A stretch of DNA of 64,000 bases from a virus: IMG/VR virus record IMGVR_UViG_3300007512_000009, positions 32,001 to 96,000 of that record; one strand, written 5' to 3'. The notes under the pieces are model-generated. The model did not search any database, was not told where the DNA came from, and saw only the letters and a list, made by a program, of their open reading frames with translations. Of the stretch, positions 1 through 64,000 are shown in pieces. The translations under genes and the position numbers were made by a program. How positions within the stretch are numbered: the first letter of the stretch is position 1; each line of letters opens with the position of its first letter.

Positions 1-86
1 TTAGTCAACCCATCAAAGAGAAAATTAAAGAAGAAGGTCAAACAATAAATTTATTGCCGTCTAAGACTAAACTTCCTCTTGAATAA
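1..86 (+). CDS. gp33: Late transcription co-activator gp33, C-terminal fragment (truncated by window)
   Basis: Manual translation from nt 3 gives SQPIKEKIKEEGQTINLLPSKTKLPLE*, matching the gp33 C-terminus of T4-like phages (..PLKEK..E...N.L...KLPL); lies directly upstream of gp32. Confidence 0.7.
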   Translation, partial: SQPIKEKIKEEGQTINLLPSKTKLPLE

Positions 87-92
87 CAATAA

Positions 93-121
93 TTGACTAA
101 ATACAGCCGTTCTGATACAAT
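93..121 (+). promoter_or_regulatory. Sigma70-type promoter for gp32
   Basis: TTGACT (93-98), 17 nt, TACAAT (116-121), preceded by TG. Confidence 0.6.
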
Positions 122-181
122 ACACATTAATCGTTTATACAAAACTCCGTTTACACACAATACAAAAAAAGGAAAATATAT

Positions 182-1090
182 ATGAGTTTTAGCAAGATGA
201 AAAAGTCCACAGGAAACACTAGCAATCTGATGGACGAACTAAACAAAATCTCTTCAGGTAGTGGTAAGAAAGACTACAATGACGAGAGATTTTGGAAACC
301 AACACGTGATAAATCAGACAATGGATACGCAGTTATCCGATTTCTTCCACCTGTAGATGGTGAGGATGTACCATGGGTTCGTGTCTTTAATCATGGGTTT
401 AAAGGTAAAGGTGGATGGTTGATTGATAATTGTCCTACAACTATTGGTAAGAAATGTCCTGTTTGTGAAGCAAATAATGCATTATGGAACAGTGGTCTTG
501 AATCAGACAAAGACATTGCTCGTAACCGTAAGCGAAAATTACAATACATTTCAAATATCGTGGTTGTTGAAGATTCAAAAAATCCTGATGCAGAAGGTAA
601 AGTGTTTTTATATAAATTCGGTAAGAAGATTTTTGATAAGATTCAAGAAGTTCTTCAACCAGAGTTTGAAGATGAAGACCCAATGAACCCATTCGATTTC
701 TGGAAAGGTGCAAATTTTAAAATTAAAATACGCAAAGTCGGTGGATTTGTGAATTATGATAAAAGCGAATTCACTACGCCAACTGCTTTTGCAGATGGTG
801 ATGATGGAGCACTAGAAATAATCTGGAAAAAACAATATAAGTTGCAAGAATTTATTGGTGATGACCAGTTCAAATCGTATGATGAATTGAAATCACGGAT
901 GGACATGGTTCTTGGTGGTGGTGGTGTTGCTACATCTGCTGTGGAAGTGTCTGAAAAGAAAGATATCCCATATCCAAAGAGTAATCCATTTGGTGAACCG
1001 AAAGCGGAAGAAAAAGCGGAAGAAGTAAGCGATAGTGAAGAAGGTGAAGATGCATTAGCCTACTTTGAAAGACTCGCTAACGAAGATTAA
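182..1090 (+). CDS. gp32: Single-stranded DNA-binding protein gp32
   Basis: DERFWKP, GYAVIRFLP, HGFKGKGGWLIDNCPTT..CPVC, LYKFGKKIFDKI, PFDFWKGANFKIKIRKV and acidic tail ending YFERLANED. Confidence 0.97.
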   Translation: MSFSKMKKSTGNTSNLMDELNKISSGSGKKDYNDERFWKPTRDKSDNGYAVIRFLPPVDGEDVPWVRVFNHGFKGKGGWLIDNCPTTIGKKCPVCEANNALWNSGLESDKDIARNRKRKLQYISNIVVVEDSKNPDAEGKVFLYKFGKKIFDKIQEVLQPEFEDEDPMNPFDFWKGANFKIKIRKVGGFVNYDKSEFTTPTAFADGDDGALEIIWKKQYKLQEFIGDDQFKSYDELKSRMDMVLGGGGVATSAVEVSEKKDIPYPKSNPFGEPKAEEKAEEVSDSEEGEDALAYFERLANED

Positions 1091-1113
1091 TTTTTTATAA
1101 TTTATTCTTATTT

Positions 1114-1155
1114 ACAACGGACGTGTCTAATTAGTTTAGTACGTCCGTTGTTTTA
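1114..1155. terminator. Probable bidirectional intrinsic terminator between convergent gp32 and tape-measure-like gene
   Basis: ACAACGGACGT (1114-1124) and ACGTCCGTTGT (1141-1151) form an 11-bp inverted repeat with T-rich flanks on both strands. Confidence 0.7.
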
Positions 1156-1160
1156 TATTA

Positions 1161-2639
1161 TTACCACTGATTCGAAGGTATATGAGGGTTATAATCATTT
1201 CTAGAAGACATTGGTGGTTGGGAAAACGAATTATTTTCTATGTGGGTAATTAAATTATTATTATTTGTAGGACTACTAGGAAATATGGTGGGAACGTTAT
1301 CAGCCATTGAAAGTCTTGTATTTTCTCTTTGCAGTTCAAGACCAGTATTTGATGGTACTGATTGAACATCACCACCGAGGCCCAACATGTCCCTGGCCGC
1401 ATCTGCTATGTCATCACCAATCCAAGGTATATGTGTCAACATGTTTATAACATTGTTAATTGACTTTTTCAATTGTGTAAATATCCAACTAAAGAAATCA
1501 CCAACCGCTTCAATAGGAATAGCAACAAGTCCCATGACCAAATTAAATCGGCTTTTTAAAGTTGACCCAATATTACCAAAGAAATCACCAATCAAATCAA
1601 CAAAATTAATGTCTTTTAAGTCTTTAAAAAATTTAGCCGCACCGTCTAAACCTATCCAACCCATCACTGTTTCTAGCAAGCCCAATACTGAATCCATTAC
1701 TAATTCTGGCATACCAACCATCCAATTTAGTAAAAATTGTCCCAAATCTTCAAGTGCACCTGTGATGTCACCAGAAAACAATTTTTGGAATCCACTAATT
1801 AAATTACCAAAAATGCCTTCAAACACTGCGGAAAAATCATCCATCGATATCAGTCCAAAGGTGAAAAATTCTATAATGCTACCTATAAAGTCACCAATAC
1901 CACCTAGTATATCACCGCTTGCAAATTTATCCCAAGAGCGTATGGTTGCTTCTACCAGTGACCATATTATAGAAATCGGTAAAAGAAACTTAGAGAATGC
2001 TTTACCTAATTGGAAAAATACCTTAAATATCTTTCCCATATGTTTAAATTGAGGAGCAATGAATTTAAAAACAAACTTACCTATTTCAATAAATGGTTTA
2101 AGTATTTTACCGATAACCCTAAAAAACTTACCTAGGGCCTTAAAAAATGTACCAACCTTTTGTAGTCTTCCACCTTTAGAAAAAACTGTTAACCATTTAC
2201 CCCATTTGATGTTTGCAATCCACTGGAAAAAACTGTTTATTTTCTTTACCCCAGGCAACTTACTCATAATTGACCCAACCTGACCAAAAATTCCAGCAAC
2301 AATTCCTGCTGCCAATGCAGGTACTGCTAATAAAAGCAGTTTAACAATACCTGTTAAATTAGTATCTTTAAATGGTTGCGTCATCTCTGATTTAGCATCA
2401 AGGAATGCGTCTTGAAAACCTTCAAGAAGATTTAACATAAAACTTTCACGCTCTCTCTTTTCTTCTTTCGCTTTGGTCTTGGACTCTTGGCCCATTTTAC
2501 TAATACCCGCAGAAACTTTTTTAACTTCCTTGGTTTGTTTTGCATCTTCTACATTAAGTGCTTTTTCATTAGCAAGCATAATATTCTTAGTGAATATACT
2601 TGTTATCGATAGATTTTCTGGGTTATTATCATTAGCCAT
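1161..2639 (-). CDS. Tape-measure-like / baseplate hub protein (gp29 position)
   Basis: 492 aa of amphipathic helical G/F/I/L-rich repeats (GDILGGIGDF, GDITGALEDLG); follows gp26/gp51 as in other T4-like phages. Confidence 0.6.
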   Translation of the reverse strand: MANDNNPENLSITSIFTKNIMLANEKALNVEDAKQTKEVKKVSAGISKMGQESKTKAKEEKRERESFMLNLLEGFQDAFLDAKSEMTQPFKDTNLTGIVKLLLLAVPALAAGIVAGIFGQVGSIMSKLPGVKKINSFFQWIANIKWGKWLTVFSKGGRLQKVGTFFKALGKFFRVIGKILKPFIEIGKFVFKFIAPQFKHMGKIFKVFFQLGKAFSKFLLPISIIWSLVEATIRSWDKFASGDILGGIGDFIGSIIEFFTFGLISMDDFSAVFEGIFGNLISGFQKLFSGDITGALEDLGQFLLNWMVGMPELVMDSVLGLLETVMGWIGLDGAAKFFKDLKDINFVDLIGDFFGNIGSTLKSRFNLVMGLVAIPIEAVGDFFSWIFTQLKKSINNVINMLTHIPWIGDDIADAARDMLGLGGDVQSVPSNTGLELQRENTRLSMADNVPTIFPSSPTNNNNLITHIENNSFSQPPMSSRNDYNPHIPSNQW

Positions 2640-2645
2640 ACGATT

Positions 2646-2653
2646 TATTTATA
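2646..2653 (-). promoter_or_regulatory. T4-type late promoter TATAAATA
   Basis: Exact TATAAATA on the minus strand, 6 nt before the ATG at 2639. Confidence 0.7.
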
Positions 2654-2655
2654 CC

Positions 2656-2787
2656 TTAAAATTTGTTCTGCTCATTCTTTTTATTTTCTTCTTTAATAAA
2701 TTTAGTTAATAAAGTTATGTATACTTGTCTTTCCCATGGTAACATATTTTCTAAATCATTCAATGAATAGTTGTGGTGTTGCATCAT
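2656..2787 (-). CDS. gp51: Baseplate hub assembly protein gp51 (below ORF-track cutoff; possibly the C-terminal part of a gp26-gp51 frameshift fusion)
   Basis: Manual translation MMQHHNYSLNDLENMLPWERQVYITLLTKFIKEENKKNEQNKF*, the MMQHH.YSL..LENM.PWER..Y signature of gp51-like proteins. Confidence 0.85.
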   Translation of the reverse strand: MMQHHNYSLNDLENMLPWERQVYITLLTKFIKEENKKNEQNKF

Positions 2788-2834
2788 TGAAAAATTTGTT
2801 TGATAATAGTTAATTAACGTATCATGACAAAGAC

Positions 2835-3530
2835 CTATGCGAAAAAATCCTGTAGTTTCTCCATTGTAACTGAATTTTCATTTAAACAACTATCACATTT
2901 GAAATTTATCACTTTTTGCATTTTAGGCATCGTTTCAAAGAATTTTTGTATCTTCTCAAATTGCAAGTGGTTAAGACTATCTACGAAATCTGATAGTTCT
3001 TCATCTGTAGAATCTTTTGCCTCATGAACTGTTTTAGCATCATAAATCTTGTCTATGCACATATTTACCACTTTAAGAGGGTTTTCCTTCATGTTTGGTG
3101 AATCAAGCATACCAAAAGTAGGATATCTCATAACAACACCAATGTCATCAGTCAGTTGAATTTTGCTGTCATGACCTTCAGTTTTAATAACACCGACATC
3201 AGAAAGGTTTACTCCGACAAGACATTCATGTTCACATTTTTCACACTTTAACTTTAGTTTGACCGTTTCACCTACCGATTTCGACCTCAAATTTAAAAAT
3301 AGATATTCAATATCAAAAACGGGTAGTGTTTGAACATCAACGTCATCACTTTCTATACAGTTATTAATGATGGTTTTAACTGCATTTGCTAATTCTCTGT
3401 CATCTTCCGATTCAACGGCCATCAATAAAATTTTTTCTTCTTTAACCAAAAACGGTCTATAGTTAATTGTATCACCGTTAGACGGTAATTTTAGACTGTA
3501 TTTTGGTGTTGCAACTTTTGGTAGTGCCAT
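2835..3530 (-). CDS. gp26: Baseplate hub subunit gp26
   Basis: MALPKVATPKYSLKLPS, YRPFLVKEEKILLMA, FDIEYLFLNLRSKSVGE, QFEKIQKFFETMPK, C-terminal CxxC..LQDFF. Confidence 0.93.
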   Translation of the reverse strand: MALPKVATPKYSLKLPSNGDTINYRPFLVKEEKILLMAVESEDDRELANAVKTIINNCIESDDVDVQTLPVFDIEYLFLNLRSKSVGETVKLKLKCEKCEHECLVGVNLSDVGVIKTEGHDSKIQLTDDIGVVMRYPTFGMLDSPNMKENPLKVVNMCIDKIYDAKTVHEAKDSTDEELSDFVDSLNHLQFEKIQKFFETMPKMQKVINFKCDSCLNENSVTMEKLQDFFA

Positions 3531-3550
3531 ACTATATCATCTCCTATAAA

Positions 3551-4303
3551 TTATAACCAATTACCCATACCCCCAATGTTGAAGCCAGTTATCTCCTGTA
3601 AAGTAGCCGCTCCACCATCTGCCCAAACCTCAAACAATTGTGAAAAGTTGAATGGATTACCATACTCTCCACCTAAAATTCCTAACTCCTGCAGAGTACC
3701 ACCCAGACCTTCGTCGAAATTTCTTACTGCAGGTACATCATATAAAAACTCTGCGGCCACTGCACCACCAAAAGAAATAATGGTGGGTACATACCTTCTG
3801 AATGCTAGGGTGACTGATTGTTGAGCAATAGCACCACCACCTTCATTGCTGAGCGTTAATTCACCGATTGCTTTAGGGAACACTTCTTCTACCCTTATTC
3901 GATAAATGGGCATATCAAACTCATTGAGTACGTATATGTACATATCACATTTGTAGTCATCATAATAGGCAAGTCTACCACTTCTTGGGTCTACTATACC
4001 ATCCATCCAAGTTTCAAAAACCCTTCTCTCCCACATATCTTTACCCAAAAATAAATTCAATGTTATTTCTGAACCATAAAGTGAATCATATGGTATCTCT
4101 CTTGAAGGCCCTGCATAATTTTTATCGGGTGCGGTGGCAATTGACCTGCCGGGCGCTGAAACTGAATTACACATTAAACTCATCCTGTTGCCCTGAGCGA
4201 AGTCGGAAATACCTAAAAATCCACTAAATTCAATTAAGTATTTGTTTGGTGTAAATACACCAAACTTCTTTATATTATTTATCATTCTATCTATTCTTGG
4301 CAT
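3551..4303 (-). CDS. gp54: Tail-tube-fold baseplate tail tube initiator (gp54-like)
   Basis: gp19-like fold motifs (LMCNSVSAPGR, REIPY, VFETWMD, YYDDY, EEVFPKAI, VTLAFR); position next to gp26 and gp2. Confidence 0.7.
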   Translation of the reverse strand: MPRIDRMINNIKKFGVFTPNKYLIEFSGFLGISDFAQGNRMSLMCNSVSAPGRSIATAPDKNYAGPSREIPYDSLYGSEITLNLFLGKDMWERRVFETWMDGIVDPRSGRLAYYDDYKCDMYIYVLNEFDMPIYRIRVEEVFPKAIGELTLSNEGGGAIAQQSVTLAFRRYVPTIISFGGAVAAEFLYDVPAVRNFDEGLGGTLQELGILGGEYGNPFNFSQLFEVWADGGAATLQEITGFNIGGMGNWL

Positions 4304-4317
4304 GTTTATTCTCTAAG

Positions 4318-4325
4318 TATTTATA
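4318..4325 (-). promoter_or_regulatory. T4-type late promoter TATAAATA
   Basis: Exact motif on the minus strand, 14 nt upstream of the ATG at 4303. Confidence 0.7.
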
Positions 4326-4329
4326 ACAA

Positions 4330-4971
4330 CTACCGCAAACTATCCATAACATCGTCATGACTTTTCTTCCAGACTCTTTGTTTAGACCATTTCTTAAATT
4401 GTTCAGTTGGCAATCGTATTGCTGAGTTCCAATCGGGAGAAGGTATTAATAACATTTCCGACCTGAACCTAGTCCTTAGGTATTTTTTAAAACAGGGTTT
4501 ATACCATTTTAACCTTGATGCACTCTTTAACCAGTCATATGTAACCCTGAGTCTTGTGAACTCATCATATTGGGTGTTATTTGAATAGTCATCCAAATGG
4601 TTTAATAGTATTTGTCTATATCTTGGTGCAATGTAGTGTAGGTTAAGACCCGTGATGTATGTTTTAGTCACGTCCAAGGTTATGACAAGAGGGAAGGTGT
4701 CGTAGTATTTAAGTGTGGCCCTACCCTTAGGTAGATATCTGAAAGTAAACATTTTACCAGTCTGGTCACCAGAAACAAGACTTCTTAAAGAAGTCTGAGG
4801 GCCTTTTTTAATATGTGATGCCTGTGCAACATCATCATATCCATATTTTTTACCTTCTGAGATTCTGCTAACAGTATCTTTGAACCATCTCCATGATTGT
4901 TTGGTTTCTGGGTCAACCTCAGACATAGAGGAAAGAGTTTTAAGTTTACCAAATGGATTCCGTTTAGCCAT
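4330..4971 (-). CDS. gp2: DNA end protector protein gp2
   Basis: GKMFTFRY.PK, LKYYDTFPLV, GLNLHY, PCFKKYL, LPTEQF. Confidence 0.93.
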   Translation of the reverse strand: MAKRNPFGKLKTLSSMSEVDPETKQSWRWFKDTVSRISEGKKYGYDDVAQASHIKKGPQTSLRSLVSGDQTGKMFTFRYLPKGRATLKYYDTFPLVITLDVTKTYITGLNLHYIAPRYRQILLNHLDDYSNNTQYDEFTRLRVTYDWLKSASRLKWYKPCFKKYLRTRFRSEMLLIPSPDWNSAIRLPTEQFKKWSKQRVWKKSHDDVMDSLR

Positions 4972-5425
4972 GTTTCTTTTTTTTATTTCCTTTTTTATAT
5001 AACACGTCTTCTGTTAAAATCTTAAAGTTCCATCCCTTGTTTTCAGCAAATTCTCTGGCTGCTTTCCATTTAGCACTGTTAACACCCCATCTCATAACTT
5101 CTGTTATATACCTTCTAGTAGGTTTTTCTCTCTTTTCTGGTGCTTTGCACTGTGCTTTTGGTTTAACTTCAATCAAAGTTATTTCTTTAAAACCCTTTTT
5201 ATTTATTGTTTCAACTATGAAATCAACAAAATACCTGTGTATTTTGTTGTCTTTCGGTGATTTATATGGAACAACCACCTCTTCTGAACCCCAGTTTAAA
5301 ACTGAACTGGTGCTGTCACAAAAAACCATAAATCGTCTTTCCCATAAAGACCTATATACCACTTTGGTTGGGTCACCTAGATATTTTGAAGGATTTTTTA
5401 CTCTGTATTTTCCCTTATATGCCAT
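4964..5425 (-). CDS. gp4: Head completion protein gp4 (TnsA-like nuclease fold)
   Basis: MAYKGKYRVKNPSKYLGDPT..VYRSLWE, WGSEE, HRYFVDF, IEVKP, NSAKWKAA. Confidence 0.95.
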   Translation of the reverse strand: MAYKGKYRVKNPSKYLGDPTKVVYRSLWERRFMVFCDSTSSVLNWGSEEVVVPYKSPKDNKIHRYFVDFIVETINKKGFKEITLIEVKPKAQCKAPEKREKPTRRYITEVMRWGVNSAKWKAAREFAENKGWNFKILTEDVLYKKGNKKKKHG

Positions 5426-5436
5426 AATCTATATTT

Positions 5437-5481
5437 TATTTATAAATAACTATAGGTATTTCTGTATATGCTTTATAAATA
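5437..5481. promoter_or_regulatory. Divergent late promoter region between gp4 and gp48
   Basis: Palindrome TATTTATAAATA (5437-5448) contains TATAAATA on both strands; a second plus-strand TATAAATA at 5474-5481. Confidence 0.7.
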
Positions 5482-5499
5482 AACTGGGAGTTATTATAA

Positions 5500-6651
5500 A
5501 TGGTAGATAATCAAGACGTACAAGCAAGTGGTGGTATTTTTGGACAATTGTCTGATGCTGTTACTGGGACACTTGCAGATTTAGGTAATCTAGGTTTAGA
5601 CCAAATGGCTGCCTCAGGTAATTTAGATAACTGGGATGGTCAAAACCCCACCAACCTAGAATATCCACCAACGATGCATTCTAATCCTAATGAGGGTAAC
5701 ATTATTTTGTTTAAAATGTGGAATAAAAAGAGTGCTAAATTTAGTGGTACTCAATTTTCTACCAGAAATTTTGTAGAAACTGAGACTGAGCAAATAGATA
5801 ATTTAAGCCAAGGGTCATGTCCCGCTTGTCATCAATATTCAAATTCTTCAGTATTTTCACACGATTTTGGTGCAAATTGTAACGAGGTAACTAATGAAAC
5901 TGTTGTTGAAGAAACAAGAGAATTAGTTGAAGATACTAGGTTAGGTAAAGCAACAGAAGAATCTAAAGATACTATTGCACTTTTTATGCCTAGAGGACTT
6001 AAAAATTCTGATACTATTGAATACTCTGATGTAGATTTTGGTCTTATCAAGGGTATTATGGAAGGAAATTTAGCATCTTTAATTCCAGGCATGGCACAAA
6101 AGGCAGCAGGTCTTGTTGATGGTCTTGCTCAGATAACTAACACCGAATTGAATACATCATCTGCAATAAACGCAATAACGGGTGCTGTTAGAAACCCTAG
6201 ACAAGAGCAGTTATTCAACGGTGTTGGATTCAGAACTTTTGATTTCACCTTCAATTTCTTTCCTAAGAATGCAAATGAATCTTTATTAGTTAAACAGATA
6301 TGTGATGTTTTTAGATTTCATGCTTATCCAGAATCTGTTGGTGCTAATGCTTTTTGGCGATTTCCTTCAGAATTTGAAATTAAATTTGCAAACTTAACTG
6401 TTCCTACAGCAAACCCATGGCAGCAAATACAAGGTCTATTTGGTGTAGGAGATGACGATGTTGAACAAATACAAGAAAATTATTGGATTAATCGAGTAGG
6501 CAGATGTGTTTTAACCAGTGTTAATGTAGAATATTTTCCGAATGATGCAATGTCTACATTTAGAAGTGGTGCACCTACTGCAGTAAATCTTAGTCTTACC
6601 TTCCAAGAAATGCATCAAATGGATAGGGCAGCAATAAAATTAGGTTATTAA
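5500..6651 (+). CDS. gp48: Baseplate tail tube cap gp48
   Basis: IALFMP, NPRQEQLFNGVGFRTFDFTFNFFPKN..ES, FRFHAYP, FPSEFEI, CVLTSVNVEY, LSLTFQE. Confidence 0.93.
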   Translation: MVDNQDVQASGGIFGQLSDAVTGTLADLGNLGLDQMAASGNLDNWDGQNPTNLEYPPTMHSNPNEGNIILFKMWNKKSAKFSGTQFSTRNFVETETEQIDNLSQGSCPACHQYSNSSVFSHDFGANCNEVTNETVVEETRELVEDTRLGKATEESKDTIALFMPRGLKNSDTIEYSDVDFGLIKGIMEGNLASLIPGMAQKAAGLVDGLAQITNTELNTSSAINAITGAVRNPRQEQLFNGVGFRTFDFTFNFFPKNANESLLVKQICDVFRFHAYPESVGANAFWRFPSEFEIKFANLTVPTANPWQQIQGLFGVGDDDVEQIQENYWINRVGRCVLTSVNVEYFPNDAMSTFRSGAPTAVNLSLTFQEMHQMDRAAIKLGY

Positions 6652-6652
6652 T

Positions 6653-7579
6653 ATGGTTTATTTTAGTAAATTTCCAAGAGTAAACTACACCTTTGATAAT
6701 GGTAAAACCAATAAAATGGCCATTGACATTATGAAAAGAGTGGGGTTTAAAAGCACTACCAAGGCCAACGCAGGTATGTTTGCTGAGCATAATGTTATGG
6801 ATGGTGATACACCAGAAATGCTAGCACATAAAATCTATGGTAGTTCCGAACTACACTGGGTCATTTTGCTTTTTAATGACATTATTAACCCTGACTATGA
6901 CTGGCCAATGTCTAGTAGAAAATTGGAAAGTTTCATTAAGAAAAAGTATCCAGGCAAGGCATTTTTTGTTACAGATGAAAGCGGTGGAACAGGAACTTTT
7001 GCTGATGTACATTTTGAGAGAAATTGGACTGTTCTTGGTATAGATGGTAATACATATGATGATTTACAAAAAACATCTTATGGTCAAACAAATGCGGCCT
7101 TGATACATAGATGGAATAAGAGTCTTTCAAAACTAGAAGTGACAGGTGTTTCAGGTACTTTTTCTACAGGTGACTATATTGTTGCTATTGGCACTTCTGC
7201 AGACGGTTCTACATATAATGTCGGTGCATATCTTGCTAGGGTCGTTGACCAAAACCATGCATCAGTACATCATTTTGAAAATTCAATAGATAAAACTATA
7301 CTTAATCCACTTGGTGCACCACCAACTGGTGGTACTGGGGAACAAGCAGTTGTTGGTCATACCGCTGGCGGACAGACCATTGGTACAACAGGTGATAATT
7401 CAACATATGATGATACTTTATTGCAAAACTATATTGTCGGTTTAACCGACACATATACTAAAACCAATTTTGAATACGAAACAGAAGAAAATGAAAAGAA
7501 AAGAACAATTAAATTGGTTAGGCCAGATTATATAGCCAAAGTGGTTAGAGAATTTGAAGCATTGATGAGGAGTAGATAA
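6653..7579 (+). CDS. gp53: Baseplate wedge protein gp53 (LysM-containing)
   Basis: YFSKFP, DGDTPEMLAHKIYGSSELHWVILLFNDIINP..DWP, TNFEYE..ENEKKRTIKL. Confidence 0.93.
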   Translation: MVYFSKFPRVNYTFDNGKTNKMAIDIMKRVGFKSTTKANAGMFAEHNVMDGDTPEMLAHKIYGSSELHWVILLFNDIINPDYDWPMSSRKLESFIKKKYPGKAFFVTDESGGTGTFADVHFERNWTVLGIDGNTYDDLQKTSYGQTNAALIHRWNKSLSKLEVTGVSGTFSTGDYIVAIGTSADGSTYNVGAYLARVVDQNHASVHHFENSIDKTILNPLGAPPTGGTGEQAVVGHTAGGQTIGTTGDNSTYDDTLLQNYIVGLTDTYTKTNFEYETEENEKKRTIKLVRPDYIAKVVREFEALMRSR

Positions 7580-7581
7580 TC

Positions 7582-9111
7582 TTGCCTAAAGAACACGACT
7601 CATATGAAATATTAAATGATGTTGTAATTGGTAAGGTTGAACTTATCTCAGATAACGGTGGTGCATTAAATGTTACAGATATGGTAAAACATATCAGCAT
7701 TTACGAAGACATAAAAAAACCATATCTAACTGGCTATGTTTACATACAGGATGCTATGAATATTAGTAAACATCTTCCTATAACTGGACATGAAACGTTA
7801 TTGATAGACTTTAAAACGCCAGGTATTGAAAATTCGCAATATATTACCCTTGAGATGGATGTGTTTTCTGTTACTGATAGAACCCGAACGAAAAACGATA
7901 GAGCAGAAATGTATAAGTTGAATTTCTCTTCGAAAATACGAAAAATCAACGAACAAATAAGGATAAACCAAAACTTTAAAGGTTCATGTTCCAGTGTGAT
8001 TAGTCGACTAATAGAAAACATCTTTCCAAAAGACACAATATTTAACATTGAACCAACCCAATATGACTTTGATTTTGTAATACCAAATTTAAAACCACTG
8101 GATACAATTGAGTTTATCTCTAAGAAGGCAATTTCTTGTACCCCACCACACAATGCTAACTTCATGCATTATGAATCAATGGTTGATGGTCAAGTTTTCG
8201 TGTCTTTAGGATTTCTTACAAATAACGATGTGGTAAGAAATTATGAAATGAGAACCAGTGGTTATTACGGAGATAATCTTCTTAAACAAAGATTTAATAT
8301 ACAAGATTTTGAACTAGTTGGCGATTTTAATAGGTATGAAGACTTATCCAATGGTGTTTACATGAGTACCTTAGTTACCCATGACATAACCACAAAACAA
8401 ATAAAAACCTACCGACAGACTGGTGCTCATCATGAGAGTGACACTATTGAGGAGTATGGTATATTACCCCAAAAAAGCAAGTGGACTAGTGTATCTGTTG
8501 TAAATATGGGTTTAGACCACGTAGGTCCAACATATTTTAGGCCTAAACAAATGTACGCATATACTGGTGACATGGGTGCACCAACATCAAATAATCCCAG
8601 CCCTACATGGTATTATAAAGAAGACGGACAATATTTTTTTAGCGACGATGGTAAATTGCTTGACCAAGAATCAGTTGATATGATTGAAGAGGGTAGTGAC
8701 ATTACAATGCGTGAAAACAATTCAGTTAATTTCAACCCAGAAGATTATCTTCTGAAAAATAGAATGACCTCTGGTGCACTTGGTAATACTAGGATAAATA
8801 TAAGGGTAGCGGGTGATTCAACATTAACTTCAGGTATGATAGTAAGCATAAAAGTACCTTCAACTGAACCCTTAGACAAAGATAGTACCGAGTGGTGGGA
8901 CCCATATTATAGTGGTAAGTATATGATTACCGCAATTAGACATTTAATTGATAACATTGGTGGTGGATATACTAGCATTTTAGAGTTATCTAGAGATTCG
9001 TTACCCAATAAAATACCAGACAAAAAGACTTTCGATTTAGGTGAGGATTATAATGAATCTGCATGGCGTAGAGTAGAAGAATTACAACAAGGTAATCTTT
9101 TAGGAATATAA
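7582..9111 (+). CDS. Baseplate hub protein (gp27-like)
   Basis: ISIYEDI..PYLTG...IQDA..LPITGHE, SGKYMITAIRH; sits between gp53 and gp5; TTG start. Confidence 0.7.
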   Translation: MPKEHDSYEILNDVVIGKVELISDNGGALNVTDMVKHISIYEDIKKPYLTGYVYIQDAMNISKHLPITGHETLLIDFKTPGIENSQYITLEMDVFSVTDRTRTKNDRAEMYKLNFSSKIRKINEQIRINQNFKGSCSSVISRLIENIFPKDTIFNIEPTQYDFDFVIPNLKPLDTIEFISKKAISCTPPHNANFMHYESMVDGQVFVSLGFLTNNDVVRNYEMRTSGYYGDNLLKQRFNIQDFELVGDFNRYEDLSNGVYMSTLVTHDITTKQIKTYRQTGAHHESDTIEEYGILPQKSKWTSVSVVNMGLDHVGPTYFRPKQMYAYTGDMGAPTSNNPSPTWYYKEDGQYFFSDDGKLLDQESVDMIEEGSDITMRENNSVNFNPEDYLLKNRMTSGALGNTRINIRVAGDSTLTSGMIVSIKVPSTEPLDKDSTEWWDPYYSGKYMITAIRHLIDNIGGGYTSILELSRDSLPNKIPDKKTFDLGEDYNESAWRRVEELQQGNLLGI

Positions 9112-9114
9112 CTT

Positions 9115-10314
9115 ATGAGGAAAGAGTTAACAGATGAATTAGGATTTGCTTGGTTTCAAGGAGTTGTTGAAGATAGAAACGACCCATTGATGCTTGGTAG
9201 ATGTCGTGTCAGATGTCTGGGTTTTCATACTATGAACAAAGATAGCCTTCCCACAAAAGATTTACCGTGGGCACATCCTATGAGTCCAATTACATCTGCA
9301 TCTATGAATGGTATAGGTCAAACACCTTTGGGTATGGTGGAGGGAACATGGGTAATAGGTTTCTTCCGTGATGGATTCGAGAAACAACAACCAATAATAA
9401 TAGGTACTTTGCCTGGTATCCCGCAGGAAGTATCGAATCCTGAATATGGTTTCAATGACCCTACAGGTACATATCCTAAAGACGATTACATTTTCGAGCC
9501 TGATACTAATAGACTCGCTAGGGGCATAACTAAAGATACCATTGTAGAAACTAAGATGGATAATTTGGATATAATGGACGAGGCTACATCCACAGGTGTA
9601 TCAAGCACCGTTCAAGAACCTTACTATGATAGTGCTTCTTTATATCCATTCTCTCATGTTACAGAAACAGAAAGCGGTCACATCGTACAAATGGATGATA
9701 CCCCAGGCAACGAAAGAATAAACATACATCACAAATCTGGTGCTTTCATAGAAATACTACCAGATGGTTCTATGGTTAGAAAATCTGCGGGTGAAAACGG
9801 ACTAGACTGGGTTACCGTAAATAACCAATATGTGCATGTTAAGGGTAATCAAAATATTACAGTAGATGGTAATGCAAACATTTATATTAAGAATGACTCC
9901 TACACAAAAACAGATGGTAATAGTAGGGTGGATGTAGTGGGTAATTATGAGTTAAATGTGGGTGGTGTCGCAACATTCAATGCCGGTAGTGGTAATTCTG
10001 TTATTAATATGGAAACTGGCTCTTTAAATATAGATAACGCTACTGGTATAAATCTAAACGGTGGTGGTGTGGGTAGTAATGTGTTTAGTGATGGTGAACC
10101 CTCTGACGAATCACCGATTATAATATTACCACCAGAGGGTTGGGAGTATCCTGATGGTGATGGTGGTGATAATTGGCAATCATTACATGAAGTTACTCCA
10201 GAATCCGTAGGATTCCCAGAAAATCCAGAAGTCGGTGACGAAACAACATTAGCAAATGGGAATAGTTATGTTTGGACTGGTGAAGAATTCGGGGGTTGGG
10301 TAGAATTGGAATAA
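9115..10314 (+). CDS. gp5: Baseplate central spike gp5 (OB-fold plus beta-helix, no lysozyme domain seen)
   Basis: WFQGVVEDRNDPLMLGRCRVRCLG, LPWA, EGTWVIGFFRDG..QQP.IIG, YPFSHVTETESGH...DDTPG.ERI..HH.SG. Confidence 0.93.
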   Translation: MRKELTDELGFAWFQGVVEDRNDPLMLGRCRVRCLGFHTMNKDSLPTKDLPWAHPMSPITSASMNGIGQTPLGMVEGTWVIGFFRDGFEKQQPIIIGTLPGIPQEVSNPEYGFNDPTGTYPKDDYIFEPDTNRLARGITKDTIVETKMDNLDIMDEATSTGVSSTVQEPYYDSASLYPFSHVTETESGHIVQMDDTPGNERINIHHKSGAFIEILPDGSMVRKSAGENGLDWVTVNNQYVHVKGNQNITVDGNANIYIKNDSYTKTDGNSRVDVVGNYELNVGGVATFNAGSGNSVINMETGSLNIDNATGINLNGGGVGSNVFSDGEPSDESPIIILPPEGWEYPDGDGGDNWQSLHEVTPESVGFPENPEVGDETTLANGNSYVWTGEEFGGWVELE

Positions 10315-10317
10315 GAT

Positions 10318-12552
10318 ATGGTAGATTTAAATTTATCAAAAAATGCAGAAACAGCAAAAACAATTGTAACTAGTTTACAAAACTCTGGTGTTGATTTATC
10401 CATATCTGAAGAAGATAATTCTGAAATAGTAGTTACATCATCACGTGATTTAACTATATCAGAAACAAATGATATTTCTGCCTACAAAAAAGAAATCTTA
10501 GATGAAATTTCTAGCAAAATAACCACTAGTGACACTGGTACTTATCCCAAGAGAGTGTTTAGGACTGCCTCAATATCATCTGATTCTGGTATAGTTAAAT
10601 TACAGTCGCAAATAGGTTCACAAGGTGTCGCTACTATTAATGGTAGCACTGGTGAGGTAGAAGTAGTAAACAGTGTTTGTGGTGAAACTGGTGATGTTCA
10701 CGTGGTTTGTACATTCAATAGTGCAACTGGTGCAGTAGAAGGTGTAAACTCATTTAATGGTGCTACTGGTATAATAGAAGGTGTTAATAGTATAAATGGT
10801 TCTACTGGTGCTGTTACTCTAACAGATTTGGTTGGAGTTAGTACCTTTAATGGTTTATCTGGTGCTATAGACACCTCATCTCTCGTTTTAACAGTTGCAG
10901 GTCTTAGTGCAGGCTCATCCGTACAAACGATGAACGGATTGGTAATAAACCAAGGTAAATCTGGTGACTCTTTATCCATAGCAATAGGTGGCACTGCTTT
11001 AATCGGTGCACCACTGGATGCAGATACTAACTCACTAGGTGCTAATATAGCAATAGGAAATGGTGCACTTGGTACCAATACCACTGGATTATATAATACT
11101 GCAATCGGATATGGTGCTATCTATAGCGATTCTGATGGAACTGGTAGTGTAGCAATTGGACATGCATGTTCTTACAATGCCAATGGTTCATATAATACAT
11201 CCATTGGACACCAAGCATTTAAAAACGGTGATGGAACCAAAAATGTCGCCATAGGACAAGAGGCATTATATAATGCAGGTGTGATTAAGAACGGTTTGTC
11301 CAATTCCGATTATAATGTTGCTATTGGTGCTAGTGCAGGTCACGGTTTATCTCATGGGATTAACAATATCTTTATTGGATATGATACCCGACCAACTGCT
11401 TCAGAAATTAGCAATCAAATTGCAATAGGTAACACCTCAAGTGCATATCTATATACGGCTGCAGGTATTTCTGCGGGTGGTGCTACATTTGGTAGTAATA
11501 TAATTGTTCATGGTGGTATTTCAGCGAATTCAGGAATTTCAACTGCAGGAAACTTGAATGTGGGTGGTGGTACACTTCAAGGAGTAAACAATTTTGATGG
11601 TGGTACTCTGTCATTCGTTGGTGCTGGTAATATAATCCATAATAGTGGTGGGATTTCTTCGAGTGTAGTGCAAGCAACAGCAGTTATTGGGACTTGGATG
11701 GTTAATAAGGCAGGATTTTCTTCAGATGGTTATCTCCGTCACAGTGGTGGTATTTCCGCTGGCGGAAATTTAGAAACCCAAGCAGATTTGCACGTTGCAG
11801 AAAATATAGAACACGTTGGAGATACTAATACAAAAGTGGGATTCACCACGGACAGAGTAGAATTTGTCGCAGGTGGTGTTACATTTGCATACGGGGTATC
11901 TGGTGCATTTTATGCTAATAAGGGTATTACAGTAACTGGAAATGTATTAATTAGTGGTGGTATTTCAGCAAATGCAGGTATATCTACCTCAGGTCGAGTA
12001 GATGCAAACAAATTGTGGGTAACGAATGGGATATCATCAGACCATGCCATAACAACGTCCCATAACATTATCGGTTCATTCGGTAGGTGTACTAGTTCAG
12101 GTATTTCTTCAAATGCAGGTATTTCAACTGCAAGCGGAATTCAATTTTCTGATGGAAGCATTGCAACATCATATACAGACACAATAGGTGTTTACGTAAC
12201 TAATGGAAGTAGAACGATTACAACAGGAATAAAAGGAAGAAAAATAATACCCTATGATTGTACAGTTACCGAGTGGGTTGTTACTGGTTCTACTTCAGGC
12301 AGTATAACGTGGGATGTTAACTGGGGTAAAACGTCTGCATGGCCTAATGCACTTGCATCTGTAGGATTTAGCGGTAATGGTTCATCACCGCAACTGGGTG
12401 CAACAGCATCGCAATCCTATGTCTTAATACCTACCGCTTGGACAAAATCGGGATTTAGTGCGGGTGATGTTATACAATTTGAAGTAGATTCCGTGTCTAC
12501 TATAACTGACTGTGAATTGGCATTAAAAATTAAAAGGATGGATGGTACATAA
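10318..12552 (+). CDS. Fibre/adhesin-like virion protein with three repeat types
   Basis: NG[SA]TG repeats, N[TIV]AIG repeats of Hep/Hag-adhesin type, and GIS[AST] repeats; located inside the baseplate module. Confidence 0.6.
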   Translation: MVDLNLSKNAETAKTIVTSLQNSGVDLSISEEDNSEIVVTSSRDLTISETNDISAYKKEILDEISSKITTSDTGTYPKRVFRTASISSDSGIVKLQSQIGSQGVATINGSTGEVEVVNSVCGETGDVHVVCTFNSATGAVEGVNSFNGATGIIEGVNSINGSTGAVTLTDLVGVSTFNGLSGAIDTSSLVLTVAGLSAGSSVQTMNGLVINQGKSGDSLSIAIGGTALIGAPLDADTNSLGANIAIGNGALGTNTTGLYNTAIGYGAIYSDSDGTGSVAIGHACSYNANGSYNTSIGHQAFKNGDGTKNVAIGQEALYNAGVIKNGLSNSDYNVAIGASAGHGLSHGINNIFIGYDTRPTASEISNQIAIGNTSSAYLYTAAGISAGGATFGSNIIVHGGISANSGISTAGNLNVGGGTLQGVNNFDGGTLSFVGAGNIIHNSGGISSSVVQATAVIGTWMVNKAGFSSDGYLRHSGGISAGGNLETQADLHVAENIEHVGDTNTKVGFTTDRVEFVAGGVTFAYGVSGAFYANKGITVTGNVLISGGISANAGISTSGRVDANKLWVTNGISSDHAITTSHNIIGSFGRCTSSGISSNAGISTASGIQFSDGSIATSYTDTIGVYVTNGSRTITTGIKGRKIIPYDCTVTEWVVTGSTSGSITWDVNWGKTSAWPNALASVGFSGNGSSPQLGATASQSYVLIPTAWTKSGFSAGDVIQFEVDSVSTITDCELALKIKRMDGT

Positions 12553-13664
12553 TGGCTGAGTATAATGGTTCAAGTGTAGTTATTTATTATGTAGATGGTG
12601 GAGCAGGTAGTGATTCCAATGCGGGAACAGGGGTAACTGCGGCCTGGAAGACTTTGGAGAAAGGATTCGATGAGATGTCAGGTTTTAATGATGGTGATGA
12701 ACTCCGCATTATGAAAACAGGCAATGATGCAGTTAATTATAGACCTGCAACAGCGTTAACCGCAGATTGGGCGAGTAAAGAAATCATTATGAATGGTGCA
12801 GGCACTTCTACTGATGGTGGTCTTGTGGATGGGACAATCATAGAAATAAATGGCAGTTCATTGGATAGTTCTACCCCGATGGTGAAGGTCACCAGTTCGT
12901 CTCTTGACGCAACTATTTTTTCACACATTAAATTTCAGGCTGCTGATACTGCTCAACATTGTGTAGAGGCAACGGTTGCTAATGCACACAATGTCACCTT
13001 TGTGAACTGTCAGTTTACTCAGGCAACCAGTCATGGGTTGTACACTAACAATCTTGCTAATTATTGGAACTTAATTAACTGTAGGTTTGATAATAACGGT
13101 GGTGAAGGTTGTCATATGCAATCCTCCAACTTTAATTTAGTTTATAAATGTTTGTTTGACCATAATGCTGGTGACGGTGGTAGGTTTGGCATTTTTGCCA
13201 GAATCACAGAATGTATATTTCATAGCAACGGTGATGATGGGTTGTACGTAAGCAATTCGGGCAGCATGGTTTGTAATTGTATTTTTGATGAAAATAATAG
13301 TGATGGTGTATACAGGACAGGAAGTGGTCAAAGTTGTTTTGTCAATAACGTTTACAGCAACAATGGTTCACAGCCGCACAACACAGCATCGGGTACGGAA
13401 ACAAGAAACTTTTATAATGCCTATTTTGGCAATCCATCAAACAGGCTAGGGTACACATCTGGTACAGACCACCAGTCACTTTACAATTATATTCAGGGAG
13501 CAACGACTGAATGGGGTTCAACACCAGACCATGATTACACACCAGACTATAATTCAGATTTGATTGATGGTGGGATGCCCACACAATTTAGGTCGTTTGG
13601 AAGCACAACAGACACAATAGGCCCAAACAAATGGGTGAACACAGAAAGTATTAGCGTTTTTTAG
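12552..13664 (+). CDS. Right-handed parallel beta-helix (pectin-lyase-like) protein
   Basis: N-terminal YYVDGGAGSDSNAG..AWKT and repeated [NKE]C.F..N..[DE]G units. Confidence 0.7.
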   Translation: MAEYNGSSVVIYYVDGGAGSDSNAGTGVTAAWKTLEKGFDEMSGFNDGDELRIMKTGNDAVNYRPATALTADWASKEIIMNGAGTSTDGGLVDGTIIEINGSSLDSSTPMVKVTSSSLDATIFSHIKFQAADTAQHCVEATVANAHNVTFVNCQFTQATSHGLYTNNLANYWNLINCRFDNNGGEGCHMQSSNFNLVYKCLFDHNAGDGGRFGIFARITECIFHSNGDDGLYVSNSGSMVCNCIFDENNSDGVYRTGSGQSCFVNNVYSNNGSQPHNTASGTETRNFYNAYFGNPSNRLGYTSGTDHQSLYNYIQGATTEWGSTPDHDYTPDYNSDLIDGGMPTQFRSFGSTTDTIGPNKWVNTESISVF

Positions 13665-13674
13665 GAGGTTTATT

Positions 13675-13941
13675 ATGGCTAGTCCAATAGCAAGATTATT
13701 TACAGATTCAGCAGGCGGAGTCATTTTAGCACCAGGCGGTGGTAATGTATTTGTCAATGGTCAACCGATTTCTGTTATGGGTGATATTGTTCAAGGACAT
13801 GGTGAGCATGCTCATTCTGCACCTACTATATTAACTGGTTCTAGCACAGTACGTGCAGGTGGTAAAGGTGTTGTCAGAACAGTAGATACAGCAACTTGCG
13901 GTCACGATGTCATTTCTTCTTCTAATGTATATGCAGGATAA
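13675..13941 (+). CDS. PAAR spike-tip protein (gp5.4-like)
   Basis: NVFVNGQP...GD....HG.H.H..P....GS.TV...GK...R..D.ATCGH. Confidence 0.92.
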   Translation: MASPIARLFTDSAGGVILAPGGGNVFVNGQPISVMGDIVQGHGEHAHSAPTILTGSSTVRAGGKGVVRTVDTATCGHDVISSSNVYAG

Positions 13942-13948
13942 CTAAATT

Positions 13949-14785
13949 ATGACACTTTATTCACACGAAACATTTTCTACAGTATTAACTAACCCTGATG
14001 GTACTACAGGAGCAATACCTATTTCTTCTCCACCTTTGTCTGAAGAGGAAAAAGATGTAATTGCTCTAGCATTTGGAACTACTAGTCCATTTAAAAATCC
14101 AATGGCCAATTATATTACTACTAGTCAGAATGGTTTAAGTGGTGCAAGTGTCCTTTTGGTGGCTAGAAATGAGGATGCAGAAGATGAATTGTATGGTCTA
14201 TTAACATCCACTATTAGTAATGTTGTGTCATTACACGATAATTTAAATAGTAGCGACACAAATCCTAACTTTTTAAATCACACTAATAGGCTTAGTGGTA
14301 CTTCTGGTGGTAAAACCTATTTAAATAATGACGGTGGTCTATATGGTTTTGGTGGTCTTCAAGGTATAGCATCTTCCTATAACAATGTCAGAGAGGCTAT
14401 GAGGGGACAAACAGCATCTGTAGAAGACAACTACTCAATATTTTTTACTAGTATATTGACTGTGGGTGAAAGCATAATGTCTGATATTATGGATTTTGGA
14501 AAAGATGGTAGTGGTGTAACTGGACAAATTGGTGGTATCACAATTAGCGAATTAAATGCTGACCAAATATCAACAATAAACACCACAGCAACAGATTTGA
14601 CCACGGCTGTTGTCGATAACATTGATGCAGATAACACTCACCTTTCTATAGCGGTAGATTACCTCAAAAAGTTCGGTAACGGTATGCGTATTTTGGGGAT
14701 GAACAAAGACACATACTTTGGAAGAAAACTTTTAGATGTGATGCAAACAGATATATTAGAGGACGAATTGGACGATTTAACTTGA
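13949..14785 (+). CDS. Hypothetical virion-module protein
   Basis: 278-aa ORF closely following PAAR; no family recognised. Confidence 0.6.
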   Translation: MTLYSHETFSTVLTNPDGTTGAIPISSPPLSEEEKDVIALAFGTTSPFKNPMANYITTSQNGLSGASVLLVARNEDAEDELYGLLTSTISNVVSLHDNLNSSDTNPNFLNHTNRLSGTSGGKTYLNNDGGLYGFGGLQGIASSYNNVREAMRGQTASVEDNYSIFFTSILTVGESIMSDIMDFGKDGSGVTGQIGGITISELNADQISTINTTATDLTTAVVDNIDADNTHLSIAVDYLKKFGNGMRILGMNKDTYFGRKLLDVMQTDILEDELDDLT

Positions 14786-14786
14786 A

Positions 14787-14803
14787 TATAAATATTATAA
14801 ATA
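14787..14803 (+). promoter_or_regulatory. Tandem late promoters
   Basis: TATAAATA at 14787-14794 and again at 14796-14803. Confidence 0.65.
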
Positions 14804-14837
14804 CAGTATATTTTATATTCAAAAATTTTACTAGGAA

Positions 14838-15491
14838 TTGATGATTTTGTTAAATACAACGGAAACAAATAACCAACTTGGTATTGACGTAATGGGGTCA
14901 TGGGTTGAAGTAGGAATGGTATTGGCCGCTATTGCTGTTGGTGTATTTCTAGCAATCCCTGCTATTAAATCAATAATCAACAAAAGAAAAACAACATACC
15001 CCTGCTCCCAAAAATTTAGAAAGACCCATTCTAGAATACATGAATTTTTAACCGAGATTAGGGTCAAAATGGGTGCTGACCGTGCTTCTATGCTTCAATT
15101 TCATAATGGTGGAAAATTTCTAGATGGTTCTTCAGTAAAAAAGTTTTCTTTAACACACGAATCTTGTGTGGTTGGAATATCAGAATCGATGTCCCTAAGA
15201 CAAAACCTCTTAGCATCTACGTTTGTTGAAGCGTTAGAACACTTATCAAAAGATGACCCAACAATAGAGGTAACGTCTAATCTTCATGATAGCCACTTTA
15301 AAAGACACTTGGAAGCAAACCATACCTTAGTTTTTTCTTTAGTCCCTATAAAAGATGTAAGGGGTGCATTGACAATAGGATTCCTACTAGTTGAGTGGTG
15401 TAATTGGGACAAAGCAGATTTAATAAATGACGATAAGGTACTGGTTGAAATACCTCAGTATGCAAGACACATAGAAGGACAACTATACTAA
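14838..15491 (+). CDS. Single-TM protein with GAF-like domain (holin T-like); start may be ATG 14841
   Basis: TM VGMVLAAIAVGVFLAIPAI followed by GADRASMLQFHNGGKF....KKFSLTHE, a GAF-like segment as in T4 holin T-like proteins. Confidence 0.55.
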   Translation: MMILLNTTETNNQLGIDVMGSWVEVGMVLAAIAVGVFLAIPAIKSIINKRKTTYPCSQKFRKTHSRIHEFLTEIRVKMGADRASMLQFHNGGKFLDGSSVKKFSLTHESCVVGISESMSLRQNLLASTFVEALEHLSKDDPTIEVTSNLHDSHFKRHLEANHTLVFSLVPIKDVRGALTIGFLLVEWCNWDKADLINDDKVLVEIPQYARHIEGQLY

Positions 15492-15492
15492 T

Positions 15493-15873
15493 ATGGCCAG
15501 ATGGAAAGACCTAGATTTAAACTTCACAGCACATCCTGTTACAGGTGATTTAACCACACTGGAAGATGATGATGCTGTAAAAAGGTCAATAAGAAATATT
15601 GTTTATATGTCGGCATACGAGAAACCTTTCCACCCAGAGATAAATGTGGGTATAAGAGATTTGCTATTTGAACAACTATCACCAATCACAGCATTACGTA
15701 TTAGAGAAAAAATAATTGACTCAATAAAAAACTTTGAACCAAGAGCAAATCTGATGGAGGTTCAAGTTTTTGCTGATGCTGACAGGAACTCATTTGCAGT
15801 AAAAATATACTTTAGGATAGTCAATCTACCAGACCCTATTGTACTTGATTTAACACTAGAGAGGTTAAGATAA
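15493..15873 (+). CDS. gp25: Baseplate wedge subunit gp25
   Basis: WKDLDLNFTAHPVTGD, AVKRSIRNIV, EKPFHP, LLFE, FEPR. Confidence 0.95.
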   Translation: MARWKDLDLNFTAHPVTGDLTTLEDDDAVKRSIRNIVYMSAYEKPFHPEINVGIRDLLFEQLSPITALRIREKIIDSIKNFEPRANLMEVQVFADADRNSFAVKIYFRIVNLPDPIVLDLTLERLR

Positions 15874-15874
15874 C

Positions 15875-17713
15875 ATGGCTACTACTAATTCAAATTTAAC
15901 CATTAATAATTTAGATTTTGATGCAATCAAAAACAATCTTAAAAGTTACCTGTCTGGACAGACTGCATTTACAGATTATAACTTCGAAGGTGCTGGTATC
16001 AACATCCTTTTAGACCTTTTAGCATATAATACCCACTATGAGGCCTTTTACAATAACATGATTGCTAATGAAATGTTTTTAGATAGTGCCATAGACAGAA
16101 GTAATATTGTTTCTATAGCAAAGCATCTGGGATATGTACCAAACTCAGTTAGAGGTTCTCAAGCAACAGTGAATGTCGTTCTTGGCAGCACGGTTGGAAT
16201 AAATGCAGGCGATTATCTTTCTATAGGTAGCGTTTTTTCAACAACTAAAGATGGCACCAACTACACATTTGTAAATACCAGTACTTCTACTATAGACCCA
16301 GATGCATCTAATGGATATCACATTAATAATTTAGTTATAACTGAAGGTAAATACGAGTCACATTCTTGGATTAAAGATGATAAACAATCAGACCAGAAAT
16401 TTATTATACCTTCAGCAAATGTAGACACAACATCATTAATAGTCAGAGTACAAAACTCTACTACTGATGACTCTGGTTATAGTGATGGTTGGAATTTATC
16501 TACAGATTATAATGAAGTTACATCCACGTCTAGAGCATATTTTCTACAAGAAGTAGAAGGTGGTAAATTTGAAATTTATTTCGGTGATGGTGTAGTGGGC
16601 AAAAAGCCTGACGATGGTAATTTAATTATTGCTAAGTATTTAACTTCTAACGGTTCTGTTACTAATAACATAGGTGTTAATGACGCAAGCGGTTCTAGGT
16701 CGTTTTCATATGGTTCTGGTAATGCGGTATCTGTAGTATCACCATCAGCAGGTGGTTCTGAAAGAGAATCAATCGATTCAGTTAGATTTTATGCACCTCT
16801 ATCATACCAAACTCAGGGTAGAGCAGTAACTGTAGACGATTATAAATCAATCTTAGTCAGCGATTACCCAGACATTGACTCGATTAGCATTTGGGGTGGA
16901 GAAGAAAACGACCCACCAGAATATGGTAGGGTAATTATTGCTTTCAAACCATCATCGGGTACTGTCATCTCACAAACAACAAAAGATAGTATTATTGATA
17001 CTTTAGTTTCTAGTAAAAATATTGTGGGTCTTCAGGCTAAGATTATTGACCCTAATTACATTTATATTAGGGTCAATACAGAAATTAATTATAATCCCGA
17101 TTATTTGTCTATTAGTGCTGACTCTCTTAAGACTTTGGTCAATAACGCAATAATTAATTTCGGTGATACTAACTTAGACAAATTCGAAAAAGGTCTTAGA
17201 TATTCAAAACTTATTAAAGAAATCGATGATGTCGATACAACTGCTATATTAAGTAATGAAACATCATATAATATGGAATATAGACTCTACCCTGTTGAAG
17301 ACCCAGTTAATGCTTCATATGTTGTAGACTTTTTAAATCCCATATATCATCCACACAGTGCACACTCTTCTGTAGTTAGTAGTACACCATTTTCTTATAC
17401 AGATACAGCAGACAACATCCAAAGAACAGCGTATATTGATGACGATGGAGATGGACTTTTAAGAACTTGGTATTACTTGGGTGGTTTAAAAACGGTAATT
17501 AATAGCAACATAGGAACTATAGACTATGCTAGTGGTGTAATAAATATTAACAACATTACCATTAACTCTGTAGTTTCTGATGCATTTATTAAGATTATTG
17601 CTCAACCAGCCAACAAAGACATAGACAGCAGAAGAGATACAATCTTGTTGATTGATAATGATGACCCTACTGCGATAACAATAACAACAACTCCGAGTAC
17701 TTATTTAATCTAA
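15875..17713 (+). CDS. gp6: Baseplate wedge subunit gp6
   Basis: LDFDAIKNNLKSYL, DYNFEG, LLAYNTHY, ANEMFLDSA..RSNIVS.AK.LGY.P, FEIYFGDG, Q.RAVT..DY, WGGEENDPPEYG. Confidence 0.96.
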   Translation: MATTNSNLTINNLDFDAIKNNLKSYLSGQTAFTDYNFEGAGINILLDLLAYNTHYEAFYNNMIANEMFLDSAIDRSNIVSIAKHLGYVPNSVRGSQATVNVVLGSTVGINAGDYLSIGSVFSTTKDGTNYTFVNTSTSTIDPDASNGYHINNLVITEGKYESHSWIKDDKQSDQKFIIPSANVDTTSLIVRVQNSTTDDSGYSDGWNLSTDYNEVTSTSRAYFLQEVEGGKFEIYFGDGVVGKKPDDGNLIIAKYLTSNGSVTNNIGVNDASGSRSFSYGSGNAVSVVSPSAGGSERESIDSVRFYAPLSYQTQGRAVTVDDYKSILVSDYPDIDSISIWGGEENDPPEYGRVIIAFKPSSGTVISQTTKDSIIDTLVSSKNIVGLQAKIIDPNYIYIRVNTEINYNPDYLSISADSLKTLVNNAIINFGDTNLDKFEKGLRYSKLIKEIDDVDTTAILSNETSYNMEYRLYPVEDPVNASYVVDFLNPIYHPHSAHSSVVSSTPFSYTDTADNIQRTAYIDDDGDGLLRTWYYLGGLKTVINSNIGTIDYASGVININNITINSVVSDAFIKIIAQPANKDIDSRRDTILLIDNDDPTAITITTTPSTYLI

Positions 17714-17717
17714 TTAT

Positions 17718-19772
17718 ATGGCACTAATCCCCCTACATCTTGGACAAGATGGTATTACCCTTCATGCTATTAGTGGTATATCTGCCAGTGTTGATGATGG
17801 TGCATCTCACCAAAATAAAGACAGGATTCCTGAATTTGTTGCTACTGACCATACGTCTTTTATGACTTTTTTACAAGCATACTATGAATGGATGGAAACA
17901 GAAGGTAATCCTAAATATGAATCTCTTAAAATGTTAGACAGAAGAGATGTGGATGATACTGTTGATGATTTTGTTAAATACTTCTCTAAAGAGTTTATTC
18001 AGAATTTCCCAGAAACATTTGCTAGTACTAGTACAGACAAAAGAAAACTTATTAAAAACATTAAAGATTTTTACTATGCAAAAGGCACTGAAAAATCCTA
18101 TAAGTTATTGTTTAGACTTTTATTTGATGAAACACCTGAATTTAAATATCCAAGTAATGAAATAATAAAAGCATCAGATGCCAATTGGACAGAACCATTA
18201 GTATTAAAACTATCTAAAACTAACGATATATCCAATATATTCGAAATGTTGGGTAGAAAACTAGAACAAAGACACCCGTGGTCTAATGAAATTTTAGCAT
18301 ATGGATTTATTGAAAATATGTTAACATACCACAAAGAAGGTTATGGTGTTATTGAGGTAGAGTTATCAGGCATATTTGGTGACTTTGAATCAGAGAAAGA
18401 AGTTCAAATCACTTTACCTAGTGGTACTACAATATATGAATACGTTTATCCAACCTTAGCAAGCATAGGAGTTTCTTCTGGTGCCAGCGGTACTAATTAT
18501 TCTGTGGGCGACCAAATTACTATCAGTGGAAGCAGTATGGGTGTTGGTGCGTTAGGAGAGGTTACATCAGTTGGTCTTAGTGGTGAGATAAACAGAATTG
18601 AACTATTAAATACAGGTATTAATTACAGGTCTATTGAAAGTTTAACCGCTACAATATCTTCTAACGGTGGTACTGGTAGTGGTGCTACTCTTGGTATTAC
18701 TGGTGGTGGTAACATTCAAAGGAAGAAAGGATACTGGTCTGGGAATGCAGGGTTGTTAAGTTCTTCCAACAAATTACAAGACAATGACTACTACCAATCA
18801 TTTTCTTATGTGATTAAATCATCTAAAAATCTTAAAGATTATGCGGATACGGTAAAGAGAATTATACATCCCGCAGGGTTCAAATTATTTGGTAATACTC
18901 TTCTATCCGAAATCATGTCTGCAGGGGGTACTTTAAGTCCCACACTTAAAAAATATGAAGTACCGCTTAGTGGTCATTATACACCATATAGGTTTACAAC
19001 TGAAAGAAATCTCAGAGCAAACGGTATTGGTGGGTCTGGTGGAACAGACTTATATCCAGACGGATATGGTTGGTCTGCGGGTGCAACTGGATTTGTAGTG
19101 GGAGAAACAGCAAGTACTGTCCATGCAGTTGTCGGTGGTTCTGGCCCTCTAGGGGGTGTTACTCATAGAAATGAAAGTATAGGTTCGGGTGCATCACATG
19201 GAACTGCTGATTCTCAAGGGCCTGGTGGTACACTGAATGGCCCTCAGGGCAACCAGTTTAATGTTGTAGGTGGTATTTGGGGAGCATCTGGAATGTCATC
19301 TGGTGAAACTGGTTATGGTTCAACGCTAGCAGGTGCTGGCTATTGGGAGATTTATTGTCACCCCAATTCTAGAAACATAACCAATATACCCAACAAAAAA
19401 GGTCTTACAACAGATAGACTTTTCTTAACTTCAGCAGAAGGTCAATTAAATGGTTGGGGTATTTGTACTGGTCAGTTTGATGTGGGTGAATACATAATAC
19501 AAAAGAGTCCTCATTCACAATTAGCCATAGGCAAAGTTGGTGCTGTTGATTTTATGGGTGGTATGTTTTATATTGATGTTAACACCATAAGCGGTGTTTT
19601 TCTACCTTATAATCAAGATATGATTGGTGGCTCTGTAGGATTAGCAACTGGAAAGTCTTGGGGTAAAACAGGTTACATAAATAGTATAGGTCGTAGTGTA
19701 GGTTCAACTACTAACTATAACGAAATGAATTATGTAACCATTCAAGACTTCTTATTTGGAATAGAGAGATGA
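17718..19772 (+). CDS. gp7: Baseplate wedge initiator gp7
   Basis: FLQAYYEWME, KLIKNIKDFYYAKGTEKSY..LFR.LF, LQDNDYYQSFSYVIKS, IIHPAGFKLFG. Confidence 0.88.
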   Translation: MALIPLHLGQDGITLHAISGISASVDDGASHQNKDRIPEFVATDHTSFMTFLQAYYEWMETEGNPKYESLKMLDRRDVDDTVDDFVKYFSKEFIQNFPETFASTSTDKRKLIKNIKDFYYAKGTEKSYKLLFRLLFDETPEFKYPSNEIIKASDANWTEPLVLKLSKTNDISNIFEMLGRKLEQRHPWSNEILAYGFIENMLTYHKEGYGVIEVELSGIFGDFESEKEVQITLPSGTTIYEYVYPTLASIGVSSGASGTNYSVGDQITISGSSMGVGALGEVTSVGLSGEINRIELLNTGINYRSIESLTATISSNGGTGSGATLGITGGGNIQRKKGYWSGNAGLLSSSNKLQDNDYYQSFSYVIKSSKNLKDYADTVKRIIHPAGFKLFGNTLLSEIMSAGGTLSPTLKKYEVPLSGHYTPYRFTTERNLRANGIGGSGGTDLYPDGYGWSAGATGFVVGETASTVHAVVGGSGPLGGVTHRNESIGSGASHGTADSQGPGGTLNGPQGNQFNVVGGIWGASGMSSGETGYGSTLAGAGYWEIYCHPNSRNITNIPNKKGLTTDRLFLTSAEGQLNGWGICTGQFDVGEYIIQKSPHSQLAIGKVGAVDFMGGMFYIDVNTISGVFLPYNQDMIGGSVGLATGKSWGKTGYINSIGRSVGSTTNYNEMNYVTIQDFLFGIER

Positions 19773-19779
19773 TACTAAT

Positions 19780-21771
19780 ATGGCATTAAAAGCGACACTA
19801 AAAACTCATATTTTACAAAAATTAATAGATGATTTTCGTATAAATTCTGGTAATTCAAATTTTATCTTTGTTGCAAGAGGAACTTCGTGGTCAAACGACA
19901 GTTCTGCACCAACATATGTTGATAACACAGAATCATATAATGATTTACATAAGAGAATGATTGCCGCTAAAAGGATTACATCCACTGATGCCTATCTTAT
20001 GGTCCCCAAAAATACTTGGGTTAGTGGTACTACCTATAGTATGTACACAGATGACGATGATATGTCTGGAATCACATTTTGGTCTACAAATTCAGAAAAT
20101 AACATATATAAATGCATCTATAACGGTCAAACTGGTGGTAACACATCTAGTGCATTAAATACCTCAGATTCTCCAAGAGGCACATCAAATAATGTAATAA
20201 CTACTGGTGATGGATATCAATGGAAATTCATGTTTAAAGTACCAGAAAACTGGAATAGATTTATCACTGACGACTACATTCCAGTTAAAAAGTTGACACT
20301 ACAAGATGGGGTTTCAGAAAAGTTTGATGATGAAAGACAACTACAATATCATGTGCAATATAATGCTGTAAATGGTTCTATAGATTATATCGATATAACT
20401 AGTGCAGGGAATTCGTATGGTAATAACATCAACGCAGTATATACTGATGCTAACCCAGCACTCCCTAAAACTATATTAACGGATGCGACAACTGGTGAAG
20501 GTACTACTGGTACTGGTGTTCTTAGAACCGTAGATTCTACCGTAGACGATTTTTATAATTCCTACTCGCTCAACATTGTTAAGGGTACAGGAATAGGTCA
20601 GTTCAGAAGAATTCAAGACTATAAAGGTGAAACTAGAACATGTACCGTAGATAACTGGACTATATTACCAGACACATCTAGTTTTTTCGAAATAATGCCC
20701 GAAGCAATCATTGATGGTGATGGTACTGGGGCTGTAGCCAGACCATTTTGTGATGGTGTTACTCTTAGCGGTATTGAAGTTATTAATAAAGGTAGCGGTT
20801 TTACTAGAGCAACCGTAAAAATAAAAACTACTAATAGTAGTGGGGCAACATTTGAACCAATATTAAGTCCATATGGTGGTCACGGTTCAGACCCAGTTTC
20901 CGAAATTCCACCGACCAGACTTATGATTTTAGCCAAACTAGACAGGGATGAATCGGGCATTACTTCTGGAAAATTGTATACTGGTTCTTTTCCTTTAAGA
21001 AACGACTTTAGACAATATGGTATAATCAGAAATCCTACGTTAGCAACTGGTGATAGTAAAGGTAAAATCGCAGGTTCAGAGGTAGACTCTGTTACAGACA
21101 TTAAAATCAGTGCCGCCACAGGTTCTGTTTATGGTGCTGGCGATTTTGTAGAGGATGATATTGTATTTGGGGAATCTAGCATAGCCTGCGGTAAGGTATT
21201 ACAATGGTTTAGAAATACTGATATTTCAAAAGGCACTCTTAGGTTATTAAATGTAGGTACTAAATTCAAAATTGGTGAATATGTTGTAGGATTGGGTACT
21301 GGTAGCGATTGGTCTTCAAGTAACAAAGGTAGTGGCTATGTACAATACCAAGACGAAACGGACATCACTCAAACTAACAACCATTATAGGTTGACTACTG
21401 CATTAGAAATTAGGTCAACCGCAGGGAATTCTGGTGACACCTATGGTATTGCCCATAGCAATAGATTTGATTTAGACCAAATTATCATGGGTTCATCTGG
21501 TAGTTCTGCTACTGTAATTGAATATATTCCAAGCGGTGGACAAACTGCAACGTTGTATTTAAGTAATGTTATCGGTAGTTCTGGTGCAGATTATCACGGA
21601 TTTACTGTAGGAGAAAACCTGTCAGGGGTAACTGTTTCGTCTGTAATAAATAAAATATATATACCCGAATTTAATAAAGGTTCAGGTCAACTGTTATATA
21701 TAAATAATGTAACACCTGTCAGTAGACATAATGAACAGGAAGAGGAAATTAAAATTATCATAGACATATGA
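19780..21771 (+). CDS. gp8: Baseplate wedge subunit gp8
   Basis: WVSGTTYSMY, IYKCIYN, TGDGYQWKFMF, SPYGGHGSDP, FRQYGII.NP, SGQLLYINN, QEEEIKIII. Confidence 0.9.
   Translation: MALKATLKTHILQKLIDDFRINSGNSNFIFVARGTSWSNDSSAPTYVDNTESYNDLHKRMIAAKRITSTDAYLMVPKNTWVSGTTYSMYTDDDDMSGITFWSTNSENNIYKCIYNGQTGGNTSSALNTSDSPRGTSNNVITTGDGYQWKFMFKVPENWNRFITDDYIPVKKLTLQDGVSEKFDDERQLQYHVQYNAVNGSIDYIDITSAGNSYGNNINAVYTDANPALPKTILTDATTGEGTTGTGVLRTVDSTVDDFYNSYSLNIVKGTGIGQFRRIQDYKGETRTCTVDNWTILPDTSSFFEIMPEAIIDGDGTGAVARPFCDGVTLSGIEVINKGSGFTRATVKIKTTNSSGATFEPILSPYGGHGSDPVSEIPPTRLMILAKLDRDESGITSGKLYTGSFPLRNDFRQYGIIRNPTLATGDSKGKIAGSEVDSVTDIKISAATGSVYGAGDFVEDDIVFGESSIACGKVLQWFRNTDISKGTLRLLNVGTKFKIGEYVVGLGTGSDWSSSNKGSGYVQYQDETDITQTNNHYRLTTALEIRSTAGNSGDTYGIAHSNRFDLDQIIMGSSGSSATVIEYIPSGGQTATLYLSNVIGSSGADYHGFTVGENLSGVTVSSVINKIYIPEFNKGSGQLLYINNVTPVSRHNEQEEEIKIIIDI
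21699..21706 (+). promoter_or_regulatory. Possible late promoter inside gp8 serving the next gene
   Basis: TATAAATA 84 nt upstream of ATG 21791; lies in coding sequence, so may be coincidental. Confidence 0.35.
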
Positions 21772-21790
21772 TAATGGAATAACTACTAAT

Positions 21791-24700
21791 ATGCCACAAA
21801 ATTACGACGCACAATTGTTTAATAAAACCCCTTATTATGATGACTATGATGAGGACAAGAGATTTCTTAGGTCTTTATTTAAGCCAGGCGTTGCTATTCA
21901 AGCACGTGAATTGACTCAACTTCAGACTGTTCTTCAAACGCAAATTGAAAGAATGGGTAGTCACATATTTGATAATGGAGCAGTAATCGCAGGTGGTGGT
22001 ATTGCTGAATCTAAAATCAACTATGCACGATTAGGTACTGCTGATGCATTAACTTCTACTGCATTAAGCAGTTTAGTCGGCCAGCAAATTTATGACCCGA
22101 ATCACATAAACGGTGTTGTGCTACACGTACTTAGTGGTTCTACTTTAAGTTCAGACCCTAATCAAGTAGTATTTTACCAATATACATCCAATGGTATTTT
22201 CACAGAGGGTACTCAAATAGGTACTACTGGTTCTGACAGCGTTGGTGTGACTTTTTCAATTGCTAATTCAGGTACTACAGCACCATCAATCGGGGCTGAT
22301 GCAAACATATTTACAGTAGATGACGGTATTTTCTATGTTGATGGATATTTTATTAGAAATTCAAAACAATCAGCAGTACCGTACTACACAACAGGTAATT
22401 ATAGTGCCACCACTGGTGATAGTAGATATAGAGGGTTCGGAAGCCCAACATCATCTGTAGGTTGGAGTGTTGAAAGAACAGTAACAGACCATAATGGTGA
22501 TGTTAGCCTTCGTGACCCATCTGCAGGATTTAACAATTATAATGCGCCGGGCGCAGACAGATATACAGTAAATCTTACATTAAGTCATGTCCCATTTGAT
22601 GGTTCTATTGGAAGTGCTTCTGGTCTTACATTCGATAATAAGGATTTTGTTGAATTGGTAAGGGTAGTGGGTGGTAGTAGTACAAAAACAGTAAAATACA
22701 CAGATTATGCAGAAATTGAAGAAACTTTTGCTAGAAGGACTTTCGATGAATCTGGTAATTACACAGTTAATGCACCTAAGTTGAGGGTAATATCTCACGG
22801 TTCAGTGTTCTCACCATCTGATAGTACAAAATTTGCTGTGGGTATTGACCCTAATAAGTCTTATGTGGGTGGGTTTGAGGTAGATACACAAAGTGTTGCA
22901 TATCTTGAGGTAGATAAAACTAGAGATATAGGTGAAGTACCTGCATATGGTGAAAATCTTGATACAGCACTTGGTAATTATGTATTAGTTAATAGAACTG
23001 ATGTTGATGGTGGATTTGGTGGTGCATCTCAAGGAGATTTTAATGAATCTGCACTAGCAATGAGCAAGCAAAGGTCTTTTAGTATCTGGAAAGATTTCTC
23101 AATCTCTGGTACATCAATTGGTTCATGTAATCTTAGAACAATTGTCAATAACCCTGATGATAAAAATCTCAAAGCGTACCTTTTCAATGTGGGTATGAGT
23201 TCCGATGGTGCATCTGGTTATAAGTTTTCCTCTGCAGGATATCTAGTTGCTGATGATACAGGGAGCGGACATACTGGTGCTACTGGTGTTTTCTTTAAAC
23301 TCAAAGCAGATGCTAGTGGTTGGACTGGACCACATGATGCAGGTAAACGCTCTCTTATATTCCCAGTTGCAAATAATAAAACAATTGGTAAGTCTGGTCC
23401 TGCATATGAATCAAAATACAATTCTAAATTTGTAGTACAAAAAACTTCGACAGCACACTTTAGTAGTGATGCGGATGGTTCTACAGTTTCCATGTCTGAT
23501 TCTATAGGTTTATTAGACGCAGATGATGATAATTATGTAGTATGGTTTGGTGCAACTTCTGATACTTATACAGGTGTGTCTGCCTCTATTTTAGACCCCT
23601 CTGAATATAATATAAAAATATACGGTGCTGACTCTACCAATGCTAAATTTGTTTTAAGCCTTGTGGGTATGTCTGGACCAGCAGATGGTTCTACAGCATC
23701 GATTTTACATCCAGTAATCTATAATTCAAACAGGATTACTACTAATACTGGTCAAAAAGTATACAGGACTCTTACCCAGACTACACAGTCTTCTACAACA
23801 GTATCTACCTCAGAAACTGTATATTTTAACGGTGCTACGTCCGCTAAATTTATTTTAAACCATGCTCATGTTTATGATGTAAAAGAAGTTTCTAATGAGG
23901 GTAACGACATTGCTCTGAGCGATATAACCATAGAAGATGGTCAAAGACAGTCTGCATTCCATAGAAGTTCTGTTTATATCCCTGTAAGTTCACTAGTACT
24001 GGTTGGTTCGGAATACAGATGCCTGTTCACCTATGACTACTATGCACACTCTGGTATTGGCCCAGTTACAGTTAACAGTTATCCAGATTCGTATGAAGAT
24101 GTCCCAGAATTTAATGACCCAGATAGCGGTAAAATTTTAAAACTAAGAGAACATATAGATTTTAGACCTGTACAAAATTCTGATAATACTTATACAGAAT
24201 TTGGTATACCATTCTTTAAAAATAATAACTCATATTCTCAAATAGGCTATAGTTACTATTTACCCAGAATAGACAAAATTTCACTTTGCAAAGATAGAAC
24301 ATATAGAGTCATAAAAGGTGTACCTTCAATAAATCCACAATCACCACAGACATCCTCTGAGGACATGGATTTGTATTTGTTGAAAATTAAACCTTACGTA
24401 TTTAACCTAGGTAAAGATGTCGATGCAAAATACATTGACAATAGACGATTTACCATGAAAACAATAGGTGAATTAGAAAATCAAGTAGAAAACGTTGAAA
24501 GGGACAGACATCTAGAATCGATGTATACCTCTGCGGTCGCTCTAGGGGCTGCAGTGACATCTACGACTCTTATTGAAGAAGGTACTCTAATAGACGATTT
24601 TAGTGGACATGCATTTGGTGATGTATCAAATAGAGATAACAATTGCAGTATGGACTTTAAAGACAGAGGGCTTAAAGCACCATTTACCACAAATGCATTA

Positions 24701-26866
24701 AAATTTGATGTTAACACATTACCTTCAGGGTTAACATTGACTTCTGGTAGAGTTGTAACTTACGACTTCACAGAAGAGAAGGCACTAGGTGTATCGTTTG
24801 GTACTAGTTCGCTGAAAGTCAACCCTTATGGTAATACAGATTTCTTAGGTTATCTAAAACTAAATCCTGCATCTGATTTTTGGTATGATACAGAAACCAA
24901 TCCAGAGGTTTTGGTCAATTCATTTGGTGAAAACAACCAATATCAAACAACAGGGAACGCATGGCAAGCAGGACGTTCTGCGGGTTGGGGTAGCGAATAT
25001 GGTGAATGGAGAAGTCACTGGTTGGGTTCAGAAGAGTTGAATGAAACCATGTCGAAAGTAGACCCCTTAGACAGAAATTATAAATTACCAGTAAAATCAG
25101 CAAGGGCCCAGTTACCTGACAGAGTTCTAAGAGAATCTAACGATAGAACAGTGGATGAAAGTATTGTTCCTTATATGAGGTCAGTAGGTGTTACTTTTGA
25201 TGCTACTGGTTTATTGCCTGGTTCAACAGTTTATGCTTTATTTGATGGTGTATTGGTGGGTGCATCCGGCACAGGTTACTCGGTTAGTAGTCAAGGTGCA
25301 GTTAGCGGTAGAGTTACAGTTGGTAACTCCTATTTAACAGGTGAGAAGACATTTAGATTAACAAACAGTAATACAGACACTTTAAGTAGTACAACAACTG
25401 CAGCCGATGCTAAATTCTATTCACAAGGTTTGTTAAATAGCAAAAGTTCTAATATCATCTCAGATAGACCTGCTATGTCTAGAAGGAAATCTGTTAACAG
25501 CGATAGCATCATTAGCGGACCATATTTGAACACAGTGGATGGTAATTATTCTTCTGTTCAAAACGGATTAGACCCTCTAACACAAGAAATAATTGTGGAT
25601 GCGGGTGCTTTCCCTCAAGGTGTATTCTTAAGTAGTGTTGAGTTATTCTTTAAGAAAGCAGATACTTCTTTACCAGTAACAATCGACATCAGACCCGTTG
25701 TTAATGGTGCACCACACGATTTCTTAGTAGTACCTCATTCAGAAGTTACAGTATTACCAACTACAACTTCGGACGGGCCTAATGGTGGATTAGGAACTAA
25801 ATTTAGTTTTGAATCACCAGTTTATTTACCGCCTGGAAATTGGGCTATCGGTATAATGTCTAATAGTAGCAATAATATATTGTTTAAGGCAGAAGTTGGT
25901 AATGTTTGGTTAGATATAGATGGTACACAAAATGCAAACTCAGACATCTATGGTGGTATGGGATACGGTAATGGAATTCGCCCAGGCAAAATGTTTAAAC
26001 CTTTAAATAATGGTTCTAGACAAAGTAGCAGTCTTGAAAGTGTTACCATGAATGTTCATAGGTGCAGTTTCAGTGGTGGTTCTTTAACCAAAGAACAAAG
26101 AACTCTAATATTAGATGCTACAATGTCATCAGGTTCAACAGCATATGGTCATATAGCAAACGTTGTTAGCAATGACCAGTTATTTACATCAAGTAGCGTA
26201 AGACCTATTTATGATTTGAAGGTCAATGGTGTTAGGTATTCTGGTATTATACCAAATAAAGATGTTACTTTAGTGAAACAAGAAACAATAGATGAAACAG
26301 GTGATATGCAATTAGAGGTAGAATATGGTAGCACTACATCTTCCCTATTAACCCCTGTGTTAGATATGGATAGGATTGGGTCGGTGTTAATCCATGATAG
26401 ATTTACTTGGGCTGTAGTTGGTGCTGATACTGGTTCGGTTCTAGGTGAAACACAAAAGAACTCTGCAGGAGCACCTACTATTGCAAGATATGTATCCAAA
26501 AAATTACATTTTGGTAATTTGATTGCTGACGATTTGAGGGTCTATCTAGACATTGCTCGAAATCAAGGACATGTCAAAGTATTCGCTAAGGTAAACAACG
26601 ATGATGAAGATTTTAACAATATAAAATGGGTTCAACTATATAAGGATGGTGATGCTGAAAAGGAATGGTGGACCGACAGCCAAGCGGAAGTGCTAACACC
26701 AATAGAATTCATGCCGCAGTCCAGTCCAGTTGTCACTTCTTTAGGTGAATTTGATGTTTATGCAATCAAGATTGTGATATTTGGTAGCGATTTGGGTGAA
26801 GGGGATGCAACAGGGATGCCAACAATCAAGAATTTGAGAGCGGTAGCACTAAAGTCTACGGTTTAA
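21791..26866 (+). CDS. Large baseplate-associated structural protein (VrlC / DUF4815-like)
   Basis: PYYDDY, LFKPG..IQARELTQLQT.LQ.QI, A.RTFDESGNY.V, YYLPRIDK, RRFTMK.IG.LE, DPL.Q, ARYVSK. Confidence 0.85.
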   Translation: MPQNYDAQLFNKTPYYDDYDEDKRFLRSLFKPGVAIQARELTQLQTVLQTQIERMGSHIFDNGAVIAGGGIAESKINYARLGTADALTSTALSSLVGQQIYDPNHINGVVLHVLSGSTLSSDPNQVVFYQYTSNGIFTEGTQIGTTGSDSVGVTFSIANSGTTAPSIGADANIFTVDDGIFYVDGYFIRNSKQSAVPYYTTGNYSATTGDSRYRGFGSPTSSVGWSVERTVTDHNGDVSLRDPSAGFNNYNAPGADRYTVNLTLSHVPFDGSIGSASGLTFDNKDFVELVRVVGGSSTKTVKYTDYAEIEETFARRTFDESGNYTVNAPKLRVISHGSVFSPSDSTKFAVGIDPNKSYVGGFEVDTQSVAYLEVDKTRDIGEVPAYGENLDTALGNYVLVNRTDVDGGFGGASQGDFNESALAMSKQRSFSIWKDFSISGTSIGSCNLRTIVNNPDDKNLKAYLFNVGMSSDGASGYKFSSAGYLVADDTGSGHTGATGVFFKLKADASGWTGPHDAGKRSLIFPVANNKTIGKSGPAYESKYNSKFVVQKTSTAHFSSDADGSTVSMSDSIGLLDADDDNYVVWFGATSDTYTGVSASILDPSEYNIKIYGADSTNAKFVLSLVGMSGPADGSTASILHPVIYNSNRITTNTGQKVYRTLTQTTQSSTTVSTSETVYFNGATSAKFILNHAHVYDVKEVSNEGNDIALSDITIEDGQRQSAFHRSSVYIPVSSLVLVGSEYRCLFTYDYYAHSGIGPVTVNSYPDSYEDVPEFNDPDSGKILKLREHIDFRPVQNSDNTYTEFGIPFFKNNNSYSQIGYSYYLPRIDKISLCKDRTYRVIKGVPSINPQSPQTSSEDMDLYLLKIKPYVFNLGKDVDAKYIDNRRFTMKTIGELENQVENVERDRHLESMYTSAVALGAAVTSTTLIEEGTLIDDFSGHAFGDVSNRDNNCSMDFKDRGLKAPFTTNALKFDVNTLPSGLTLTSGRVVTYDFTEEKALGVSFGTSSLKVNPYGNTDFLGYLKLNPASDFWYDTETNPEVLVNSFGENNQYQTTGNAWQAGRSAGWGSEYGEWRSHWLGSEELNETMSKVDPLDRNYKLPVKSARAQLPDRVLRESNDRTVDESIVPYMRSVGVTFDATGLLPGSTVYALFDGVLVGASGTGYSVSSQGAVSGRVTVGNSYLTGEKTFRLTNSNTDTLSSTTTAADAKFYSQGLLNSKSSNIISDRPAMSRRKSVNSDSIISGPYLNTVDGNYSSVQNGLDPLTQEIIVDAGAFPQGVFLSSVELFFKKADTSLPVTIDIRPVVNGAPHDFLVVPHSEVTVLPTTTSDGPNGGLGTKFSFESPVYLPPGNWAIGIMSNSSNNILFKAEVGNVWLDIDGTQNANSDIYGGMGYGNGIRPGKMFKPLNNGSRQSSSLESVTMNVHRCSFSGGSLTKEQRTLILDATMSSGSTAYGHIANVVSNDQLFTSSSVRPIYDLKVNGVRYSGIIPNKDVTLVKQETIDETGDMQLEVEYGSTTSSLLTPVLDMDRIGSVLIHDRFTWAVVGADTGSVLGETQKNSAGAPTIARYVSKKLHFGNLIADDLRVYLDIARNQGHVKVFAKVNNDDEDFNNIKWVQLYKDGDAEKEWWTDSQAEVLTPIEFMPQSSPVVTSLGEFDVYAIKIVIFGSDLGEGDATGMPTIKNLRAVALKSTV

Positions 26867-26874
26867 AAAGAAGA

Positions 26875-26882
26875 TATAAATA
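26875..26882 (+). promoter_or_regulatory. Late promoter TATAAATA
   Basis: Exact motif in the gap before ATG 26904. Confidence 0.7.
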
Positions 26883-26903
26883 CTAATAGGAAAATAGTAA
26901 AAA

Positions 26904-28382
26904 ATGGGAACATCGACAACAACACCACCTTCAGGAACAACATCAGACCCAGTACCTAGTCTGTATTTGTCTGATACATTTTATACATGGTATAATAATA
27001 CCAATGATTTGATTAACAAAGTAAATCCGATTGAGGTCTATACCATTCGTGGTATTACTCATAGTGACCATAGTGTTACCTATCAAGCAGGTGGTACTAA
27101 TGATTTCGAAGGTGTTACCCTTGATGATTTAGGAAATGGTAACTGGAGAATTGGTTACATCCTTCCAGAGAAGATTACTGGTGGTCATACTTGGTATCAA
27201 CATGCTGATTTTAAAAAGGGCCCATCTGGTCACATTGCAAATAGTTTTTGTGGTAGAACTGGTGAAATCGTTGGTGCGAATACCGTAAGTGGTAGATATC
27301 CAGAAATAACTGGTGGTACAGGTAATATTACTGGTTGTGTCATCGAAATTAATAGTCTTTTGGCATCAGCAGGTGGTACTATCTCCCTTACTGCGGGTGA
27401 CATTTCTGGTTCTCTTGGACGTGCTACTGGCCCACAAGGTTACATATTAGGTTCGACTGTTGATGGGTCACCAATCCAAGAACCAATCAGATTGTTCCAA
27501 GGTTACGTTGATACCTTACAGGATGCTTTGTTTTTGGTAGGACATGCGGGTGACACAGCAGGTATTGGTTCTCCACCGAGAGCAGTATTCGGTAGCAGTA
27601 CAGTACCTTCTCACCCAAGCCATTCGAGTTCTTTGGTAACAATTGATTCGATAGGTATGTCTGGTGCTTCATATGACCAACACGGTCTTGTAATTAGCCA
27701 AAACCTCAATAAAGGGTATCATATTAAGTCCTCCACTGGTGGATTTGGTCTAGCGGCCTCTGGAGGCGTCTACATTGATATTCAAAGCGGTGCAGGTAAC
27801 ACTGGTTCATTTGTTATCAAAAAATCTACTGTTGCAGAATCTGGATACTCTGCAGGTACTGAATTGTTTAAAATAGACCCCGACAGTACCATGCATTTAA
27901 CCAATATAATTCAGGATTCTGCAAGCAACACAGCAACTGGCGTATCGGCTGGATATTTTTTAATTTCTGATGCTAACAGTAAAATGGTATGGAAGAATGC
28001 ACCAGAGGGTGCATGGGAGTATTCTACTGACTCTGTCATAGAGAATGCACAATGGTTCAAACTGAATAATGTTCCTGATAATGTCATAGGGTCGACCGAT
28101 AGTCACATGTTAACAGTTTATTGGAGTAATGGTTCAGCCCAAGGTCAATATTCCCCAACTGGTACAATGAAGGTGCAAACCACGGCCGACAGTGCCGACG
28201 CAGTTACCATTTCAAATACAGTAACATTCCACGGAAACGGCTCTAATGATGGCGGAGGTACTATAATTAACAAAGTATTTGGCGAAAAAACGATGCTTGT
28301 TGAACCCAATGGTCATGCTGGCCAGTTCTATATCTATCACAGCCCAAGAGGTGGAAACCTTGAATACTATATATGGTCATAA
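26904..28382 (+). CDS. Putative baseplate-attached fibre / structural protein
   Basis: N-terminal SDTFYTWYNNTNDL resembles fibre attachment segments; G/S/T-rich; occupies the gp9-gp12/wac position. Confidence 0.5.
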   Translation: MGTSTTTPPSGTTSDPVPSLYLSDTFYTWYNNTNDLINKVNPIEVYTIRGITHSDHSVTYQAGGTNDFEGVTLDDLGNGNWRIGYILPEKITGGHTWYQHADFKKGPSGHIANSFCGRTGEIVGANTVSGRYPEITGGTGNITGCVIEINSLLASAGGTISLTAGDISGSLGRATGPQGYILGSTVDGSPIQEPIRLFQGYVDTLQDALFLVGHAGDTAGIGSPPRAVFGSSTVPSHPSHSSSLVTIDSIGMSGASYDQHGLVISQNLNKGYHIKSSTGGFGLAASGGVYIDIQSGAGNTGSFVIKKSTVAESGYSAGTELFKIDPDSTMHLTNIIQDSASNTATGVSAGYFLISDANSKMVWKNAPEGAWEYSTDSVIENAQWFKLNNVPDNVIGSTDSHMLTVYWSNGSAQGQYSPTGTMKVQTTADSADAVTISNTVTFHGNGSNDGGGTIINKVFGEKTMLVEPNGHAGQFYIYHSPRGGNLEYYIWS

Positions 28383-28417
28383 CAAAAATGAAAAAAAGGT
28401 TAAATTAATAAAAAAAT

Positions 28418-29425
28418 ATGGCATCAAAAACAATAAGATATAGTTATTTACTAACAGGTGGTAGAGTGAGTGGCGGCTCTGGTGGAACACCAGACAACGA
28501 TGACCTTACCGAACATGGTGCGAGTACGTATAGAACATATACTGTAGGTATCGATGATAAATTTTCAAAAGGAGATTCTAAACGAGCAAGAGGCAGTGTG
28601 ATGGAAGCACTTGGACCATATCCATATGGAACAGAATATATATTATACGCTGAAGGTGGATGCGGTGATTTTGTTTTGGGTACTACTTGCCAACAGCAAG
28701 TTGGTGGTGAAACATTAAATGCAATAGTGACATTATGGGAACACACTACTAGCCATAACTTTAACATTTGGCCAGGTAATACAAATGGATATATTCTTGG
28801 TATAGCAAATGTTGGCCCGACTGGTGGTACAGGACTCAACGGGCCGACGGGGCCTGGACACAGTGGTGGTTACACAGCCAATAGTGCAGGTACTGGTGGA
28901 AAAGTTTTTCATGGTACTACACATGGTTGGTCTGGTGGTGGTTGTTCTTGGGATGTTAGGGACATAAATAGAATAATAAATCCAGACGATTACAGAACTG
29001 TATGTACAGATTTCGAAATAGATGCTATCACCCAAGGTATTGATTATACTGCTTTATTATATAATGAAAGTGGTAATACACTGGATTTGACCAACACCAT
29101 TACCCACATGGAAGAGTTAAAACATAAAATATATAACAACCACACTATTTACGGTACTGCCAATGCGAATTTTTCTATAAGTGGATGTGTAATAATGGAT
29201 TCCAACGGAGATTCTTTTACTATAAATGCTATTTCAGGTGGAACACCAGATAATGGTAATGTATCTCAGTTTACTACTCTTTATTATCATTGGTCTATAG
29301 CCGATGATGCATTTGATGTAATTAGAGATGGAATTCTTTCTGACTATACAGCAGGAACTGGTGGTAGCCAAGGAGCATTAGATTCTGTTCATAAATTACG
29401 AACACTATACGATAGCAGGAATTGA
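28418..29425 (+). CDS. Hypothetical G/T-rich structural protein
   Basis: 335-aa ORF with GPTGGTGLNGPTGPG; directly upstream of gp13. Confidence 0.5.
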   Translation: MASKTIRYSYLLTGGRVSGGSGGTPDNDDLTEHGASTYRTYTVGIDDKFSKGDSKRARGSVMEALGPYPYGTEYILYAEGGCGDFVLGTTCQQQVGGETLNAIVTLWEHTTSHNFNIWPGNTNGYILGIANVGPTGGTGLNGPTGPGHSGGYTANSAGTGGKVFHGTTHGWSGGGCSWDVRDINRIINPDDYRTVCTDFEIDAITQGIDYTALLYNESGNTLDLTNTITHMEELKHKIYNNHTIYGTANANFSISGCVIMDSNGDSFTINAISGGTPDNGNVSQFTTLYYHWSIADDAFDVIRDGILSDYTAGTGGSQGALDSVHKLRTLYDSRN

Positions 29426-29434
29426 ACATAAAAT

Positions 29435-30184
29435 ATGGCTACACCAACATCCAGACAGACTCTTAAAGAATACTCACTACGAAGGTTGGGTCATCCTGTC
29501 ATCGAAATTAATATTGATGACTCTCAGATGGAAGATAACCTTGATGATGCTATCCAATTCTTCCAAGAATACCACTTTGATGGTGTGCTTCAAGTATATT
29601 TAAAACACCAAGTCACATCAAGTGATATAACTAATGGTTATATAGACATGGATGCTGTTGATTCGAATGTAGTTTCTGTAACTAAACTATTCAATCTCGC
29701 TGTAAATTCAGTAAATCTCTTCGATGTTTCCTACCAACTTGCATTGAACGACTTCTTTGGTACTTTTACTTCAGGTACTTTAACTAATTACACACTAAAC
29801 AAGCAACACCTAGAAATGTTGGAAGACATTTTAGACCCAGAAAAGAATATACGATTTAATAAGGTGCAAAATAGATTATATGGTGATTTTAATTGGAGCG
29901 ATGATTTGGATGCTGATGATTATCTTGTTATAGAAGCATATTCAAAGTTAGACCCAGAAACTTATACAGAAATTTATAATGATAGACTATTAAAAAAATA
30001 TACTACTGCATTATTTAAAAGAACATGGGGCAGTAACTTATCGAAATTTGAAGGTGTTCAATTGCCTGGCGGAATCCAATTTAACGGTCAAAGGATTTTG
30101 GATGAGGCTAGAGAAGAAATTCAAAAGATAGAAGAAGAGGTGCAAGAAACTTATGAATTACCACCAGACTTCAGTGTAGGATAA
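29435..30184 (+). CDS. gp13: Neck protein gp13
   Basis: PTSRQTLKEYSLRRLG.PVIEINIDD.Q, LKKYTTAL.KR.WG.NL.KFEG.QLPGG. Confidence 0.96.
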   Translation: MATPTSRQTLKEYSLRRLGHPVIEINIDDSQMEDNLDDAIQFFQEYHFDGVLQVYLKHQVTSSDITNGYIDMDAVDSNVVSVTKLFNLAVNSVNLFDVSYQLALNDFFGTFTSGTLTNYTLNKQHLEMLEDILDPEKNIRFNKVQNRLYGDFNWSDDLDADDYLVIEAYSKLDPETYTEIYNDRLLKKYTTALFKRTWGSNLSKFEGVQLPGGIQFNGQRILDEAREEIQKIEEEVQETYELPPDFSVG

Positions 30185-30203
30185 AAGGGGTTAAATAACA
30201 TTT

Positions 30204-31076
30204 ATGGCTATTAATCCACATTTTAAACCCCAAAAAGGTGAACAAGATATAATTGAAGACTTGACCGTAGAAACGATTAAAATTCACGGTCATGATTTTA
30301 TATATTTACCAAGAACACTAGTTAAAGAAGATGAATTGTTTGGTGAAGATGTACTATCTAAATTCACCAATGGGATAGAGTTGGAAATGTATATTGAATC
30401 TGTAGACGGATTTGAGGGCGAAGGTGATTTTATCTCTAAATTTGGTCTTGAAATTAGGGATTCGATGAGTTTGGTATTGTCTAAGAAAAGATTTACACAA
30501 GAGGTGACACCTGTAGTACCTACTGTTTTAACTCCTAGAGAGGGGGATTTGATTTATTTTCCCAAAACACAGGGTATTTTTGAAATCAAATTCGTAGAAC
30601 ATGAAAACCCATTCTACCAATTAAACAAACTATATACCTATAAACTTTCATGTGAGTTATTCCAATACAGTCAAGAAGATATCGATACTGGTTGGACAAA
30701 TGTGGATAAAATTGAATCCGACAGGATGGATTTTGTCGTTGAATTAACTATGACTGGTGGTGTAACTGGTACGTTTGAAACTGGTGAATATATATTTGAT
30801 AATGCAACGTATGCTACTTCAACCAACACCGCAGAAGTTATCAAATGGACATCTTCTACTAAGGTTATGCAAATTGCAGGTCAATCTGGTAATATCGGAC
30901 TGGTTGGGGTCACAGGACAATGTGGTGGATATGCAGTTGTCGGTTCTACAGCATCACCATCAACTACTACTGTCATCCCTACAGACACCTATTCCGATAA
31001 TAGGGATTTCCAAATTGAAGCAGATGATATATTTGACTTTACTGACCAAGACCCATTCTCAGAGGGTAATTATTAA
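30204..31076 (+). CDS. gp14: Neck protein gp14
   Basis: EQ.IIEDL..E.IKIHG, YLPR, SKFGLEIRD, PREGDLIYFP, FEIKFVEHENPFYQL, DPFSE. Confidence 0.96.
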   Translation: MAINPHFKPQKGEQDIIEDLTVETIKIHGHDFIYLPRTLVKEDELFGEDVLSKFTNGIELEMYIESVDGFEGEGDFISKFGLEIRDSMSLVLSKKRFTQEVTPVVPTVLTPREGDLIYFPKTQGIFEIKFVEHENPFYQLNKLYTYKLSCELFQYSQEDIDTGWTNVDKIESDRMDFVVELTMTGGVTGTFETGEYIFDNATYATSTNTAEVIKWTSSTKVMQIAGQSGNIGLVGVTGQCGGYAVVGSTASPSTTTVIPTDTYSDNRDFQIEADDIFDFTDQDPFSEGNY

Positions 31077-31914
31077 TGTTTGAGATTTTTTATAACAAAG
31101 CAGTAAGAAAACTCACAGTAGCAATGGGTTCTCTGTTCAACAATATTCATGTTGTAAGAACCGATGCTGATGGTGATATCACATCTCAAATTCGTGTACC
31201 CTTAGGTTACGGGCCGAAAGAAAAATGGATTAGAAGACTTAGAGAATCCAACTCTCTTGCGGATGATACTAATGATGTAGAAATTACTTTACCGAGATTA
31301 AGTTTCGAAATGAATAGTATCCATTATGACCCTGCTAGAAAGAAAAATACCATGCAAAAAAGATGGTATAGACACACCGATAATACTAAATTATATACAA
31401 ACTACATAGAAGTACCCTATGATTTTGAGTTTAGTGTTACTGCTATGGTGAAATTTATGGAAGATGGGTTGTGTATTATGGAGCAAATTTTACCATATTT
31501 CACTCCTGAGTTTACTGTTACTATCAACTTTAATGACATTAATCAATCTGTTGATATCCCTATTATCCTTAACTCTGTAGAAGTGAATGAAGAATATGAA
31601 GGTGATTTTGATGCACGAAGATTGATTACTTTTGACATGTCGTTCACAGCGAAATCCAACGTGTTTGGCCCAACAAAAACAAGCCAACCTATTCAAACAG
31701 CAATTGCTACTATCTGGGAGCCAAATTCATTCTACCACGATGGTACATCTCTTGGTATGTCTGGTACAACTGCAGCCATGTCCAAACTTACTGTCGGTGT
31801 TACGGGACCAAGTGGTGCGTCTTCTGGTGTGGATACCTTCACTGGATTTACTGTGGGAACTAGAGTTTATGGTATGACTGGAGAAGATGGTATAAGTCTT
31901 GATGGAACTAATTT

Positions 31915-31918
<4 letters not shown>
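31076..31918 (+). CDS. gp15: Tail terminator / sheath stabiliser gp15
   Basis: FYN..VRK..VAMG.LFNNI, VPL.YGPKEK, LPRLSFEM, EQILPYF.P, YEGDF..RR. Confidence 0.96.
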
Positions 31919-34051
<2,133 letters not shown>

Positions 34052-34063
34052 AAAACTAAAGGG

Positions 34064-34071
34064 TATAAATA
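34064..34071 (+). promoter_or_regulatory. Late promoter TATAAATA
   Basis: Exact motif upstream of gp18. Confidence 0.75.
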
Positions 34072-34139
34072 TTCACATAAAAGTATACTTATTGGTTTAT
34101 ATTATAGACCATAAACAAAGAATTAGAGGAGAATGAAGT

Positions 34140-36005
34140 ATGGCATTTCAAGTAAGCCCTGGCGTAGTAGTCAAGGAAGAAGACCTTTCCAGTTATATAC
34201 CTGCGGTATCTTCAACCATAGCAGGTTTTGCGGGCCACTTTAGGTGGGGACCTGCGGGTGTAATAGTGACTGTAGACAGTGAAAATAACCTAAAACAGTT
34301 GTTTGGTAAACCCACAGAAACAAATTATGAACAATGGTTTACGGCCGCAAACTTTTTGAATTATGGTAGTAATCTTAAAGTGGTAAGAACAGTTAATACT
34401 GATAGCACTGGTGCACATGCCGCCAACGCATCGGGACCATCAGGGGCTGCTTCTTCGGGGGCTGTCAAACTCACAACTAGCACATCCAACGTTGAAGCAT
34501 CCAAAACCACAGCAGGTGGTTCTGGTGGTCAACAATGGCAAGCAAAATATCCTGGCTCAATGGGCGACTCTTTGAAAGTTGTCTGGTGGGACGGTGGTCA
34601 CTCTGGCCCTGCAGGTTCAACACAAGCACCACCACTTGCACATCTTGGTGTATCAGCAGGTGCTTATAAAAACTGGACATATGTGGATTATTTCACTACT
34701 AACATGCCTTTTACAACTGGTTGGGCAAACACCTTAACTGGTAGCGACACTGTTTATGATGGTGTAAATATCGCAATTATAGATGAAGATGGTGAATTCA
34801 CTGGTACTAAAGGTACTGTTGTCGAAACATTTAATGCTGTATCAAAGGCAAGTAATGCCAGAAATGCAGACAATACAAGCAACTACTATTTAGATGTAAT
34901 CAATAATACATCAAAATATGTCTGGTCATTAGCACATCCTTATGAGGCAACACCAAACGTTAACGCAGACCAAGGTGTTTCTGGTGGTTCACAAAACTGG
35001 GGTACAGACCTAACTGTTAGTGGTGGTACTTACGATGTACTTTACACGGGTGCTACCTCAGGTGCTCAATTCAGTCTAGCAGGCGGTTCTGGTGAAACAA
35101 CTGGTACAGTTGGTGCAGGAAGTGGTAGCACAATGGACTTCGGTCTTTTCTATGACACAGAAACAGTTGATGTTAGTGTTTTACTAGGTGGCCCTGCTAA
35201 TAATACTCTTGCAGGTCAACTAGTTGATTTAGCAGATACTAGAAAGGACTGTGTGGTGTTCCTTTCACCAGAAAAGGCAGACACGATTTCAGGTAGTACA
35301 CCACTCGATGAATCAACCGCAGAAACTAACGTTCTCGATTTCAGAAACGCACAACTAAACAAGAATAGTTCTTATGCATTCCTCGATTCTGGTTGGAAGT
35401 ACATGTACGACCGTTATAACGATAAATATCGATGGGTGCCGCTATGTGCTGATACTGCAGGTCTTGCGGTACGTTCTGATGAAGAAACAGAAACGTGGTT
35501 CTCGCCTGCGGGATTCAACCGTGGTCAACTACGAAATGTAGTTAAACTATCATGGAATCCACGTAAAGCACATCGTGACAATCTTTATCAAGACCAAGTT
35601 AACCCAGTAGTTTCCTTCCCTGGCGAAGGTACAGTGTTATGGGGTGACAAAACACTTCTGACTAAACCAAGTGCGTTCGACCGATTGAATGTCAGAAGGT
35701 TGTTCATTGTCCTTGAAAAAGCAATATCAACAGCATCCAAATACCAAATCTTTGAACAAAACGACGAATTTACTCGTTCTAACTTCAAGGGTATGATTGA
35801 ACCATTCCTTCGGGATGTTCAATCGAGAAGGGGTTTATCTGACTTCAAGGTAATCTGTGATGATACTAATAACACATCAGCAGTGGTAGATAGGAATGAA
35901 TTTGTCGCTGACATCTTCATTAAGCCTATTAAATCTATTAACTACATCACTTTGACATTTGTTGCGACTTCACAAGGTGTAGATTTCACAGAGATAGGTT
36001 CATAA
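34140..36005 (+). CDS. gp18: Tail sheath protein gp18
   Basis: MAFQVSPGVVVKEEDL, F.WGP, DSGWKYMYDRYND.YRWVP, WFSPAGFNRG, FDRLNVRRLF, FVADIFIKP. Confidence 0.98.
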   Translation: MAFQVSPGVVVKEEDLSSYIPAVSSTIAGFAGHFRWGPAGVIVTVDSENNLKQLFGKPTETNYEQWFTAANFLNYGSNLKVVRTVNTDSTGAHAANASGPSGAASSGAVKLTTSTSNVEASKTTAGGSGGQQWQAKYPGSMGDSLKVVWWDGGHSGPAGSTQAPPLAHLGVSAGAYKNWTYVDYFTTNMPFTTGWANTLTGSDTVYDGVNIAIIDEDGEFTGTKGTVVETFNAVSKASNARNADNTSNYYLDVINNTSKYVWSLAHPYEATPNVNADQGVSGGSQNWGTDLTVSGGTYDVLYTGATSGAQFSLAGGSGETTGTVGAGSGSTMDFGLFYDTETVDVSVLLGGPANNTLAGQLVDLADTRKDCVVFLSPEKADTISGSTPLDESTAETNVLDFRNAQLNKNSSYAFLDSGWKYMYDRYNDKYRWVPLCADTAGLAVRSDEETETWFSPAGFNRGQLRNVVKLSWNPRKAHRDNLYQDQVNPVVSFPGEGTVLWGDKTLLTKPSAFDRLNVRRLFIVLEKAISTASKYQIFEQNDEFTRSNFKGMIEPFLRDVQSRRGLSDFKVICDDTNNTSAVVDRNEFVADIFIKPIKSINYITLTFVATSQGVDFTEIGS

Positions 36006-36011
36006 AGTTAA

Positions 36012-36019
36012 TATAAATA
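36012..36019 (+). promoter_or_regulatory. Late promoter TATAAATA
   Basis: Exact motif upstream of gp19, followed by SD AGGAG. Confidence 0.75.
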
Positions 36020-36039
36020 ATTCTAGGAGAACACAATAA

Positions 36040-36597
36040 ATGCGTATAGATGACTTTAAAAATGCACTAGCAAAAGGTGGTGTAAGAGCAAATCTCTTTA
36101 GGGTGATGGGTAATATTGGGAATACAACTTTACCAAATAAAATAGGATTCCTATGCAAGGCGGCTTCTTTACCTGCATCTACTATCACACCAATCGAGGT
36201 CCCTTATAGAGGACGAAAATTGAAATTACCTGGCGACAGGGAGTATGCTGAATGGACACTAACATTTATCAGTGATGGTGATTTTGAACTTCGTAATGCA
36301 TTTGAAAAATGGATGGACGACCTAAACAAAACAGTCGATAATGTTTCAACTGAACCTTTAAACCTTAAGGGCCCGTTATTCCCAGACTGGAATATAGACC
36401 AACTAGACAGAACTGGAGAACCGATTAAATCATATAGGTTCTTCTCCTGTTGGCCTTCGGAAGTAAGTGCAATTGATGTTACTTATGATAGTACAGACTT
36501 AGTAGAGTTTACAGTTACACTACAGTACGTATACTTTATTACTCAAGACACCGATGAGAGTGTGGAAACAGGTATTGCAGCCTCGCCTGGCAGTTAA
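36040..36597 (+). CDS. gp19: Tail tube protein gp19
   Basis: GGVRANLF, FLCKAASLP, VPYRGR..K.PGDR.Y..WT.T, LRNAFEKW, QLDR.G, FTVTLQY. Confidence 0.97.
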   Translation: MRIDDFKNALAKGGVRANLFRVMGNIGNTTLPNKIGFLCKAASLPASTITPIEVPYRGRKLKLPGDREYAEWTLTFISDGDFELRNAFEKWMDDLNKTVDNVSTEPLNLKGPLFPDWNIDQLDRTGEPIKSYRFFSCWPSEVSAIDVTYDSTDLVEFTVTLQYVYFITQDTDESVETGIAASPGS

Positions 36598-36669
36598 TAA
36601 CATGATATATTGTTATGGTTGGGTAATTAAAATAAATACTTATTTTTGTTATAGAAAGGAAGTTTAATT

Positions 36670-38190
36670 ATGCCAATTGAGTTATTCGGTTTTAGTATCG
36701 GAAGAAAGAATCAAAAGTCTGAAGAAGACAAAAGGAACGAATTAAAATCCTTTGTTAAGCCTGAACAAGAAGATGGTTCTACAATCATTGATTCTGGTGC
36801 GGGACATTTTGGTACATATATCGATTTTAATAATGAAGTAAAATCGGAAATCGAATTTATTAACAGGTATAGGGAAATGGCATTACATCCAGAAGTGGAA
36901 GGTGCTGTCGAAGACATCGTTAACGAATCAATTGTTTATGACCGTGAAAAGAAAAGCGTTGAGTTATCATTGGAACAAGTGGATTTGTCAGATAACATTA
37001 AAGACAAAATCCATGAAGAATATGACTATCTTTATAATCTTTTAAATTTTCCTAATAAAGGTTTCGAAATATTTAGGAGATGGTTTATTGATGGTAAAAT
37101 TTACTACCATATGGTTGTCGATTCAAAGAGCCCTAAAAAGGGTATTTTAGATATTAGATATGTAGACCCTACTCTTATTAAAAAGGTTATTGAATTAGAA
37201 AAGGGTCTGGACAACCAACAGGGTAAGAATGCCTCTGAGCAAGTAGAAATTGTCAAAAAGGCAGAAGAATACTTCATTTATAAAGAGAAACCAGAACAAT
37301 CTACTGGTATCAAAATCGCTCCAGAAGCGGTATGTTATACAACTTCAGGTTTATATGATGCAAGCAATAGAAAAGTTATTAGTTACCTTCATAAGGCAAT
37401 TAAACCTTTAAACCAACTTCGTATGATTGAGGATGCTGTAGTTATTTATCGGATATCACGTGCTCCTGAAAGAAGAATTTTCTATATTGATGTTGGTAAA
37501 CTCCCTAAGACAAAAGCAGAACAATATGTTCGCTCAATAATGAATAAATATAGAAATAAACTGGTATATGATGCCAGTACAGGCGCTATTCGTGATGATA
37601 AAAAACATATGAATATGCTTGAAGATTTCTGGTTGCCTAGACAGGAAGGTGGTAGAGGAACTGAGATTTCAACCTTAGATGGTGGACAAAATCTGGGTGA
37701 AATGGATGATGTTATATACTTCCAAAAGAAACTATATCAAGCATTAAATGTTCCTAGAACACGATTAGAGTTGGGTGAACAGTTTAATATGGGACGAGCA
37801 TCAGAAATCACTCGTGACGAAGTTAAATTTATGAAATATATTGATAGACTCCGTAACAAGTTCTGTGAAATATTTAAAACAATGCTCAAAACTCAATGCT
37901 TACTAAAAGGTATTATGACTGACCAAGACTGGGAAAAAATATTTGTTGACATTTCCTTTGATTTCATTCGTGATAATCATTTTTCAGAATTGAAAGACTA
38001 TGAAATTATTACTGAAAGAATGAATATTCTTCGTGATGTTAATGACTACATTGGTAAATATTATTCTGTAGAATGGGTAAGAAAGAACATCTTGCAACAA
38101 TCTGAAGAAGAAATGAAAGACCTAGATAAAGAGATAGCAAAGGAAAGGGAAGACGGTATAATTACTGACGACAGTAATGAAGGATATTAA
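36670..38190 (+). CDS. gp20: Portal protein gp20
   Basis: LFGFSI, YREMALHPEV, FRRWFIDG, SYLHKAIKPLNQLRMIEDAVVIYRISRAPERRIFYIDVG, EDFWLPR. Confidence 0.98.
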   Translation: MPIELFGFSIGRKNQKSEEDKRNELKSFVKPEQEDGSTIIDSGAGHFGTYIDFNNEVKSEIEFINRYREMALHPEVEGAVEDIVNESIVYDREKKSVELSLEQVDLSDNIKDKIHEEYDYLYNLLNFPNKGFEIFRRWFIDGKIYYHMVVDSKSPKKGILDIRYVDPTLIKKVIELEKGLDNQQGKNASEQVEIVKKAEEYFIYKEKPEQSTGIKIAPEAVCYTTSGLYDASNRKVISYLHKAIKPLNQLRMIEDAVVIYRISRAPERRIFYIDVGKLPKTKAEQYVRSIMNKYRNKLVYDASTGAIRDDKKHMNMLEDFWLPRQEGGRGTEISTLDGGQNLGEMDDVIYFQKKLYQALNVPRTRLELGEQFNMGRASEITRDEVKFMKYIDRLRNKFCEIFKTMLKTQCLLKGIMTDQDWEKIFVDISFDFIRDNHFSELKDYEIITERMNILRDVNDYIGKYYSVEWVRKNILQQSEEEMKDLDKEIAKEREDGIITDDSNEGY

Positions 38191-38194
38191 CTAA

Positions 38195-39619
38195 ATGTTT
38201 AACAGCAAAGACATTATAGAAGCATTATCAAATAAAGAGTTTTCTATAGCAGAAAACATCGCTAAAAAAAGTCTTGCTGAGGTATCTTTGTCGTACATTG
38301 GACATATTAAAAATACCACAGCAAAAACTTCTGTAACAGAAGCAGAAGAACCACCAGATAAAGAAGATGTACAAGGTACTGAAGAAGACCCAATTCTTGA
38401 CCCTGCACTTGACCGTGAGTATTTTTTGAAATCTTTTGAAGAAGATGGTGTACTAATCACAATAAAAACTATAGGTGTTGGTAAAAATAAACCAGTATCC
38501 GTTTATTTTGATGATGTTAGATGGGAGATGTTCCCCGGCCCAATTAATGCTGAAAAGCATGCAAAAGAATTTATCAAAAGCAAGCAATATGACCTATGGA
38601 GAGGACGAAAAGGACTAAAAGACATTGAATCCTCGGAAGAAGAAAATAAAGTTGAGGTAAAAGAATCCGTAAATTTTCTCGAAGCGATTGACATGACTGT
38701 TGGTGGTAAAACTTTTACCGTGTCAATCGCTAATACACCAGAATCACTACAGAAAGGTTTGATGCACGAAAAATCGATGGATAGTAATAAAGGTGTCCTT
38801 CTGGTTTTTGATGAATCAGCACAACATGGTATTTGGATGAAGAATACTCATATTCCTTTAGATGTTATATGGGTTACCGAGTCAGGAACAGTCGTTGAAG
38901 TTCAAAGATTAGAGCCCTACGATGAAGAAATCAAATATCCTCATACACCTGCAAGATACGTACTTGAGTTGAATGCAGGTGAGTTTACTGGTAAAATAGG
39001 TGACCAGATAAAACTTGAAGACCAAATGGTAAATGAGATTACCATTCAGGGTCGGAGAAACATTGCAAGGGCCTCAAGAAAAACTGCAAAACGCCGTGCT
39101 GTTAGTGCAAAAAGAAAAAAGAGGCGACGGAAAACCAAAGAAGAATTAATGACCAAGGCTAGAAAAATGGCTAGGGATAAAATTAAGAAGAAATTTCTTA
39201 AAGGTAGAAATGAAAATGAATTAAGTTTTGCTGCCAGAGAAACCCTTGAAAAGAAAGTTAATACAATGAAGGGTAAAATTGAAAAAATTGCTAATAAAAT
39301 GTTTGTTGTTGCTAAAAAACAAGAAGCAGAAAGACTTAAAGCAATGCAAGGTAGCAAAAAAGATGAATCCGTTTTGAATACCCTTACTAAAATGGTTGAA
39401 TCCCAAAAACCATCTACTATTATTTTCGATGATGGCGATTCGTTAAAAATAAAACCAGAGATAGCAGGGGTGGTTTTAGCAATTCACGAGGCACTAAATA
39501 AAAGAAATAGGATTAAACTTGAAAAGATGATAAATAAAAATAGTTCTGGGTTCAAGGAAGTCATTGAGTTTTCTTATCAGAATTCGATTAGTAATAAAAA
39601 AATAGGACAAAAACTATGA
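38195..39619 (+). CDS. Modular prohead-core / internal head protein with embedded DUF192 domain
   Basis: Between portal and gp21; central segment (about 38693-39016) VSIANTPESLQKGLM..GVLLVF...GIWMKNTHIPLDVIW..ARYVLELNAG matches DUF192; flanked by basic and helical core-like segments. Confidence 0.7.
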   Translation: MFNSKDIIEALSNKEFSIAENIAKKSLAEVSLSYIGHIKNTTAKTSVTEAEEPPDKEDVQGTEEDPILDPALDREYFLKSFEEDGVLITIKTIGVGKNKPVSVYFDDVRWEMFPGPINAEKHAKEFIKSKQYDLWRGRKGLKDIESSEEENKVEVKESVNFLEAIDMTVGGKTFTVSIANTPESLQKGLMHEKSMDSNKGVLLVFDESAQHGIWMKNTHIPLDVIWVTESGTVVEVQRLEPYDEEIKYPHTPARYVLELNAGEFTGKIGDQIKLEDQMVNEITIQGRRNIARASRKTAKRRAVSAKRKKRRRKTKEELMTKARKMARDKIKKKFLKGRNENELSFAARETLEKKVNTMKGKIEKIANKMFVVAKKQEAERLKAMQGSKKDESVLNTLTKMVESQKPSTIIFDDGDSLKIKPEIAGVVLAIHEALNKRNRIKLEKMINKNSSGFKEVIEFSYQNSISNKKIGQKL

Positions 39620-39972
39620 GTGCTAAATTAATTATAGAAAATCTGCTTAATGATGACGCATATGGCGCCAAAAATAATATAGAAAATATACTATATACGA
39701 AAACTGGGGAGTCTATTAGTAGATTTACACCTAATTCAGTATCAAATAGTTTTAATACAGAAAATGCTGTACCTGTCTTGGGTGAAGCAGAACAAAGCCC
39801 TGAACAAAAAGCGTACCGAGCGTTATTTGACCGAATTTTAGCAAAATATGGTGTTGACAGTCCTAATGACTTAGAAGACAGTAAGAAAGATGATTTCTTT
39901 AACGAAGTAGAAAAAGCATGGAAAAAAGACCCCGCCAACGACAACGAAGGTGAGGGAGAGGAAGACGATTAA
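39616..39972 (+). CDS. Small prohead core protein (gp67/gp68-like)
   Basis: IIENLLNDD...AK..IE..L.K start and YRALFDRILAKYGVDSPNDL....K.DFF..V.K.W domain typical of T4-like core proteins; acidic tail. Confidence 0.55.
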   Translation: MSAKLIIENLLNDDAYGAKNNIENILYTKTGESISRFTPNSVSNSFNTENAVPVLGEAEQSPEQKAYRALFDRILAKYGVDSPNDLEDSKKDDFFNEVEKAWKKDPANDNEGEGEEDD

Positions 39973-39975
39973 CCA

Positions 39976-40620
39976 ATGAACATTCAAAATAGACATTTTT
40001 TAAGTAAAATAAACGGTATTGGTTACAATAATAACAACATTGCTGAAGATGGCGGTGATGGAGATGATGGTCATAATCAACTTATTGAATCAATGATGGT
40101 TATGTTAAATGAAAAACAATCAAACCAACCTCTTCGTACATATCCAATACTTAATCCTGATGGTTTAAGTCAACGTGAAATTCAGAAAAGATATCATGAT
40201 GACCCAGCCGGCAAGGAGGCCTGGGAGAGGAGACGCCAACGATTAAATAAAGAACTGGAAGATTTGGGGATTGACCCAATTGCTAACCCAATTGGAGAAA
40301 ATAACCAATTGGGTATGACTAAACAAGCAGGTTCGATGTTTCCAAGTGGTCAAATGTCAAAGGTTCTTGCTGAGCAATTACCATTATCACCACAAATGGC
40401 CGGACCAAGTGGAAGACCTGGCACTCACGCATCCAAAAGTATACGACCTATGGGAACAGGTGTCGGTAATGACCCACCACCTAGTTCAGACCAACAAAGA
40501 TTAGATGAATTGTTAGCGGGATGGGCGGACAACCCTAATGCCATGGCAGACCTACTTGCTCTTCTAGGTCAGTGGGGGGCCAATAGCCCTGCACCAAACT
40601 TGTCTAATTTACCAATATAA
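39976..40620 (+). CDS. Hypothetical protein in head-core cluster
   Basis: 214-aa low-complexity ORF between core genes and gp21. Confidence 0.55.
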   Translation: MNIQNRHFLSKINGIGYNNNNIAEDGGDGDDGHNQLIESMMVMLNEKQSNQPLRTYPILNPDGLSQREIQKRYHDDPAGKEAWERRRQRLNKELEDLGIDPIANPIGENNQLGMTKQAGSMFPSGQMSKVLAEQLPLSPQMAGPSGRPGTHASKSIRPMGTGVGNDPPPSSDQQRLDELLAGWADNPNAMADLLALLGQWGANSPAPNLSNLPI

Positions 40621-40635
40621 CACTAAAGGGCAACA

Positions 40636-41289
40636 ATGTTTTTAATAACAGAAACAAATTTAGACAACGTTAAACTTCTTAAAGAAGCCCGTGAAGATGG
40701 TACTCCAGATTACTTCATTGAGGGTATTTTCATGCAGTCTGAAAAGAAGAACAAGAACGGACGTAATTACCCTAAAAACATCCTAATGAAGGAAGTAAAG
40801 CGTTACAACAAAGAGTACGTGAATAACAAACGTGCTTTAGGTGAACTCGGTCATCCAGAGGGACCAACCGTCAATTTAGACCGTGTATCTCACATGATTA
40901 CTGAACTTTATGAAGATGGTAATGACGTTTATGGTCGTGCTAAAATTATGGATACCCCTATGGGTAAAATCGTAAAGAATCTCATCGATGAAGGTGCAAA
41001 TATTGGTGTATCTTCAAGAGGTATGGGTTCATTAAAGAAAAACAATAAGGGTATTAACGAAGTCCAAGATGACTTTATGCTGTCTGCAGTTGACATCGTT
41101 TCAGACCCTTCTGCACCAGATGCCTATGTAAATGGTATCATGGAAGGTAAGGAATGGGTTTGGGATAATGGAATTCTAAAAGCCCAAGATGTCGAACGTC
41201 ATAAAAAACTAGTTGAAGACGCTACTTCTAAGAAAGATAGAGAAGATAGAATCTTATATGCGTTCGTTGATTTTTTGTCAAAGGTGTGA
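40636..41289 (+). CDS. gp21: Prohead protease gp21
   Basis: YFIEGIFMQSE.KN.NGR.YP, ALGELGHP.GPTVNLDRVSH, GVSSRGMGSL, DIV.DPSAPDA.V.GIME. Confidence 0.98.
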   Translation: MFLITETNLDNVKLLKEAREDGTPDYFIEGIFMQSEKKNKNGRNYPKNILMKEVKRYNKEYVNNKRALGELGHPEGPTVNLDRVSHMITELYEDGNDVYGRAKIMDTPMGKIVKNLIDEGANIGVSSRGMGSLKKNNKGINEVQDDFMLSAVDIVSDPSAPDAYVNGIMEGKEWVWDNGILKAQDVERHKKLVEDATSKKDREDRILYAFVDFLSKV

Positions 41290-41293
41290 TTTT

Positions 41294-41301
41294 TATACAT
41301 A
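41294..41301 (+). promoter_or_regulatory. Variant late promoter TATACATA
   Basis: One mismatch to TATAAATA, in the gap upstream of gp22; same variant at 42540 and 59213. Confidence 0.5.
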
Positions 41302-41372
41302 CTAGTGTATATAGAATGTGTATCAATAACACGAAGATGCCTGTAAAATAGGATTAAGAGGAGATATCAATA

Positions 41373-42509
41373 ATGTCCAATCGTAAAAAAGACCCAGTTA
41401 CCCTTGCAAGAGAAATTCTTGAAGGTAAGGGTAAAAAAGTTGAAATAGATGAGGGTCTTAAGAAGGCGCTCAAAGCCGCTTTAGAAAATAAACAAGAAGA
41501 GTTTGATTACGAAGGTAAAATTTATAACGTATCAGACTTCGATGTTGATGAAGCACATGAAGTAATTTATGATGCCGAAAAAGATTCAGGTGGAGAAACA
41601 GTTCCTGCTCCTGAAACTAAGAAGGCACAACAAGCACCCAATGCTAAGAAAAATGTACCAAAACCATCTGATGCGGACGACGAAGATGTAGACGATGCTA
41701 AGAAAGTTAAAGGTCAACCTCAAAAAGAAGGCGTTAAACTTGATATCTATTCAGCAATAGGTAATATTGAAGAATCAGATGATATGGTTGCTTTATTTAG
41801 CGGTGAAGATGGTTTGTCAGAAAGTTTTAAAAATAAAGCAAGAACAATCTTTGAAGTTGCTGTAAAAGCAAAAGTTAAAGATATTGCTGAAGAACTTGAA
41901 AACCAAGCAAACTCAAGAATTTCTGAAATCACAGAAGAAGATAAATCAGATTTAACTGATTCACTCGATGACTACCTATCATACGTAGTAGAAGAATGGG
42001 TTAAAGAAAATCAAGTAGCACTTGACCGTGGTATTAAATCAGATATTGCTGAAAGTTTCATGATGGGTCTTAAGAACCTATTTGAAGCACATTACATCGA
42101 TATGCCAGATGAGAAATTCGATGTAGTTAAGAATCTAGAAGAAAAAGTCGTCACACTTGAAAGCAAGGTGAACGAAGAAATTCAAAGAAATGTTGAACTT
42201 AAGAAAGAACTTAGCAACGCTTCAGTTTCAGAAACATTTACTGAAGTTGCCGAGGGACTTGTTGATACTCAAGCAGAAAAACTGCAAAAACTTGCAGAAG
42301 GTCTTGAATATGACACAGTTGAACAATTTAGAGATAAACTAGAACTTCTTAAAGAGTCATATTTTGGAAGAAATACCTCTTCAAGCGTTAATGTTTTAAA
42401 CGAGGTAGACACCCGACTAGAAGGTGAAAAAGAACCCAAATTTGTTACACCAGATATGAAACGGTATTCACAATACATGAAAAGAGAAGCACAACATAAC
42501 ACGTTTTAA
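41373..42509 (+). CDS. gp22: Prohead scaffold protein gp22
   Basis: LSESFK.KA.TIFE.AV, LDDYLSYVVEEW..EN..A...GI..DI.ESFM.GLK.LF..HYI..P.EK. Confidence 0.95.
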   Translation: MSNRKKDPVTLAREILEGKGKKVEIDEGLKKALKAALENKQEEFDYEGKIYNVSDFDVDEAHEVIYDAEKDSGGETVPAPETKKAQQAPNAKKNVPKPSDADDEDVDDAKKVKGQPQKEGVKLDIYSAIGNIEESDDMVALFSGEDGLSESFKNKARTIFEVAVKAKVKDIAEELENQANSRISEITEEDKSDLTDSLDDYLSYVVEEWVKENQVALDRGIKSDIAESFMMGLKNLFEAHYIDMPDEKFDVVKNLEEKVVTLESKVNEEIQRNVELKKELSNASVSETFTEVAEGLVDTQAEKLQKLAEGLEYDTVEQFRDKLELLKESYFGRNTSSSVNVLNEVDTRLEGEKEPKFVTPDMKRYSQYMKREAQHNTF

Positions 42510-42539
42510 TTGTTAATGGCTTTTCAGAAATTTTTTTGT

Positions 42540-42547
42540 TATACATA
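42540..42547 (+). promoter_or_regulatory. Variant late promoter TATACATA
   Basis: Upstream of the gp23 SD (AGAGGAG). Confidence 0.5.
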
Positions 42548-42593
42548 AATTAGTAGATTAAAAAACTTAATATCAAAAGAGGAGATATTTTAA

Positions 42594-44006
42594 ATGATAC
42601 TTAATGAATTCGCACCCGACCCTACTGCTATTGCTGAGCAGTTAAAGGAAAAATGGTCACCGATTTTGGACCACAATGATGTTGAGCCAATCAAAGACCA
42701 TTATCGGAGAAATGTAACAGCAATATTGCTTGAAAACCAAGAACAAGCAATGATGTCAGATAACATGCTCTTTGAGCAGCCTGCTAATAAAATCGCAGCC
42801 GCACCTACTACTGGTGGTGTTGCAACTTGGGACCCTGTATTAATTTCACTAGTACGTCGTTCAATGCCTAACTTAATGGCATACGATATTTGCGGTGTTC
42901 AACCAATGACTGGACCAACTGGTCTGATTTTTGCTATGAAAGCAAAATACACAAGTCAAGGTGGTACAGAAGCATGGCCAATAAACATTGATACCGACTT
43001 CAGTGGTGCAACTGCAGCCTACGGTGCTGACGGTACAGACCCATTGGGTGCAGGTACAACTCAGGGCCTTGGTGCAACAAATGCCGCTGAGCCTGGAAAT
43101 GGTATGTCAACAACTGCTGTTGAAGGTGAAACTGCATTCAACCAAATGGCATTCGAAATTGCTCGTACATCAGTTACAGCAAAATCACGTGCTTTGAAAG
43201 CAGAATATACAACTGAACTCGCTCAAGATTTGAAAGCAGTTCATGGTCTTGACGCAGAAACTGAACTTGCTAATATTCTTAGCAGTCAAATTCTCTCTGA
43301 AATCAACCGAGAAGTTATTCGTACACTGTATGTAAATGCTAAACTTGGTGCACAAAACAGCGATTTGGTCTACTGCGGTGCTAGTGACTCAGATACATTG
43401 GGTGCAAGTGCAGCCAACTTCGGTGTTAGCACCGCAAGTGGTATCGGTGGTATTTACGACGTGACACTCGACTCAGATGGTCGATGGAGTGCTGAACGAT
43501 TCCGTGGTCTTCTTTTCCAAATCGAAAGAGAATGCAACCAAATCGCTAAAGACACTCGTCGTGGTAAAGGTAACATTGTATTGTGTTCATCAGATGTTGC
43601 ATCTGCACTCGCTATGGGTGGATTCTTGCAACTATCAGGTGGTGATGCAGGTAACTTGAATGTAGACGATATGGGTAATACCCTTGCAGGTACTATCGGT
43701 GGTGGTCGCATTAAAGTTTATGTTGACCCATATGCTACAATTAACTACGTAATTTGTGGTTATCGAGGTTCAGGTGCTTACGATGCTGGAATGTTCTACT
43801 GCCCATACGTCCCACTACAAATGGTACGTGCGGTTGGTGAAAACAGTTTCCAACCTAAGATTGGTTTCAAAACTCGCTACGGATTGGTAAATAACCCATT
43901 CGTTGGTGCGTCATATAGTGACCCAAGTGACAGTACATCAAACCGTCGTAACCAATACTACAGAATTTTCCGAGTTGATTCACTACACGGTGGTCTAACT
44001 GCTTGA
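42594..44006 (+). CDS. gp23: Major capsid protein gp23
   Basis: DPVLISLVRRSMPNLMAYDICGVQPMTGPTGLIFAM, KSRALKAEYTTELAQDLKAVHGLDAETEL, FQPKIGFKTRYG. Confidence 0.99.
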   Translation: MILNEFAPDPTAIAEQLKEKWSPILDHNDVEPIKDHYRRNVTAILLENQEQAMMSDNMLFEQPANKIAAAPTTGGVATWDPVLISLVRRSMPNLMAYDICGVQPMTGPTGLIFAMKAKYTSQGGTEAWPINIDTDFSGATAAYGADGTDPLGAGTTQGLGATNAAEPGNGMSTTAVEGETAFNQMAFEIARTSVTAKSRALKAEYTTELAQDLKAVHGLDAETELANILSSQILSEINREVIRTLYVNAKLGAQNSDLVYCGASDSDTLGASAANFGVSTASGIGGIYDVTLDSDGRWSAERFRGLLFQIERECNQIAKDTRRGKGNIVLCSSDVASALAMGGFLQLSGGDAGNLNVDDMGNTLAGTIGGGRIKVYVDPYATINYVICGYRGSGAYDAGMFYCPYVPLQMVRAVGENSFQPKIGFKTRYGLVNNPFVGASYSDPSDSTSNRRNQYYRIFRVDSLHGGLTA

Positions 44007-44036
44007 TTCTGGTTAATAGTTATTAAATTCAAAATT

Positions 44037-44066
44037 GGGGTGTTCTTTTTGGAACACCCCTTTTTT
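44037..44066 (+). terminator. Rho-independent terminator after gp23
   Basis: GGGGTGTTC, 6-nt loop, GAACACCCC, then TTTTTT. Confidence 0.9.
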
Positions 44067-44067
44067 G

Positions 44068-44075
44068 TATAAATA
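44068..44075 (+). promoter_or_regulatory. Late promoter TATAAATA
   Basis: Exact motif immediately after the gp23 terminator. Confidence 0.75.
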
Positions 44076-44119
44076 CCTAGTAGCAGTTTTTAGTAAATAT
44101 ATGATAGGAGTTCATAAAA

Positions 44120-44359
44120 ATGGCATATGACATGTATAGTAGAGTAGAAACAATAACCCCGCACGACACTGATGGTGAATATGGGTATAAAGGTTTTATA
44201 GTTAATACTGGTGGCACCGCCTATATTGACCCCATGCACAATGGTAACGGTGGGACAAACTGTAAAATAAACCTGACGGCCGGTATTGTCTATCCGATTG
44301 GAATTTCCAGAATTAGAGCAACTGGTACTAGTGCAGAAGGGTTTTTAGGTCTAAAGTAA
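44120..44359 (+). CDS. Head spike-base-like protein (resembles RcGTA Rcc01079 family)
   Basis: ITPHD...KGFIVNTGGT...AGIVYPIGISRIRATGT matches the ITPSD..R..VG.GG..G...PI...RV.ATGT pattern. Confidence 0.6.
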   Translation: MAYDMYSRVETITPHDTDGEYGYKGFIVNTGGTAYIDPMHNGNGGTNCKINLTAGIVYPIGISRIRATGTSAEGFLGLK

Positions 44360-44360
44360 T

Positions 44361-44918
44361 ATGGCGATAACTGCAGGAATAACTGCAGGTGATTTGCCGG
44401 GCGTTCCACCAACTTTACCTGCTGATATAAACTTAAGACAACCTAGCAACAGTAGTTTTCTTCATCCAACTGCTTTTAGGTTTTATGTTAGCAGAGTACC
44501 TGCTGTTACTTATTTCTGTCAAGCAGTAAATATCCCAAGTCTTGAAATCGAAGAAATACCTTTCACCACAACTATGGCAATACACAAAGAAATAGGGGGT
44601 AACGTAGCATATGGTGCCCTTACTGCACGTGTACTAGTAGATGAAAATATGGAAACTTGGAGAGGTATGCACGACTGGATGAGGGATATATCAAAATTCG
44701 ATAACGACCTAGAAATAATTGATGACGAAGACCATAGATGTGACCTCAGGCTGTTGGTGTTGACTAATGGTATGAATGCTAATGTGGAATTTACTTTCAA
44801 ACAATGCTGGCCGTCCTCACTGGGTGAAATTAATTTTGATAGTGCTGTTACAGACCTTGAAAATCTTAGTTTTGATATAACATTTTCTTACAATTCTTTT
44901 TCAGTTAAGAAATTCTAA
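44361..44918 (+). CDS. gp3: Tail completion / sheath stabiliser gp3
   Basis: FLHPTAFRF...RVP.V.YFCQAVNIP, VDENME.W..MH.WM, L.VLTN, WP.SLG..NFD. Confidence 0.92.
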   Translation: MAITAGITAGDLPGVPPTLPADINLRQPSNSSFLHPTAFRFYVSRVPAVTYFCQAVNIPSLEIEEIPFTTTMAIHKEIGGNVAYGALTARVLVDENMETWRGMHDWMRDISKFDNDLEIIDDEDHRCDLRLLVLTNGMNANVEFTFKQCWPSSLGEINFDSAVTDLENLSFDITFSYNSFSVKKF

Positions 44919-44923
44919 CAATA

Positions 44924-44952
44924 TTGATTTAGTCCAGCCATTATGATATAAT
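44924..44952 (+). promoter_or_regulatory. Sigma70-type promoter for uvsY-uvsW
   Basis: TTGATT, 17 nt, TATAAT. Confidence 0.65.
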
Positions 44953-44983
44953 AAAAATCCTAGAAATATTATGGAGAGTGTGT

Positions 44984-45421
44984 ATGGATTTTGATAAATT
45001 GAAAAAAATGGTTGAGAAAGATTCTATTGTGGACGGCACTGAACTTGATATAGAGTCACTAAAGTTACCTCAATTACATAACAAATACCTAAATCTGCTA
45101 CAAGACGAAAAATTGATTTTAAGAAAGTTAGTTTCAGAGAAGAACAATTTGTATCGTCTTAAGTGGGAATATTACACTGGTAAAATGAGCAAGGAAGAAA
45201 TGGATAACCTAGAGTGGGAGCCCTTCCAACTTAACGTTCTTAAAAAAGATATTAACATATATCTAGAATCTGACACAGGGTTGTCTATTATAAGGGACAG
45301 AATTGCTTACCATGAGGTGATATTAGAATTTTTAGAAGAAACTCTTAAAGAATTAAACACAAGACATTGGAAAATTAGAAATGCTATCGAGTGGAGAAAG
45401 TTTACCTCAGGTGGTTTCTAA
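44984..45421 (+). CDS. uvsY: Recombination mediator UvsY (ATG 44984 preferred over GTG 44978)
   Basis: ELDIESLKLPQLHNKYL, KWEYYTGK, YLESD, IRNAIEWRKF..G. Confidence 0.93.
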   Translation: MDFDKLKKMVEKDSIVDGTELDIESLKLPQLHNKYLNLLQDEKLILRKLVSEKNNLYRLKWEYYTGKMSKEEMDNLEWEPFQLNVLKKDINIYLESDTGLSIIRDRIAYHEVILEFLEETLKELNTRHWKIRNAIEWRKFTSGGF

Positions 45422-45423
45422 CA

Positions 45424-46920
45424 ATGATAAAAATCATTAAAAAAGACGATGTAACATTTAAGGTAGAATGTGAAGAAAGAAGTATTATTAAAGAATTATC
45501 TCAATTTTTCACATTTACAGTGCCTGGTGCTGAATATATGCCGGCATACAGGAGCAGAAAATGGGATGGGAAAATAAAACTATTCAATATCCATACACAA
45601 GAGTTGTATGTCGGTTTGCGTAATTACCTAAAGAGATTTTGTGATGATAGAGGGTATGAGTTTGACGATTTTATACAAACAGAATCTAAAAGAAATGCTA
45701 AATTTGAAACAATACGTTCCTATATAGATAATCATTTAAAACCGAATGCATTAGGTAAACCAATAAAAGCACACGACCATCAAATTGATGCGATTCAACA
45801 TGCAATTAATACAAACCGTTGTTCTCTATTATCACCAACTGGTTCTGGGAAAAGTTTAATTATCTATTCGTTGATGCGTTATTATCTAGATAATATCCCA
45901 GAAAACAAAAAAGTCCTTATTATTGTACCCACAACATCTCTTGTTTCTCAAATGTATTCAGACTTTGAAGAATACTCAGAAAAAAACGGATGGGATGTCA
46001 AAAACAACTGTCATATGGTAATGGCGGGGAGAGATAAAACCCACCCAGAAAGACGAGTAATTATTTCAACGTGGCAATCAATTTATAAATTAGACAAAAA
46101 GTATTTTTCTCAATACAATGCAGTTTTTGGTGACGAGTGTCATTTATTTAAATCCAAATCTTTAACATCAATAATGTCTAAAATGACAAACTGTCCGTAC
46201 CGATTCGGTACTACTGGTACTTTAGATGGAACTAAAGTCCATAGATTAGTAATTGAGGGGTTGTTTGGACCAGTATATAAGGTAACATCAACAGAAAATT
46301 TAATTCAAAAAAACATACTATCAGATTTTGAGATTAATTGTGTTCTACTAAAACACCCAGAGGATTTTAGAAAAAAATATAAGCGAGTAACCTATCAAGA
46401 AGAAATGGATGCACTTTTAGACTGTAAAAAAAGAAACGCATTTATTACAAAATTAACTACTTCTCTTAAAGGGAATACTCTAGTATTATTTCAATATGTT
46501 CAGAAACATGGTAGACCGTTATTCGAATCGATTCAGAATCAAGTAAACAACCGAAAAATATTTTTCGTATATGGCAACACCCCCACAGAAATACGAGAAG
46601 ACATACGCAAAATTGTAGAGGAAGAAAACAATGCAATCATCGTCGCATCATATGGAACTTTTTCAACAGGTATCTCTATTAGGAAACTACACAACATCGT
46701 GTTTGCCTCCCCCTCAAAATCAAGAATCCGTGTACTACAATCAATTGGTAGGCAACTTCGGAAGTCTGAACATAAAGAAAAAGCACGGCTATACGATATC
46801 TCAGATGACATACGATGGAAAAAATATAAAAACCACACTTACCGACACTATGAAGAAAGATTAAAAATATACGATTCCGAAAATTTTTCTATAAAAAAGG
46901 CCTTTATAAATATTAAGTAG
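45424..46920 (+). CDS. uvsW: SF2 DNA helicase UvsW (true start likely ATG 45424)
   Basis: WDGKIKLF, SPTGSGKS, IIVPT.SLV.QM, STWQSI, GDECH, GTTGT, STGISI..LHN, LQSIGR.LR. Confidence 0.97.
   Translation: MIKIIKKDDVTFKVECEERSIIKELSQFFTFTVPGAEYMPAYRSRKWDGKIKLFNIHTQELYVGLRNYLKRFCDDRGYEFDDFIQTESKRNAKFETIRSYIDNHLKPNALGKPIKAHDHQIDAIQHAINTNRCSLLSPTGSGKSLIIYSLMRYYLDNIPENKKVLIIVPTTSLVSQMYSDFEEYSEKNGWDVKNNCHMVMAGRDKTHPERRVIISTWQSIYKLDKKYFSQYNAVFGDECHLFKSKSLTSIMSKMTNCPYRFGTTGTLDGTKVHRLVIEGLFGPVYKVTSTENLIQKNILSDFEINCVLLKHPEDFRKKYKRVTYQEEMDALLDCKKRNAFITKLTTSLKGNTLVLFQYVQKHGRPLFESIQNQVNNRKIFFVYGNTPTEIREDIRKIVEEENNAIIVASYGTFSTGISIRKLHNIVFASPSKSRIRVLQSIGRQLRKSEHKEKARLYDISDDIRWKKYKNHTYRHYEERLKIYDSENFSIKKAFINIK
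46905..46912 (+). promoter_or_regulatory. Late promoter TATAAATA
   Basis: Exact motif in the last codons of uvsW, upstream of ORF 46949. Confidence 0.5.
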
Positions 46921-46948
46921 AAGTGTCTAAACAGGAGGCTCTTAACCA

Positions 46949-47518
46949 ATGTCTGAAAACAGAAGTTATAGAATTGTAAGACTGGTAAATGGTGACAAAC
47001 TTATTGCTAAAATTACAGGTTCGAACAAAAGTAAACTATTTTTAGAAAGACCTATGGTTATTGAAGAAATAATCGGTACTCAATCCATTAATTCCCAATT
47101 TGCTATCAAGAGGGAATTCCTTGTATTAGTAAACTGGATAGAATTCTCTAAAAGTAACGTGGTAGGTATACCTAAAGAACACGTACTTACAATATATGAC
47201 CCAGATGAGTTAGTTACAAATGCCTATAATACACAAAAAGAAAGAGAAGACACTGGACTTGATGAGTTAAAATCTCTTCTTTCTGATGAAAACAACGAAT
47301 CATATGATTCCCAGTACCAGTCTGACATTTCAGACATTGTAAACGACATAGTTAATGGTAATATTCAAAATTTCATGATTAAACATGAAGAAAACTCCAA
47401 CGATGAAGATTGGTCTGATATCGATATCGACAAAGGTAGAAATGATTATGGTAATGAATTGAGTGATTGGTCGCCCTATCTCGAAGATTATTTTCGCAAC
47501 GAAGAAGACGAATTTTAA
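46949..47518 (+). CDS. Conserved T4-like hypothetical protein (uvsW-gp55 interval)
   Basis: YRIVRL.NGD.LIA start with acidic C-terminus; position typical of T4-like phages. Confidence 0.65.
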   Translation: MSENRSYRIVRLVNGDKLIAKITGSNKSKLFLERPMVIEEIIGTQSINSQFAIKREFLVLVNWIEFSKSNVVGIPKEHVLTIYDPDELVTNAYNTQKEREDTGLDELKSLLSDENNESYDSQYQSDISDIVNDIVNGNIQNFMIKHEENSNDEDWSDIDIDKGRNDYGNELSDWSPYLEDYFRNEEDEF

Positions 47519-47582
47519 GACTTAAACTTTTTTCACAAAACTACACCAGTATTTATTCATTGTTTCCAAAATTTGTCAAGTA

Positions 47583-47611
47583 TTGACAACTAGGGTCCGT
47601 TGAGGTACAAT
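47583..47611 (+). promoter_or_regulatory. Sigma70-type promoter for gp55-gp47
   Basis: TTGACA, 17 nt, TACAAT; SD AGGAG then ATG 47633. Confidence 0.7.
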
Positions 47612-47632
47612 AAGTACATAAAAGGAGAAGCA

Positions 47633-48259
47633 ATGAGTAAAAAGAAAAAGACAACTACTAGCAAGAAAAAGAAAAATCCTGCACATTATGTTGACAACCA
47701 AGAATTTCATGCGGCCCTATGTGTATGGAAAGATAAAGTTGTTGAAGCAGATGAATGTGGTGAACCTAGACCACCTATTCCCAACTACATAGGTGAATGT
47801 TTTCTAAAAATGTCTGAAGGTTTATCAAGGAGGGCATGTTTTATTAACTACGATTTTAGAGAAGAAATGGTTGGTGATGCTATTGAAAATTGTATACTCT
47901 ATGCACACAATTTTAAAAAAGAAGGTAAAAATCCCTTTGCATATTTTACCCAGATGATGTATTATGCCTTTTTAAGAAGGATACAAAAAGAAAAGAAGCA
48001 AATGTACATTAAATATAAGTTAGTAGAACAATCGGACGAGATGCACAACTACATGGGGTGGAATGACAAAGACCCACATGAGAGGTTGAGTCCCCAAAAA
48101 GTGTTTGGTGTTACTGAAAACGACATAGATAAATTTTCACCAAAAACTAAAAAGAAAGCCAAAAAGAAAGCCAAAAAGAAAACTACCTCTAGTAAGAAGA
48201 AAGTCACAAAGAAGAAGACTAATAACAAAGGTGGCACTTTAGATGATTTTGCTAGTTAA
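47633..48259 (+). CDS. gp55: Late-transcription sigma factor gp55 (start ATG 47633)
   Basis: HYVDNQEF, PNYIGECFLKM.EGLS...FINY.FREEMVGDAIENC..Y..NF, NPFAYFTQ..YYAFLRRIQKEKKQ. Confidence 0.97.
   Translation: MSKKKKTTTSKKKKNPAHYVDNQEFHAALCVWKDKVVEADECGEPRPPIPNYIGECFLKMSEGLSRRACFINYDFREEMVGDAIENCILYAHNFKKEGKNPFAYFTQMMYYAFLRRIQKEKKQMYIKYKLVEQSDEMHNYMGWNDKDPHERLSPQKVFGVTENDIDKFSPKTKKKAKKKAKKKTTSSKKKVTKKKTNNKGGTLDDFAS
48149..48181 (+). repeat. 12-bp tandem repeat encoding KKKA units in the gp55 tail
   Basis: AAAAAGAAAGCC twice plus partial AAAAAGAAA. Confidence 0.7.
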
Positions 48260-48276
48260 TAAGGATATTTTAAAAT

Positions 48277-49341
48277 ATGAAAATTGCTTTAGTCACTGAC
48301 ACCCATTTTGGGGCCCGTAACGATAATCAACTGTTTTTAGATAATTTTACATCGTTTTTTGAAGATATTTTCTTTCCTACCCTGAAAAAATATGACATAA
48401 CTACTGTAATTCATGCGGGAGATTTATTAGATAGAAGAAAATACATTAACTTCAACACTCTTTCAAAAGTTAGAAATAAATTTATGCAACCTTTAAAAGA
48501 CATGAATGTTGAAGTCCACTGTATATTAGGTAATCATGACACCTACTACAAAAATACTAATGATTTGAATTCTATAAAAGAGTTGTTTTCAGACAGATAC
48601 GATAATTTCAAACTTTATGAAAATCCAGTTGCTTTAGAATTTGATGGTATGGAAATAGCATTGTTACCGTGGATAAACAACGAAAATTATAAAAATAGTA
48701 TGGACTTTGTTAATTCAACCAGTGCACAGTGGTTGATTGGACATCTTGAGTTGGATGGATATGAGGTGCTTCGTGGTATCAAATACGACGGTGGAATGAG
48801 TCCCAAGAATTTTAGCAGATTTGAACAAGTTTTAAGCGGTCATTTTCATTGTAAACAAGAAAAAGGTAACATAATATATTTGGGTGCACCTTATCAGATT
48901 ACATTTTCAGATGTGAATGAACCTAAAGGTTTTTGGATTTTAGACACCGACACTAGAGAATTAGAGTTTATTAAAAACGACCAGAAGTTATTTTATACTT
49001 TAAGTTATGATGATATCAAATATGACTATAGTAAATTTATTTCTGAAAATCACCCTAAATATAGGGATACATATGTAAAAATTTATGTAATAAATAAAGA
49101 AAAACCCTACATTTTAGATAGAGTTATAGATTCTTTATATAATAGCGGTGTTTATGATTTAAGTATAGTTGAGGATGTAGATAATACAATAACCAATAGT
49201 ATAGACAGTCAAAAGGTAGACATTACCAAATCTACACTTGAGTTAATTTATGAAGAAGTAGATAATCTTGAAGATATTAAAGATTCTAACACAGTAAAAC
49301 AACTAATTAAAGAACTTTATATGGAATCTTTAACGGTATAA
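48277..49341 (+). CDS. gp47: Recombination endonuclease subunit gp47 (Mre11/SbcD-like)
   Basis: TDTHFGAR, HAGDL.DRRK, GNHD.YYK, GHLEL.G, SGHFH, YLGAPY. Confidence 0.97.
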   Translation: MKIALVTDTHFGARNDNQLFLDNFTSFFEDIFFPTLKKYDITTVIHAGDLLDRRKYINFNTLSKVRNKFMQPLKDMNVEVHCILGNHDTYYKNTNDLNSIKELFSDRYDNFKLYENPVALEFDGMEIALLPWINNENYKNSMDFVNSTSAQWLIGHLELDGYEVLRGIKYDGGMSPKNFSRFEQVLSGHFHCKQEKGNIIYLGAPYQITFSDVNEPKGFWILDTDTRELEFIKNDQKLFYTLSYDDIKYDYSKFISENHPKYRDTYVKIYVINKEKPYILDRVIDSLYNSGVYDLSIVEDVDNTITNSIDSQKVDITKSTLELIYEEVDNLEDIKDSNTVKQLIKELYMESLTV

Positions 49342-49371
49342 TTAAAGAAAAATGGAAAAAGGTAGCAATTA

Positions 49372-50775
49372 ATGAACGAGTATATTTCGCCCCTAAGTAA
49401 CCGATATGGGTCAGATGATATGAAATACATCTGGTCAGAGCAAAACAAAATAATGACTTGGAGACACCTATGGTGTGCTTTAGCAGAAACACAAAAAGAA
49501 CTTGGTGTCAGCATTATCACTGATAATCAACTTAAAGAAATGAAGGATGCAGTAAATAAAATAGACCTTTCTGCAATCCAAAATTACGAATCCAAAACGA
49601 AACACGATGTAGTAGCAAATATTCATGCGTTTGGTGCAATTGCAACTAATGCTAAACCAATTATTCATCTTGGGGCTACTAGTCAATTTGTGGTTGATAA
49701 TGCAGAATCCATTATGGTGAGAGATTCGTTGGTCAAACTCATTATAAAAACAGCAGAAGTAATCGATAGTCTATCGAATTTTGCTCTAGACAATGCAAAT
49801 CTACCAACAGTTGGTTTAACCCATCTACAACCTGCACAACCAACTACAGTTGGAAAAAGAGCAACAATGTGGATTCAAGATTTTGTTACTACAATAGAAG
49901 ACTTGGGTTTTAGACTAGATAAGATTAAGTTCAGAGGCGCAAAAGGTACTACAGGAACACAAGCATCGTTTTTAAATTTGTTTAATGGTGATGCTGAAAA
50001 GGTGCAAATTATGGATGAAATGATTGCATCCAAACTTGGATTTGACCAATCTAGTCTATCAAGAATTATTGGACAATCAGCCCCAAGAATAAACGATGTA
50101 TTATTAGTTTCATCTGTTTGTCTTATTGCATCTGCAGCCAGCAAATTTGCAAACGATATCCGTATTTTGAGTAGCAAAAGGGAAATATCAGAAGGTTTTG
50201 ATTCAAATAACCAAGTTGGTTCGTCTGCAATGGCATATAAGCAAAATCCAATCATCTGTGAAAAAATTTGTTCACTATCACGATATCTAATATCTCTTGT
50301 TCAAAATCCATATCATACTGCAGCCAGCCAATGGATGGAAAGAACTTTGGATGATTCAGCAAATAAGAGATTATTATTACCAGAAGTTTTTATTATAGCA
50401 GATGAGATTTTAGATTCGGTATTTAAGGTGGTAAATAATATGGTAGTAAACACTAATATGATACGTAAACACTATGAAGAAGAGTTACCTTTCTTTATTA
50501 CTGAAAATGTTGTAATTGAAGCAGTCAAAAAGAACGGTGTAGATAGACAGGTAGCACATGAGGAAATTAGAAAATTAGCAATAGATACCAAAGGTCGTGT
50601 TAATGCTGGTAAAACTAACAATTTAATATATAGAATTTCTAGGAAAAAGATTTTTAAAGATATAAATGTTAGAGAGATGTTAGATTTAAAATATACTGGG
50701 CTAGCAGAGGAACAAACTAAATGGTATATTCAAAATATAGTTGCACCAGTTAAAAGGCTATATTTAAACAAATAA
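49372..50775 (+). CDS. purB: Adenylosuccinate lyase
   Basis: SPL..RY, KHDVVA, IIHLGATS, THLQPAQPTTVGKR, RGAKGTTGTQASF, signature GSSAMAYKQNP, ERTLDDSA. Confidence 0.95.
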   Translation: MNEYISPLSNRYGSDDMKYIWSEQNKIMTWRHLWCALAETQKELGVSIITDNQLKEMKDAVNKIDLSAIQNYESKTKHDVVANIHAFGAIATNAKPIIHLGATSQFVVDNAESIMVRDSLVKLIIKTAEVIDSLSNFALDNANLPTVGLTHLQPAQPTTVGKRATMWIQDFVTTIEDLGFRLDKIKFRGAKGTTGTQASFLNLFNGDAEKVQIMDEMIASKLGFDQSSLSRIIGQSAPRINDVLLVSSVCLIASAASKFANDIRILSSKREISEGFDSNNQVGSSAMAYKQNPIICEKICSLSRYLISLVQNPYHTAASQWMERTLDDSANKRLLLPEVFIIADEILDSVFKVVNNMVVNTNMIRKHYEEELPFFITENVVIEAVKKNGVDRQVAHEEIRKLAIDTKGRVNAGKTNNLIYRISRKKIFKDINVREMLDLKYTGLAEEQTKWYIQNIVAPVKRLYLNK

Positions 50776-50778
50776 TAA

Positions 50779-50807
50779 TTGATTGCGATGAGCCTATCTG
50801 ATATAAT
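50779..50807 (+). promoter_or_regulatory. Sigma70-type promoter for gp46
   Basis: TTGATT, 17 nt, TATAAT, 9 nt before ATG 50817. Confidence 0.6.
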
Positions 50808-50816
50808 GTATTTAAG

Positions 50817-52577
50817 ATGTTAATATTTAAAAAATTATCATGGAAGAATTTTCTATCCACTGGTAATGTACCTATAGAGGTATATTTAGACAAGTATAAT
50901 ACTACTTTAATATCTGGTGATAATGGGGCGGGAAAATCTACGATGCTAGATGCTCTGACCTTTTCTCTATTTGGTAGTTCTTTTAGGGGGATATCACTTA
51001 GTGGTAGAAGAAAAATCGCTAACACAGTAAACAGCGTAAATGAAAAAGATTGTATGGTAGAAGTAGAATTTTATACCAACAATCATGAATATAAAGTCGT
51101 TCGTGGTTTAAAACCAAAGATTTTTGAAATTTATAAAGATGGGGTATTAGTTCCTCAAGAAGCAACTGTATTAGACTACCAAAAAATCCTAGAAGAACAA
51201 ATATTAAAGATGTCATATAAGGCATTTTGTCAAATTGTTATTTTGGGTTCTTCAAATTATACACCGTTTATGAAATTGTCTGCTAAGGATAGACGAAACA
51301 TCGTTGAAGATTTATTAGACATTAATATATTTTCTGTGATGAATAACTTGCTAAGGTCTAGAGTTTCAGAGAATAAAATTAAATTATCGGATGTGGTTAA
51401 TCAAATCAATGTAATCAAATCAAAGATAGATGGTCATAAAAACCTAATAAACAAAATGGAAGAGAAATCTAAAGAATCTGTGCAAGGTTACAAAGAAGAA
51501 TTGGATACGACCAACAATCAAATTGAAGATTTAGAAAAAAATATAAAAGAATATCAAAGTCAAATTGACGAATTTATGAAAGAAATTGGGGATGAAAATT
51601 CTCTTTCTTCTAAACTCCTGAAAGCAGAATCTATAGAAAAGCAACTTGTATTCAGTATAAAAAAGAATAAGAAGGATATAGATTTTTATGAGGATAACAA
51701 CTCATGTCCAGTATGTGACCAAAACATAGATGATGAGATAAAAAAGGATAAGATTGATGCAAAAAATGTCAAAATAAAAGAATTGGAAGATGCAGTAGAC
51801 CAAATCAGTAAAACCATAAATGATACAGGTGAGTTACTGAGCAAAGTAAATTCTACATTGAAAGATGTGAGAGTAGTCGAGGATAAAATATCAGAGTCCA
51901 ATAATAATATATCAGTTTGTAATAGGTATATAACCAAAATAAATGACAACATTAAAGAAATAACAGAAGACAAAGAAGACTTACAAACAGAAAGAGAATC
52001 TTTAGTAAAACTGGAATCAGAACATAATATTTTAGATTTAGAGAGAAGAGAGATGGTAAGTTTTAGAGAGAATCTTGAAACTGTGAGTTCTCTATTAAAA
52101 GATACAGGTATCAAGTCTAAAATAATCGGTTATTATTTACCAATAATGAATAAATTGATTAACCAGTATTTGTCCTCTATGGGGTTTTTTTGTCAGTTTA
52201 CATTAGACGAGAACTTCGATGAAACAATTAAAAGTAGATATAGGGATGACTTTACTTATTTCAACTTTAGTGAAGGTGAAAGATTGAGAATAGACCTCTC
52301 TCTTTTGCTTGCTTGGAGAGAAATAGCAAGACTTAAGAACAGCGTTAACTGCAACCTCTTATTATTGGATGAAGTTTTCGATTCCAGTCTTGATATGGTT
52401 GGTACAGAGGAGTTTTTGAAAATATTGAATAGCCTCGGTAATAAAGCAAATGTGTTTGTTATAACACATAAAGCAGACCAACTTATTGATAAATTCCAAA
52501 ATAATATACATTTTATAAAGAAAGGTAACTTCAGTGAAATCAAATTTAACATGCACAAACCAGAAGACAATGGTTGA
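50817..52577 (+). CDS. gp46: Recombination ATPase gp46 (Rad50/SbcC-like)
   Basis: WKNFLSTGN, GDNGAGKST, zinc-hook CPVC, FSEGE..RIDL, LDEVFDSSLD, VITH. Confidence 0.97.
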   Translation: MLIFKKLSWKNFLSTGNVPIEVYLDKYNTTLISGDNGAGKSTMLDALTFSLFGSSFRGISLSGRRKIANTVNSVNEKDCMVEVEFYTNNHEYKVVRGLKPKIFEIYKDGVLVPQEATVLDYQKILEEQILKMSYKAFCQIVILGSSNYTPFMKLSAKDRRNIVEDLLDINIFSVMNNLLRSRVSENKIKLSDVVNQINVIKSKIDGHKNLINKMEEKSKESVQGYKEELDTTNNQIEDLEKNIKEYQSQIDEFMKEIGDENSLSSKLLKAESIEKQLVFSIKKNKKDIDFYEDNNSCPVCDQNIDDEIKKDKIDAKNVKIKELEDAVDQISKTINDTGELLSKVNSTLKDVRVVEDKISESNNNISVCNRYITKINDNIKEITEDKEDLQTERESLVKLESEHNILDLERREMVSFRENLETVSSLLKDTGIKSKIIGYYLPIMNKLINQYLSSMGFFCQFTLDENFDETIKSRYRDDFTYFNFSEGERLRIDLSLLLAWREIARLKNSVNCNLLLLDEVFDSSLDMVGTEEFLKILNSLGNKANVFVITHKADQLIDKFQNNIHFIKKGNFSEIKFNMHKPEDNG

Positions 52578-54168
52578 CAATAGTTTTTATGAGCGAAACA
52601 ACTGGGTAATTAATTCTCATATGAATTGTTATTACCAAGATTTAGCAAATATGACTCCTGACGAATTTAGAGAGTGGGTTATCAAAATGCGTAAAATTGT
52701 AAAAGAATCTTGGGATTTATATGGTTGTCCACCACGGATTGGTAAATCTAAAGAAGCAGTTATTGAGCAATTTAATAAAATGGCGGAATTTCCTGTTCAT
52801 GAGTTTACCTACACTGATGAGTTATCAGATATTGAAGATGATGTAATCATAAACAAATCACGTGTTGGTGGAGAAGCAGACCAGTGGTTTAGCAACATGA
52901 TGAAGACTCGTATCAACTACACAGAGAAGGACAACGGTTATTCAATCTATGACCTATTTGCAGAAGACCGATTTTTAGAAAGAATGGTTAAAGCATCAAT
53001 GCGGCATTTCCGCAGAGATTCTCTTTATGAACATGCAAAATCAGCACTATGCAACGATGACAAATATTCGGTAGTAAGTGTAAGCAACGGTGAAGAATGG
53101 ATGGAAGCATTTCATAACAACCCAAAAATCTTCAAGGGTTACGACTTCATGCTTGAACAAACCAAAATGAGGGAAGGTGTGAACAGTGGTTATTATCAAG
53201 TTCAGCAATCCGACATTTTGCACCTAACAAGAGAACAGGTTAAGGAATATAAAGAAAAGGGATGGTTAGAATACCGAAATCACTCAACGTTTGATATTGA
53301 TGAAATGCCCGACAACATGGTATACAATATTCGTGTCTACAAAAAAGATAAAAAGATTTTTCCACGTGGATTTGCTTCCTTTAGGATTGGATATATTCAG
53401 GTGGCTGTTAATTTCCCGTCGATGACTGCTAAATACTTATATGAGAGATTTACTGAAAAAATCAAAGACCAAGAAGTTATTAACATCTATGACCCTTCTG
53501 CTGGCTGGGGTGGTCGCATACTTGGTGCTATGGCTGTTAGGGATGACCGTAGGATTCATTATATTGGTACTGACCCCAATACTGACAATTTCAATAATGA
53601 TGGTGATTACAGCAAGTATGCTTCTCTCGCAGATTTTTACAATACCAAAACTTATCGTGGAAATCCTATATTTTCCGAAACGAATACTTACGATGTTTTC
53701 CAAGAATGCTCAGAAGACATCCACCTCAACCCAGACTTCAAAAAGTACAAAGGAAAACTCGACCTTATCTTTACTTCACCGCCTTATTTCAACAGAGAGG
53801 CGTATAGCGAAGACTTCACTCAGTCGTATAAAAAATTTGGGTCGTCGTATGAAGCGTGGCGACACGGATTCCTAGCACCTACACTGGAAACCTGTGTTGA
53901 ATATTTAAGACCTAACAGATATCTATTATGGAATGTTGCAGACTTACTGGTAGGTAAGAACAAATTTCTACCTCTTGAGAAAGACTCTAGGGACATATTA
54001 GAATCTCTAGGTATGGAATATCAATACACTCTTAAGATGGCAATGGAGTTAATGCCTGGGCAAAATCGTTTAGACGAGAATGGTGTACCTATGTGTAAAA
54101 ATTATTGTAGAGTAAATGGTAAATATCTTAAATACGAACCAGTTTTTATCTTTAAAAAACCATCTTGA
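52570..54168 (+). CDS. Amino-type DNA methyltransferase (N4-C or N6-A) with long N-terminal region; start ATG 52570
   Basis: SAM motif IYDPSAGWGGRILGA, YIGTDPN, catalytic DLIFTSPPYF. Confidence 0.85.
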   Translation: MVDNSFYERNNWVINSHMNCYYQDLANMTPDEFREWVIKMRKIVKESWDLYGCPPRIGKSKEAVIEQFNKMAEFPVHEFTYTDELSDIEDDVIINKSRVGGEADQWFSNMMKTRINYTEKDNGYSIYDLFAEDRFLERMVKASMRHFRRDSLYEHAKSALCNDDKYSVVSVSNGEEWMEAFHNNPKIFKGYDFMLEQTKMREGVNSGYYQVQQSDILHLTREQVKEYKEKGWLEYRNHSTFDIDEMPDNMVYNIRVYKKDKKIFPRGFASFRIGYIQVAVNFPSMTAKYLYERFTEKIKDQEVINIYDPSAGWGGRILGAMAVRDDRRIHYIGTDPNTDNFNNDGDYSKYASLADFYNTKTYRGNPIFSETNTYDVFQECSEDIHLNPDFKKYKGKLDLIFTSPPYFNREAYSEDFTQSYKKFGSSYEAWRHGFLAPTLETCVEYLRPNRYLLWNVADLLVGKNKFLPLEKDSRDILESLGMEYQYTLKMAMELMPGQNRLDENGVPMCKNYCRVNGKYLKYEPVFIFKKPS

Positions 54169-54193
54169 CCGAGTTTAGCCTTTAGAATATAAT
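54165..54193 (+). promoter_or_regulatory. Sigma70-type promoter
   Basis: TTGACC, 17 nt, TATAAT, upstream of ATG 54200. Confidence 0.65.
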
Positions 54194-54199
54194 ATAAGT

Positions 54200-55324
54200 A
54201 TGAGCAAACAAGTATCAACGATACAACAAGAGCCCAACAGGAATTGGATAAAAATAACTAAGGAAGACGCACCTTTTGAGGTCGTTTCGTGTTTATACTG
54301 GTACAGTGTTTATGCCACACCTAAGCAACTAAAAAAGTGGGTTTTGAACTACGTTAAAAACAACATAGACAAAAAATTGGTTAAAAACTATAGTAATGGT
54401 AACAGAAGCAACTATGAAAAAGTGGGTTCTGCATGTAGAATTTTAGAAAAAGGTTGTCCTATTGAATTCGTTAAGGAAATTATAGATGAAGGTCTTAACG
54501 AAATAAAAAAGAACACAATCTCCTCTAGAAAACGGTCTGCAAAGGCAGCAAAGAATTCTCTTAACAAGGTTAAAATTAATCCTAAGACCAAATTCGATAA
54601 TGAATTAGATGGATATATGTTTAAAATTCATTCTGAGGTAGATAGGTTGATAAACTATCCTAAAATTAAAAAGTCAGAATGGTTTGATGCTGAGAGTTAT
54701 TTTAAATCTAAGCACATAAAACCAGAGTTTGCTGTTGAAATTTTGAATCAGTTAAACCCAACTCTCAATGAATTGAAATTGGCCCTAGAGGGGGAAGATG
54801 AACAATTAGTTGAAGCATACAGTTACCTTAAGAGGAGACACCACACTAGACTAATAGAATTTGTTGGTGATGTAGTAGGGGTCGCTAAAAAATACTCCAA
54901 TAAGAGAACCTTCACCAAAAAAGGCAAGAAAAAGAGAAAGAAATCCACAACACCAGACATGATGGTTAAAAAATTGCCTTATCTAGAAAAATATGATGAG
55001 TTAAATTTAATCTCTGAAGACCCAAAAGATATTATAGGTGCTACAGCACTGTTTATATACAATGTGCAAAGTAGACTGATATACATGTATATAGCAGACA
55101 GTAAGGGGTTATCAGTTAAGGGTGCTTCTATTATAGGATTCGATAAAAAGAAATCATTGATTAAGAAATTAAGGAATCCAAAGCATACTATGCACATGGT
55201 TAGCGGTAATAAGGCTAAATTAACAAAAAAATTCGTGGTGCAACATATCAAAGATGTAAAGACCGTAGAAAAACCAGTTAGGGAAAAACTAAACAAAAAC
55301 TGCATTATAGTTAGGATATTTTAA
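54200..55324 (+). CDS. Conserved T4-like hypothetical protein upstream of RNase H
   Basis: Lys-rich 374 aa with C-terminal GLSVKGASI.GFD..S..KKLR.P. Confidence 0.65.
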   Translation: MSKQVSTIQQEPNRNWIKITKEDAPFEVVSCLYWYSVYATPKQLKKWVLNYVKNNIDKKLVKNYSNGNRSNYEKVGSACRILEKGCPIEFVKEIIDEGLNEIKKNTISSRKRSAKAAKNSLNKVKINPKTKFDNELDGYMFKIHSEVDRLINYPKIKKSEWFDAESYFKSKHIKPEFAVEILNQLNPTLNELKLALEGEDEQLVEAYSYLKRRHHTRLIEFVGDVVGVAKKYSNKRTFTKKGKKKRKKSTTPDMMVKKLPYLEKYDELNLISEDPKDIIGATALFIYNVQSRLIYMYIADSKGLSVKGASIIGFDKKKSLIKKLRNPKHTMHMVSGNKAKLTKKFVVQHIKDVKTVEKPVREKLNKNCIIVRIF

Positions 55325-55326
55325 GG

Positions 55327-56217
55327 GTGATACTTTTAGACACAAACCAAATAATGATTTCAAACCTTTTTGCAACAAAAGGTCAAAAGTTTGATAGTGG
55401 GTTACTTACACTAAATGATATAAGACATGCTGTTCTAAAGGGTATACTTTATTATGAGGGTAGATTTAAAAACAGGTTTGGGGATATAGTATTATGTTAC
55501 GATTCTGGAAACTATTGGAGAACAAAACAGTTTCCCCACTATAAAGCAAATAGAAAAAAGAAACAGAAATCCGATTGTATAGACTGGCACAAAATTTATG
55601 ATTTGTTTAGTACCGTAAGAGAAGAGATAAAAGATAGTTTCCCTTACGTAACCATGCATGTTGAAACTGTAGAGGCAGATGACATTATTTCTGTTTTAGT
55701 AGAAGAATACAATAATAAAAGTTTTGTCGTAAGACAAGATGAAACTCTTATTGTATCTGCAGACAAGGATTTCCAACAACTTCAACGATACGAGGGTGTT
55801 TTTCAGTATAGTCCAAACGCAAAAGATTTTATAAAATGCGATGACCCTGTAGGATTTTTAATCGAACACATTATTAGAGGTGATTCATCAGATGGTATAC
55901 CTAATGTCTTATCTGATGATGATGCGTTGATAAACTCGGACAAAAAACAAACCATTATGTCCGCTAAAAGGTTTAATGCTGTTATGGAAGAGGTAAAAAC
56001 AAGAAAAATAGTAAGTTCGGATTCCAAGTTCAGAAGAAACTGGTTCAGAAACAAAAATCTAATAGATTTGGGTTGCATACCAAAAGATAGCAAAAAAATG
56101 ATTACTAAAGAATATTATAAAGAAATCTCCTCTAGGCATATGAAAAAAACCAATCCAACATCAATGGAATATCTGATATCGAATAGATTGGGTAATTTAA
56201 CTGAGTTTTTGAATTAG
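55327..56217 (+). CDS. rnh: RNase H / 5'-3' exonuclease (T4 rnh family)
   Basis: ILLD.NQIMIS, NYWR...FP.YKANRKK, VEADDII, VSADKDF.QLQ, GDSSDGIPN.LS, NW.RN..LIDL..IP. Confidence 0.95.
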   Translation: MILLDTNQIMISNLFATKGQKFDSGLLTLNDIRHAVLKGILYYEGRFKNRFGDIVLCYDSGNYWRTKQFPHYKANRKKKQKSDCIDWHKIYDLFSTVREEIKDSFPYVTMHVETVEADDIISVLVEEYNNKSFVVRQDETLIVSADKDFQQLQRYEGVFQYSPNAKDFIKCDDPVGFLIEHIIRGDSSDGIPNVLSDDDALINSDKKQTIMSAKRFNAVMEEVKTRKIVSSDSKFRRNWFRNKNLIDLGCIPKDSKKMITKEYYKEISSRHMKKTNPTSMEYLISNRLGNLTEFLN

Positions 56218-56229
56218 GTAACGGTAGGA

Positions 56230-56403
56230 ATGTCCGATAAAAAGAAAAAAGAAAAGACACCACAACAAAAAAAATTGTTTTTTAACGGCAAAAATAAGAA
56301 AAAACAAAGAAAACGTAAGAGTAGACACGGTGCCAATCAGTTTACTAAAGAACATGGTAATGATATTGAATTCACTGACAATTTTGAAAAGTTTGGTAGT
56401 TGA
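56230..56403 (+). CDS. Small basic protein (57 aa, below ORF-track cutoff)
   Basis: Manual translation MSDKKKKEKTPQQKKLFFNGKNKKKQRKRKSRHGANQFTKEHGNDIEFTDNFEKFGS*, preceded by SD-like GGTAGGA; fills the rnh-gp45 gap. Confidence 0.55.
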   Translation: MSDKKKKEKTPQQKKLFFNGKNKKKQRKRKSRHGANQFTKEHGNDIEFTDNFEKFGS

Positions 56404-56428
56404 CCAGTATCCGCCATCATGGTATAAT
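56400..56428 (+). promoter_or_regulatory. Sigma70-type promoter for gp45 operon
   Basis: TTGACC, 17 nt, TATAAT; SD GGAG before ATG 56452. Confidence 0.65.
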
Positions 56429-56451
56429 ATATTCAACATGGAGCAACAAAA

Positions 56452-57141
56452 ATGACCACAGCAACAAAAATGAAAATATCAAAAGAAACGATAGGGCTAT
56501 TGAAGAATTTTGCATCTATTAATTCTAACATACTTGTTAAGACTGGTAGCAAAATCAAAACTATATCAAATTACAAGAATGTCTTAGCGGAGGCAACCGT
56601 AGAAGAGTCTTTTGATATCGAATTCGGAATCTGGGATTTAAATAAATTCTTAGGTACTGTGTCGCTATTCGAATCACCAACTTTTGAATTTAATCAAAAA
56701 AACGTAGTTATAGAGGGGAAAAATGGTGCTACAGTCGTGTATTACTATTCAGAACCGAAATTGTTAACAACAGTCAATAAAGAACTGAAGATACCTGAAG
56801 CGGTTGTTCACTGTGAAATCAAGGAAGAAGATTTTAAAGAGATTCAACGGGCGGCAGGTGTACTTCAACTACCAGACCTTAAAATTTCCTCTGAAGGTGA
56901 TAAAATTAACTTGACTGTTCATGATAGGAAAGACCCTTCATCAAATAGTTGGACATTCGAAGTCGGTGATAACATCGAAGATGCAGATTTTTCATTCTTG
57001 TTCAAGGTTGAAAATATGAAGATGTTATCTGGTGATTATAATGTAGAAATTTGCAAAAACAGTGTAGCGAAATTTAGTAACAAAGCGATTGACTTAAGTT
57101 ATTGGGTTGCTATGGAGCCGGATTCAACATACAATGCGTAA
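56452..57141 (+). CDS. gp45: Sliding clamp gp45
   Basis: MKIS..T..LLKNFASIN.NI, FGIWDLN.FL, A.VLQLPDL, KVEN.K...GDY.V, YW.A.EPDS. Confidence 0.96.
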   Translation: MTTATKMKISKETIGLLKNFASINSNILVKTGSKIKTISNYKNVLAEATVEESFDIEFGIWDLNKFLGTVSLFESPTFEFNQKNVVIEGKNGATVVYYYSEPKLLTTVNKELKIPEAVVHCEIKEEDFKEIQRAAGVLQLPDLKISSEGDKINLTVHDRKDPSSNSWTFEVGDNIEDADFSFLFKVENMKMLSGDYNVEICKNSVAKFSNKAIDLSYWVAMEPDSTYNA

Positions 57142-57604
57142 TAAAACAATATATATAGCAGGCCCTATGAGGGGAAAACCAAATTGGAATTATGAAGCGT
57201 TTGACAGGACAGAAAAAATGCTTTCTAAAATGGGTTGGAATGTGGTTAATCCTGCCACACTAGACGAAAATTCTAAAGAAACTCAAGGGTTGCATTGCGA
57301 ACCAGACGAGTTTGACCCAGATAGTAATACCCGCCACAGAGATGTAAATAGAAAGATTATGAAGCGTGATTTGGATGCAATATGCGATAATTGTGATGCC
57401 ATCTATATGTTAGAAGGGTGGCAAATGAGTCAAGGTGCTTGTGCAGAATTTTACTTATCTTGTTCTATTGGTCTAACGATTCTCTATGAAAACACTATTG
57501 ACAAAACCATTTCTGCTGATTTTGAGTATGATGATGGGGTTAAATCTCACACTAACCCTAAGTTACCAACAAAAGAGTGGGATAGGTTCACTAGTCCAAA
57601 ATGA
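57134..57604 (+). CDS. DUF4406 / nucleoside 2-deoxyribosyltransferase-like protein (start ATG 57134)
   Basis: IYIAGPMRG..NWN..AF, VVNPA, CDAIYML.GW..S.GA.AE. Confidence 0.8.
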   Translation: MRNKTIYIAGPMRGKPNWNYEAFDRTEKMLSKMGWNVVNPATLDENSKETQGLHCEPDEFDPDSNTRHRDVNRKIMKRDLDAICDNCDAIYMLEGWQMSQGACAEFYLSCSIGLTILYENTIDKTISADFEYDDGVKSHTNPKLPTKEWDRFTSPK

Positions 57605-58557
57605 CGATAACAATGACAGAAAACAAATCTTACTTATGGGTTGAAAAATATCGACCCTCTACTATTGATGAATGCATTCTTCCTGAACGATTGAAGAAGA
57701 CATTCAAAGATATGATAAAATCTGGTGAATCCCAAAACCTCCTCTTATCAGGAAGTGCAGGTTGCGGCAAGACTACTGTTGCAAAGGCTCTATGTAGTGA
57801 ACTTGAAACAGACTGGATGGTGATTAACTGCTCTGAAGACGGCAACATCGACACTCTGAGAACAAGAATCCGTAGTTTTGCTAGTACTGTGTCCTTGACA
57901 GGGTCCAAAAAAGTTGTAATTTTGGACGAATTTGATTATGCTAATGCACAGTCTATGCAACCTGCACTTCGTGGATTCATTGAGGAATTTGCTAATAACT
58001 GCAGATTTATCCTCACCTGTAATTTTAAAAACAGAATTATTGAACCTATCCACTCACGGTGCACCTGTATTCATTTCCAATTCGGTAAGAAGGATATGAG
58101 TACAATGTCTGCACAGTTTATGGAGAGAGTAAAGTACATATTGAATGATGAAAATGTTCCCTATGAAGATAAAGTTATAGCAAAATTGATTGTTCGCTAT
58201 ATGCCTGACTTTAGAAGGATAATTAATGAATTGCAACGGTATTCTATTGCAGGTACAATTGATGTCGGTATTCTTGCTGACATTGAAAACATTAAAATTA
58301 ACGACTTAATGACATCAATGAAAAGTAAAAATTTTCAAGAAGTTAGAAAATGGGTAGTTGATAACTTAGACAATGACCAAGTACAAATTTTTAAAAAGAT
58401 TTATGATAATTTATCGGATTGCCTTGAACCACAAAGTATCCCGGCCGCAATTCTCATTATTGCAGAGTATCAATATAAGGCGGCCTTCGTAGCAGACCAA
58501 GAAATAAACATGACTGCGTGTTGCACAGAGTTAATGATGGAGTGTACCTTTAAATGA
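57601..58557 (+). CDS. gp44: Clamp loader large subunit gp44
   Basis: LWVEKYRP.TI.ECILP, G.AGCGKTT, IN.S..G.ID.LR, ILDEFD, QPALR.FIEEF..NCRFILTCN, ADQEIN. Confidence 0.97.
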   Translation: MTITMTENKSYLWVEKYRPSTIDECILPERLKKTFKDMIKSGESQNLLLSGSAGCGKTTVAKALCSELETDWMVINCSEDGNIDTLRTRIRSFASTVSLTGSKKVVILDEFDYANAQSMQPALRGFIEEFANNCRFILTCNFKNRIIEPIHSRCTCIHFQFGKKDMSTMSAQFMERVKYILNDENVPYEDKVIAKLIVRYMPDFRRIINELQRYSIAGTIDVGILADIENIKINDLMTSMKSKNFQEVRKWVVDNLDNDQVQIFKKIYDNLSDCLEPQSIPAAILIIAEYQYKAAFVADQEINMTACCTELMMECTFK

Positions 58558-58817
58558 TTAGACCAATTAATGACAATTTAACAATTATAAGTGAAACAGA
58601 AAAAGAAAAAACCACTGAATCTGGTATTATTGTAACAGGCAGTGCTGTGGACGATAAGTCTAAACCCAAAGTAGTTATTGTAGCAGGAGTTGGTCCTGAT
58701 GTAAAGTCTGAAATTAAAATCGGTGATACGGTTTTATGGGGTAGACAAGGACTCGGTTCTTATGGTAACGTAGTTATTATACCTGAATCCTCTGTGCTGG
58801 CAATCATAACTACATGA
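58554..58817 (+). CDS. groES: GroES/Cpn10-like co-chaperonin
   Basis: IRPINDN, mobile-loop TTESGIIV, GVGPDV..IKIGDTVL, I..E..VLAI. Confidence 0.8.
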   Translation: MIRPINDNLTIISETEKEKTTESGIIVTGSAVDDKSKPKVVIVAGVGPDVKSEIKIGDTVLWGRQGLGSYGNVVIIPESSVLAIITT

Positions 58818-59200
58818 AATTAAGCGATTATTTAAACGCCATTAATCATACCAAAGTTCCTATGAACAAACTGGATGATGACTACGAGTTTGTACTCAAA
58901 AGATATGCCCCTTTTATTATTAATAAAGGGGTTTCTTATTTTCCAGATTCAATAATTCAATCCAATAATATGAATTTCTTTTGTGGTATAGACAAGAGGA
59001 TGCACTTTGACTATCTACAGCACTCCATCAGGAAGAGAAAAAGATTCAGTAAATGGATGAAGAAAACGGCTCCTGCTGATTTGCAGGCTGTTAAAGACTA
59101 TTTTGGATATTCAAATTCAAAGTCTTATGAAGCACTTGACATACTTAGCAAAGAGCAAATAAATAATATTAAAGAGGAATTGAACACGGGCGGTTTTTAA
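58814..59200 (+). CDS. gp62: Clamp loader small subunit gp62
   Basis: L.DYLNAIN.TK, Y.PFIIN...S.F.D.I, L...IRKRKRFSKW, VK.YFGYS..K. Confidence 0.93.
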   Translation: MKLSDYLNAINHTKVPMNKLDDDYEFVLKRYAPFIINKGVSYFPDSIIQSNNMNFFCGIDKRMHFDYLQHSIRKRKRFSKWMKKTAPADLQAVKDYFGYSNSKSYEALDILSKEQINNIKEELNTGGF

Positions 59201-59212
59201 TAATATCTCCAT

Positions 59213-59220
59213 TATACATA
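59213..59220 (+). promoter_or_regulatory. Variant late promoter TATACATA upstream of regA and the glyco cluster
   Basis: Same variant as found before gp22 and gp23. Confidence 0.4.
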
Positions 59221-59256
59221 AAGGTGTAAATAAGCCGTATATAATGGAGTTTAATA

Positions 59257-59664
59257 ATGGAAGATACAAAAGTCACAGTCGATGACTTAATTGAAATAAC
59301 ATTGGCAACCGACGAAGATTTTCTTAAGGTTAAAGAAACATTAACAAGGATTGGTGTTTCTTCAAGGAAAGAAAATAAACTTTACCAATCATGTCACATT
59401 CTTCATAAAAGAGGAAAATATTACATTGTTCATTTTAAAGAATTGTTTGGGTTGGATGGTTTACCGAGTGACATGTCTGACAACGATATCGCAAGAAGAA
59501 ATACTATTGTAAATCTTTTAGAAGAATGGGAACTGGTTAATATAGTACATAAAGATAAGACCAAAGAACCTATTGCATCAGTAGGTCAGATAAAAATCAT
59601 TTCCCATAGGGATAAATCAGACTGGGAACTAATACCTAAATACCATATAGGTACTAAAAAATAA
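59257..59664 (+). CDS. regA: Translational repressor RegA
   Basis: DFLKVKETLTRIGVSSRKE..LYQSCHILHKRG.YYIVHFKELF.LDG, W.L.PKY.IG. Confidence 0.97.
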   Translation: MEDTKVTVDDLIEITLATDEDFLKVKETLTRIGVSSRKENKLYQSCHILHKRGKYYIVHFKELFGLDGLPSDMSDNDIARRNTIVNLLEEWELVNIVHKDKTKEPIASVGQIKIISHRDKSDWELIPKYHIGTKK

Positions 59665-59680
59665 AAAAAAGGCTTTTGTT

Positions 59681-60337
59681 ATGAAAATTGATATTCGTGA
59701 TGTAAGATGTTGTTGGATTAATCTAGATAAAGACAAAAACAACGCTGATGCGATGGTTAAGCAGTTCGAGGATATCGGAATTGAAAACCATGAAAGGTTA
59801 TCTGCTAGAGTCATAGAACCACATGAAGGTGCTGACGTAACAATAAAACACTACAGAGGATGTGCACAGTCCCACATTGATATTTTAGATAATGAAGATA
59901 ATGAATTACCTCTTTTAATTCTAGAAGATGATGCTAAGATTACAGAGGATTTCAACCCAATATTAGAAATTCCAGATAATACAGATGCTGTTTATCTAGG
60001 AACATCCCATGGTGATGGACGTTATCTATCGGTAGATATTGGTGGTGGGTTTGCTAGGATTGGAAAAGTCTTTGCAACTCATGCTATTTTGTACCTAACG
60101 GATAGTTACAGAAAGGCTGTGTCTGAAACAGCAAAAGACATAGTATATAACCACAATACTCCTTTTGATTTGGGTTGTGCCGTTTTACAAACAAAAAATT
60201 TTGTTGTAACACCGCATAAACCTTACTTTTATCAAGCAGATGAAAGGGATAGTGCAAATAAATGGGAAAATCTAACAAAAACTCCCCTTACAATTTTTAA
60301 TCAACTAGGACAACGTATTGAAGACCCACTATTATAA
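59681..60337 (+). CDS. Glycosyltransferase, GT25-like
   Basis: WINLD, GCAQSH, LILEDDA, VYLG, ATHAILY. Confidence 0.75.
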   Translation: MKIDIRDVRCCWINLDKDKNNADAMVKQFEDIGIENHERLSARVIEPHEGADVTIKHYRGCAQSHIDILDNEDNELPLLILEDDAKITEDFNPILEIPDNTDAVYLGTSHGDGRYLSVDIGGGFARIGKVFATHAILYLTDSYRKAVSETAKDIVYNHNTPFDLGCAVLQTKNFVVTPHKPYFYQADERDSANKWENLTKTPLTIFNQLGQRIEDPLL

Positions 60338-60340
60338 ATT

Positions 60341-61615
60341 ATGACATATACTAACCCCAAAAATTTATTAAAATTCAACAGGTTTGATGTTGCAGCCAAG
60401 CATTTAATGTTAAAGCATGCACAAAGAGGTTATCAGACCACTTTTGGTCTGAATGTTTATTCAGAACACATTAAAGTGTGGAATGGTTTTAAAGAATATG
60501 ACAACCCAAAAAAGAATAGCCTAGAATCTTATATTAAAGAATTTTTTAAAATCAATGACTCTATAAGAAAAAACGGTTATAATCCTAAATTACCCCCAGT
60601 ACCAATTAATAAAGATGGTTATCTCTTAAACGGTGCACATAGATTAGCAAGTTGTATTCTTAATAATAAAAATATAAATTTTGAAGAAACCGATGACCCT
60701 AAAGCAGGACAGGAAGACTGTACATCTTATTTTTTTAGAAATCTTGGTTTGGATAATAAAATTTGCGATTCAATCGCTTTAGAATATGCTAAACTGAAAG
60801 AAAACTCATTTATTGTAACTTTATTCCCTGCTGCCACGGTTAAGGACAACATTGGTGATATTAGAAGAATAATAATGGAAAACGGAGATGTTGTTTATGA
60901 AAAAGGTGCAATACTTTGTAATCAAGGGCCTCTAAACTTAATTAGACAAATATATGACGGTGAATCTTGGGGTGGTGATTTTAACAATGGTTTTAGTGGA
61001 TTCCGTCTTAAGGAAAATTATTGTTTTTCCCCATCACCCAAAAGTCCAGTTTATGCTTTCCTAGCGGAGTTCGACTCAGTGGAAAAAGCACATGAGGTGA
61101 AAAGACTAATCAGAGATGTCTATGATATTAGCAATCACTCTGTTCACATTAACGACACTCACGAAGAAACGCTAAGACTAGCAAAGGTTTTCTTTAACAA
61201 CAATAGCCTCCACTATCTAAACAATGCGGTTATTCAAAATTATTCTAAATATAACCATCTTATAGGGGAGTTGAAAGATTGGATGGCTAAAAATAAATAT
61301 GATAGTGATGATGTTTGTGTAACTGCTAGTTCGGTTATGTCAGCGTTCGGTATGAGAGAGGGACAAGACCTAGACTATCTTTATGGTGGTAATGTTAAAC
61401 CAATACAAGGTAATCCTCTAATACACGAACATAACAAAGAGATTGATAACTATACCGTTGGTAAAGATGAAATCATGTATAATGATAACAACCATTTTTA
61501 TTTTAATGGTGTTAAGTTTGCAAGCATAGGTGTTATTCACGAATTAAAGAACAAGCGTTCAGAACCCAAAGATATTAGAGATATCGAATTAATGGAAGGT
61601 ATGTTAAAAGTATGA
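60341..61615 (+). CDS. ParB/Srx-like N-terminal domain plus C-terminal nucleotidyltransferase-like segment
   Basis: SIRKNGY..PVPI...LLNGAHRL; later VCVTASSVMSAFGMRE..DLDYL. Confidence 0.5.
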   Translation: MTYTNPKNLLKFNRFDVAAKHLMLKHAQRGYQTTFGLNVYSEHIKVWNGFKEYDNPKKNSLESYIKEFFKINDSIRKNGYNPKLPPVPINKDGYLLNGAHRLASCILNNKNINFEETDDPKAGQEDCTSYFFRNLGLDNKICDSIALEYAKLKENSFIVTLFPAATVKDNIGDIRRIIMENGDVVYEKGAILCNQGPLNLIRQIYDGESWGGDFNNGFSGFRLKENYCFSPSPKSPVYAFLAEFDSVEKAHEVKRLIRDVYDISNHSVHINDTHEETLRLAKVFFNNNSLHYLNNAVIQNYSKYNHLIGELKDWMAKNKYDSDDVCVTASSVMSAFGMREGQDLDYLYGGNVKPIQGNPLIHEHNKEIDNYTVGKDEIMYNDNNHFYFNGVKFASIGVIHELKNKRSEPKDIRDIELMEGMLKV

Positions 61616-62475
61616 AAATAGCAATTTGTTTACATGGACTGGCATCAGGATTTAATGATAAAGGTGTACCAGTTTCTTTTGAAGAAGGTATTGAAAGTTT
61701 AAAGCAGAACGTATTTGGTGACCATGATGTGGATATATTTTTTCACACTTGGAGCGAGGATTCAGAAAAAGATTTAATAGAAAAATATAATCCAAAAAGA
61801 CATCTAGTTGAAAAACAAATTATATTTGAACATCCATATGATGTAAGTTCTAGCCAGTATAGTTTTACACCTGATATTCAAACCAAACTTCAAAGCACAT
61901 ACAGTAGATGGTATTCCTTAGATAAGTGCATCAGTTTAAAGAAAGAAGAAGAAGATGCTAATGATTTCAAATACGACTTTGTATTAGCATTAAGATTTGA
62001 TATGGTTTTCTACGATTCTTTCATCAAATTTGAAAATCTAAACCCCAATGTATTCTACGTATCTAACTGGTGGCACAATAGGTTTAACTTTGGTTATAAT
62101 GACCCTTGGTTTATCACTGGTTCAGAAAACGCAGATAAAGTTGGTAACCTATATGATAATATCAATAGTTATCTAGCAGAAGATAGTGATTATGAAAAAT
62201 ACTTAATGTCCCTGAGGGAGATTTCTCCGAGAGAAGCACCCGAACGTGATAGCAAAATTTCAAACCACGGTCTTCTCAGATGGCATGTTAAGACTGATGA
62301 AATTGAATCGGGGTTTATAGGTCTTGAATATAATTCTTGGTCTTTGATTAGAAAAATACCTCATGGTAGAATAAATCCATACTTTCCTAGAGGATTCCCA
62401 TTTCCATTAGACCAACCTTTACCAGAAGATAGAGCGTGTACCCTAGCAGAAGGGCCTAGAGGTGCTGGCTGGTGA
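61612..62475 (+). CDS. Putative glycosyltransferase-like protein
   Basis: MKIAICL.G, VDIFFHTW, YNPK...E, YDFVLALRFD, ND.WF: pattern common in surface-glycan loci. Confidence 0.6.
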   Translation: MKIAICLHGLASGFNDKGVPVSFEEGIESLKQNVFGDHDVDIFFHTWSEDSEKDLIEKYNPKRHLVEKQIIFEHPYDVSSSQYSFTPDIQTKLQSTYSRWYSLDKCISLKKEEEDANDFKYDFVLALRFDMVFYDSFIKFENLNPNVFYVSNWWHNRFNFGYNDPWFITGSENADKVGNLYDNINSYLAEDSDYEKYLMSLREISPREAPERDSKISNHGLLRWHVKTDEIESGFIGLEYNSWSLIRKIPHGRINPYFPRGFPFPLDQPLPEDRACTLAEGPRGAGW

Positions 62476-63272
62476 GAATAATCATACCAACATGTGACCC
62501 ACACTTGTTCGTACTTAAAGGTTTCTCATATTTTTTTAACAAGTATTGGGGTGATGACTTCAACGTTACGATTCTGGGTTTTAGCGAACCAGACTTCGAA
62601 TTACCTGAGAATTTCGAATTCATATCAATGGCGGATGAACAAGTGGGTAAGGCTAAAGGATGGTCTAACTATGTGTTGGAATATGTTAATTCAATTGATG
62701 ATGAATACTTTATTTTCGGTATTGACGATTTTTGTCTAGCAAGACCTTTAGATAGAGAGTTGTATTATATTTTAGAAAGCATACCCAGTTGGAAAGGTGA
62801 TATGGGGGATAAAATTGGTAGAATAGATTTGCAACCATCTCTACAATATGCAAGGAATCCTAGAGATGTAACAACCTACAAGAAATTCGATGATTTTGAA
62901 ATTATAGAATTAGCACAGAGGTCTACACAAGAATTTATCTATAGAATAACTGGTCAATTTTCTATATGGAATAGAGAATACTTTTTAAAAAATCTTAAAC
63001 CAGACTGGAGTCCACATGATTGGGAACTAATAGGTGGTAAGATGGCAGAAGGTGACGGTTATAAGATTTTAGGTACTAGAGGAAGACACTGTGTGAAGAA
63101 AGTGGAATTAGTTAGTGAGAAACAATACCCAAATAAGATTAATGTGAAGGGTATGAGAAAGGAAGATATAGAAAAAGTCAAGGAAATCTACTCTGATAGA
63201 CCAGAAGAAATAGGTGAATTTAAGGAAGAGTGGCCCTTCGAAAATTGGATTGATATAGTCTATGGAAAATAA
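62472..63272 (+). CDS. Putative glycosyltransferase (GT-A-like, DD motif)
   Basis: YFIFGIDDF, Q..IWNR..L..L...WSP.DWE; GTG start overlaps previous stop. Confidence 0.55.
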   Translation: MRIIIPTCDPHLFVLKGFSYFFNKYWGDDFNVTILGFSEPDFELPENFEFISMADEQVGKAKGWSNYVLEYVNSIDDEYFIFGIDDFCLARPLDRELYYILESIPSWKGDMGDKIGRIDLQPSLQYARNPRDVTTYKKFDDFEIIELAQRSTQEFIYRITGQFSIWNREYFLKNLKPDWSPHDWELIGGKMAEGDGYKILGTRGRHCVKKVELVSEKQYPNKINVKGMRKEDIEKVKEIYSDRPEEIGEFKEEWPFENWIDIVYGK

Positions 63273-63276
63273 AATA

Positions 63277-64000
63277 ATGATTGATAAAAATAAGAGATAC
63301 TTAATTACTGGTGCAGCCGGATTTCTGGGTGTAGCATTGTTAGATAGACTGGAAAGTATGGGTGTTACAAATGTGGTCACTGTATCTAGAAATGAAGGTA
63401 AACTAGTTGAGATTGCTCAAAAATATCCATGGTTAGAAATAATTCCAGGCGACATCTCTAACATTCATTGCTTACATAAAGGGTTAAAGGATGTTGATGG
63501 TGTGTTCCACCTTGCGGCATTCAAACACGTTGGTTTAGCAGAAACTCACTGTAGGGAATGTATTGCAAGCAACACCATCGGTTCAATGAACCTGTTAGAC
63601 CTTACAAGGGGCATGGATTTAGATTTTATTATTGGTATTAGCACCGATAAGGCAGCCCAAGTTGTGGGTGTTTATGGTGCATCAAAACTCTTAATGGAGA
63701 GTTTATTCGGTGAATATGAACGAATCAATCCTAACACCAAGTACAGAATCGTACGGTATGGGAATGTGTTGTATTCAACAGGTTCTGTGTTATGCAAATG
63801 GAAAGACCTGCTATCAAATAATGAAGAGGTTATCGTGACAGATGCAGAAGCAACACGTTTCTTTTGGACTAGAGAACAAGCAATCGATTTGATTTTTTCC
63901 TGCTTAGAAAATGCGACTGATACAACACCATATTGTCCAGACATGAAATCAATGAAAATTAGTGATATGCTTAAAGCGATGGCTAACAACTATCTACCTG
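63277..64000 (+). CDS. CapD/PseB-family NAD-dependent UDP-sugar 4,6-dehydratase (truncated by window end)
   Basis: Manual translation: LITGAAGFLG, SRNE.K, VFHLAAFKHV, ISTDKA, YGASK, VRYGNV..STGSV, TRFF. Confidence 0.88.
   Translation, partial: MIDKNKRYLITGAAGFLGVALLDRLESMGVTNVVTVSRNEGKLVEIAQKYPWLEIIPGDISNIHCLHKGLKDVDGVFHLAAFKHVGLAETHCRECIASNTIGSMNLLDLTRGMDLDFIIGISTDKAAQVVGVYGASKLLMESLFGEYERINPNTKYRIVRYGNVLYSTGSVLCKWKDLLSNNEEVIVTDAEATRFFWTREQAIDLIFSCLENATDTTPYCPDMKSMKISDMLKAMANNYLP

What the first reader, a model, noticed from the sequence alone, without database searches (positions are those of the whole stretch)
2656..2850. Candidate programmed -1 frameshift fusing gp26 to gp51, like lambda G/GT
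gp26 ends CAG GAT TTT TTC GCA TAG, which contains a canonical X XXY YYZ heptamer, T TTT TTC (2847-2841). The -1 frame is open from there into gp51: ...QDFF-RIGLCHDTLINYYQTNFS-MMQHHNYSL...PWERQVY. The segment before the first Met (NYYQTNF) resembles sequence I recall upstream of annotated gp51 starts in other T4-like phages. The pair sits directly upstream of the tape-measure-like gene, the position of frameshifted tail assembly chaperones in lambda and many other tailed phages. This suggests gp26/gp51 are the T4-lineage G/GT equivalent, which I am not aware of being standard annotation.
Basis: partly seen in the sequence, partly recalled or inferred. Interest (0 to 1): 0.8.

Follow-up and report, generated by a model that had tools for sequence, protein, structure and literature searches.

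The report
Frameshifted gp26/gp51 tail chaperone gene
One tail-assembly gene of this uncultured T4-like cyanophage very probably makes a 231-residue and a 291-residue protein because some ribosomes slip back one base on a strictly conserved TTTTTTC; the signal is real and unannotated in genome records, but a 2022 paper already described this chaperone pair in T4-like phages.

Summary
gp26 (3530..2835, minus strand) ends GAT TTT TTC GCA TAG. The heptamer T TTT TTC (2847-2841) is in the X XXY YYZ phase, and the -1 frame runs open for 61 codons into 'gp51'.

In 87 of 88 gp26 loci from distant T4-like phages the same T TTT TT(C/T) sits at the same place. These include cyanophages, a Pelagibacter myophage, Aeh1, a KVP40-like phage, Cronobacter S13 and Stenotrophomonas YB07. 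The -1 frame is open in all of them and encodes conserved residues upstream of any start codon.

gp26 plus the -1 extension is colinear, without gaps, with full-length T4 gp51. T4 has no heptamer and carries two PF12322 genes (26 and 51). Eight heptamer-bearing complete genomes carry one.

The N-terminal domain of gp26 folds like HK97-type tail assembly chaperones. The locus lies between a tube-initiator-like gene and a tape-measure-like gene.

So the lambda G/GT reading is supported. [quoted passage not shown] I could not read that paper.

This scan has also reported the same signal on at least 250 other genomes. Verdict: a well-supported, unannotated new member of a known kind.

The parts
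3551..4303 (-). gp54/gp19-like tail tube (initiator) gene, immediately upstream of gp26
   Evidence: phrog_45 'tail tube' E 1.3e-34; Pfam gp19 E 0.001, below cut-off. The syntenic gene is annotated as baseplate tail tube initiator in HTVC008M, Aeh1 and R10Z.
2835..3530 (-). gp26 ORF, the short chaperone form (TAC-N), 231 aa including stop TAG 2837-2835
   Evidence: PF12322 E 1.6e-68; phrog_150 E 7.7e-73. AF2 model pLDDT 89.5. N-domain 1-96 matches 3fgx Z 8.3, HK97 tail assembly chaperone 2ob9 Z 7.4 and YqbN 3klu Z 7.1. Cys 96, 99, 212 and 215 form a split zinc ribbon.
2859..2862 (-). SD-like GGAG, 11 nt 5' of the heptamer (possible upstream stimulator)
   Evidence: Read. In relatives, GAG at codon -4 is 66% against 23% background (p 1e-10). 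GGA at codon -3 is 63% against 32% (p 5e-8). Together these give GGAGGA ending 8 nt before the heptamer. The stimulatory role is inferred, not shown.
2841..2847 (-). slippery heptamer T TTT TTC in the gp26 frame
   Evidence: T TTT TT(C/T) in 87/88 loci; the 0-frame stop lies exactly one codon later in 76 of them.
2656..2841 (-). -1 frame extension (61 codons plus TAA), the C-terminal tail of the long form (TAC-NC, 291 aa)
   Evidence: phrog_634 'baseplate hub assembly catalyst' E 3.1e-26, and phrog_150 positions 237-281. BLASTP to T4 gp51 residues 207-246, E 8e-8. AF2 gives three helices, pLDDT 84.
2656..2787 (-). the ATG-initiated 43-aa ORF that gene callers would name gp51
   Evidence: It lacks the conserved 18 residues and most of predicted helix 1.
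1161..2639 (-). 492-aa tape-measure-like gene directly downstream
   Evidence: phrog_305 'tail length tape measure protein' E 5.1e-6 only. No Pfam hit, and no significant match to T4 gp29. The syntenic gene in HTVC008M is annotated as putative tape measure.

Best explanation
gp26 and 'gp51' of this phage are one recoded gene for a tail (hub/tape-measure) assembly chaperone.

Most ribosomes terminate at TAG 2837-2835 and make the 231-aa short form. A minority slip back one base while the two tRNA-Phe sit on UUU UUC of U UUU UUC. They then read CGC AUA GGU... and make a 291-aa long form. This long form is the gp26 body plus a 61-residue, three-helix tail.

The long form is the equivalent of T4 gp51 and the short form the equivalent of T4 gp26. 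T4 has replaced the slip by a gene duplication.

By analogy with lambda G/GT, the shared body would bind the tape-measure-like protein, and the tail would recruit another tail or hub component. Neither form would stay in the virion.

Shown here: the signal, its conservation, its phase, the colinearity with T4 gp51, and the fold resemblance.

Inferred: that ribosomes (not RNA polymerase) slip, the ratio of the two forms, the binding partners, and any stimulatory role of the upstream GGAG(GA) and of the stop codon one codon after the heptamer.
For: 1. Heptamer conservation. It is in phase in 87/88 loci whose gp26 is only 24-48% identical to the window's. These include Kyanoviridae, HTVC008M, Aeh1, a KVP40-like phage and YB07. 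Cronobacter S13 and further Aeh1 relatives also carry it.
2. Nucleotide-level selection. X1 is T in 77/77 across five codons. The first Phe is TTT in 77/77. The second Phe is TTC in 74% against 29% background. Other FF pairs inside gp26 use mixed codons.
3. The -1 frame is open for 56-69 codons in every complete locus, against a median of 5 in the +1 frame. In 11 loci a -1-frame stop lies immediately 5' of the heptamer, so the shift can only happen there.
4. The first ATG of the -1 frame lies at codon 19 or 20 in 45/77 loci. Residues 4-18 are nevertheless conserved and show coding periodicity. Gene callers pick many different starts.
5. Colinearity. On phrog_150 the window gp26 covers 5-232, the extension covers 237-281, and T4 gp51 covers 13-280. 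T4 gp51 residues 1-201 are a PF12322 domain (E 3.9e-52) and residues 207-246 match the extension. 'DVF + 12 aa + YQINH' in T4 aligns ungapped with 'DFF + 12 aa + YQTNF' across the predicted junction.
6. Complementary distribution. T4 has two PF12322 genes and encodes FF as TTC TTT. Eight complete genomes with the heptamer have one PF12322 gene. The window's own record has one PF12322 gene and one gp51 tail.
7. An SD-like GGAGGA is enriched 8 nt upstream of the heptamer.
8. The three best structural matches of the N-domain include two recognised tail assembly chaperones, well above the next row at Z 4.5.
9. Literature. G-T frameshifting is conserved in long-tailed phages 'except T4' (PMC5009743). 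gp26 and gp51 are hub assembly chaperones and gp51 is absent from the particle (PMC3004832).
Against: - No protein or RNA data exist; everything is comparative.
- No downstream stimulatory RNA structure is conserved. RNAalifold found no consensus pairs. The mean folding z just 3' of the heptamer is -0.74, against -0.1 to -0.67 in control windows. The window's own sequence folds weakly.
- 16/77 loci have an ATG at codons 2-4 of the extension, so a free gp51 peptide may also be made there.
- The loci are related, so the P values overstate independence.
- The fold match (Z 7-8) lies in the range the tool warns can be a common arrangement. Foldseek gave no significant hit.
[quoted passage not shown] I could not read what it proposes for phages of this type.
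Confidence: 0.75

Rival explanations
1. The fusion is made, but by transcriptional slippage. RNA polymerase adds one U on the T run, so a subset of mRNAs encodes the 291-aa protein in a single frame.
For: The site is a homopolymer run, T6 in 57/77 loci and T7 or longer in 20/77. No conserved RNA structure was found. [quoted passage not shown]
Against: - Known bacterial slippage sites need about 8-9 A/T (own knowledge of the Thermus dnaX and IS-element cases).
- C at position 7 is enriched (74% against 29%), which shortens the run rather than lengthening it.
- The run is always in the X XXY YYZ phase.
- An SD-like motif at a dnaX-like distance is enriched.
- Ackermannviridae-type relatives keep the -1 arrangement with only T4-T5.
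Confidence: 0.13
2. There is no recoding. gp51 is an independent small protein started at its own ATG/GTG/TTG or by termination-reinitiation. The T run only reflects a conserved Phe-Phe in an AT-rich genome.
For: Phe-Phe is conserved even in T4 gp26. The genome has 36% G+C and TTT is the preferred Phe codon at 71%. Some relatives have an ATG 2-4 codons after the gp26 stop region, and GenBank annotates gp51 that way.
Against: - X1 is T in 77/77 regardless of the amino acid. T4, where gene 25 follows, uses TTC TTT.
- Conserved, periodic coding lies upstream of the first start codon in most loci.
- The alignment with T4 gp51 across the junction is ungapped.
- Genomes with the heptamer have one PF12322 gene, T4 has two.
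- A 43-aa product from ATG 2787 would lack most of predicted helix 1.
Confidence: 0.05
3. The site is an artefact: a homopolymer sequencing or assembly error has split a single gp51-like gene.
For: A few database proteins read straight through the junction in one frame (P0008, P0018, P0140). These could equally be errors in the opposite direction.
Against: The same two-frame arrangement is seen in finished isolate genomes from many laboratories, in 80 metagenomic contigs, and in 2181 protein clusters of the short ORF type.
Confidence: 0.01

Closest known systems
T4 gp26 (208 aa) and gp51 (249 aa), hub assembly chaperones; identified as the tail assembly chaperones (TAC-N / TAC-NC) of T4-like phages by Vladimirov, Gautam and Davidson, Virology 2022, 566:9-15 (seen only through PMC10885494 and PMC12846349)
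   Same: The same PF12322 body. The same C-terminal tail, with the window's extension matching T4 gp51 residues 207-246. A short and a long form that share the body. Both are listed as chaperones, and gp51 is absent from the virion (PMC3004832).
   Different: T4 encodes the two forms as two divergently transcribed genes and has no slippery site. Here one gene plus a -1 slip would give both forms.
Lambda gpG/gpGT and the conserved -1 frameshift of tail assembly chaperone genes (Levin 1993; Xu, Hendrix, Duda 2004, 2013, 2014, as reviewed in PMC5009743)
   Same: [quoted passage not shown] Nested products. A position between a tube-type gene and a tape-measure-type gene. The N-domain fold resembles the HK97 tail assembly chaperone 2ob9 (Z 7.4, 85 residues aligned).
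   Different: The heptamer is U UUU UUC, not G GGA AAG. gp26 is about twice as long, with an extra alpha/beta domain and a split zinc ribbon. The extension is only about 60 residues. No sequence similarity was detected.
E. coli dnaX -1 frameshift (A AAA AAG with upstream SD-like element and downstream hairpin; own knowledge, Larsen et al. 1994)
   Same: A tandem-slippage heptamer with an SD-like GGAG(GA) enriched about 8-11 nt upstream.
   Different: No conserved downstream hairpin was found. A 0-frame stop one codon after the heptamer is conserved instead.
GTTTTT motif at the 3' end of TAC-N genes of Vandenendeviridae and Andersonviridae (PMC12846349)
   Same: A poly-T signal near the end of a myovirus chaperone gene, with an always-open -1 frame.
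   Different: The protein family is different. The motif there is shorter and not a full X XXY YYZ heptamer.

Membership tests
T4 gp26/gp51 chaperone family (PF12322, phrog_150, phrog_634) | PF12322 / phrog_150 body | tested here: met
   E 1.6e-68 and 7.7e-73.
T4 gp26/gp51 chaperone family (PF12322, phrog_150, phrog_634) | gp51-type C-terminal tail contiguous with the body | tested here: met
   The extension hits phrog_634 at E 3.1e-26 and phrog_150 positions 237-281. It matches T4 gp51 residues 207-246 at E 8e-8, ungapped across the junction, but only after a -1 shift.
Programmed -1 ribosomal frameshift signal | X XXY YYZ heptamer in the 0 frame inside the overlap between the two frames | tested here: met
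   T TTT TTC at 2847-2841. The upstream -1-frame stop is at 2880-2878 and the 0-frame stop at 2837-2835.
Programmed -1 ribosomal frameshift signal | Conservation of the heptamer beyond what the protein sequence requires | tested here: met
   X1 is T in 77/77 across five codons, and T4 encodes the same FF as TTC TTT.
Programmed -1 ribosomal frameshift signal | Downstream stimulatory hairpin or pseudoknot | tested here: inconclusive
   No consensus structure was found and the folding z is close to controls. Hairpins occur in some clades only.
Programmed -1 ribosomal frameshift signal | Upstream SD-like stimulator | tested here: inconclusive
   Codon choice is enriched for GAG GGA (p 1e-10 and 5e-8), and the window has GGAG 11 nt upstream. 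Function was not tested.
Programmed -1 ribosomal frameshift signal | Trans-frame protein actually made, and made by ribosomes | not testable with these tools
   Needs mass spectrometry, reporters and transcript sequencing.
Lambda G/GT-type tail assembly chaperone | Gene lies between the tube gene and the tape measure gene | tested here: inconclusive
   The upstream tube-like gene is clear (phrog_45 E 1.3e-34). The downstream protein is tape-measure-like only at E 5e-6.
Lambda G/GT-type tail assembly chaperone | TAC fold | tested here: inconclusive
   N-domain 1-96 matches 3fgx Z 8.3, 2ob9 Z 7.4 and 3klu Z 7.1, and the next unrelated row is Z 4.5. Foldseek was not significant (2ob9 prob 0.77, E 0.56).
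Lambda G/GT-type tail assembly chaperone | Binds the tape measure protein, is absent from the virion, and the ratio of short to long form matters | not testable with these tools
   The only support is from T4 genetics in the literature (PMC3004832).

The most novel reading that the evidence does not exclude
The one-gene, slip-based arrangement is the ancestral state of the whole T4 superfamily and is truly ribosomal. It would be driven by U UUU UUC together with an upstream SD-like GGAGGA and the adjacent stop codon, rather than by an RNA structure. T4's two genes 26 and 51 would then be a late, hard-wired derivative. If the 2022 paper argued for a non-ribosomal route in these phages, the phase and codon signatures found here would argue against it.
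Probability: 0.35. Interest if true: 0.45.

Novelty: new member of a known kind. Interest (0 to 1): 0.3.

Why it matters
It closes, for this phage, the one stated exception ('except T4') to the rule that long-tailed phages make a short and a long tail chaperone by frameshifting. It also explains what the tiny, inconsistently annotated 'gp51' ORF of cyanophages is.

The practical value is mainly for annotation. Hundreds of GenBank and metagenomic T4-like genomes call gp51 with arbitrary starts, or not at all, and none inspected carries the joined CDS.

The principle itself was published in 2022, so this is confirmation and extension, not discovery. No experiment has yet shown the trans-frame protein, as far as the papers I could search show.

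Tried and rejected
- RNAalifold on 77 aligned sites gave no consensus structure. Sliding MFE z-scores next to the heptamer were barely below control windows. I therefore do not claim a downstream stimulator, despite clear hairpins in some clades.
- A word-index search for longer proteins containing the extension found nothing.
- A profile search of PDB sequences with the gp26 alignment found nothing.
- Foldseek against PDB gave no significant hit.
- Pfam scans of 75 gp26 homologues at a lax threshold showed no TAC family.
- Three literature searches for gp26/gp51 plus frameshift found nothing relevant. The prior paper surfaced only through the PRFect reference list. Look-ups by DOI and PMID failed.
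- A locus search seeded with Aeh1 gp26 returned only 7 loci.
- I did not fold the trans-frame fusion, because a -1 join cannot be given by reference.
- BLASTP of the 492-aa protein against T4 gp29 was not significant.

Full report
**What is there**

The window is a fragment of an uncultured T4-like cyanophage-type genome. The record is an IMG/VR contig of 126 kb, about 70% complete, with 36% G+C. Its best nucleotide matches are 65-72% identical, to P-SSM2 and S-SRM01.

Four genes lie in a row on the minus strand:
- A gp54/gp19-like tail tube gene (4303..3551; phrog_45 E 1.3e-34).
- gp26 (3530..2835; PF12322 E 1.6e-68).
- A small ORF that gene callers name gp51 (ATG 2787..2656).
- A 492-aa protein with weak tape-measure similarity (2639..1161; phrog_305 E 5e-6).

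gp26 ends GAT TTT TTC GCA TAG. T TTT TTC (2847-2841) is a canonical tandem-slippage heptamer in the gp26 frame. The -1 frame is open from there for 61 codons to TAA 2658-2656.

**Is it more than chance**

I collected 80 IMG/VR loci whose gp26 is 39-48% identical to the window's, plus annotated genomes from other T4-like lineages.
- 87 of 88 loci carry T TTT TT(C/T) in the same phase. The 0-frame stop is exactly one codon later in 76 of them. Cronobacter S13 and further Aeh1 relatives, fetched later, carry it too.
- The lineages include Kyanoviridae, Pelagibacter phage HTVC008M, Aeromonas phage Aeh1 and relatives, a KVP40-like Vibrio phage, Cronobacter phage S13 and Stenotrophomonas phage YB07.

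In 77 non-identical loci:
- The base before TTT is T every time, although the codon is GAT, AGT, AAT, TCT or GGT.
- The first Phe codon is always TTT.
- The second Phe codon is TTC in 74%, against 29% background.
- Other Phe-Phe pairs inside gp26 use mixed codons.
- The -1 frame is open for 56-69 codons in every complete locus, against a median of 5 in the +1 frame.
- In 11 loci a -1-frame stop abuts the heptamer, so the shift has nowhere else to occur.

The loci are related, so the nominal probabilities (about 1e-14) are overstated. The variety of codons shows the constraint is on the nucleotide.

**The extension is coding from the heptamer on**

- The first ATG in the -1 frame lies at codon 19 or 20 in 45 of 77 loci.
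- Residues 4-18 are nevertheless conserved: L9, N16 and F17 in 75/77 and H6 in 59/77.
- Those residues show the usual codon-phase entropy pattern (1.12 / 0.85 / 1.56), as do the later codons.
- A profile of the extension finds 2181 protein clusters, whose called starts are scattered over at least eight profile positions.
- AlphaFold predicts three helices (2-22, 27-31, 35-60; pLDDT 84). A product started at ATG 2787 would lose most of helix 1.

**Link to T4**

- T4 gp51 (249 aa) is a full PF12322 domain (residues 1-201, E 3.9e-52) followed by a tail.
- The tail (207-246) matches the window's -1 extension (BLASTP E 8e-8; hhalign E 8e-5).
- T4 gp26 and gp51 are paralogues (E 2e-6).
- On phrog_150 the window gp26 covers positions 5-232, the extension 237-281, and T4 gp51 13-280.
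- Across the predicted junction, T4 'DVF + 12 residues + YQINH' aligns without a gap to the window's 'DFF + 12 residues + YQTNF'.
- T4 gp26 keeps Phe-Phe but encodes it as TTC TTT, and gene 25 follows it.
- T4 has two PF12322 genes. Eight complete genomes with the heptamer have one. The window's own record has one PF12322 gene and one gp51 tail.

The simplest reading is that the long form is made by recoding here and by a second gene in T4.

**Chaperone character**

The AF2 model of gp26 is confident (pLDDT 89.5, pTM 0.82). In an exhaustive structural comparison the N-terminal domain (1-96) matches:
- 3fgx (Z 8.3), an uncharacterised protein.
- The HK97 tail assembly chaperone 2ob9 (Z 7.4, 85 residues aligned).
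- YqbN 3klu (Z 7.1).

The next unrelated row is at Z 4.5. Foldseek alone was not significant, so I rate this as supportive, not decisive. The rest of the protein is an alpha/beta insert plus a split zinc ribbon (Cys 96, 99, 212, 215).

The T4 literature lists gp26 and gp51 as hub assembly chaperones, with gp51 absent from the particle (PMC3004832). The recoding review states that G-T frameshifting is conserved in long-tailed phages 'except T4' (PMC5009743).

**Mechanism**

I favour ribosomal -1 tandem slippage of two tRNA-Phe, for four reasons:
- The phase of the heptamer is strict.
- C at position 7 is enriched, which limits the run length.
- An SD-like GGAGGA is enriched 8 nt upstream (GAG 66% against 23%, GGA 63% against 32%). 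The window has GGAG 11 nt upstream.
- The adjacent stop codon is conserved.

I found no conserved downstream RNA structure. Transcriptional slippage on the T6-T7 run cannot be excluded by sequence alone. A free gp51 peptide may also be made in the lineages that have an early ATG.

**Novelty**

- The PRFect paper (PMC10885494) and a 2025 Pakpunavirus paper (PMC12846349) cite Vladimirov, Gautam and Davidson (Virology 2022, 566:9-15).
- They also cite it for poly-T -1 signals in TAC-N genes of T4-like phages.
- The paper itself is not held, so I cannot say exactly what it states about cyanophages or about mechanism.
- This scan has also reported the same signal on at least 250 other genomes. Some of those notes said no paper exists, which is wrong.
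- None of the 14 GenBank records I inspected annotates a joined CDS.

**Verdict**

This is a well-supported, unannotated new member of a published kind.

Noticed in passing
L088:4280-4460, L103:1300-1520, L104:1240-1445, L105:1320-1540: Ackermannviridae-type and related phages (4HA11, Vibrio VP-1, D509, Aeromonas TSW001) keep a gp51-like ORF of 61-71 codons open in the -1 frame after gp26, but they lack a canonical heptamer. They have NTT TTY one base out of phase (ATT TTC, GTT TTT, CTT TTC). This suggests single-tRNA slippage or another route. GenBank annotates the ORF as hypothetical, or not at all.
   Followed up: partly
L001:3157-3181, L004:3230-3256, L083:1861-1885, L055, L063: In several clades a 9-13 bp hairpin starts 5-8 nt after the heptamer. 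The arm sequences differ between clades, for example AUGGCUCA/UGAGUCAU against UGGUACAU/AUGUACCA. There is no common register, so RNAalifold sees nothing. The window itself has only a weak AU-rich fold.
   Followed up: partly
window 2835-3530 (-), gp26 residues 96-103 and 212-215: gp26 carries a split four-cysteine zinc ribbon. It gives weak structural matches to NrdR, LysW and ZPR1 ribbons (Z about 3.3), and it is conserved in T4 gp26 and gp51. This feature is not found in lambda-type tail assembly chaperones.
   Followed up: partly
proteins P0008, P0018, P0140: A few metagenomic proteins read through the gp26/gp51 junction in a single frame, with junctions such as FF-RISMAH and FF-LLILSH. 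They may be natural hard-wired fusions or homopolymer assembly errors. I did not check the DNA.
   Followed up: no
L003:3418-5853 (Synechococcus phage ACG-2014i): gp51 is not annotated at all in this RefSeq genome, although the heptamer and a 61-codon -1 ORF are present. The next gene is a 961-aa 'endolysin', which suggests a fusion of the tape-measure-like protein with the M23 peptidase seen as separate genes in P-SSM2 and S-SRM01.
   Followed up: no
L099-L101:1860-1875: A more distant clade (30% identity to Aeh1 gp26) has GTA AAT TTT TTT CGR TAA. This offers two overlapping canonical heptamers (A AAT TTT and T TTT TTT) before a 68-codon -1 ORF.
   Followed up: partly

Follow-up and report, generated by a model that had tools for sequence, protein, structure and literature searches.

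The window, meaning the whole 64,000-nucleotide stretch of DNA analyzed here, derives from a marine T4-like phage, and the tetrapeptide G-x-[ST]-[GA] recurs in the baseplate, fibre, neck, tail, and capsid proteins that it encodes (Table 1). Between regA and gp43 a sugar island begins, of which the portion in the window comprises four ORFs without a firm family match and a PseB-like UDP-sugar 4,6-dehydratase. Past the end of the window, the genome encodes a candidate protein glycosyltransferase composed of a GT-A domain and TPR-like repeats, followed by a motif-rich Ig-like ORF. A late promoter, TATAAATA, was found upstream of the latter ORF, 84 bp upstream of the gene for the 1691-aa protein, and 21 bp upstream of the 26904 gene, while none was found directly upstream of the glycosyltransferase gene.

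Table 1. Motif-bearing virion genes, the sugar island, and the candidate enzyme locus. Sites are given as observed versus expected numbers of G-x-[ST]-[GA].
Feature	Coordinates	Strand	Sites	Remarks
gp53 baseplate wedge protein	6653..7579	+	6 vs 0.7	PHROG 232; sites at residues 111-244, lineage-specific insertion
Fibre/spike protein, 744 aa	10318..12552	+	17 vs 5.8	
Baseplate-module protein, 278 aa	13949..14785	+	5 vs 0.8	No assigned family
gp7-like wedge protein	17718..19772	+	13 vs 2.8	PHROG 17744
gp8 wedge protein	19780..21771	+	7 vs 2.0	PHROG 438; large additions
1691-aa virion protein	21791..26866	+	13 vs 4.4	PHROG 358, Pfam DUF4815
Fibre-like protein, 492 aa	26904..28382	+	8 vs 2.8	
335-aa protein	28418..29425	+	7 vs 2.0	No assigned family; short collagen-like stretch (GPTGGTGLNGPTGPGHSGGYTA)
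gp14 neck protein	30204..31076	+	4 vs 0.4	4/4 in C-terminal addition, residues 186-247
gp15 tail terminator	31076..31918	+	5 vs 0.4	5/5 in C-terminal tail, residues 227-266
gp18 tail sheath	34140..36005	+	6 vs 2.1	All in variable outer part
gp23 major capsid protein	42594..44006	+	5 vs 1.5	
Start of sugar island	59681..64000	+		Between regA and gp43; Pfam and NCBIfam annotation
Candidate GT-A + TPR protein glycosyltransferase, 434 aa	genome 103255-104559 (window-equivalent 71255-72559; L001:12255-13559)			About 7 kb past the window
Motif-rich Ig-like ORF, 157 aa	window-equivalent 72581-73054			Late-promoter-driven; follows the glycosyltransferase gene

Among the pooled exterior virion proteins, 98 motifs were observed, where 40.1 were expected from shuffles within 10-residue blocks, 37.1 from 20-residue blocks, and 30.4 from a global shuffle. 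The z-score ranged from 9.7 to 12.3 over the three schemes and was about 10 for the 10-residue blocks. Hence, the enrichment noted by eye in the original prediction outlasted the correction for G/S/T composition, with 98 sites against about 40. Whole-protein shuffles gave 77 motifs versus 23.3 expected in exterior proteins and 21 versus 7.1 in probable exterior proteins. The motif had been described as scarce elsewhere, which was borne out by the interior virion proteins (2 versus 3.5 expected), the non-structural proteins (7 versus 3.8), and the portal, TerL, gp21, and gp22 proteins, with no motif in any of these four; outside the pooled exterior set, 9 motifs were found where 8.8 were expected. 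Every listed motif instance was recovered except for one, as the GTSA ascribed to the spike base is absent from gp5, which contains no motif, and the only GTSA seen was in gp53.

The excess was specific in both order and residue and was confined to outward-facing virion proteins, as expected of a sequon. In the exterior set, neither the reversed motif [GA][ST].G (40 versus 40.8) nor the shifted motif G[ST].[GA] (40 versus 40.6) was in excess, and at position 3 only S/T was enriched, with no enrichment of D/E, N/Q, K/R, or V/I/L. When about 12,000 three-residue patterns were scanned without preselection, G.SG, G.TG, and G.TA ranked among the top well-counted patterns, which counters a bias from selection by eye. 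Sites were mostly isolated rather than in collagen-like runs (88 of 98, against an expected 37.3 ± 5.2). Collagen-like (G-X-Y)n repeats were rejected as the source of the motif, since only 10 of the 98 sites occurred in period-3 pairs and the longest stretch, in the 28418 protein, spanned about six triplets. The possibility was also considered that the pattern is an artefact of patches rich in G/S/T, of repeats within the proteins, or of a motif at the nucleotide level, as the exterior proteins are rich in G/S/T, the fibre has internal repeats, and the codons at position 3 favor TCT/ACT (62% versus 43%). This codon preference is modest, the codons at x are free, and what is conserved among orthologues is the peptide motif and not the DNA. 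Together with the block shuffles, the mirror-motif controls, and the number of isolated sites, these results do not support an artefact, which is highly improbable.

Most sites were located in lineage-specific insertions, tails, and outer sheath domains, as had been predicted for insertions and terminal extensions. This was evident in gp53, gp14, and gp15, where the Pfam cores span residues 38-89 only, 6-171 (T4 neck core), and 5-213, respectively, as well as in gp18 and gp23. The gp18 sites correspond to residues ~105-342 of RB32 gp18, presumably equivalent to the outer domains I/II of T4. In gp23, lineage-specific additions contain the sites at 270 and 467, one in an insertion and the other at an extended C-terminus, while the GPTG at residue 107 is common to phages without the enzyme and is thus structural. 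Likewise, the ADSL lyase signature GSSA fits the motif, which makes it certain that not every site is a sequon. The predicted coat on the whole virion was an overstatement, as gp5, gp6, gp13, PAAR, and the 7582 tail protein have zero or one site; several exposed proteins contain no site at all.

Motif columns persisted in orthologues of 40-90% identity, where x varied freely and S/T and G/A interchanged. For example, gp8 columns read GQTG/GLSG/GATG and GQTA/GVTA, at the residue-117 site of the 13949 protein 9 of 12 orthologues had G-x-S-G, again with a variable x, and the gp7-like columns were conserved with such swaps across 27 orthologues but lost at ~36% identity. Conserved columns were also present in the 1691-aa protein, and the gp53 sites were kept in orthologues. 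Identity at x was 34%, compared with a background of 49%. S/T was retained at 65% of motif sites versus 54% for other S/T, a conservation only moderately above background. In a second subclade carrying the enzyme, gp8 contained 13 motifs versus 2.1 expected and the gp15 sites occupied mostly different columns. The sites of gp15, gp18, and gp8 being mostly at different columns in the two subclades suggests, on the basis of these alignments, a turnover of sites at a maintained density.

The main rival explanation is that the motif is purely structural, i.e., a favored tight turn or mini-collagen/PPII element of added beta-rich decoration modules and fibre repeats, in which case the GT-A and TPR enzyme, if protein-directed, would modify only (G-x-T)n collagen-like fibres or another target. 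A structural role is plausible for a glycine-rich motif in loops and turns, and in the model of the 157-aa ORF, the only motif protein modeled, the sites lie in loops and hairpin turns. In addition, a weak module of 60-100 aa recurs in gp53, gp14, gp7, gp8, the 12552 protein, and the 1691-aa protein, with some motifs at its start, and many sites of the 10318 fibre, to which the 26904 protein is homologous (BLASTP 3e-8), fall within repeated '..sfnG[AS]TGav..' and 'GISA' units. The conservation of the gp23 GPTG in phages without the glycosyltransferase and a mild excess in the fibres of Syn9, which also lacks it, fit the same explanation. However, the motif is shared by at least 12 proteins whose folds are unrelated, x is free to vary and includes W, M, K, and E, and positions turn over between subclades while the density is kept. 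The shared module accounts for only about 8 of the 98 sites, and a single inserted domain was rejected as their source. At homologous columns, phages without the enzyme retain the glycines but not the S/T-G/A, as in gp18, where they have GGTD/GGKT for GGSG. A purely structural motif is therefore considered unlikely, though it carries real weight.

The clear glycosyltransferases lie past the end of the window. A glycosyltransferase cluster had been predicted at 59681-64000, where support was limited to the PseB-like dehydratase and one sub-threshold GT25 match; the likely enzyme was found about 7 kb beyond the window rather than within this interval. Nothing firm was found in Pfam or NCBIfam for the ORFs at 59681-63272 (GT25, E = 0.001; DUF7796, E = 6e-4), and a sequence search of PDB returned no useful match for the 60341 ORF and the GT10-like ORF. 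The island includes dehydratase, aminotransferase, and nucleotidyltransferase genes adjacent to the candidate enzyme, other glycosyltransferase-like genes, and genes without an assigned function.

The candidate enzyme has an N-terminal GT-A (GT2) domain (Pfam PF00535, E = 5e-10) with a DxD motif, I89-D90-A91-D92, that was invariant in 33 homologues. Its AlphaFold (AF2) model had a pLDDT of 92.7, with residues 1-180 forming an alpha/beta domain (pLDDT above 90) and residues 186-363 forming paired TPR-like helices, although the Pfam match to TPR-type families was weak. The best full-length Foldseek matches were SunS and ThuS, both peptide glycosyltransferases (E about 1e-13), with further matches to the TPR domain of OGT and to designed TPR proteins, while the best sequence match in PDB was GmaR, a flagellin O-GlcNAc transferase. 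On this model, the phage enzyme looks like a protein or peptide glycosyltransferase. A GT-A fold with DxD, TPR-like repeats, and linkage to a G-x-T-rich candidate substrate gene, which characterize the SgtA/GmaR/SunS type, were all found.

In the genomes compared, the motif excess appeared to track this enzyme. Four genomes or contigs carrying the glycosyltransferase, representing two related subclades, had a 2.2- to 3.3-fold excess, compared with 0.6- to 1.5-fold in five complete genomes without a homologue and in RB32, for which the lack of the enzyme rests on a tblastn search. Most metagenomic contigs were too short for motif scoring, and as the carriers form only two related subclades, few independent events underlie the correlation. 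Proteins of T4-type phages, HTVC008M, phiM9, and DLP6 showed no excess, which argues against the structural explanation. A general trait of T4-like structural proteins was also refuted by RB32, HTVC008M, phiM9, and DLP6, with P-SSM2 and Syn9 (1.5-fold) in mild excess at most. The same pattern was observed in individual proteins: no site was found in gp53 of RB32, DLP6, HTVC008M, and phiM9, in gp14 of DLP6, HTVC008M, and RB32, or in gp15 of five controls without the enzyme, where phiM9 yielded no gp15 match. In gp18, two columns carried the motif in enzyme-carrying genomes only (GPSG/GPSG/GYTG and GGSG/GGSG/GGTA).

The glycosyltransferase family was found to adjoin (G-x-T)n collagen-like genes in more than 70 contigs from related phages and in a cultured jumbo phage, and the same was true of 27 of 74 bacterial loci. 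Among 80 T4-like contigs, the ORFs at +1 to +3 after the enzyme contained 1.9-2.9 motifs per 100 aa, compared with 0.07-0.23 upstream. In relatives, these ORFs included fibres resembling the 10318 fibre and, with as many as 214 sites, long (GPT)n fibres, which are collagen-like (G-X-Y)n proteins. In the cultured jumbo phage Tunturi_5, the fibre gp29 linked to the homologue contained 75 motifs versus 19.3 expected. The linkage to a motif-rich gene was also found in a megaphage; megaphage LR756501 has a homologue, yet within 12 kb of it no ORF was rich in the motif. In the genome studied here, only the 157-aa ORF adjoins the enzyme, and the other candidate substrates are 40-60 kb away. Enzyme-substrate gene pairs occurred in Streptomyces, Bacillus, Clostridia, and other bacteria, and from this distribution a system that modifies collagen-like surface proteins seems to be widespread.

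The motif is best explained, with a probability of roughly 0.6, as the O-glycosylation acceptor site of a phage-encoded cytoplasmic protein O-glycosyltransferase. The O-glycosylation hypothesis of the original prediction thus gains from a composition-corrected and directional excess, from its apparent tracking of a GT-A and TPR enzyme in comparable phages, and from the linkage of the enzyme family to G-x-T-rich genes. Selection alone does not identify what reads the motif, and the island also holds genes without an assigned function. The site could instead be recognized by a different modification enzyme, a chaperone acting in assembly, or a ligand on the host surface. This is improbable, as no candidate partner has a gene linkage like that of the GT-A and TPR family and the motif already agrees with what is known of SgtA enzymology.

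Under the O-glycosylation reading, a nucleotide sugar would serve as the donor, and the enzyme would attach its sugar to the hydroxyl group of Ser/Thr in exposed G-x-S/T-G/A loops of virion proteins, before or during assembly. The donor may be supplied by the host or by the neighboring dehydratase, aminotransferase, and nucleotidyltransferase genes, and the other glycosyltransferase-like genes of the island may extend the glycan. The resulting coat would cover the sheath and neck, the periphery of the baseplate, the fibres, and parts of the capsid. With the motif in excess on outward-facing proteins and an enzyme of the sugar-attaching type in the same genome, the particle of this marine T4-like phage is, judging from sequence, probably sugar-coated. 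A broader proposal, to which we give about even odds, is that in a large, mostly uncultured T4-like clade a single SgtA-like transferase and a four-residue sequon coat about a dozen virion proteins with O-glycans, while the hypervariable regA-gp43 island sets the glycan type. The variability of the island suggests diversifying selection.

If the broader proposal holds, a tailed phage would carry a serotype-like, sequon-coded glycan shield, with a gain and turnover of sites much as on glycan-shielded viral envelope proteins, and glycosites could be predicted from the genome sequences of hundreds of environmental phages. Such a coat could alter adsorption, particle stability, stickiness to marine polymers, or recognition by grazers or antibodies. 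A defined tetrapeptide acceptor and a single candidate enzyme make the idea directly testable.

T4-like particles are the textbook unmodified protein machines, and to our knowledge some actinobacteriophages are the only phages in which glycosylation of the virion has been established. The literature searches found no glycosylated T4-like virion and no pairing of a glycosyltransferase with a fibre in phages. Mycobacteriophage-encoded glycosyltransferases reportedly modify their own capsid and tail proteins (Freeman et al. 2023), at sites in C-terminal extensions, and no defined short sequon is known from that work. Those phages are actinobacteriophage siphoviruses, whereas the present one is a T4-like myovirus in which about a dozen proteins bear a defined tetrapeptide.

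Among bacterial systems, the Thr of G-P-T repeats is O-glycosylated in BclA of Bacillus anthracis. These repeats resemble the (GPT)n fibres beside the enzyme in relatives, whereas BclA forms a spore filament rather than a virion and the isolated sites in the window are not collagen. We know of no G-x-S/T-G acceptor for GmaR, SunS, or ThuS. GmaR of Listeria and SunS/ThuS share the GT-A and TPR-like architecture of the phage enzyme and act on proteins or peptides (PMC9638930). Their substrates, flagellin or bacteriocin peptides (S- or O-linked), are unlike the phage candidate sites, and GmaR carries an antirepressor domain that the phage enzyme lacks.

SgtA and the exosporium collagen-like glycoprotein BclA3 of Clostridioides difficile are, as far as we know, the only characterized case of this enzyme-substrate pair. 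SgtA consists of a GT-A domain and four TPRs, is encoded just upstream of bclA3, and O-GlcNAcylates peptides at single G-A-T-G, G-A-S-G, or G-P-T-G sites (PMC7157674). The motif is therefore not a new sequon of the phage's own, as had been proposed, but corresponds to this acceptor peptide (PMC7157674). Judging from homologues of Clostridia/Lachnospiraceae in an sgtA-like arrangement, which are ~25% identical to it, the phage enzyme is probably only remotely similar in sequence to SgtA. The phage enzyme differs in being phage-encoded, in its length of 434 aa, and in a long Lys-rich C-terminal helix, while the phage motif also admits A at position 4, a G-x-S/T-A variant without enzymological precedent. 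Whereas BclA3 has a single collagen region, the phage sites are spread across numerous globular proteins of the virion. The two systems are nevertheless alike in the order of GT-A and TPRs, in the enzyme gene directly beside a G-x-T collagen-like gene in the phage relatives, and in an acceptor, G-x-T-G or G-x-S-G, that fits the phage motif and that SgtA modifies even when a short peptide contains only one copy (PMC7157674).

The window holds the core structural and replication genes of a distantly related T4-like myovirus with a GC content of approximately 35%, whose closest cultured relatives share just 73-75% DNA identity across approximately 300 bp. The record is one 126,210-bp contig, of which the window spans positions 32001-96000. 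A T4-typical gene order was recovered by PHROG and Pfam scans: gp32, followed by hub and tube genes on the minus strand; gp48, gp53, a tail protein, gp5, a 744-aa fibre, and PAAR; gp25, gp6, gp7-like, gp8, a 1691-aa protein, and two unknown proteins; gp13, gp14, gp15, TerS/TerL, gp18, gp19, portal, protease, scaffold, gp23, and gp3; and lastly UvsY/UvsW, gp46/47, gp45/44/62, and RegA. The T4 late-promoter consensus TATAAATA was located 18-84 bp 5' of several structural genes. Two fibre-like proteins are homologous across approximately 390 residues (BLASTP 3e-8) and thus form a paralogous pair within the baseplate module.

Coordinates of the features discussed (L001 and L209 are record handles)
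Feature	Coordinates	Strand	Remark
TATAAATA copies	window 5441-5481, 14787-14803, 26875, 34064, 36012, 44068		upstream of gp48, 14838 ORF, 26904 ORF, gp18, gp19, ORF preceding gp3
Fibre-like pair	window 10318-12552, 26904-28382		
gp53	window 6653-7579		bears module
12552 protein	window 12552-13664		bears module
gp7-like	window 17718-19772		bears module
gp8	window 19780-21771		bears module
gp14	window 30204-31076		bears module
Adenylosuccinate-lyase-like protein	window 49372-50775		
Sugar island	window 59681 to ~window-equivalent 73000		begins after regA
Candidate glycosyltransferase (GT)	L001:12255-13559 (window-equivalent 71255-72559)		434 aa
157-aa ORF	L001:13581-14054 (window-equivalent 72581-73054)		directly 3' of GT gene
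538-aa ORF	genome 29369-30985	-	~1 kb ahead of window
Tunturi_5 gp29	L209:14813-19222	-	annotated tail fibre

Occurrences of G.[ST][GA] were tallied in 58 proteins, each compared with its own shuffles. The motif was observed 77 times against 23.3 expected in exterior virion proteins and 21 against 7.1 in probable exterior proteins, while the counts were 2 against 3.5 in interior virion proteins and 7 against 3.8 in non-structural proteins; portal, TerL, protease, and scaffold each had none. The 98 sites of the pooled exterior set exceeded the expectation from global shuffling (30.4) and from shuffling within 20-residue (37.1) or 10-residue blocks (40.1), with z-scores of 9.7-12.3. The original prediction had described the motif as frequent on outward-facing proteins and rare in portal, terminase, core, and replication proteins, and both descriptions held in this comparison of exterior and interior proteins, where the excess was confined to the exterior.

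Within the pooled exterior set, neither the reversed motif (40 vs. 40.8) nor the shifted motif G[ST].[GA] (40 vs. 40.6) was in excess, acidic, amide, basic, and aliphatic residues were not enriched at position 3, and G..G as a whole rose only mildly. The excess is directional and position-specific. In an unbiased scan of approximately 12,000 three-residue patterns, G.SG (32 vs. 12.8), G.TG (31 vs. 12.5), and G.TA (18 vs. 6.6) ranked among the strongest of those with many occurrences, and they did so solely in exterior proteins. Most sites were isolated (88, with 37.3 ± 5.2 expected), and 10 were in collagen-like period-3 pairs; their flanks held few charged residues, and the x position was essentially free. 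The codons TCT/ACT made up 62% at position 3 versus 43% at other S/T preceding G/A, a lean too slight to point to a motif at the DNA level. Beyond the window, only two ORFs were enriched, the 157-aa ORF after GT and the 538-aa ORF just upstream. The latter has nine motifs where 3.8 are expected and no match in a family search; it may encode an additional virion or fibre protein that lies apart from the structural block.

Many copies had been placed by eye in insertions or terminal extensions, and the domain boundaries bore this out. Sites fell at residues 186-247 of gp14 and 227-266 of gp15, past the ends of the Pfam cores (171 and 213, respectively), and at residues 111-244 of gp53, where the core covers residues 38-89. 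In gp23, one site lies within an insertion and one at the extended C-terminus. All six gp18 sites align to RB32 gp18 residues ~105-342, in a region with 19% identity versus 48% in the C-terminal core; we equate this region with domains I and II, which face outward in the T4 gp18 structure. A purely structural role of the motif, which we consider the less likely alternative, would draw on two observations. The GPTG at gp23 residue 107 is common to P-SSM2, DLP6, and HTVC008M and is therefore structural, and a weakly similar module of 60-100 aa recurs as an insertion in five proteins (for example, gp14 186-289 vs. gp53 165-280, E = 9e-5). The module suggests, by sequence similarity, a shuffled small decoration domain; gp7 residues 255-295 match Pfam Gp18_dom_I. 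The adenylosuccinate-lyase-like protein has three motif matches, which are conserved in the 136-kb relative G001. One of them is the lyase-family GSSA signature, and so unrelated catalytic causes also give rise to the tetrapeptide.

Among IMG/VR orthologues of 40-90% identity, the sites formed conserved columns in which x varied and S/T and G/A interchanged, such as GQTG/GLSG/GATG, GKTG/GATA/GVTA/GITA, and GVSA/GYTA. The S/T was kept at 65% of motif sites versus 54% at other S/T, a moderate effect, while conservation of x was below average (34% vs. 49%). All contigs with gp6 of at least 44% identity had a 1.8- to 3.7-fold excess, and more distant contigs were mixed. Observed and expected counts (10-residue block shuffles) in control phages were 4 and 6.4 in the T4-type RB32, 20 and 18.6 in HTVC008M, 7 and 6.5 in phiM9, 21 and 15.7 in DLP6, 44 and 33 in P-SSM2, and 47 and 30.5 in Syn9, whose mild excess also favors a structural role. 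The gp15 count was zero in all five controls with a detectable gp15 homologue. These comparisons indicate that the motif is under selection in some lineages only.

The sugar island includes four ORFs without a firm match (one of the four has a sub-threshold GT25 match), a PseB-like 4,6-dehydratase, a HAD phosphatase/mutase, a sugar-1-P nucleotidyltransferase, a GT10-like protein, a DegT aminotransferase, a cupin, two SDR epimerases, and GT, a GT2 protein whose C-terminal half is TPR-like. The best PDB sequence match of GT was GmaR. Its AlphaFold model (33 homologues, pLDDT 92.7) combined a GT-A domain with nine paired helices and a long terminal helix, with the peptide glycosyltransferases SunS and ThuS as top Foldseek matches (~405 columns); D90-x-D92 was invariant among the 33 homologues. 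A search of cultured T4-like phages found no GT homologue. In IMG/VR contigs L103-L182, the regA-gp43 slot is a hypervariable island holding about a dozen sugar genes in some relatives and none in others, where GT comes straight after regA; GT and a small ORF are its constant parts.

GT was found in at least 261 viral contigs by profile search. The 80 contigs that were inspected come from T4-like phages, in which the genes run gp45-gp44-gp62-regA-(variable sugar genes or none)-GT-small ORF-(fibres), and motifs per 100 aa numbered 1.9-2.9 in ORFs +1 to +3 past GT versus 0.07-0.23 upstream. Collagen-like fibres of the (GPT)n/(GxT)n kind, bearing as many as 214 sites, account for many of the downstream ORFs; these fibres also hold isolated "sfnGSTGav" units resembling those in the fibre of the window. 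G001 carries the entire island and the same enriched proteins. In the more distant relatives G002 and G003 (35-55% protein identity), GT lies inside the virion module, flanked by motif-rich proteins of >1000 aa, and gp8, gp14, gp15, gp18, and gp23 are enriched at mostly different columns. The linkage recurs in independent lineages: a megaphage, 27 of 74 bacterial loci (Streptomyces, Bacillus, Paenibacillus, Clostridia, Bradyrhizobium, and others), and Tunturi_5, a cultured jumbo phage of Tunturiibacter (PP885688) in which GT is gp35 and the fibre gp29 has 75 sites against 19.3 expected. The latter, (G-[PA]-T)n collagen-like, lies 3.7 kb from the GT homologue, and the pair offers a ready experimental system. 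Scorable GT-carrying independent lineages are few, which again leaves room for a structural role.

The 157-aa ORF is kept in 37 loci and has five motif sites, with positions that include an invariant T-G. It has TATAAATA 18 bp upstream, as do many structural genes of this phage. Its product is modelled as an Ig-like beta-sandwich whose motifs all occupy loops or hairpin turns, and sites in loops would suit a structural motif as well; the model shows a weak similarity to a T5/DT57C tail-tip protein (Foldseek E = 4e-6). The ORF probably encodes an unannotated virion protein and would be a convenient test substrate.

Directionality, restriction to outer proteins, turnover of sites with density kept, and linkage to the enzyme jointly make an O-glycosylation acceptor site the best reading of the motif, with a probability of roughly 0.6 given the sequences, the models, and the analogy to known enzymes. 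GmaR, which has the same layout as SgtA, O-GlcNAcylates flagellin (PMC9638930). SgtA of C. difficile is a 358-aa enzyme of a GT-A domain and four TPRs, encoded immediately 5' of bclA3, and it places beta-O-GlcNAc on Thr or Ser of short peptides, including single-site ...G-A-T-G..., ...G-A-S-G..., and ...G-P-T-G... substrates (PMC7157674). The sequon, originally put forward as new, is therefore the known SgtA acceptor (PMC7157674), and what is new here is its dispersal over many virion proteins.
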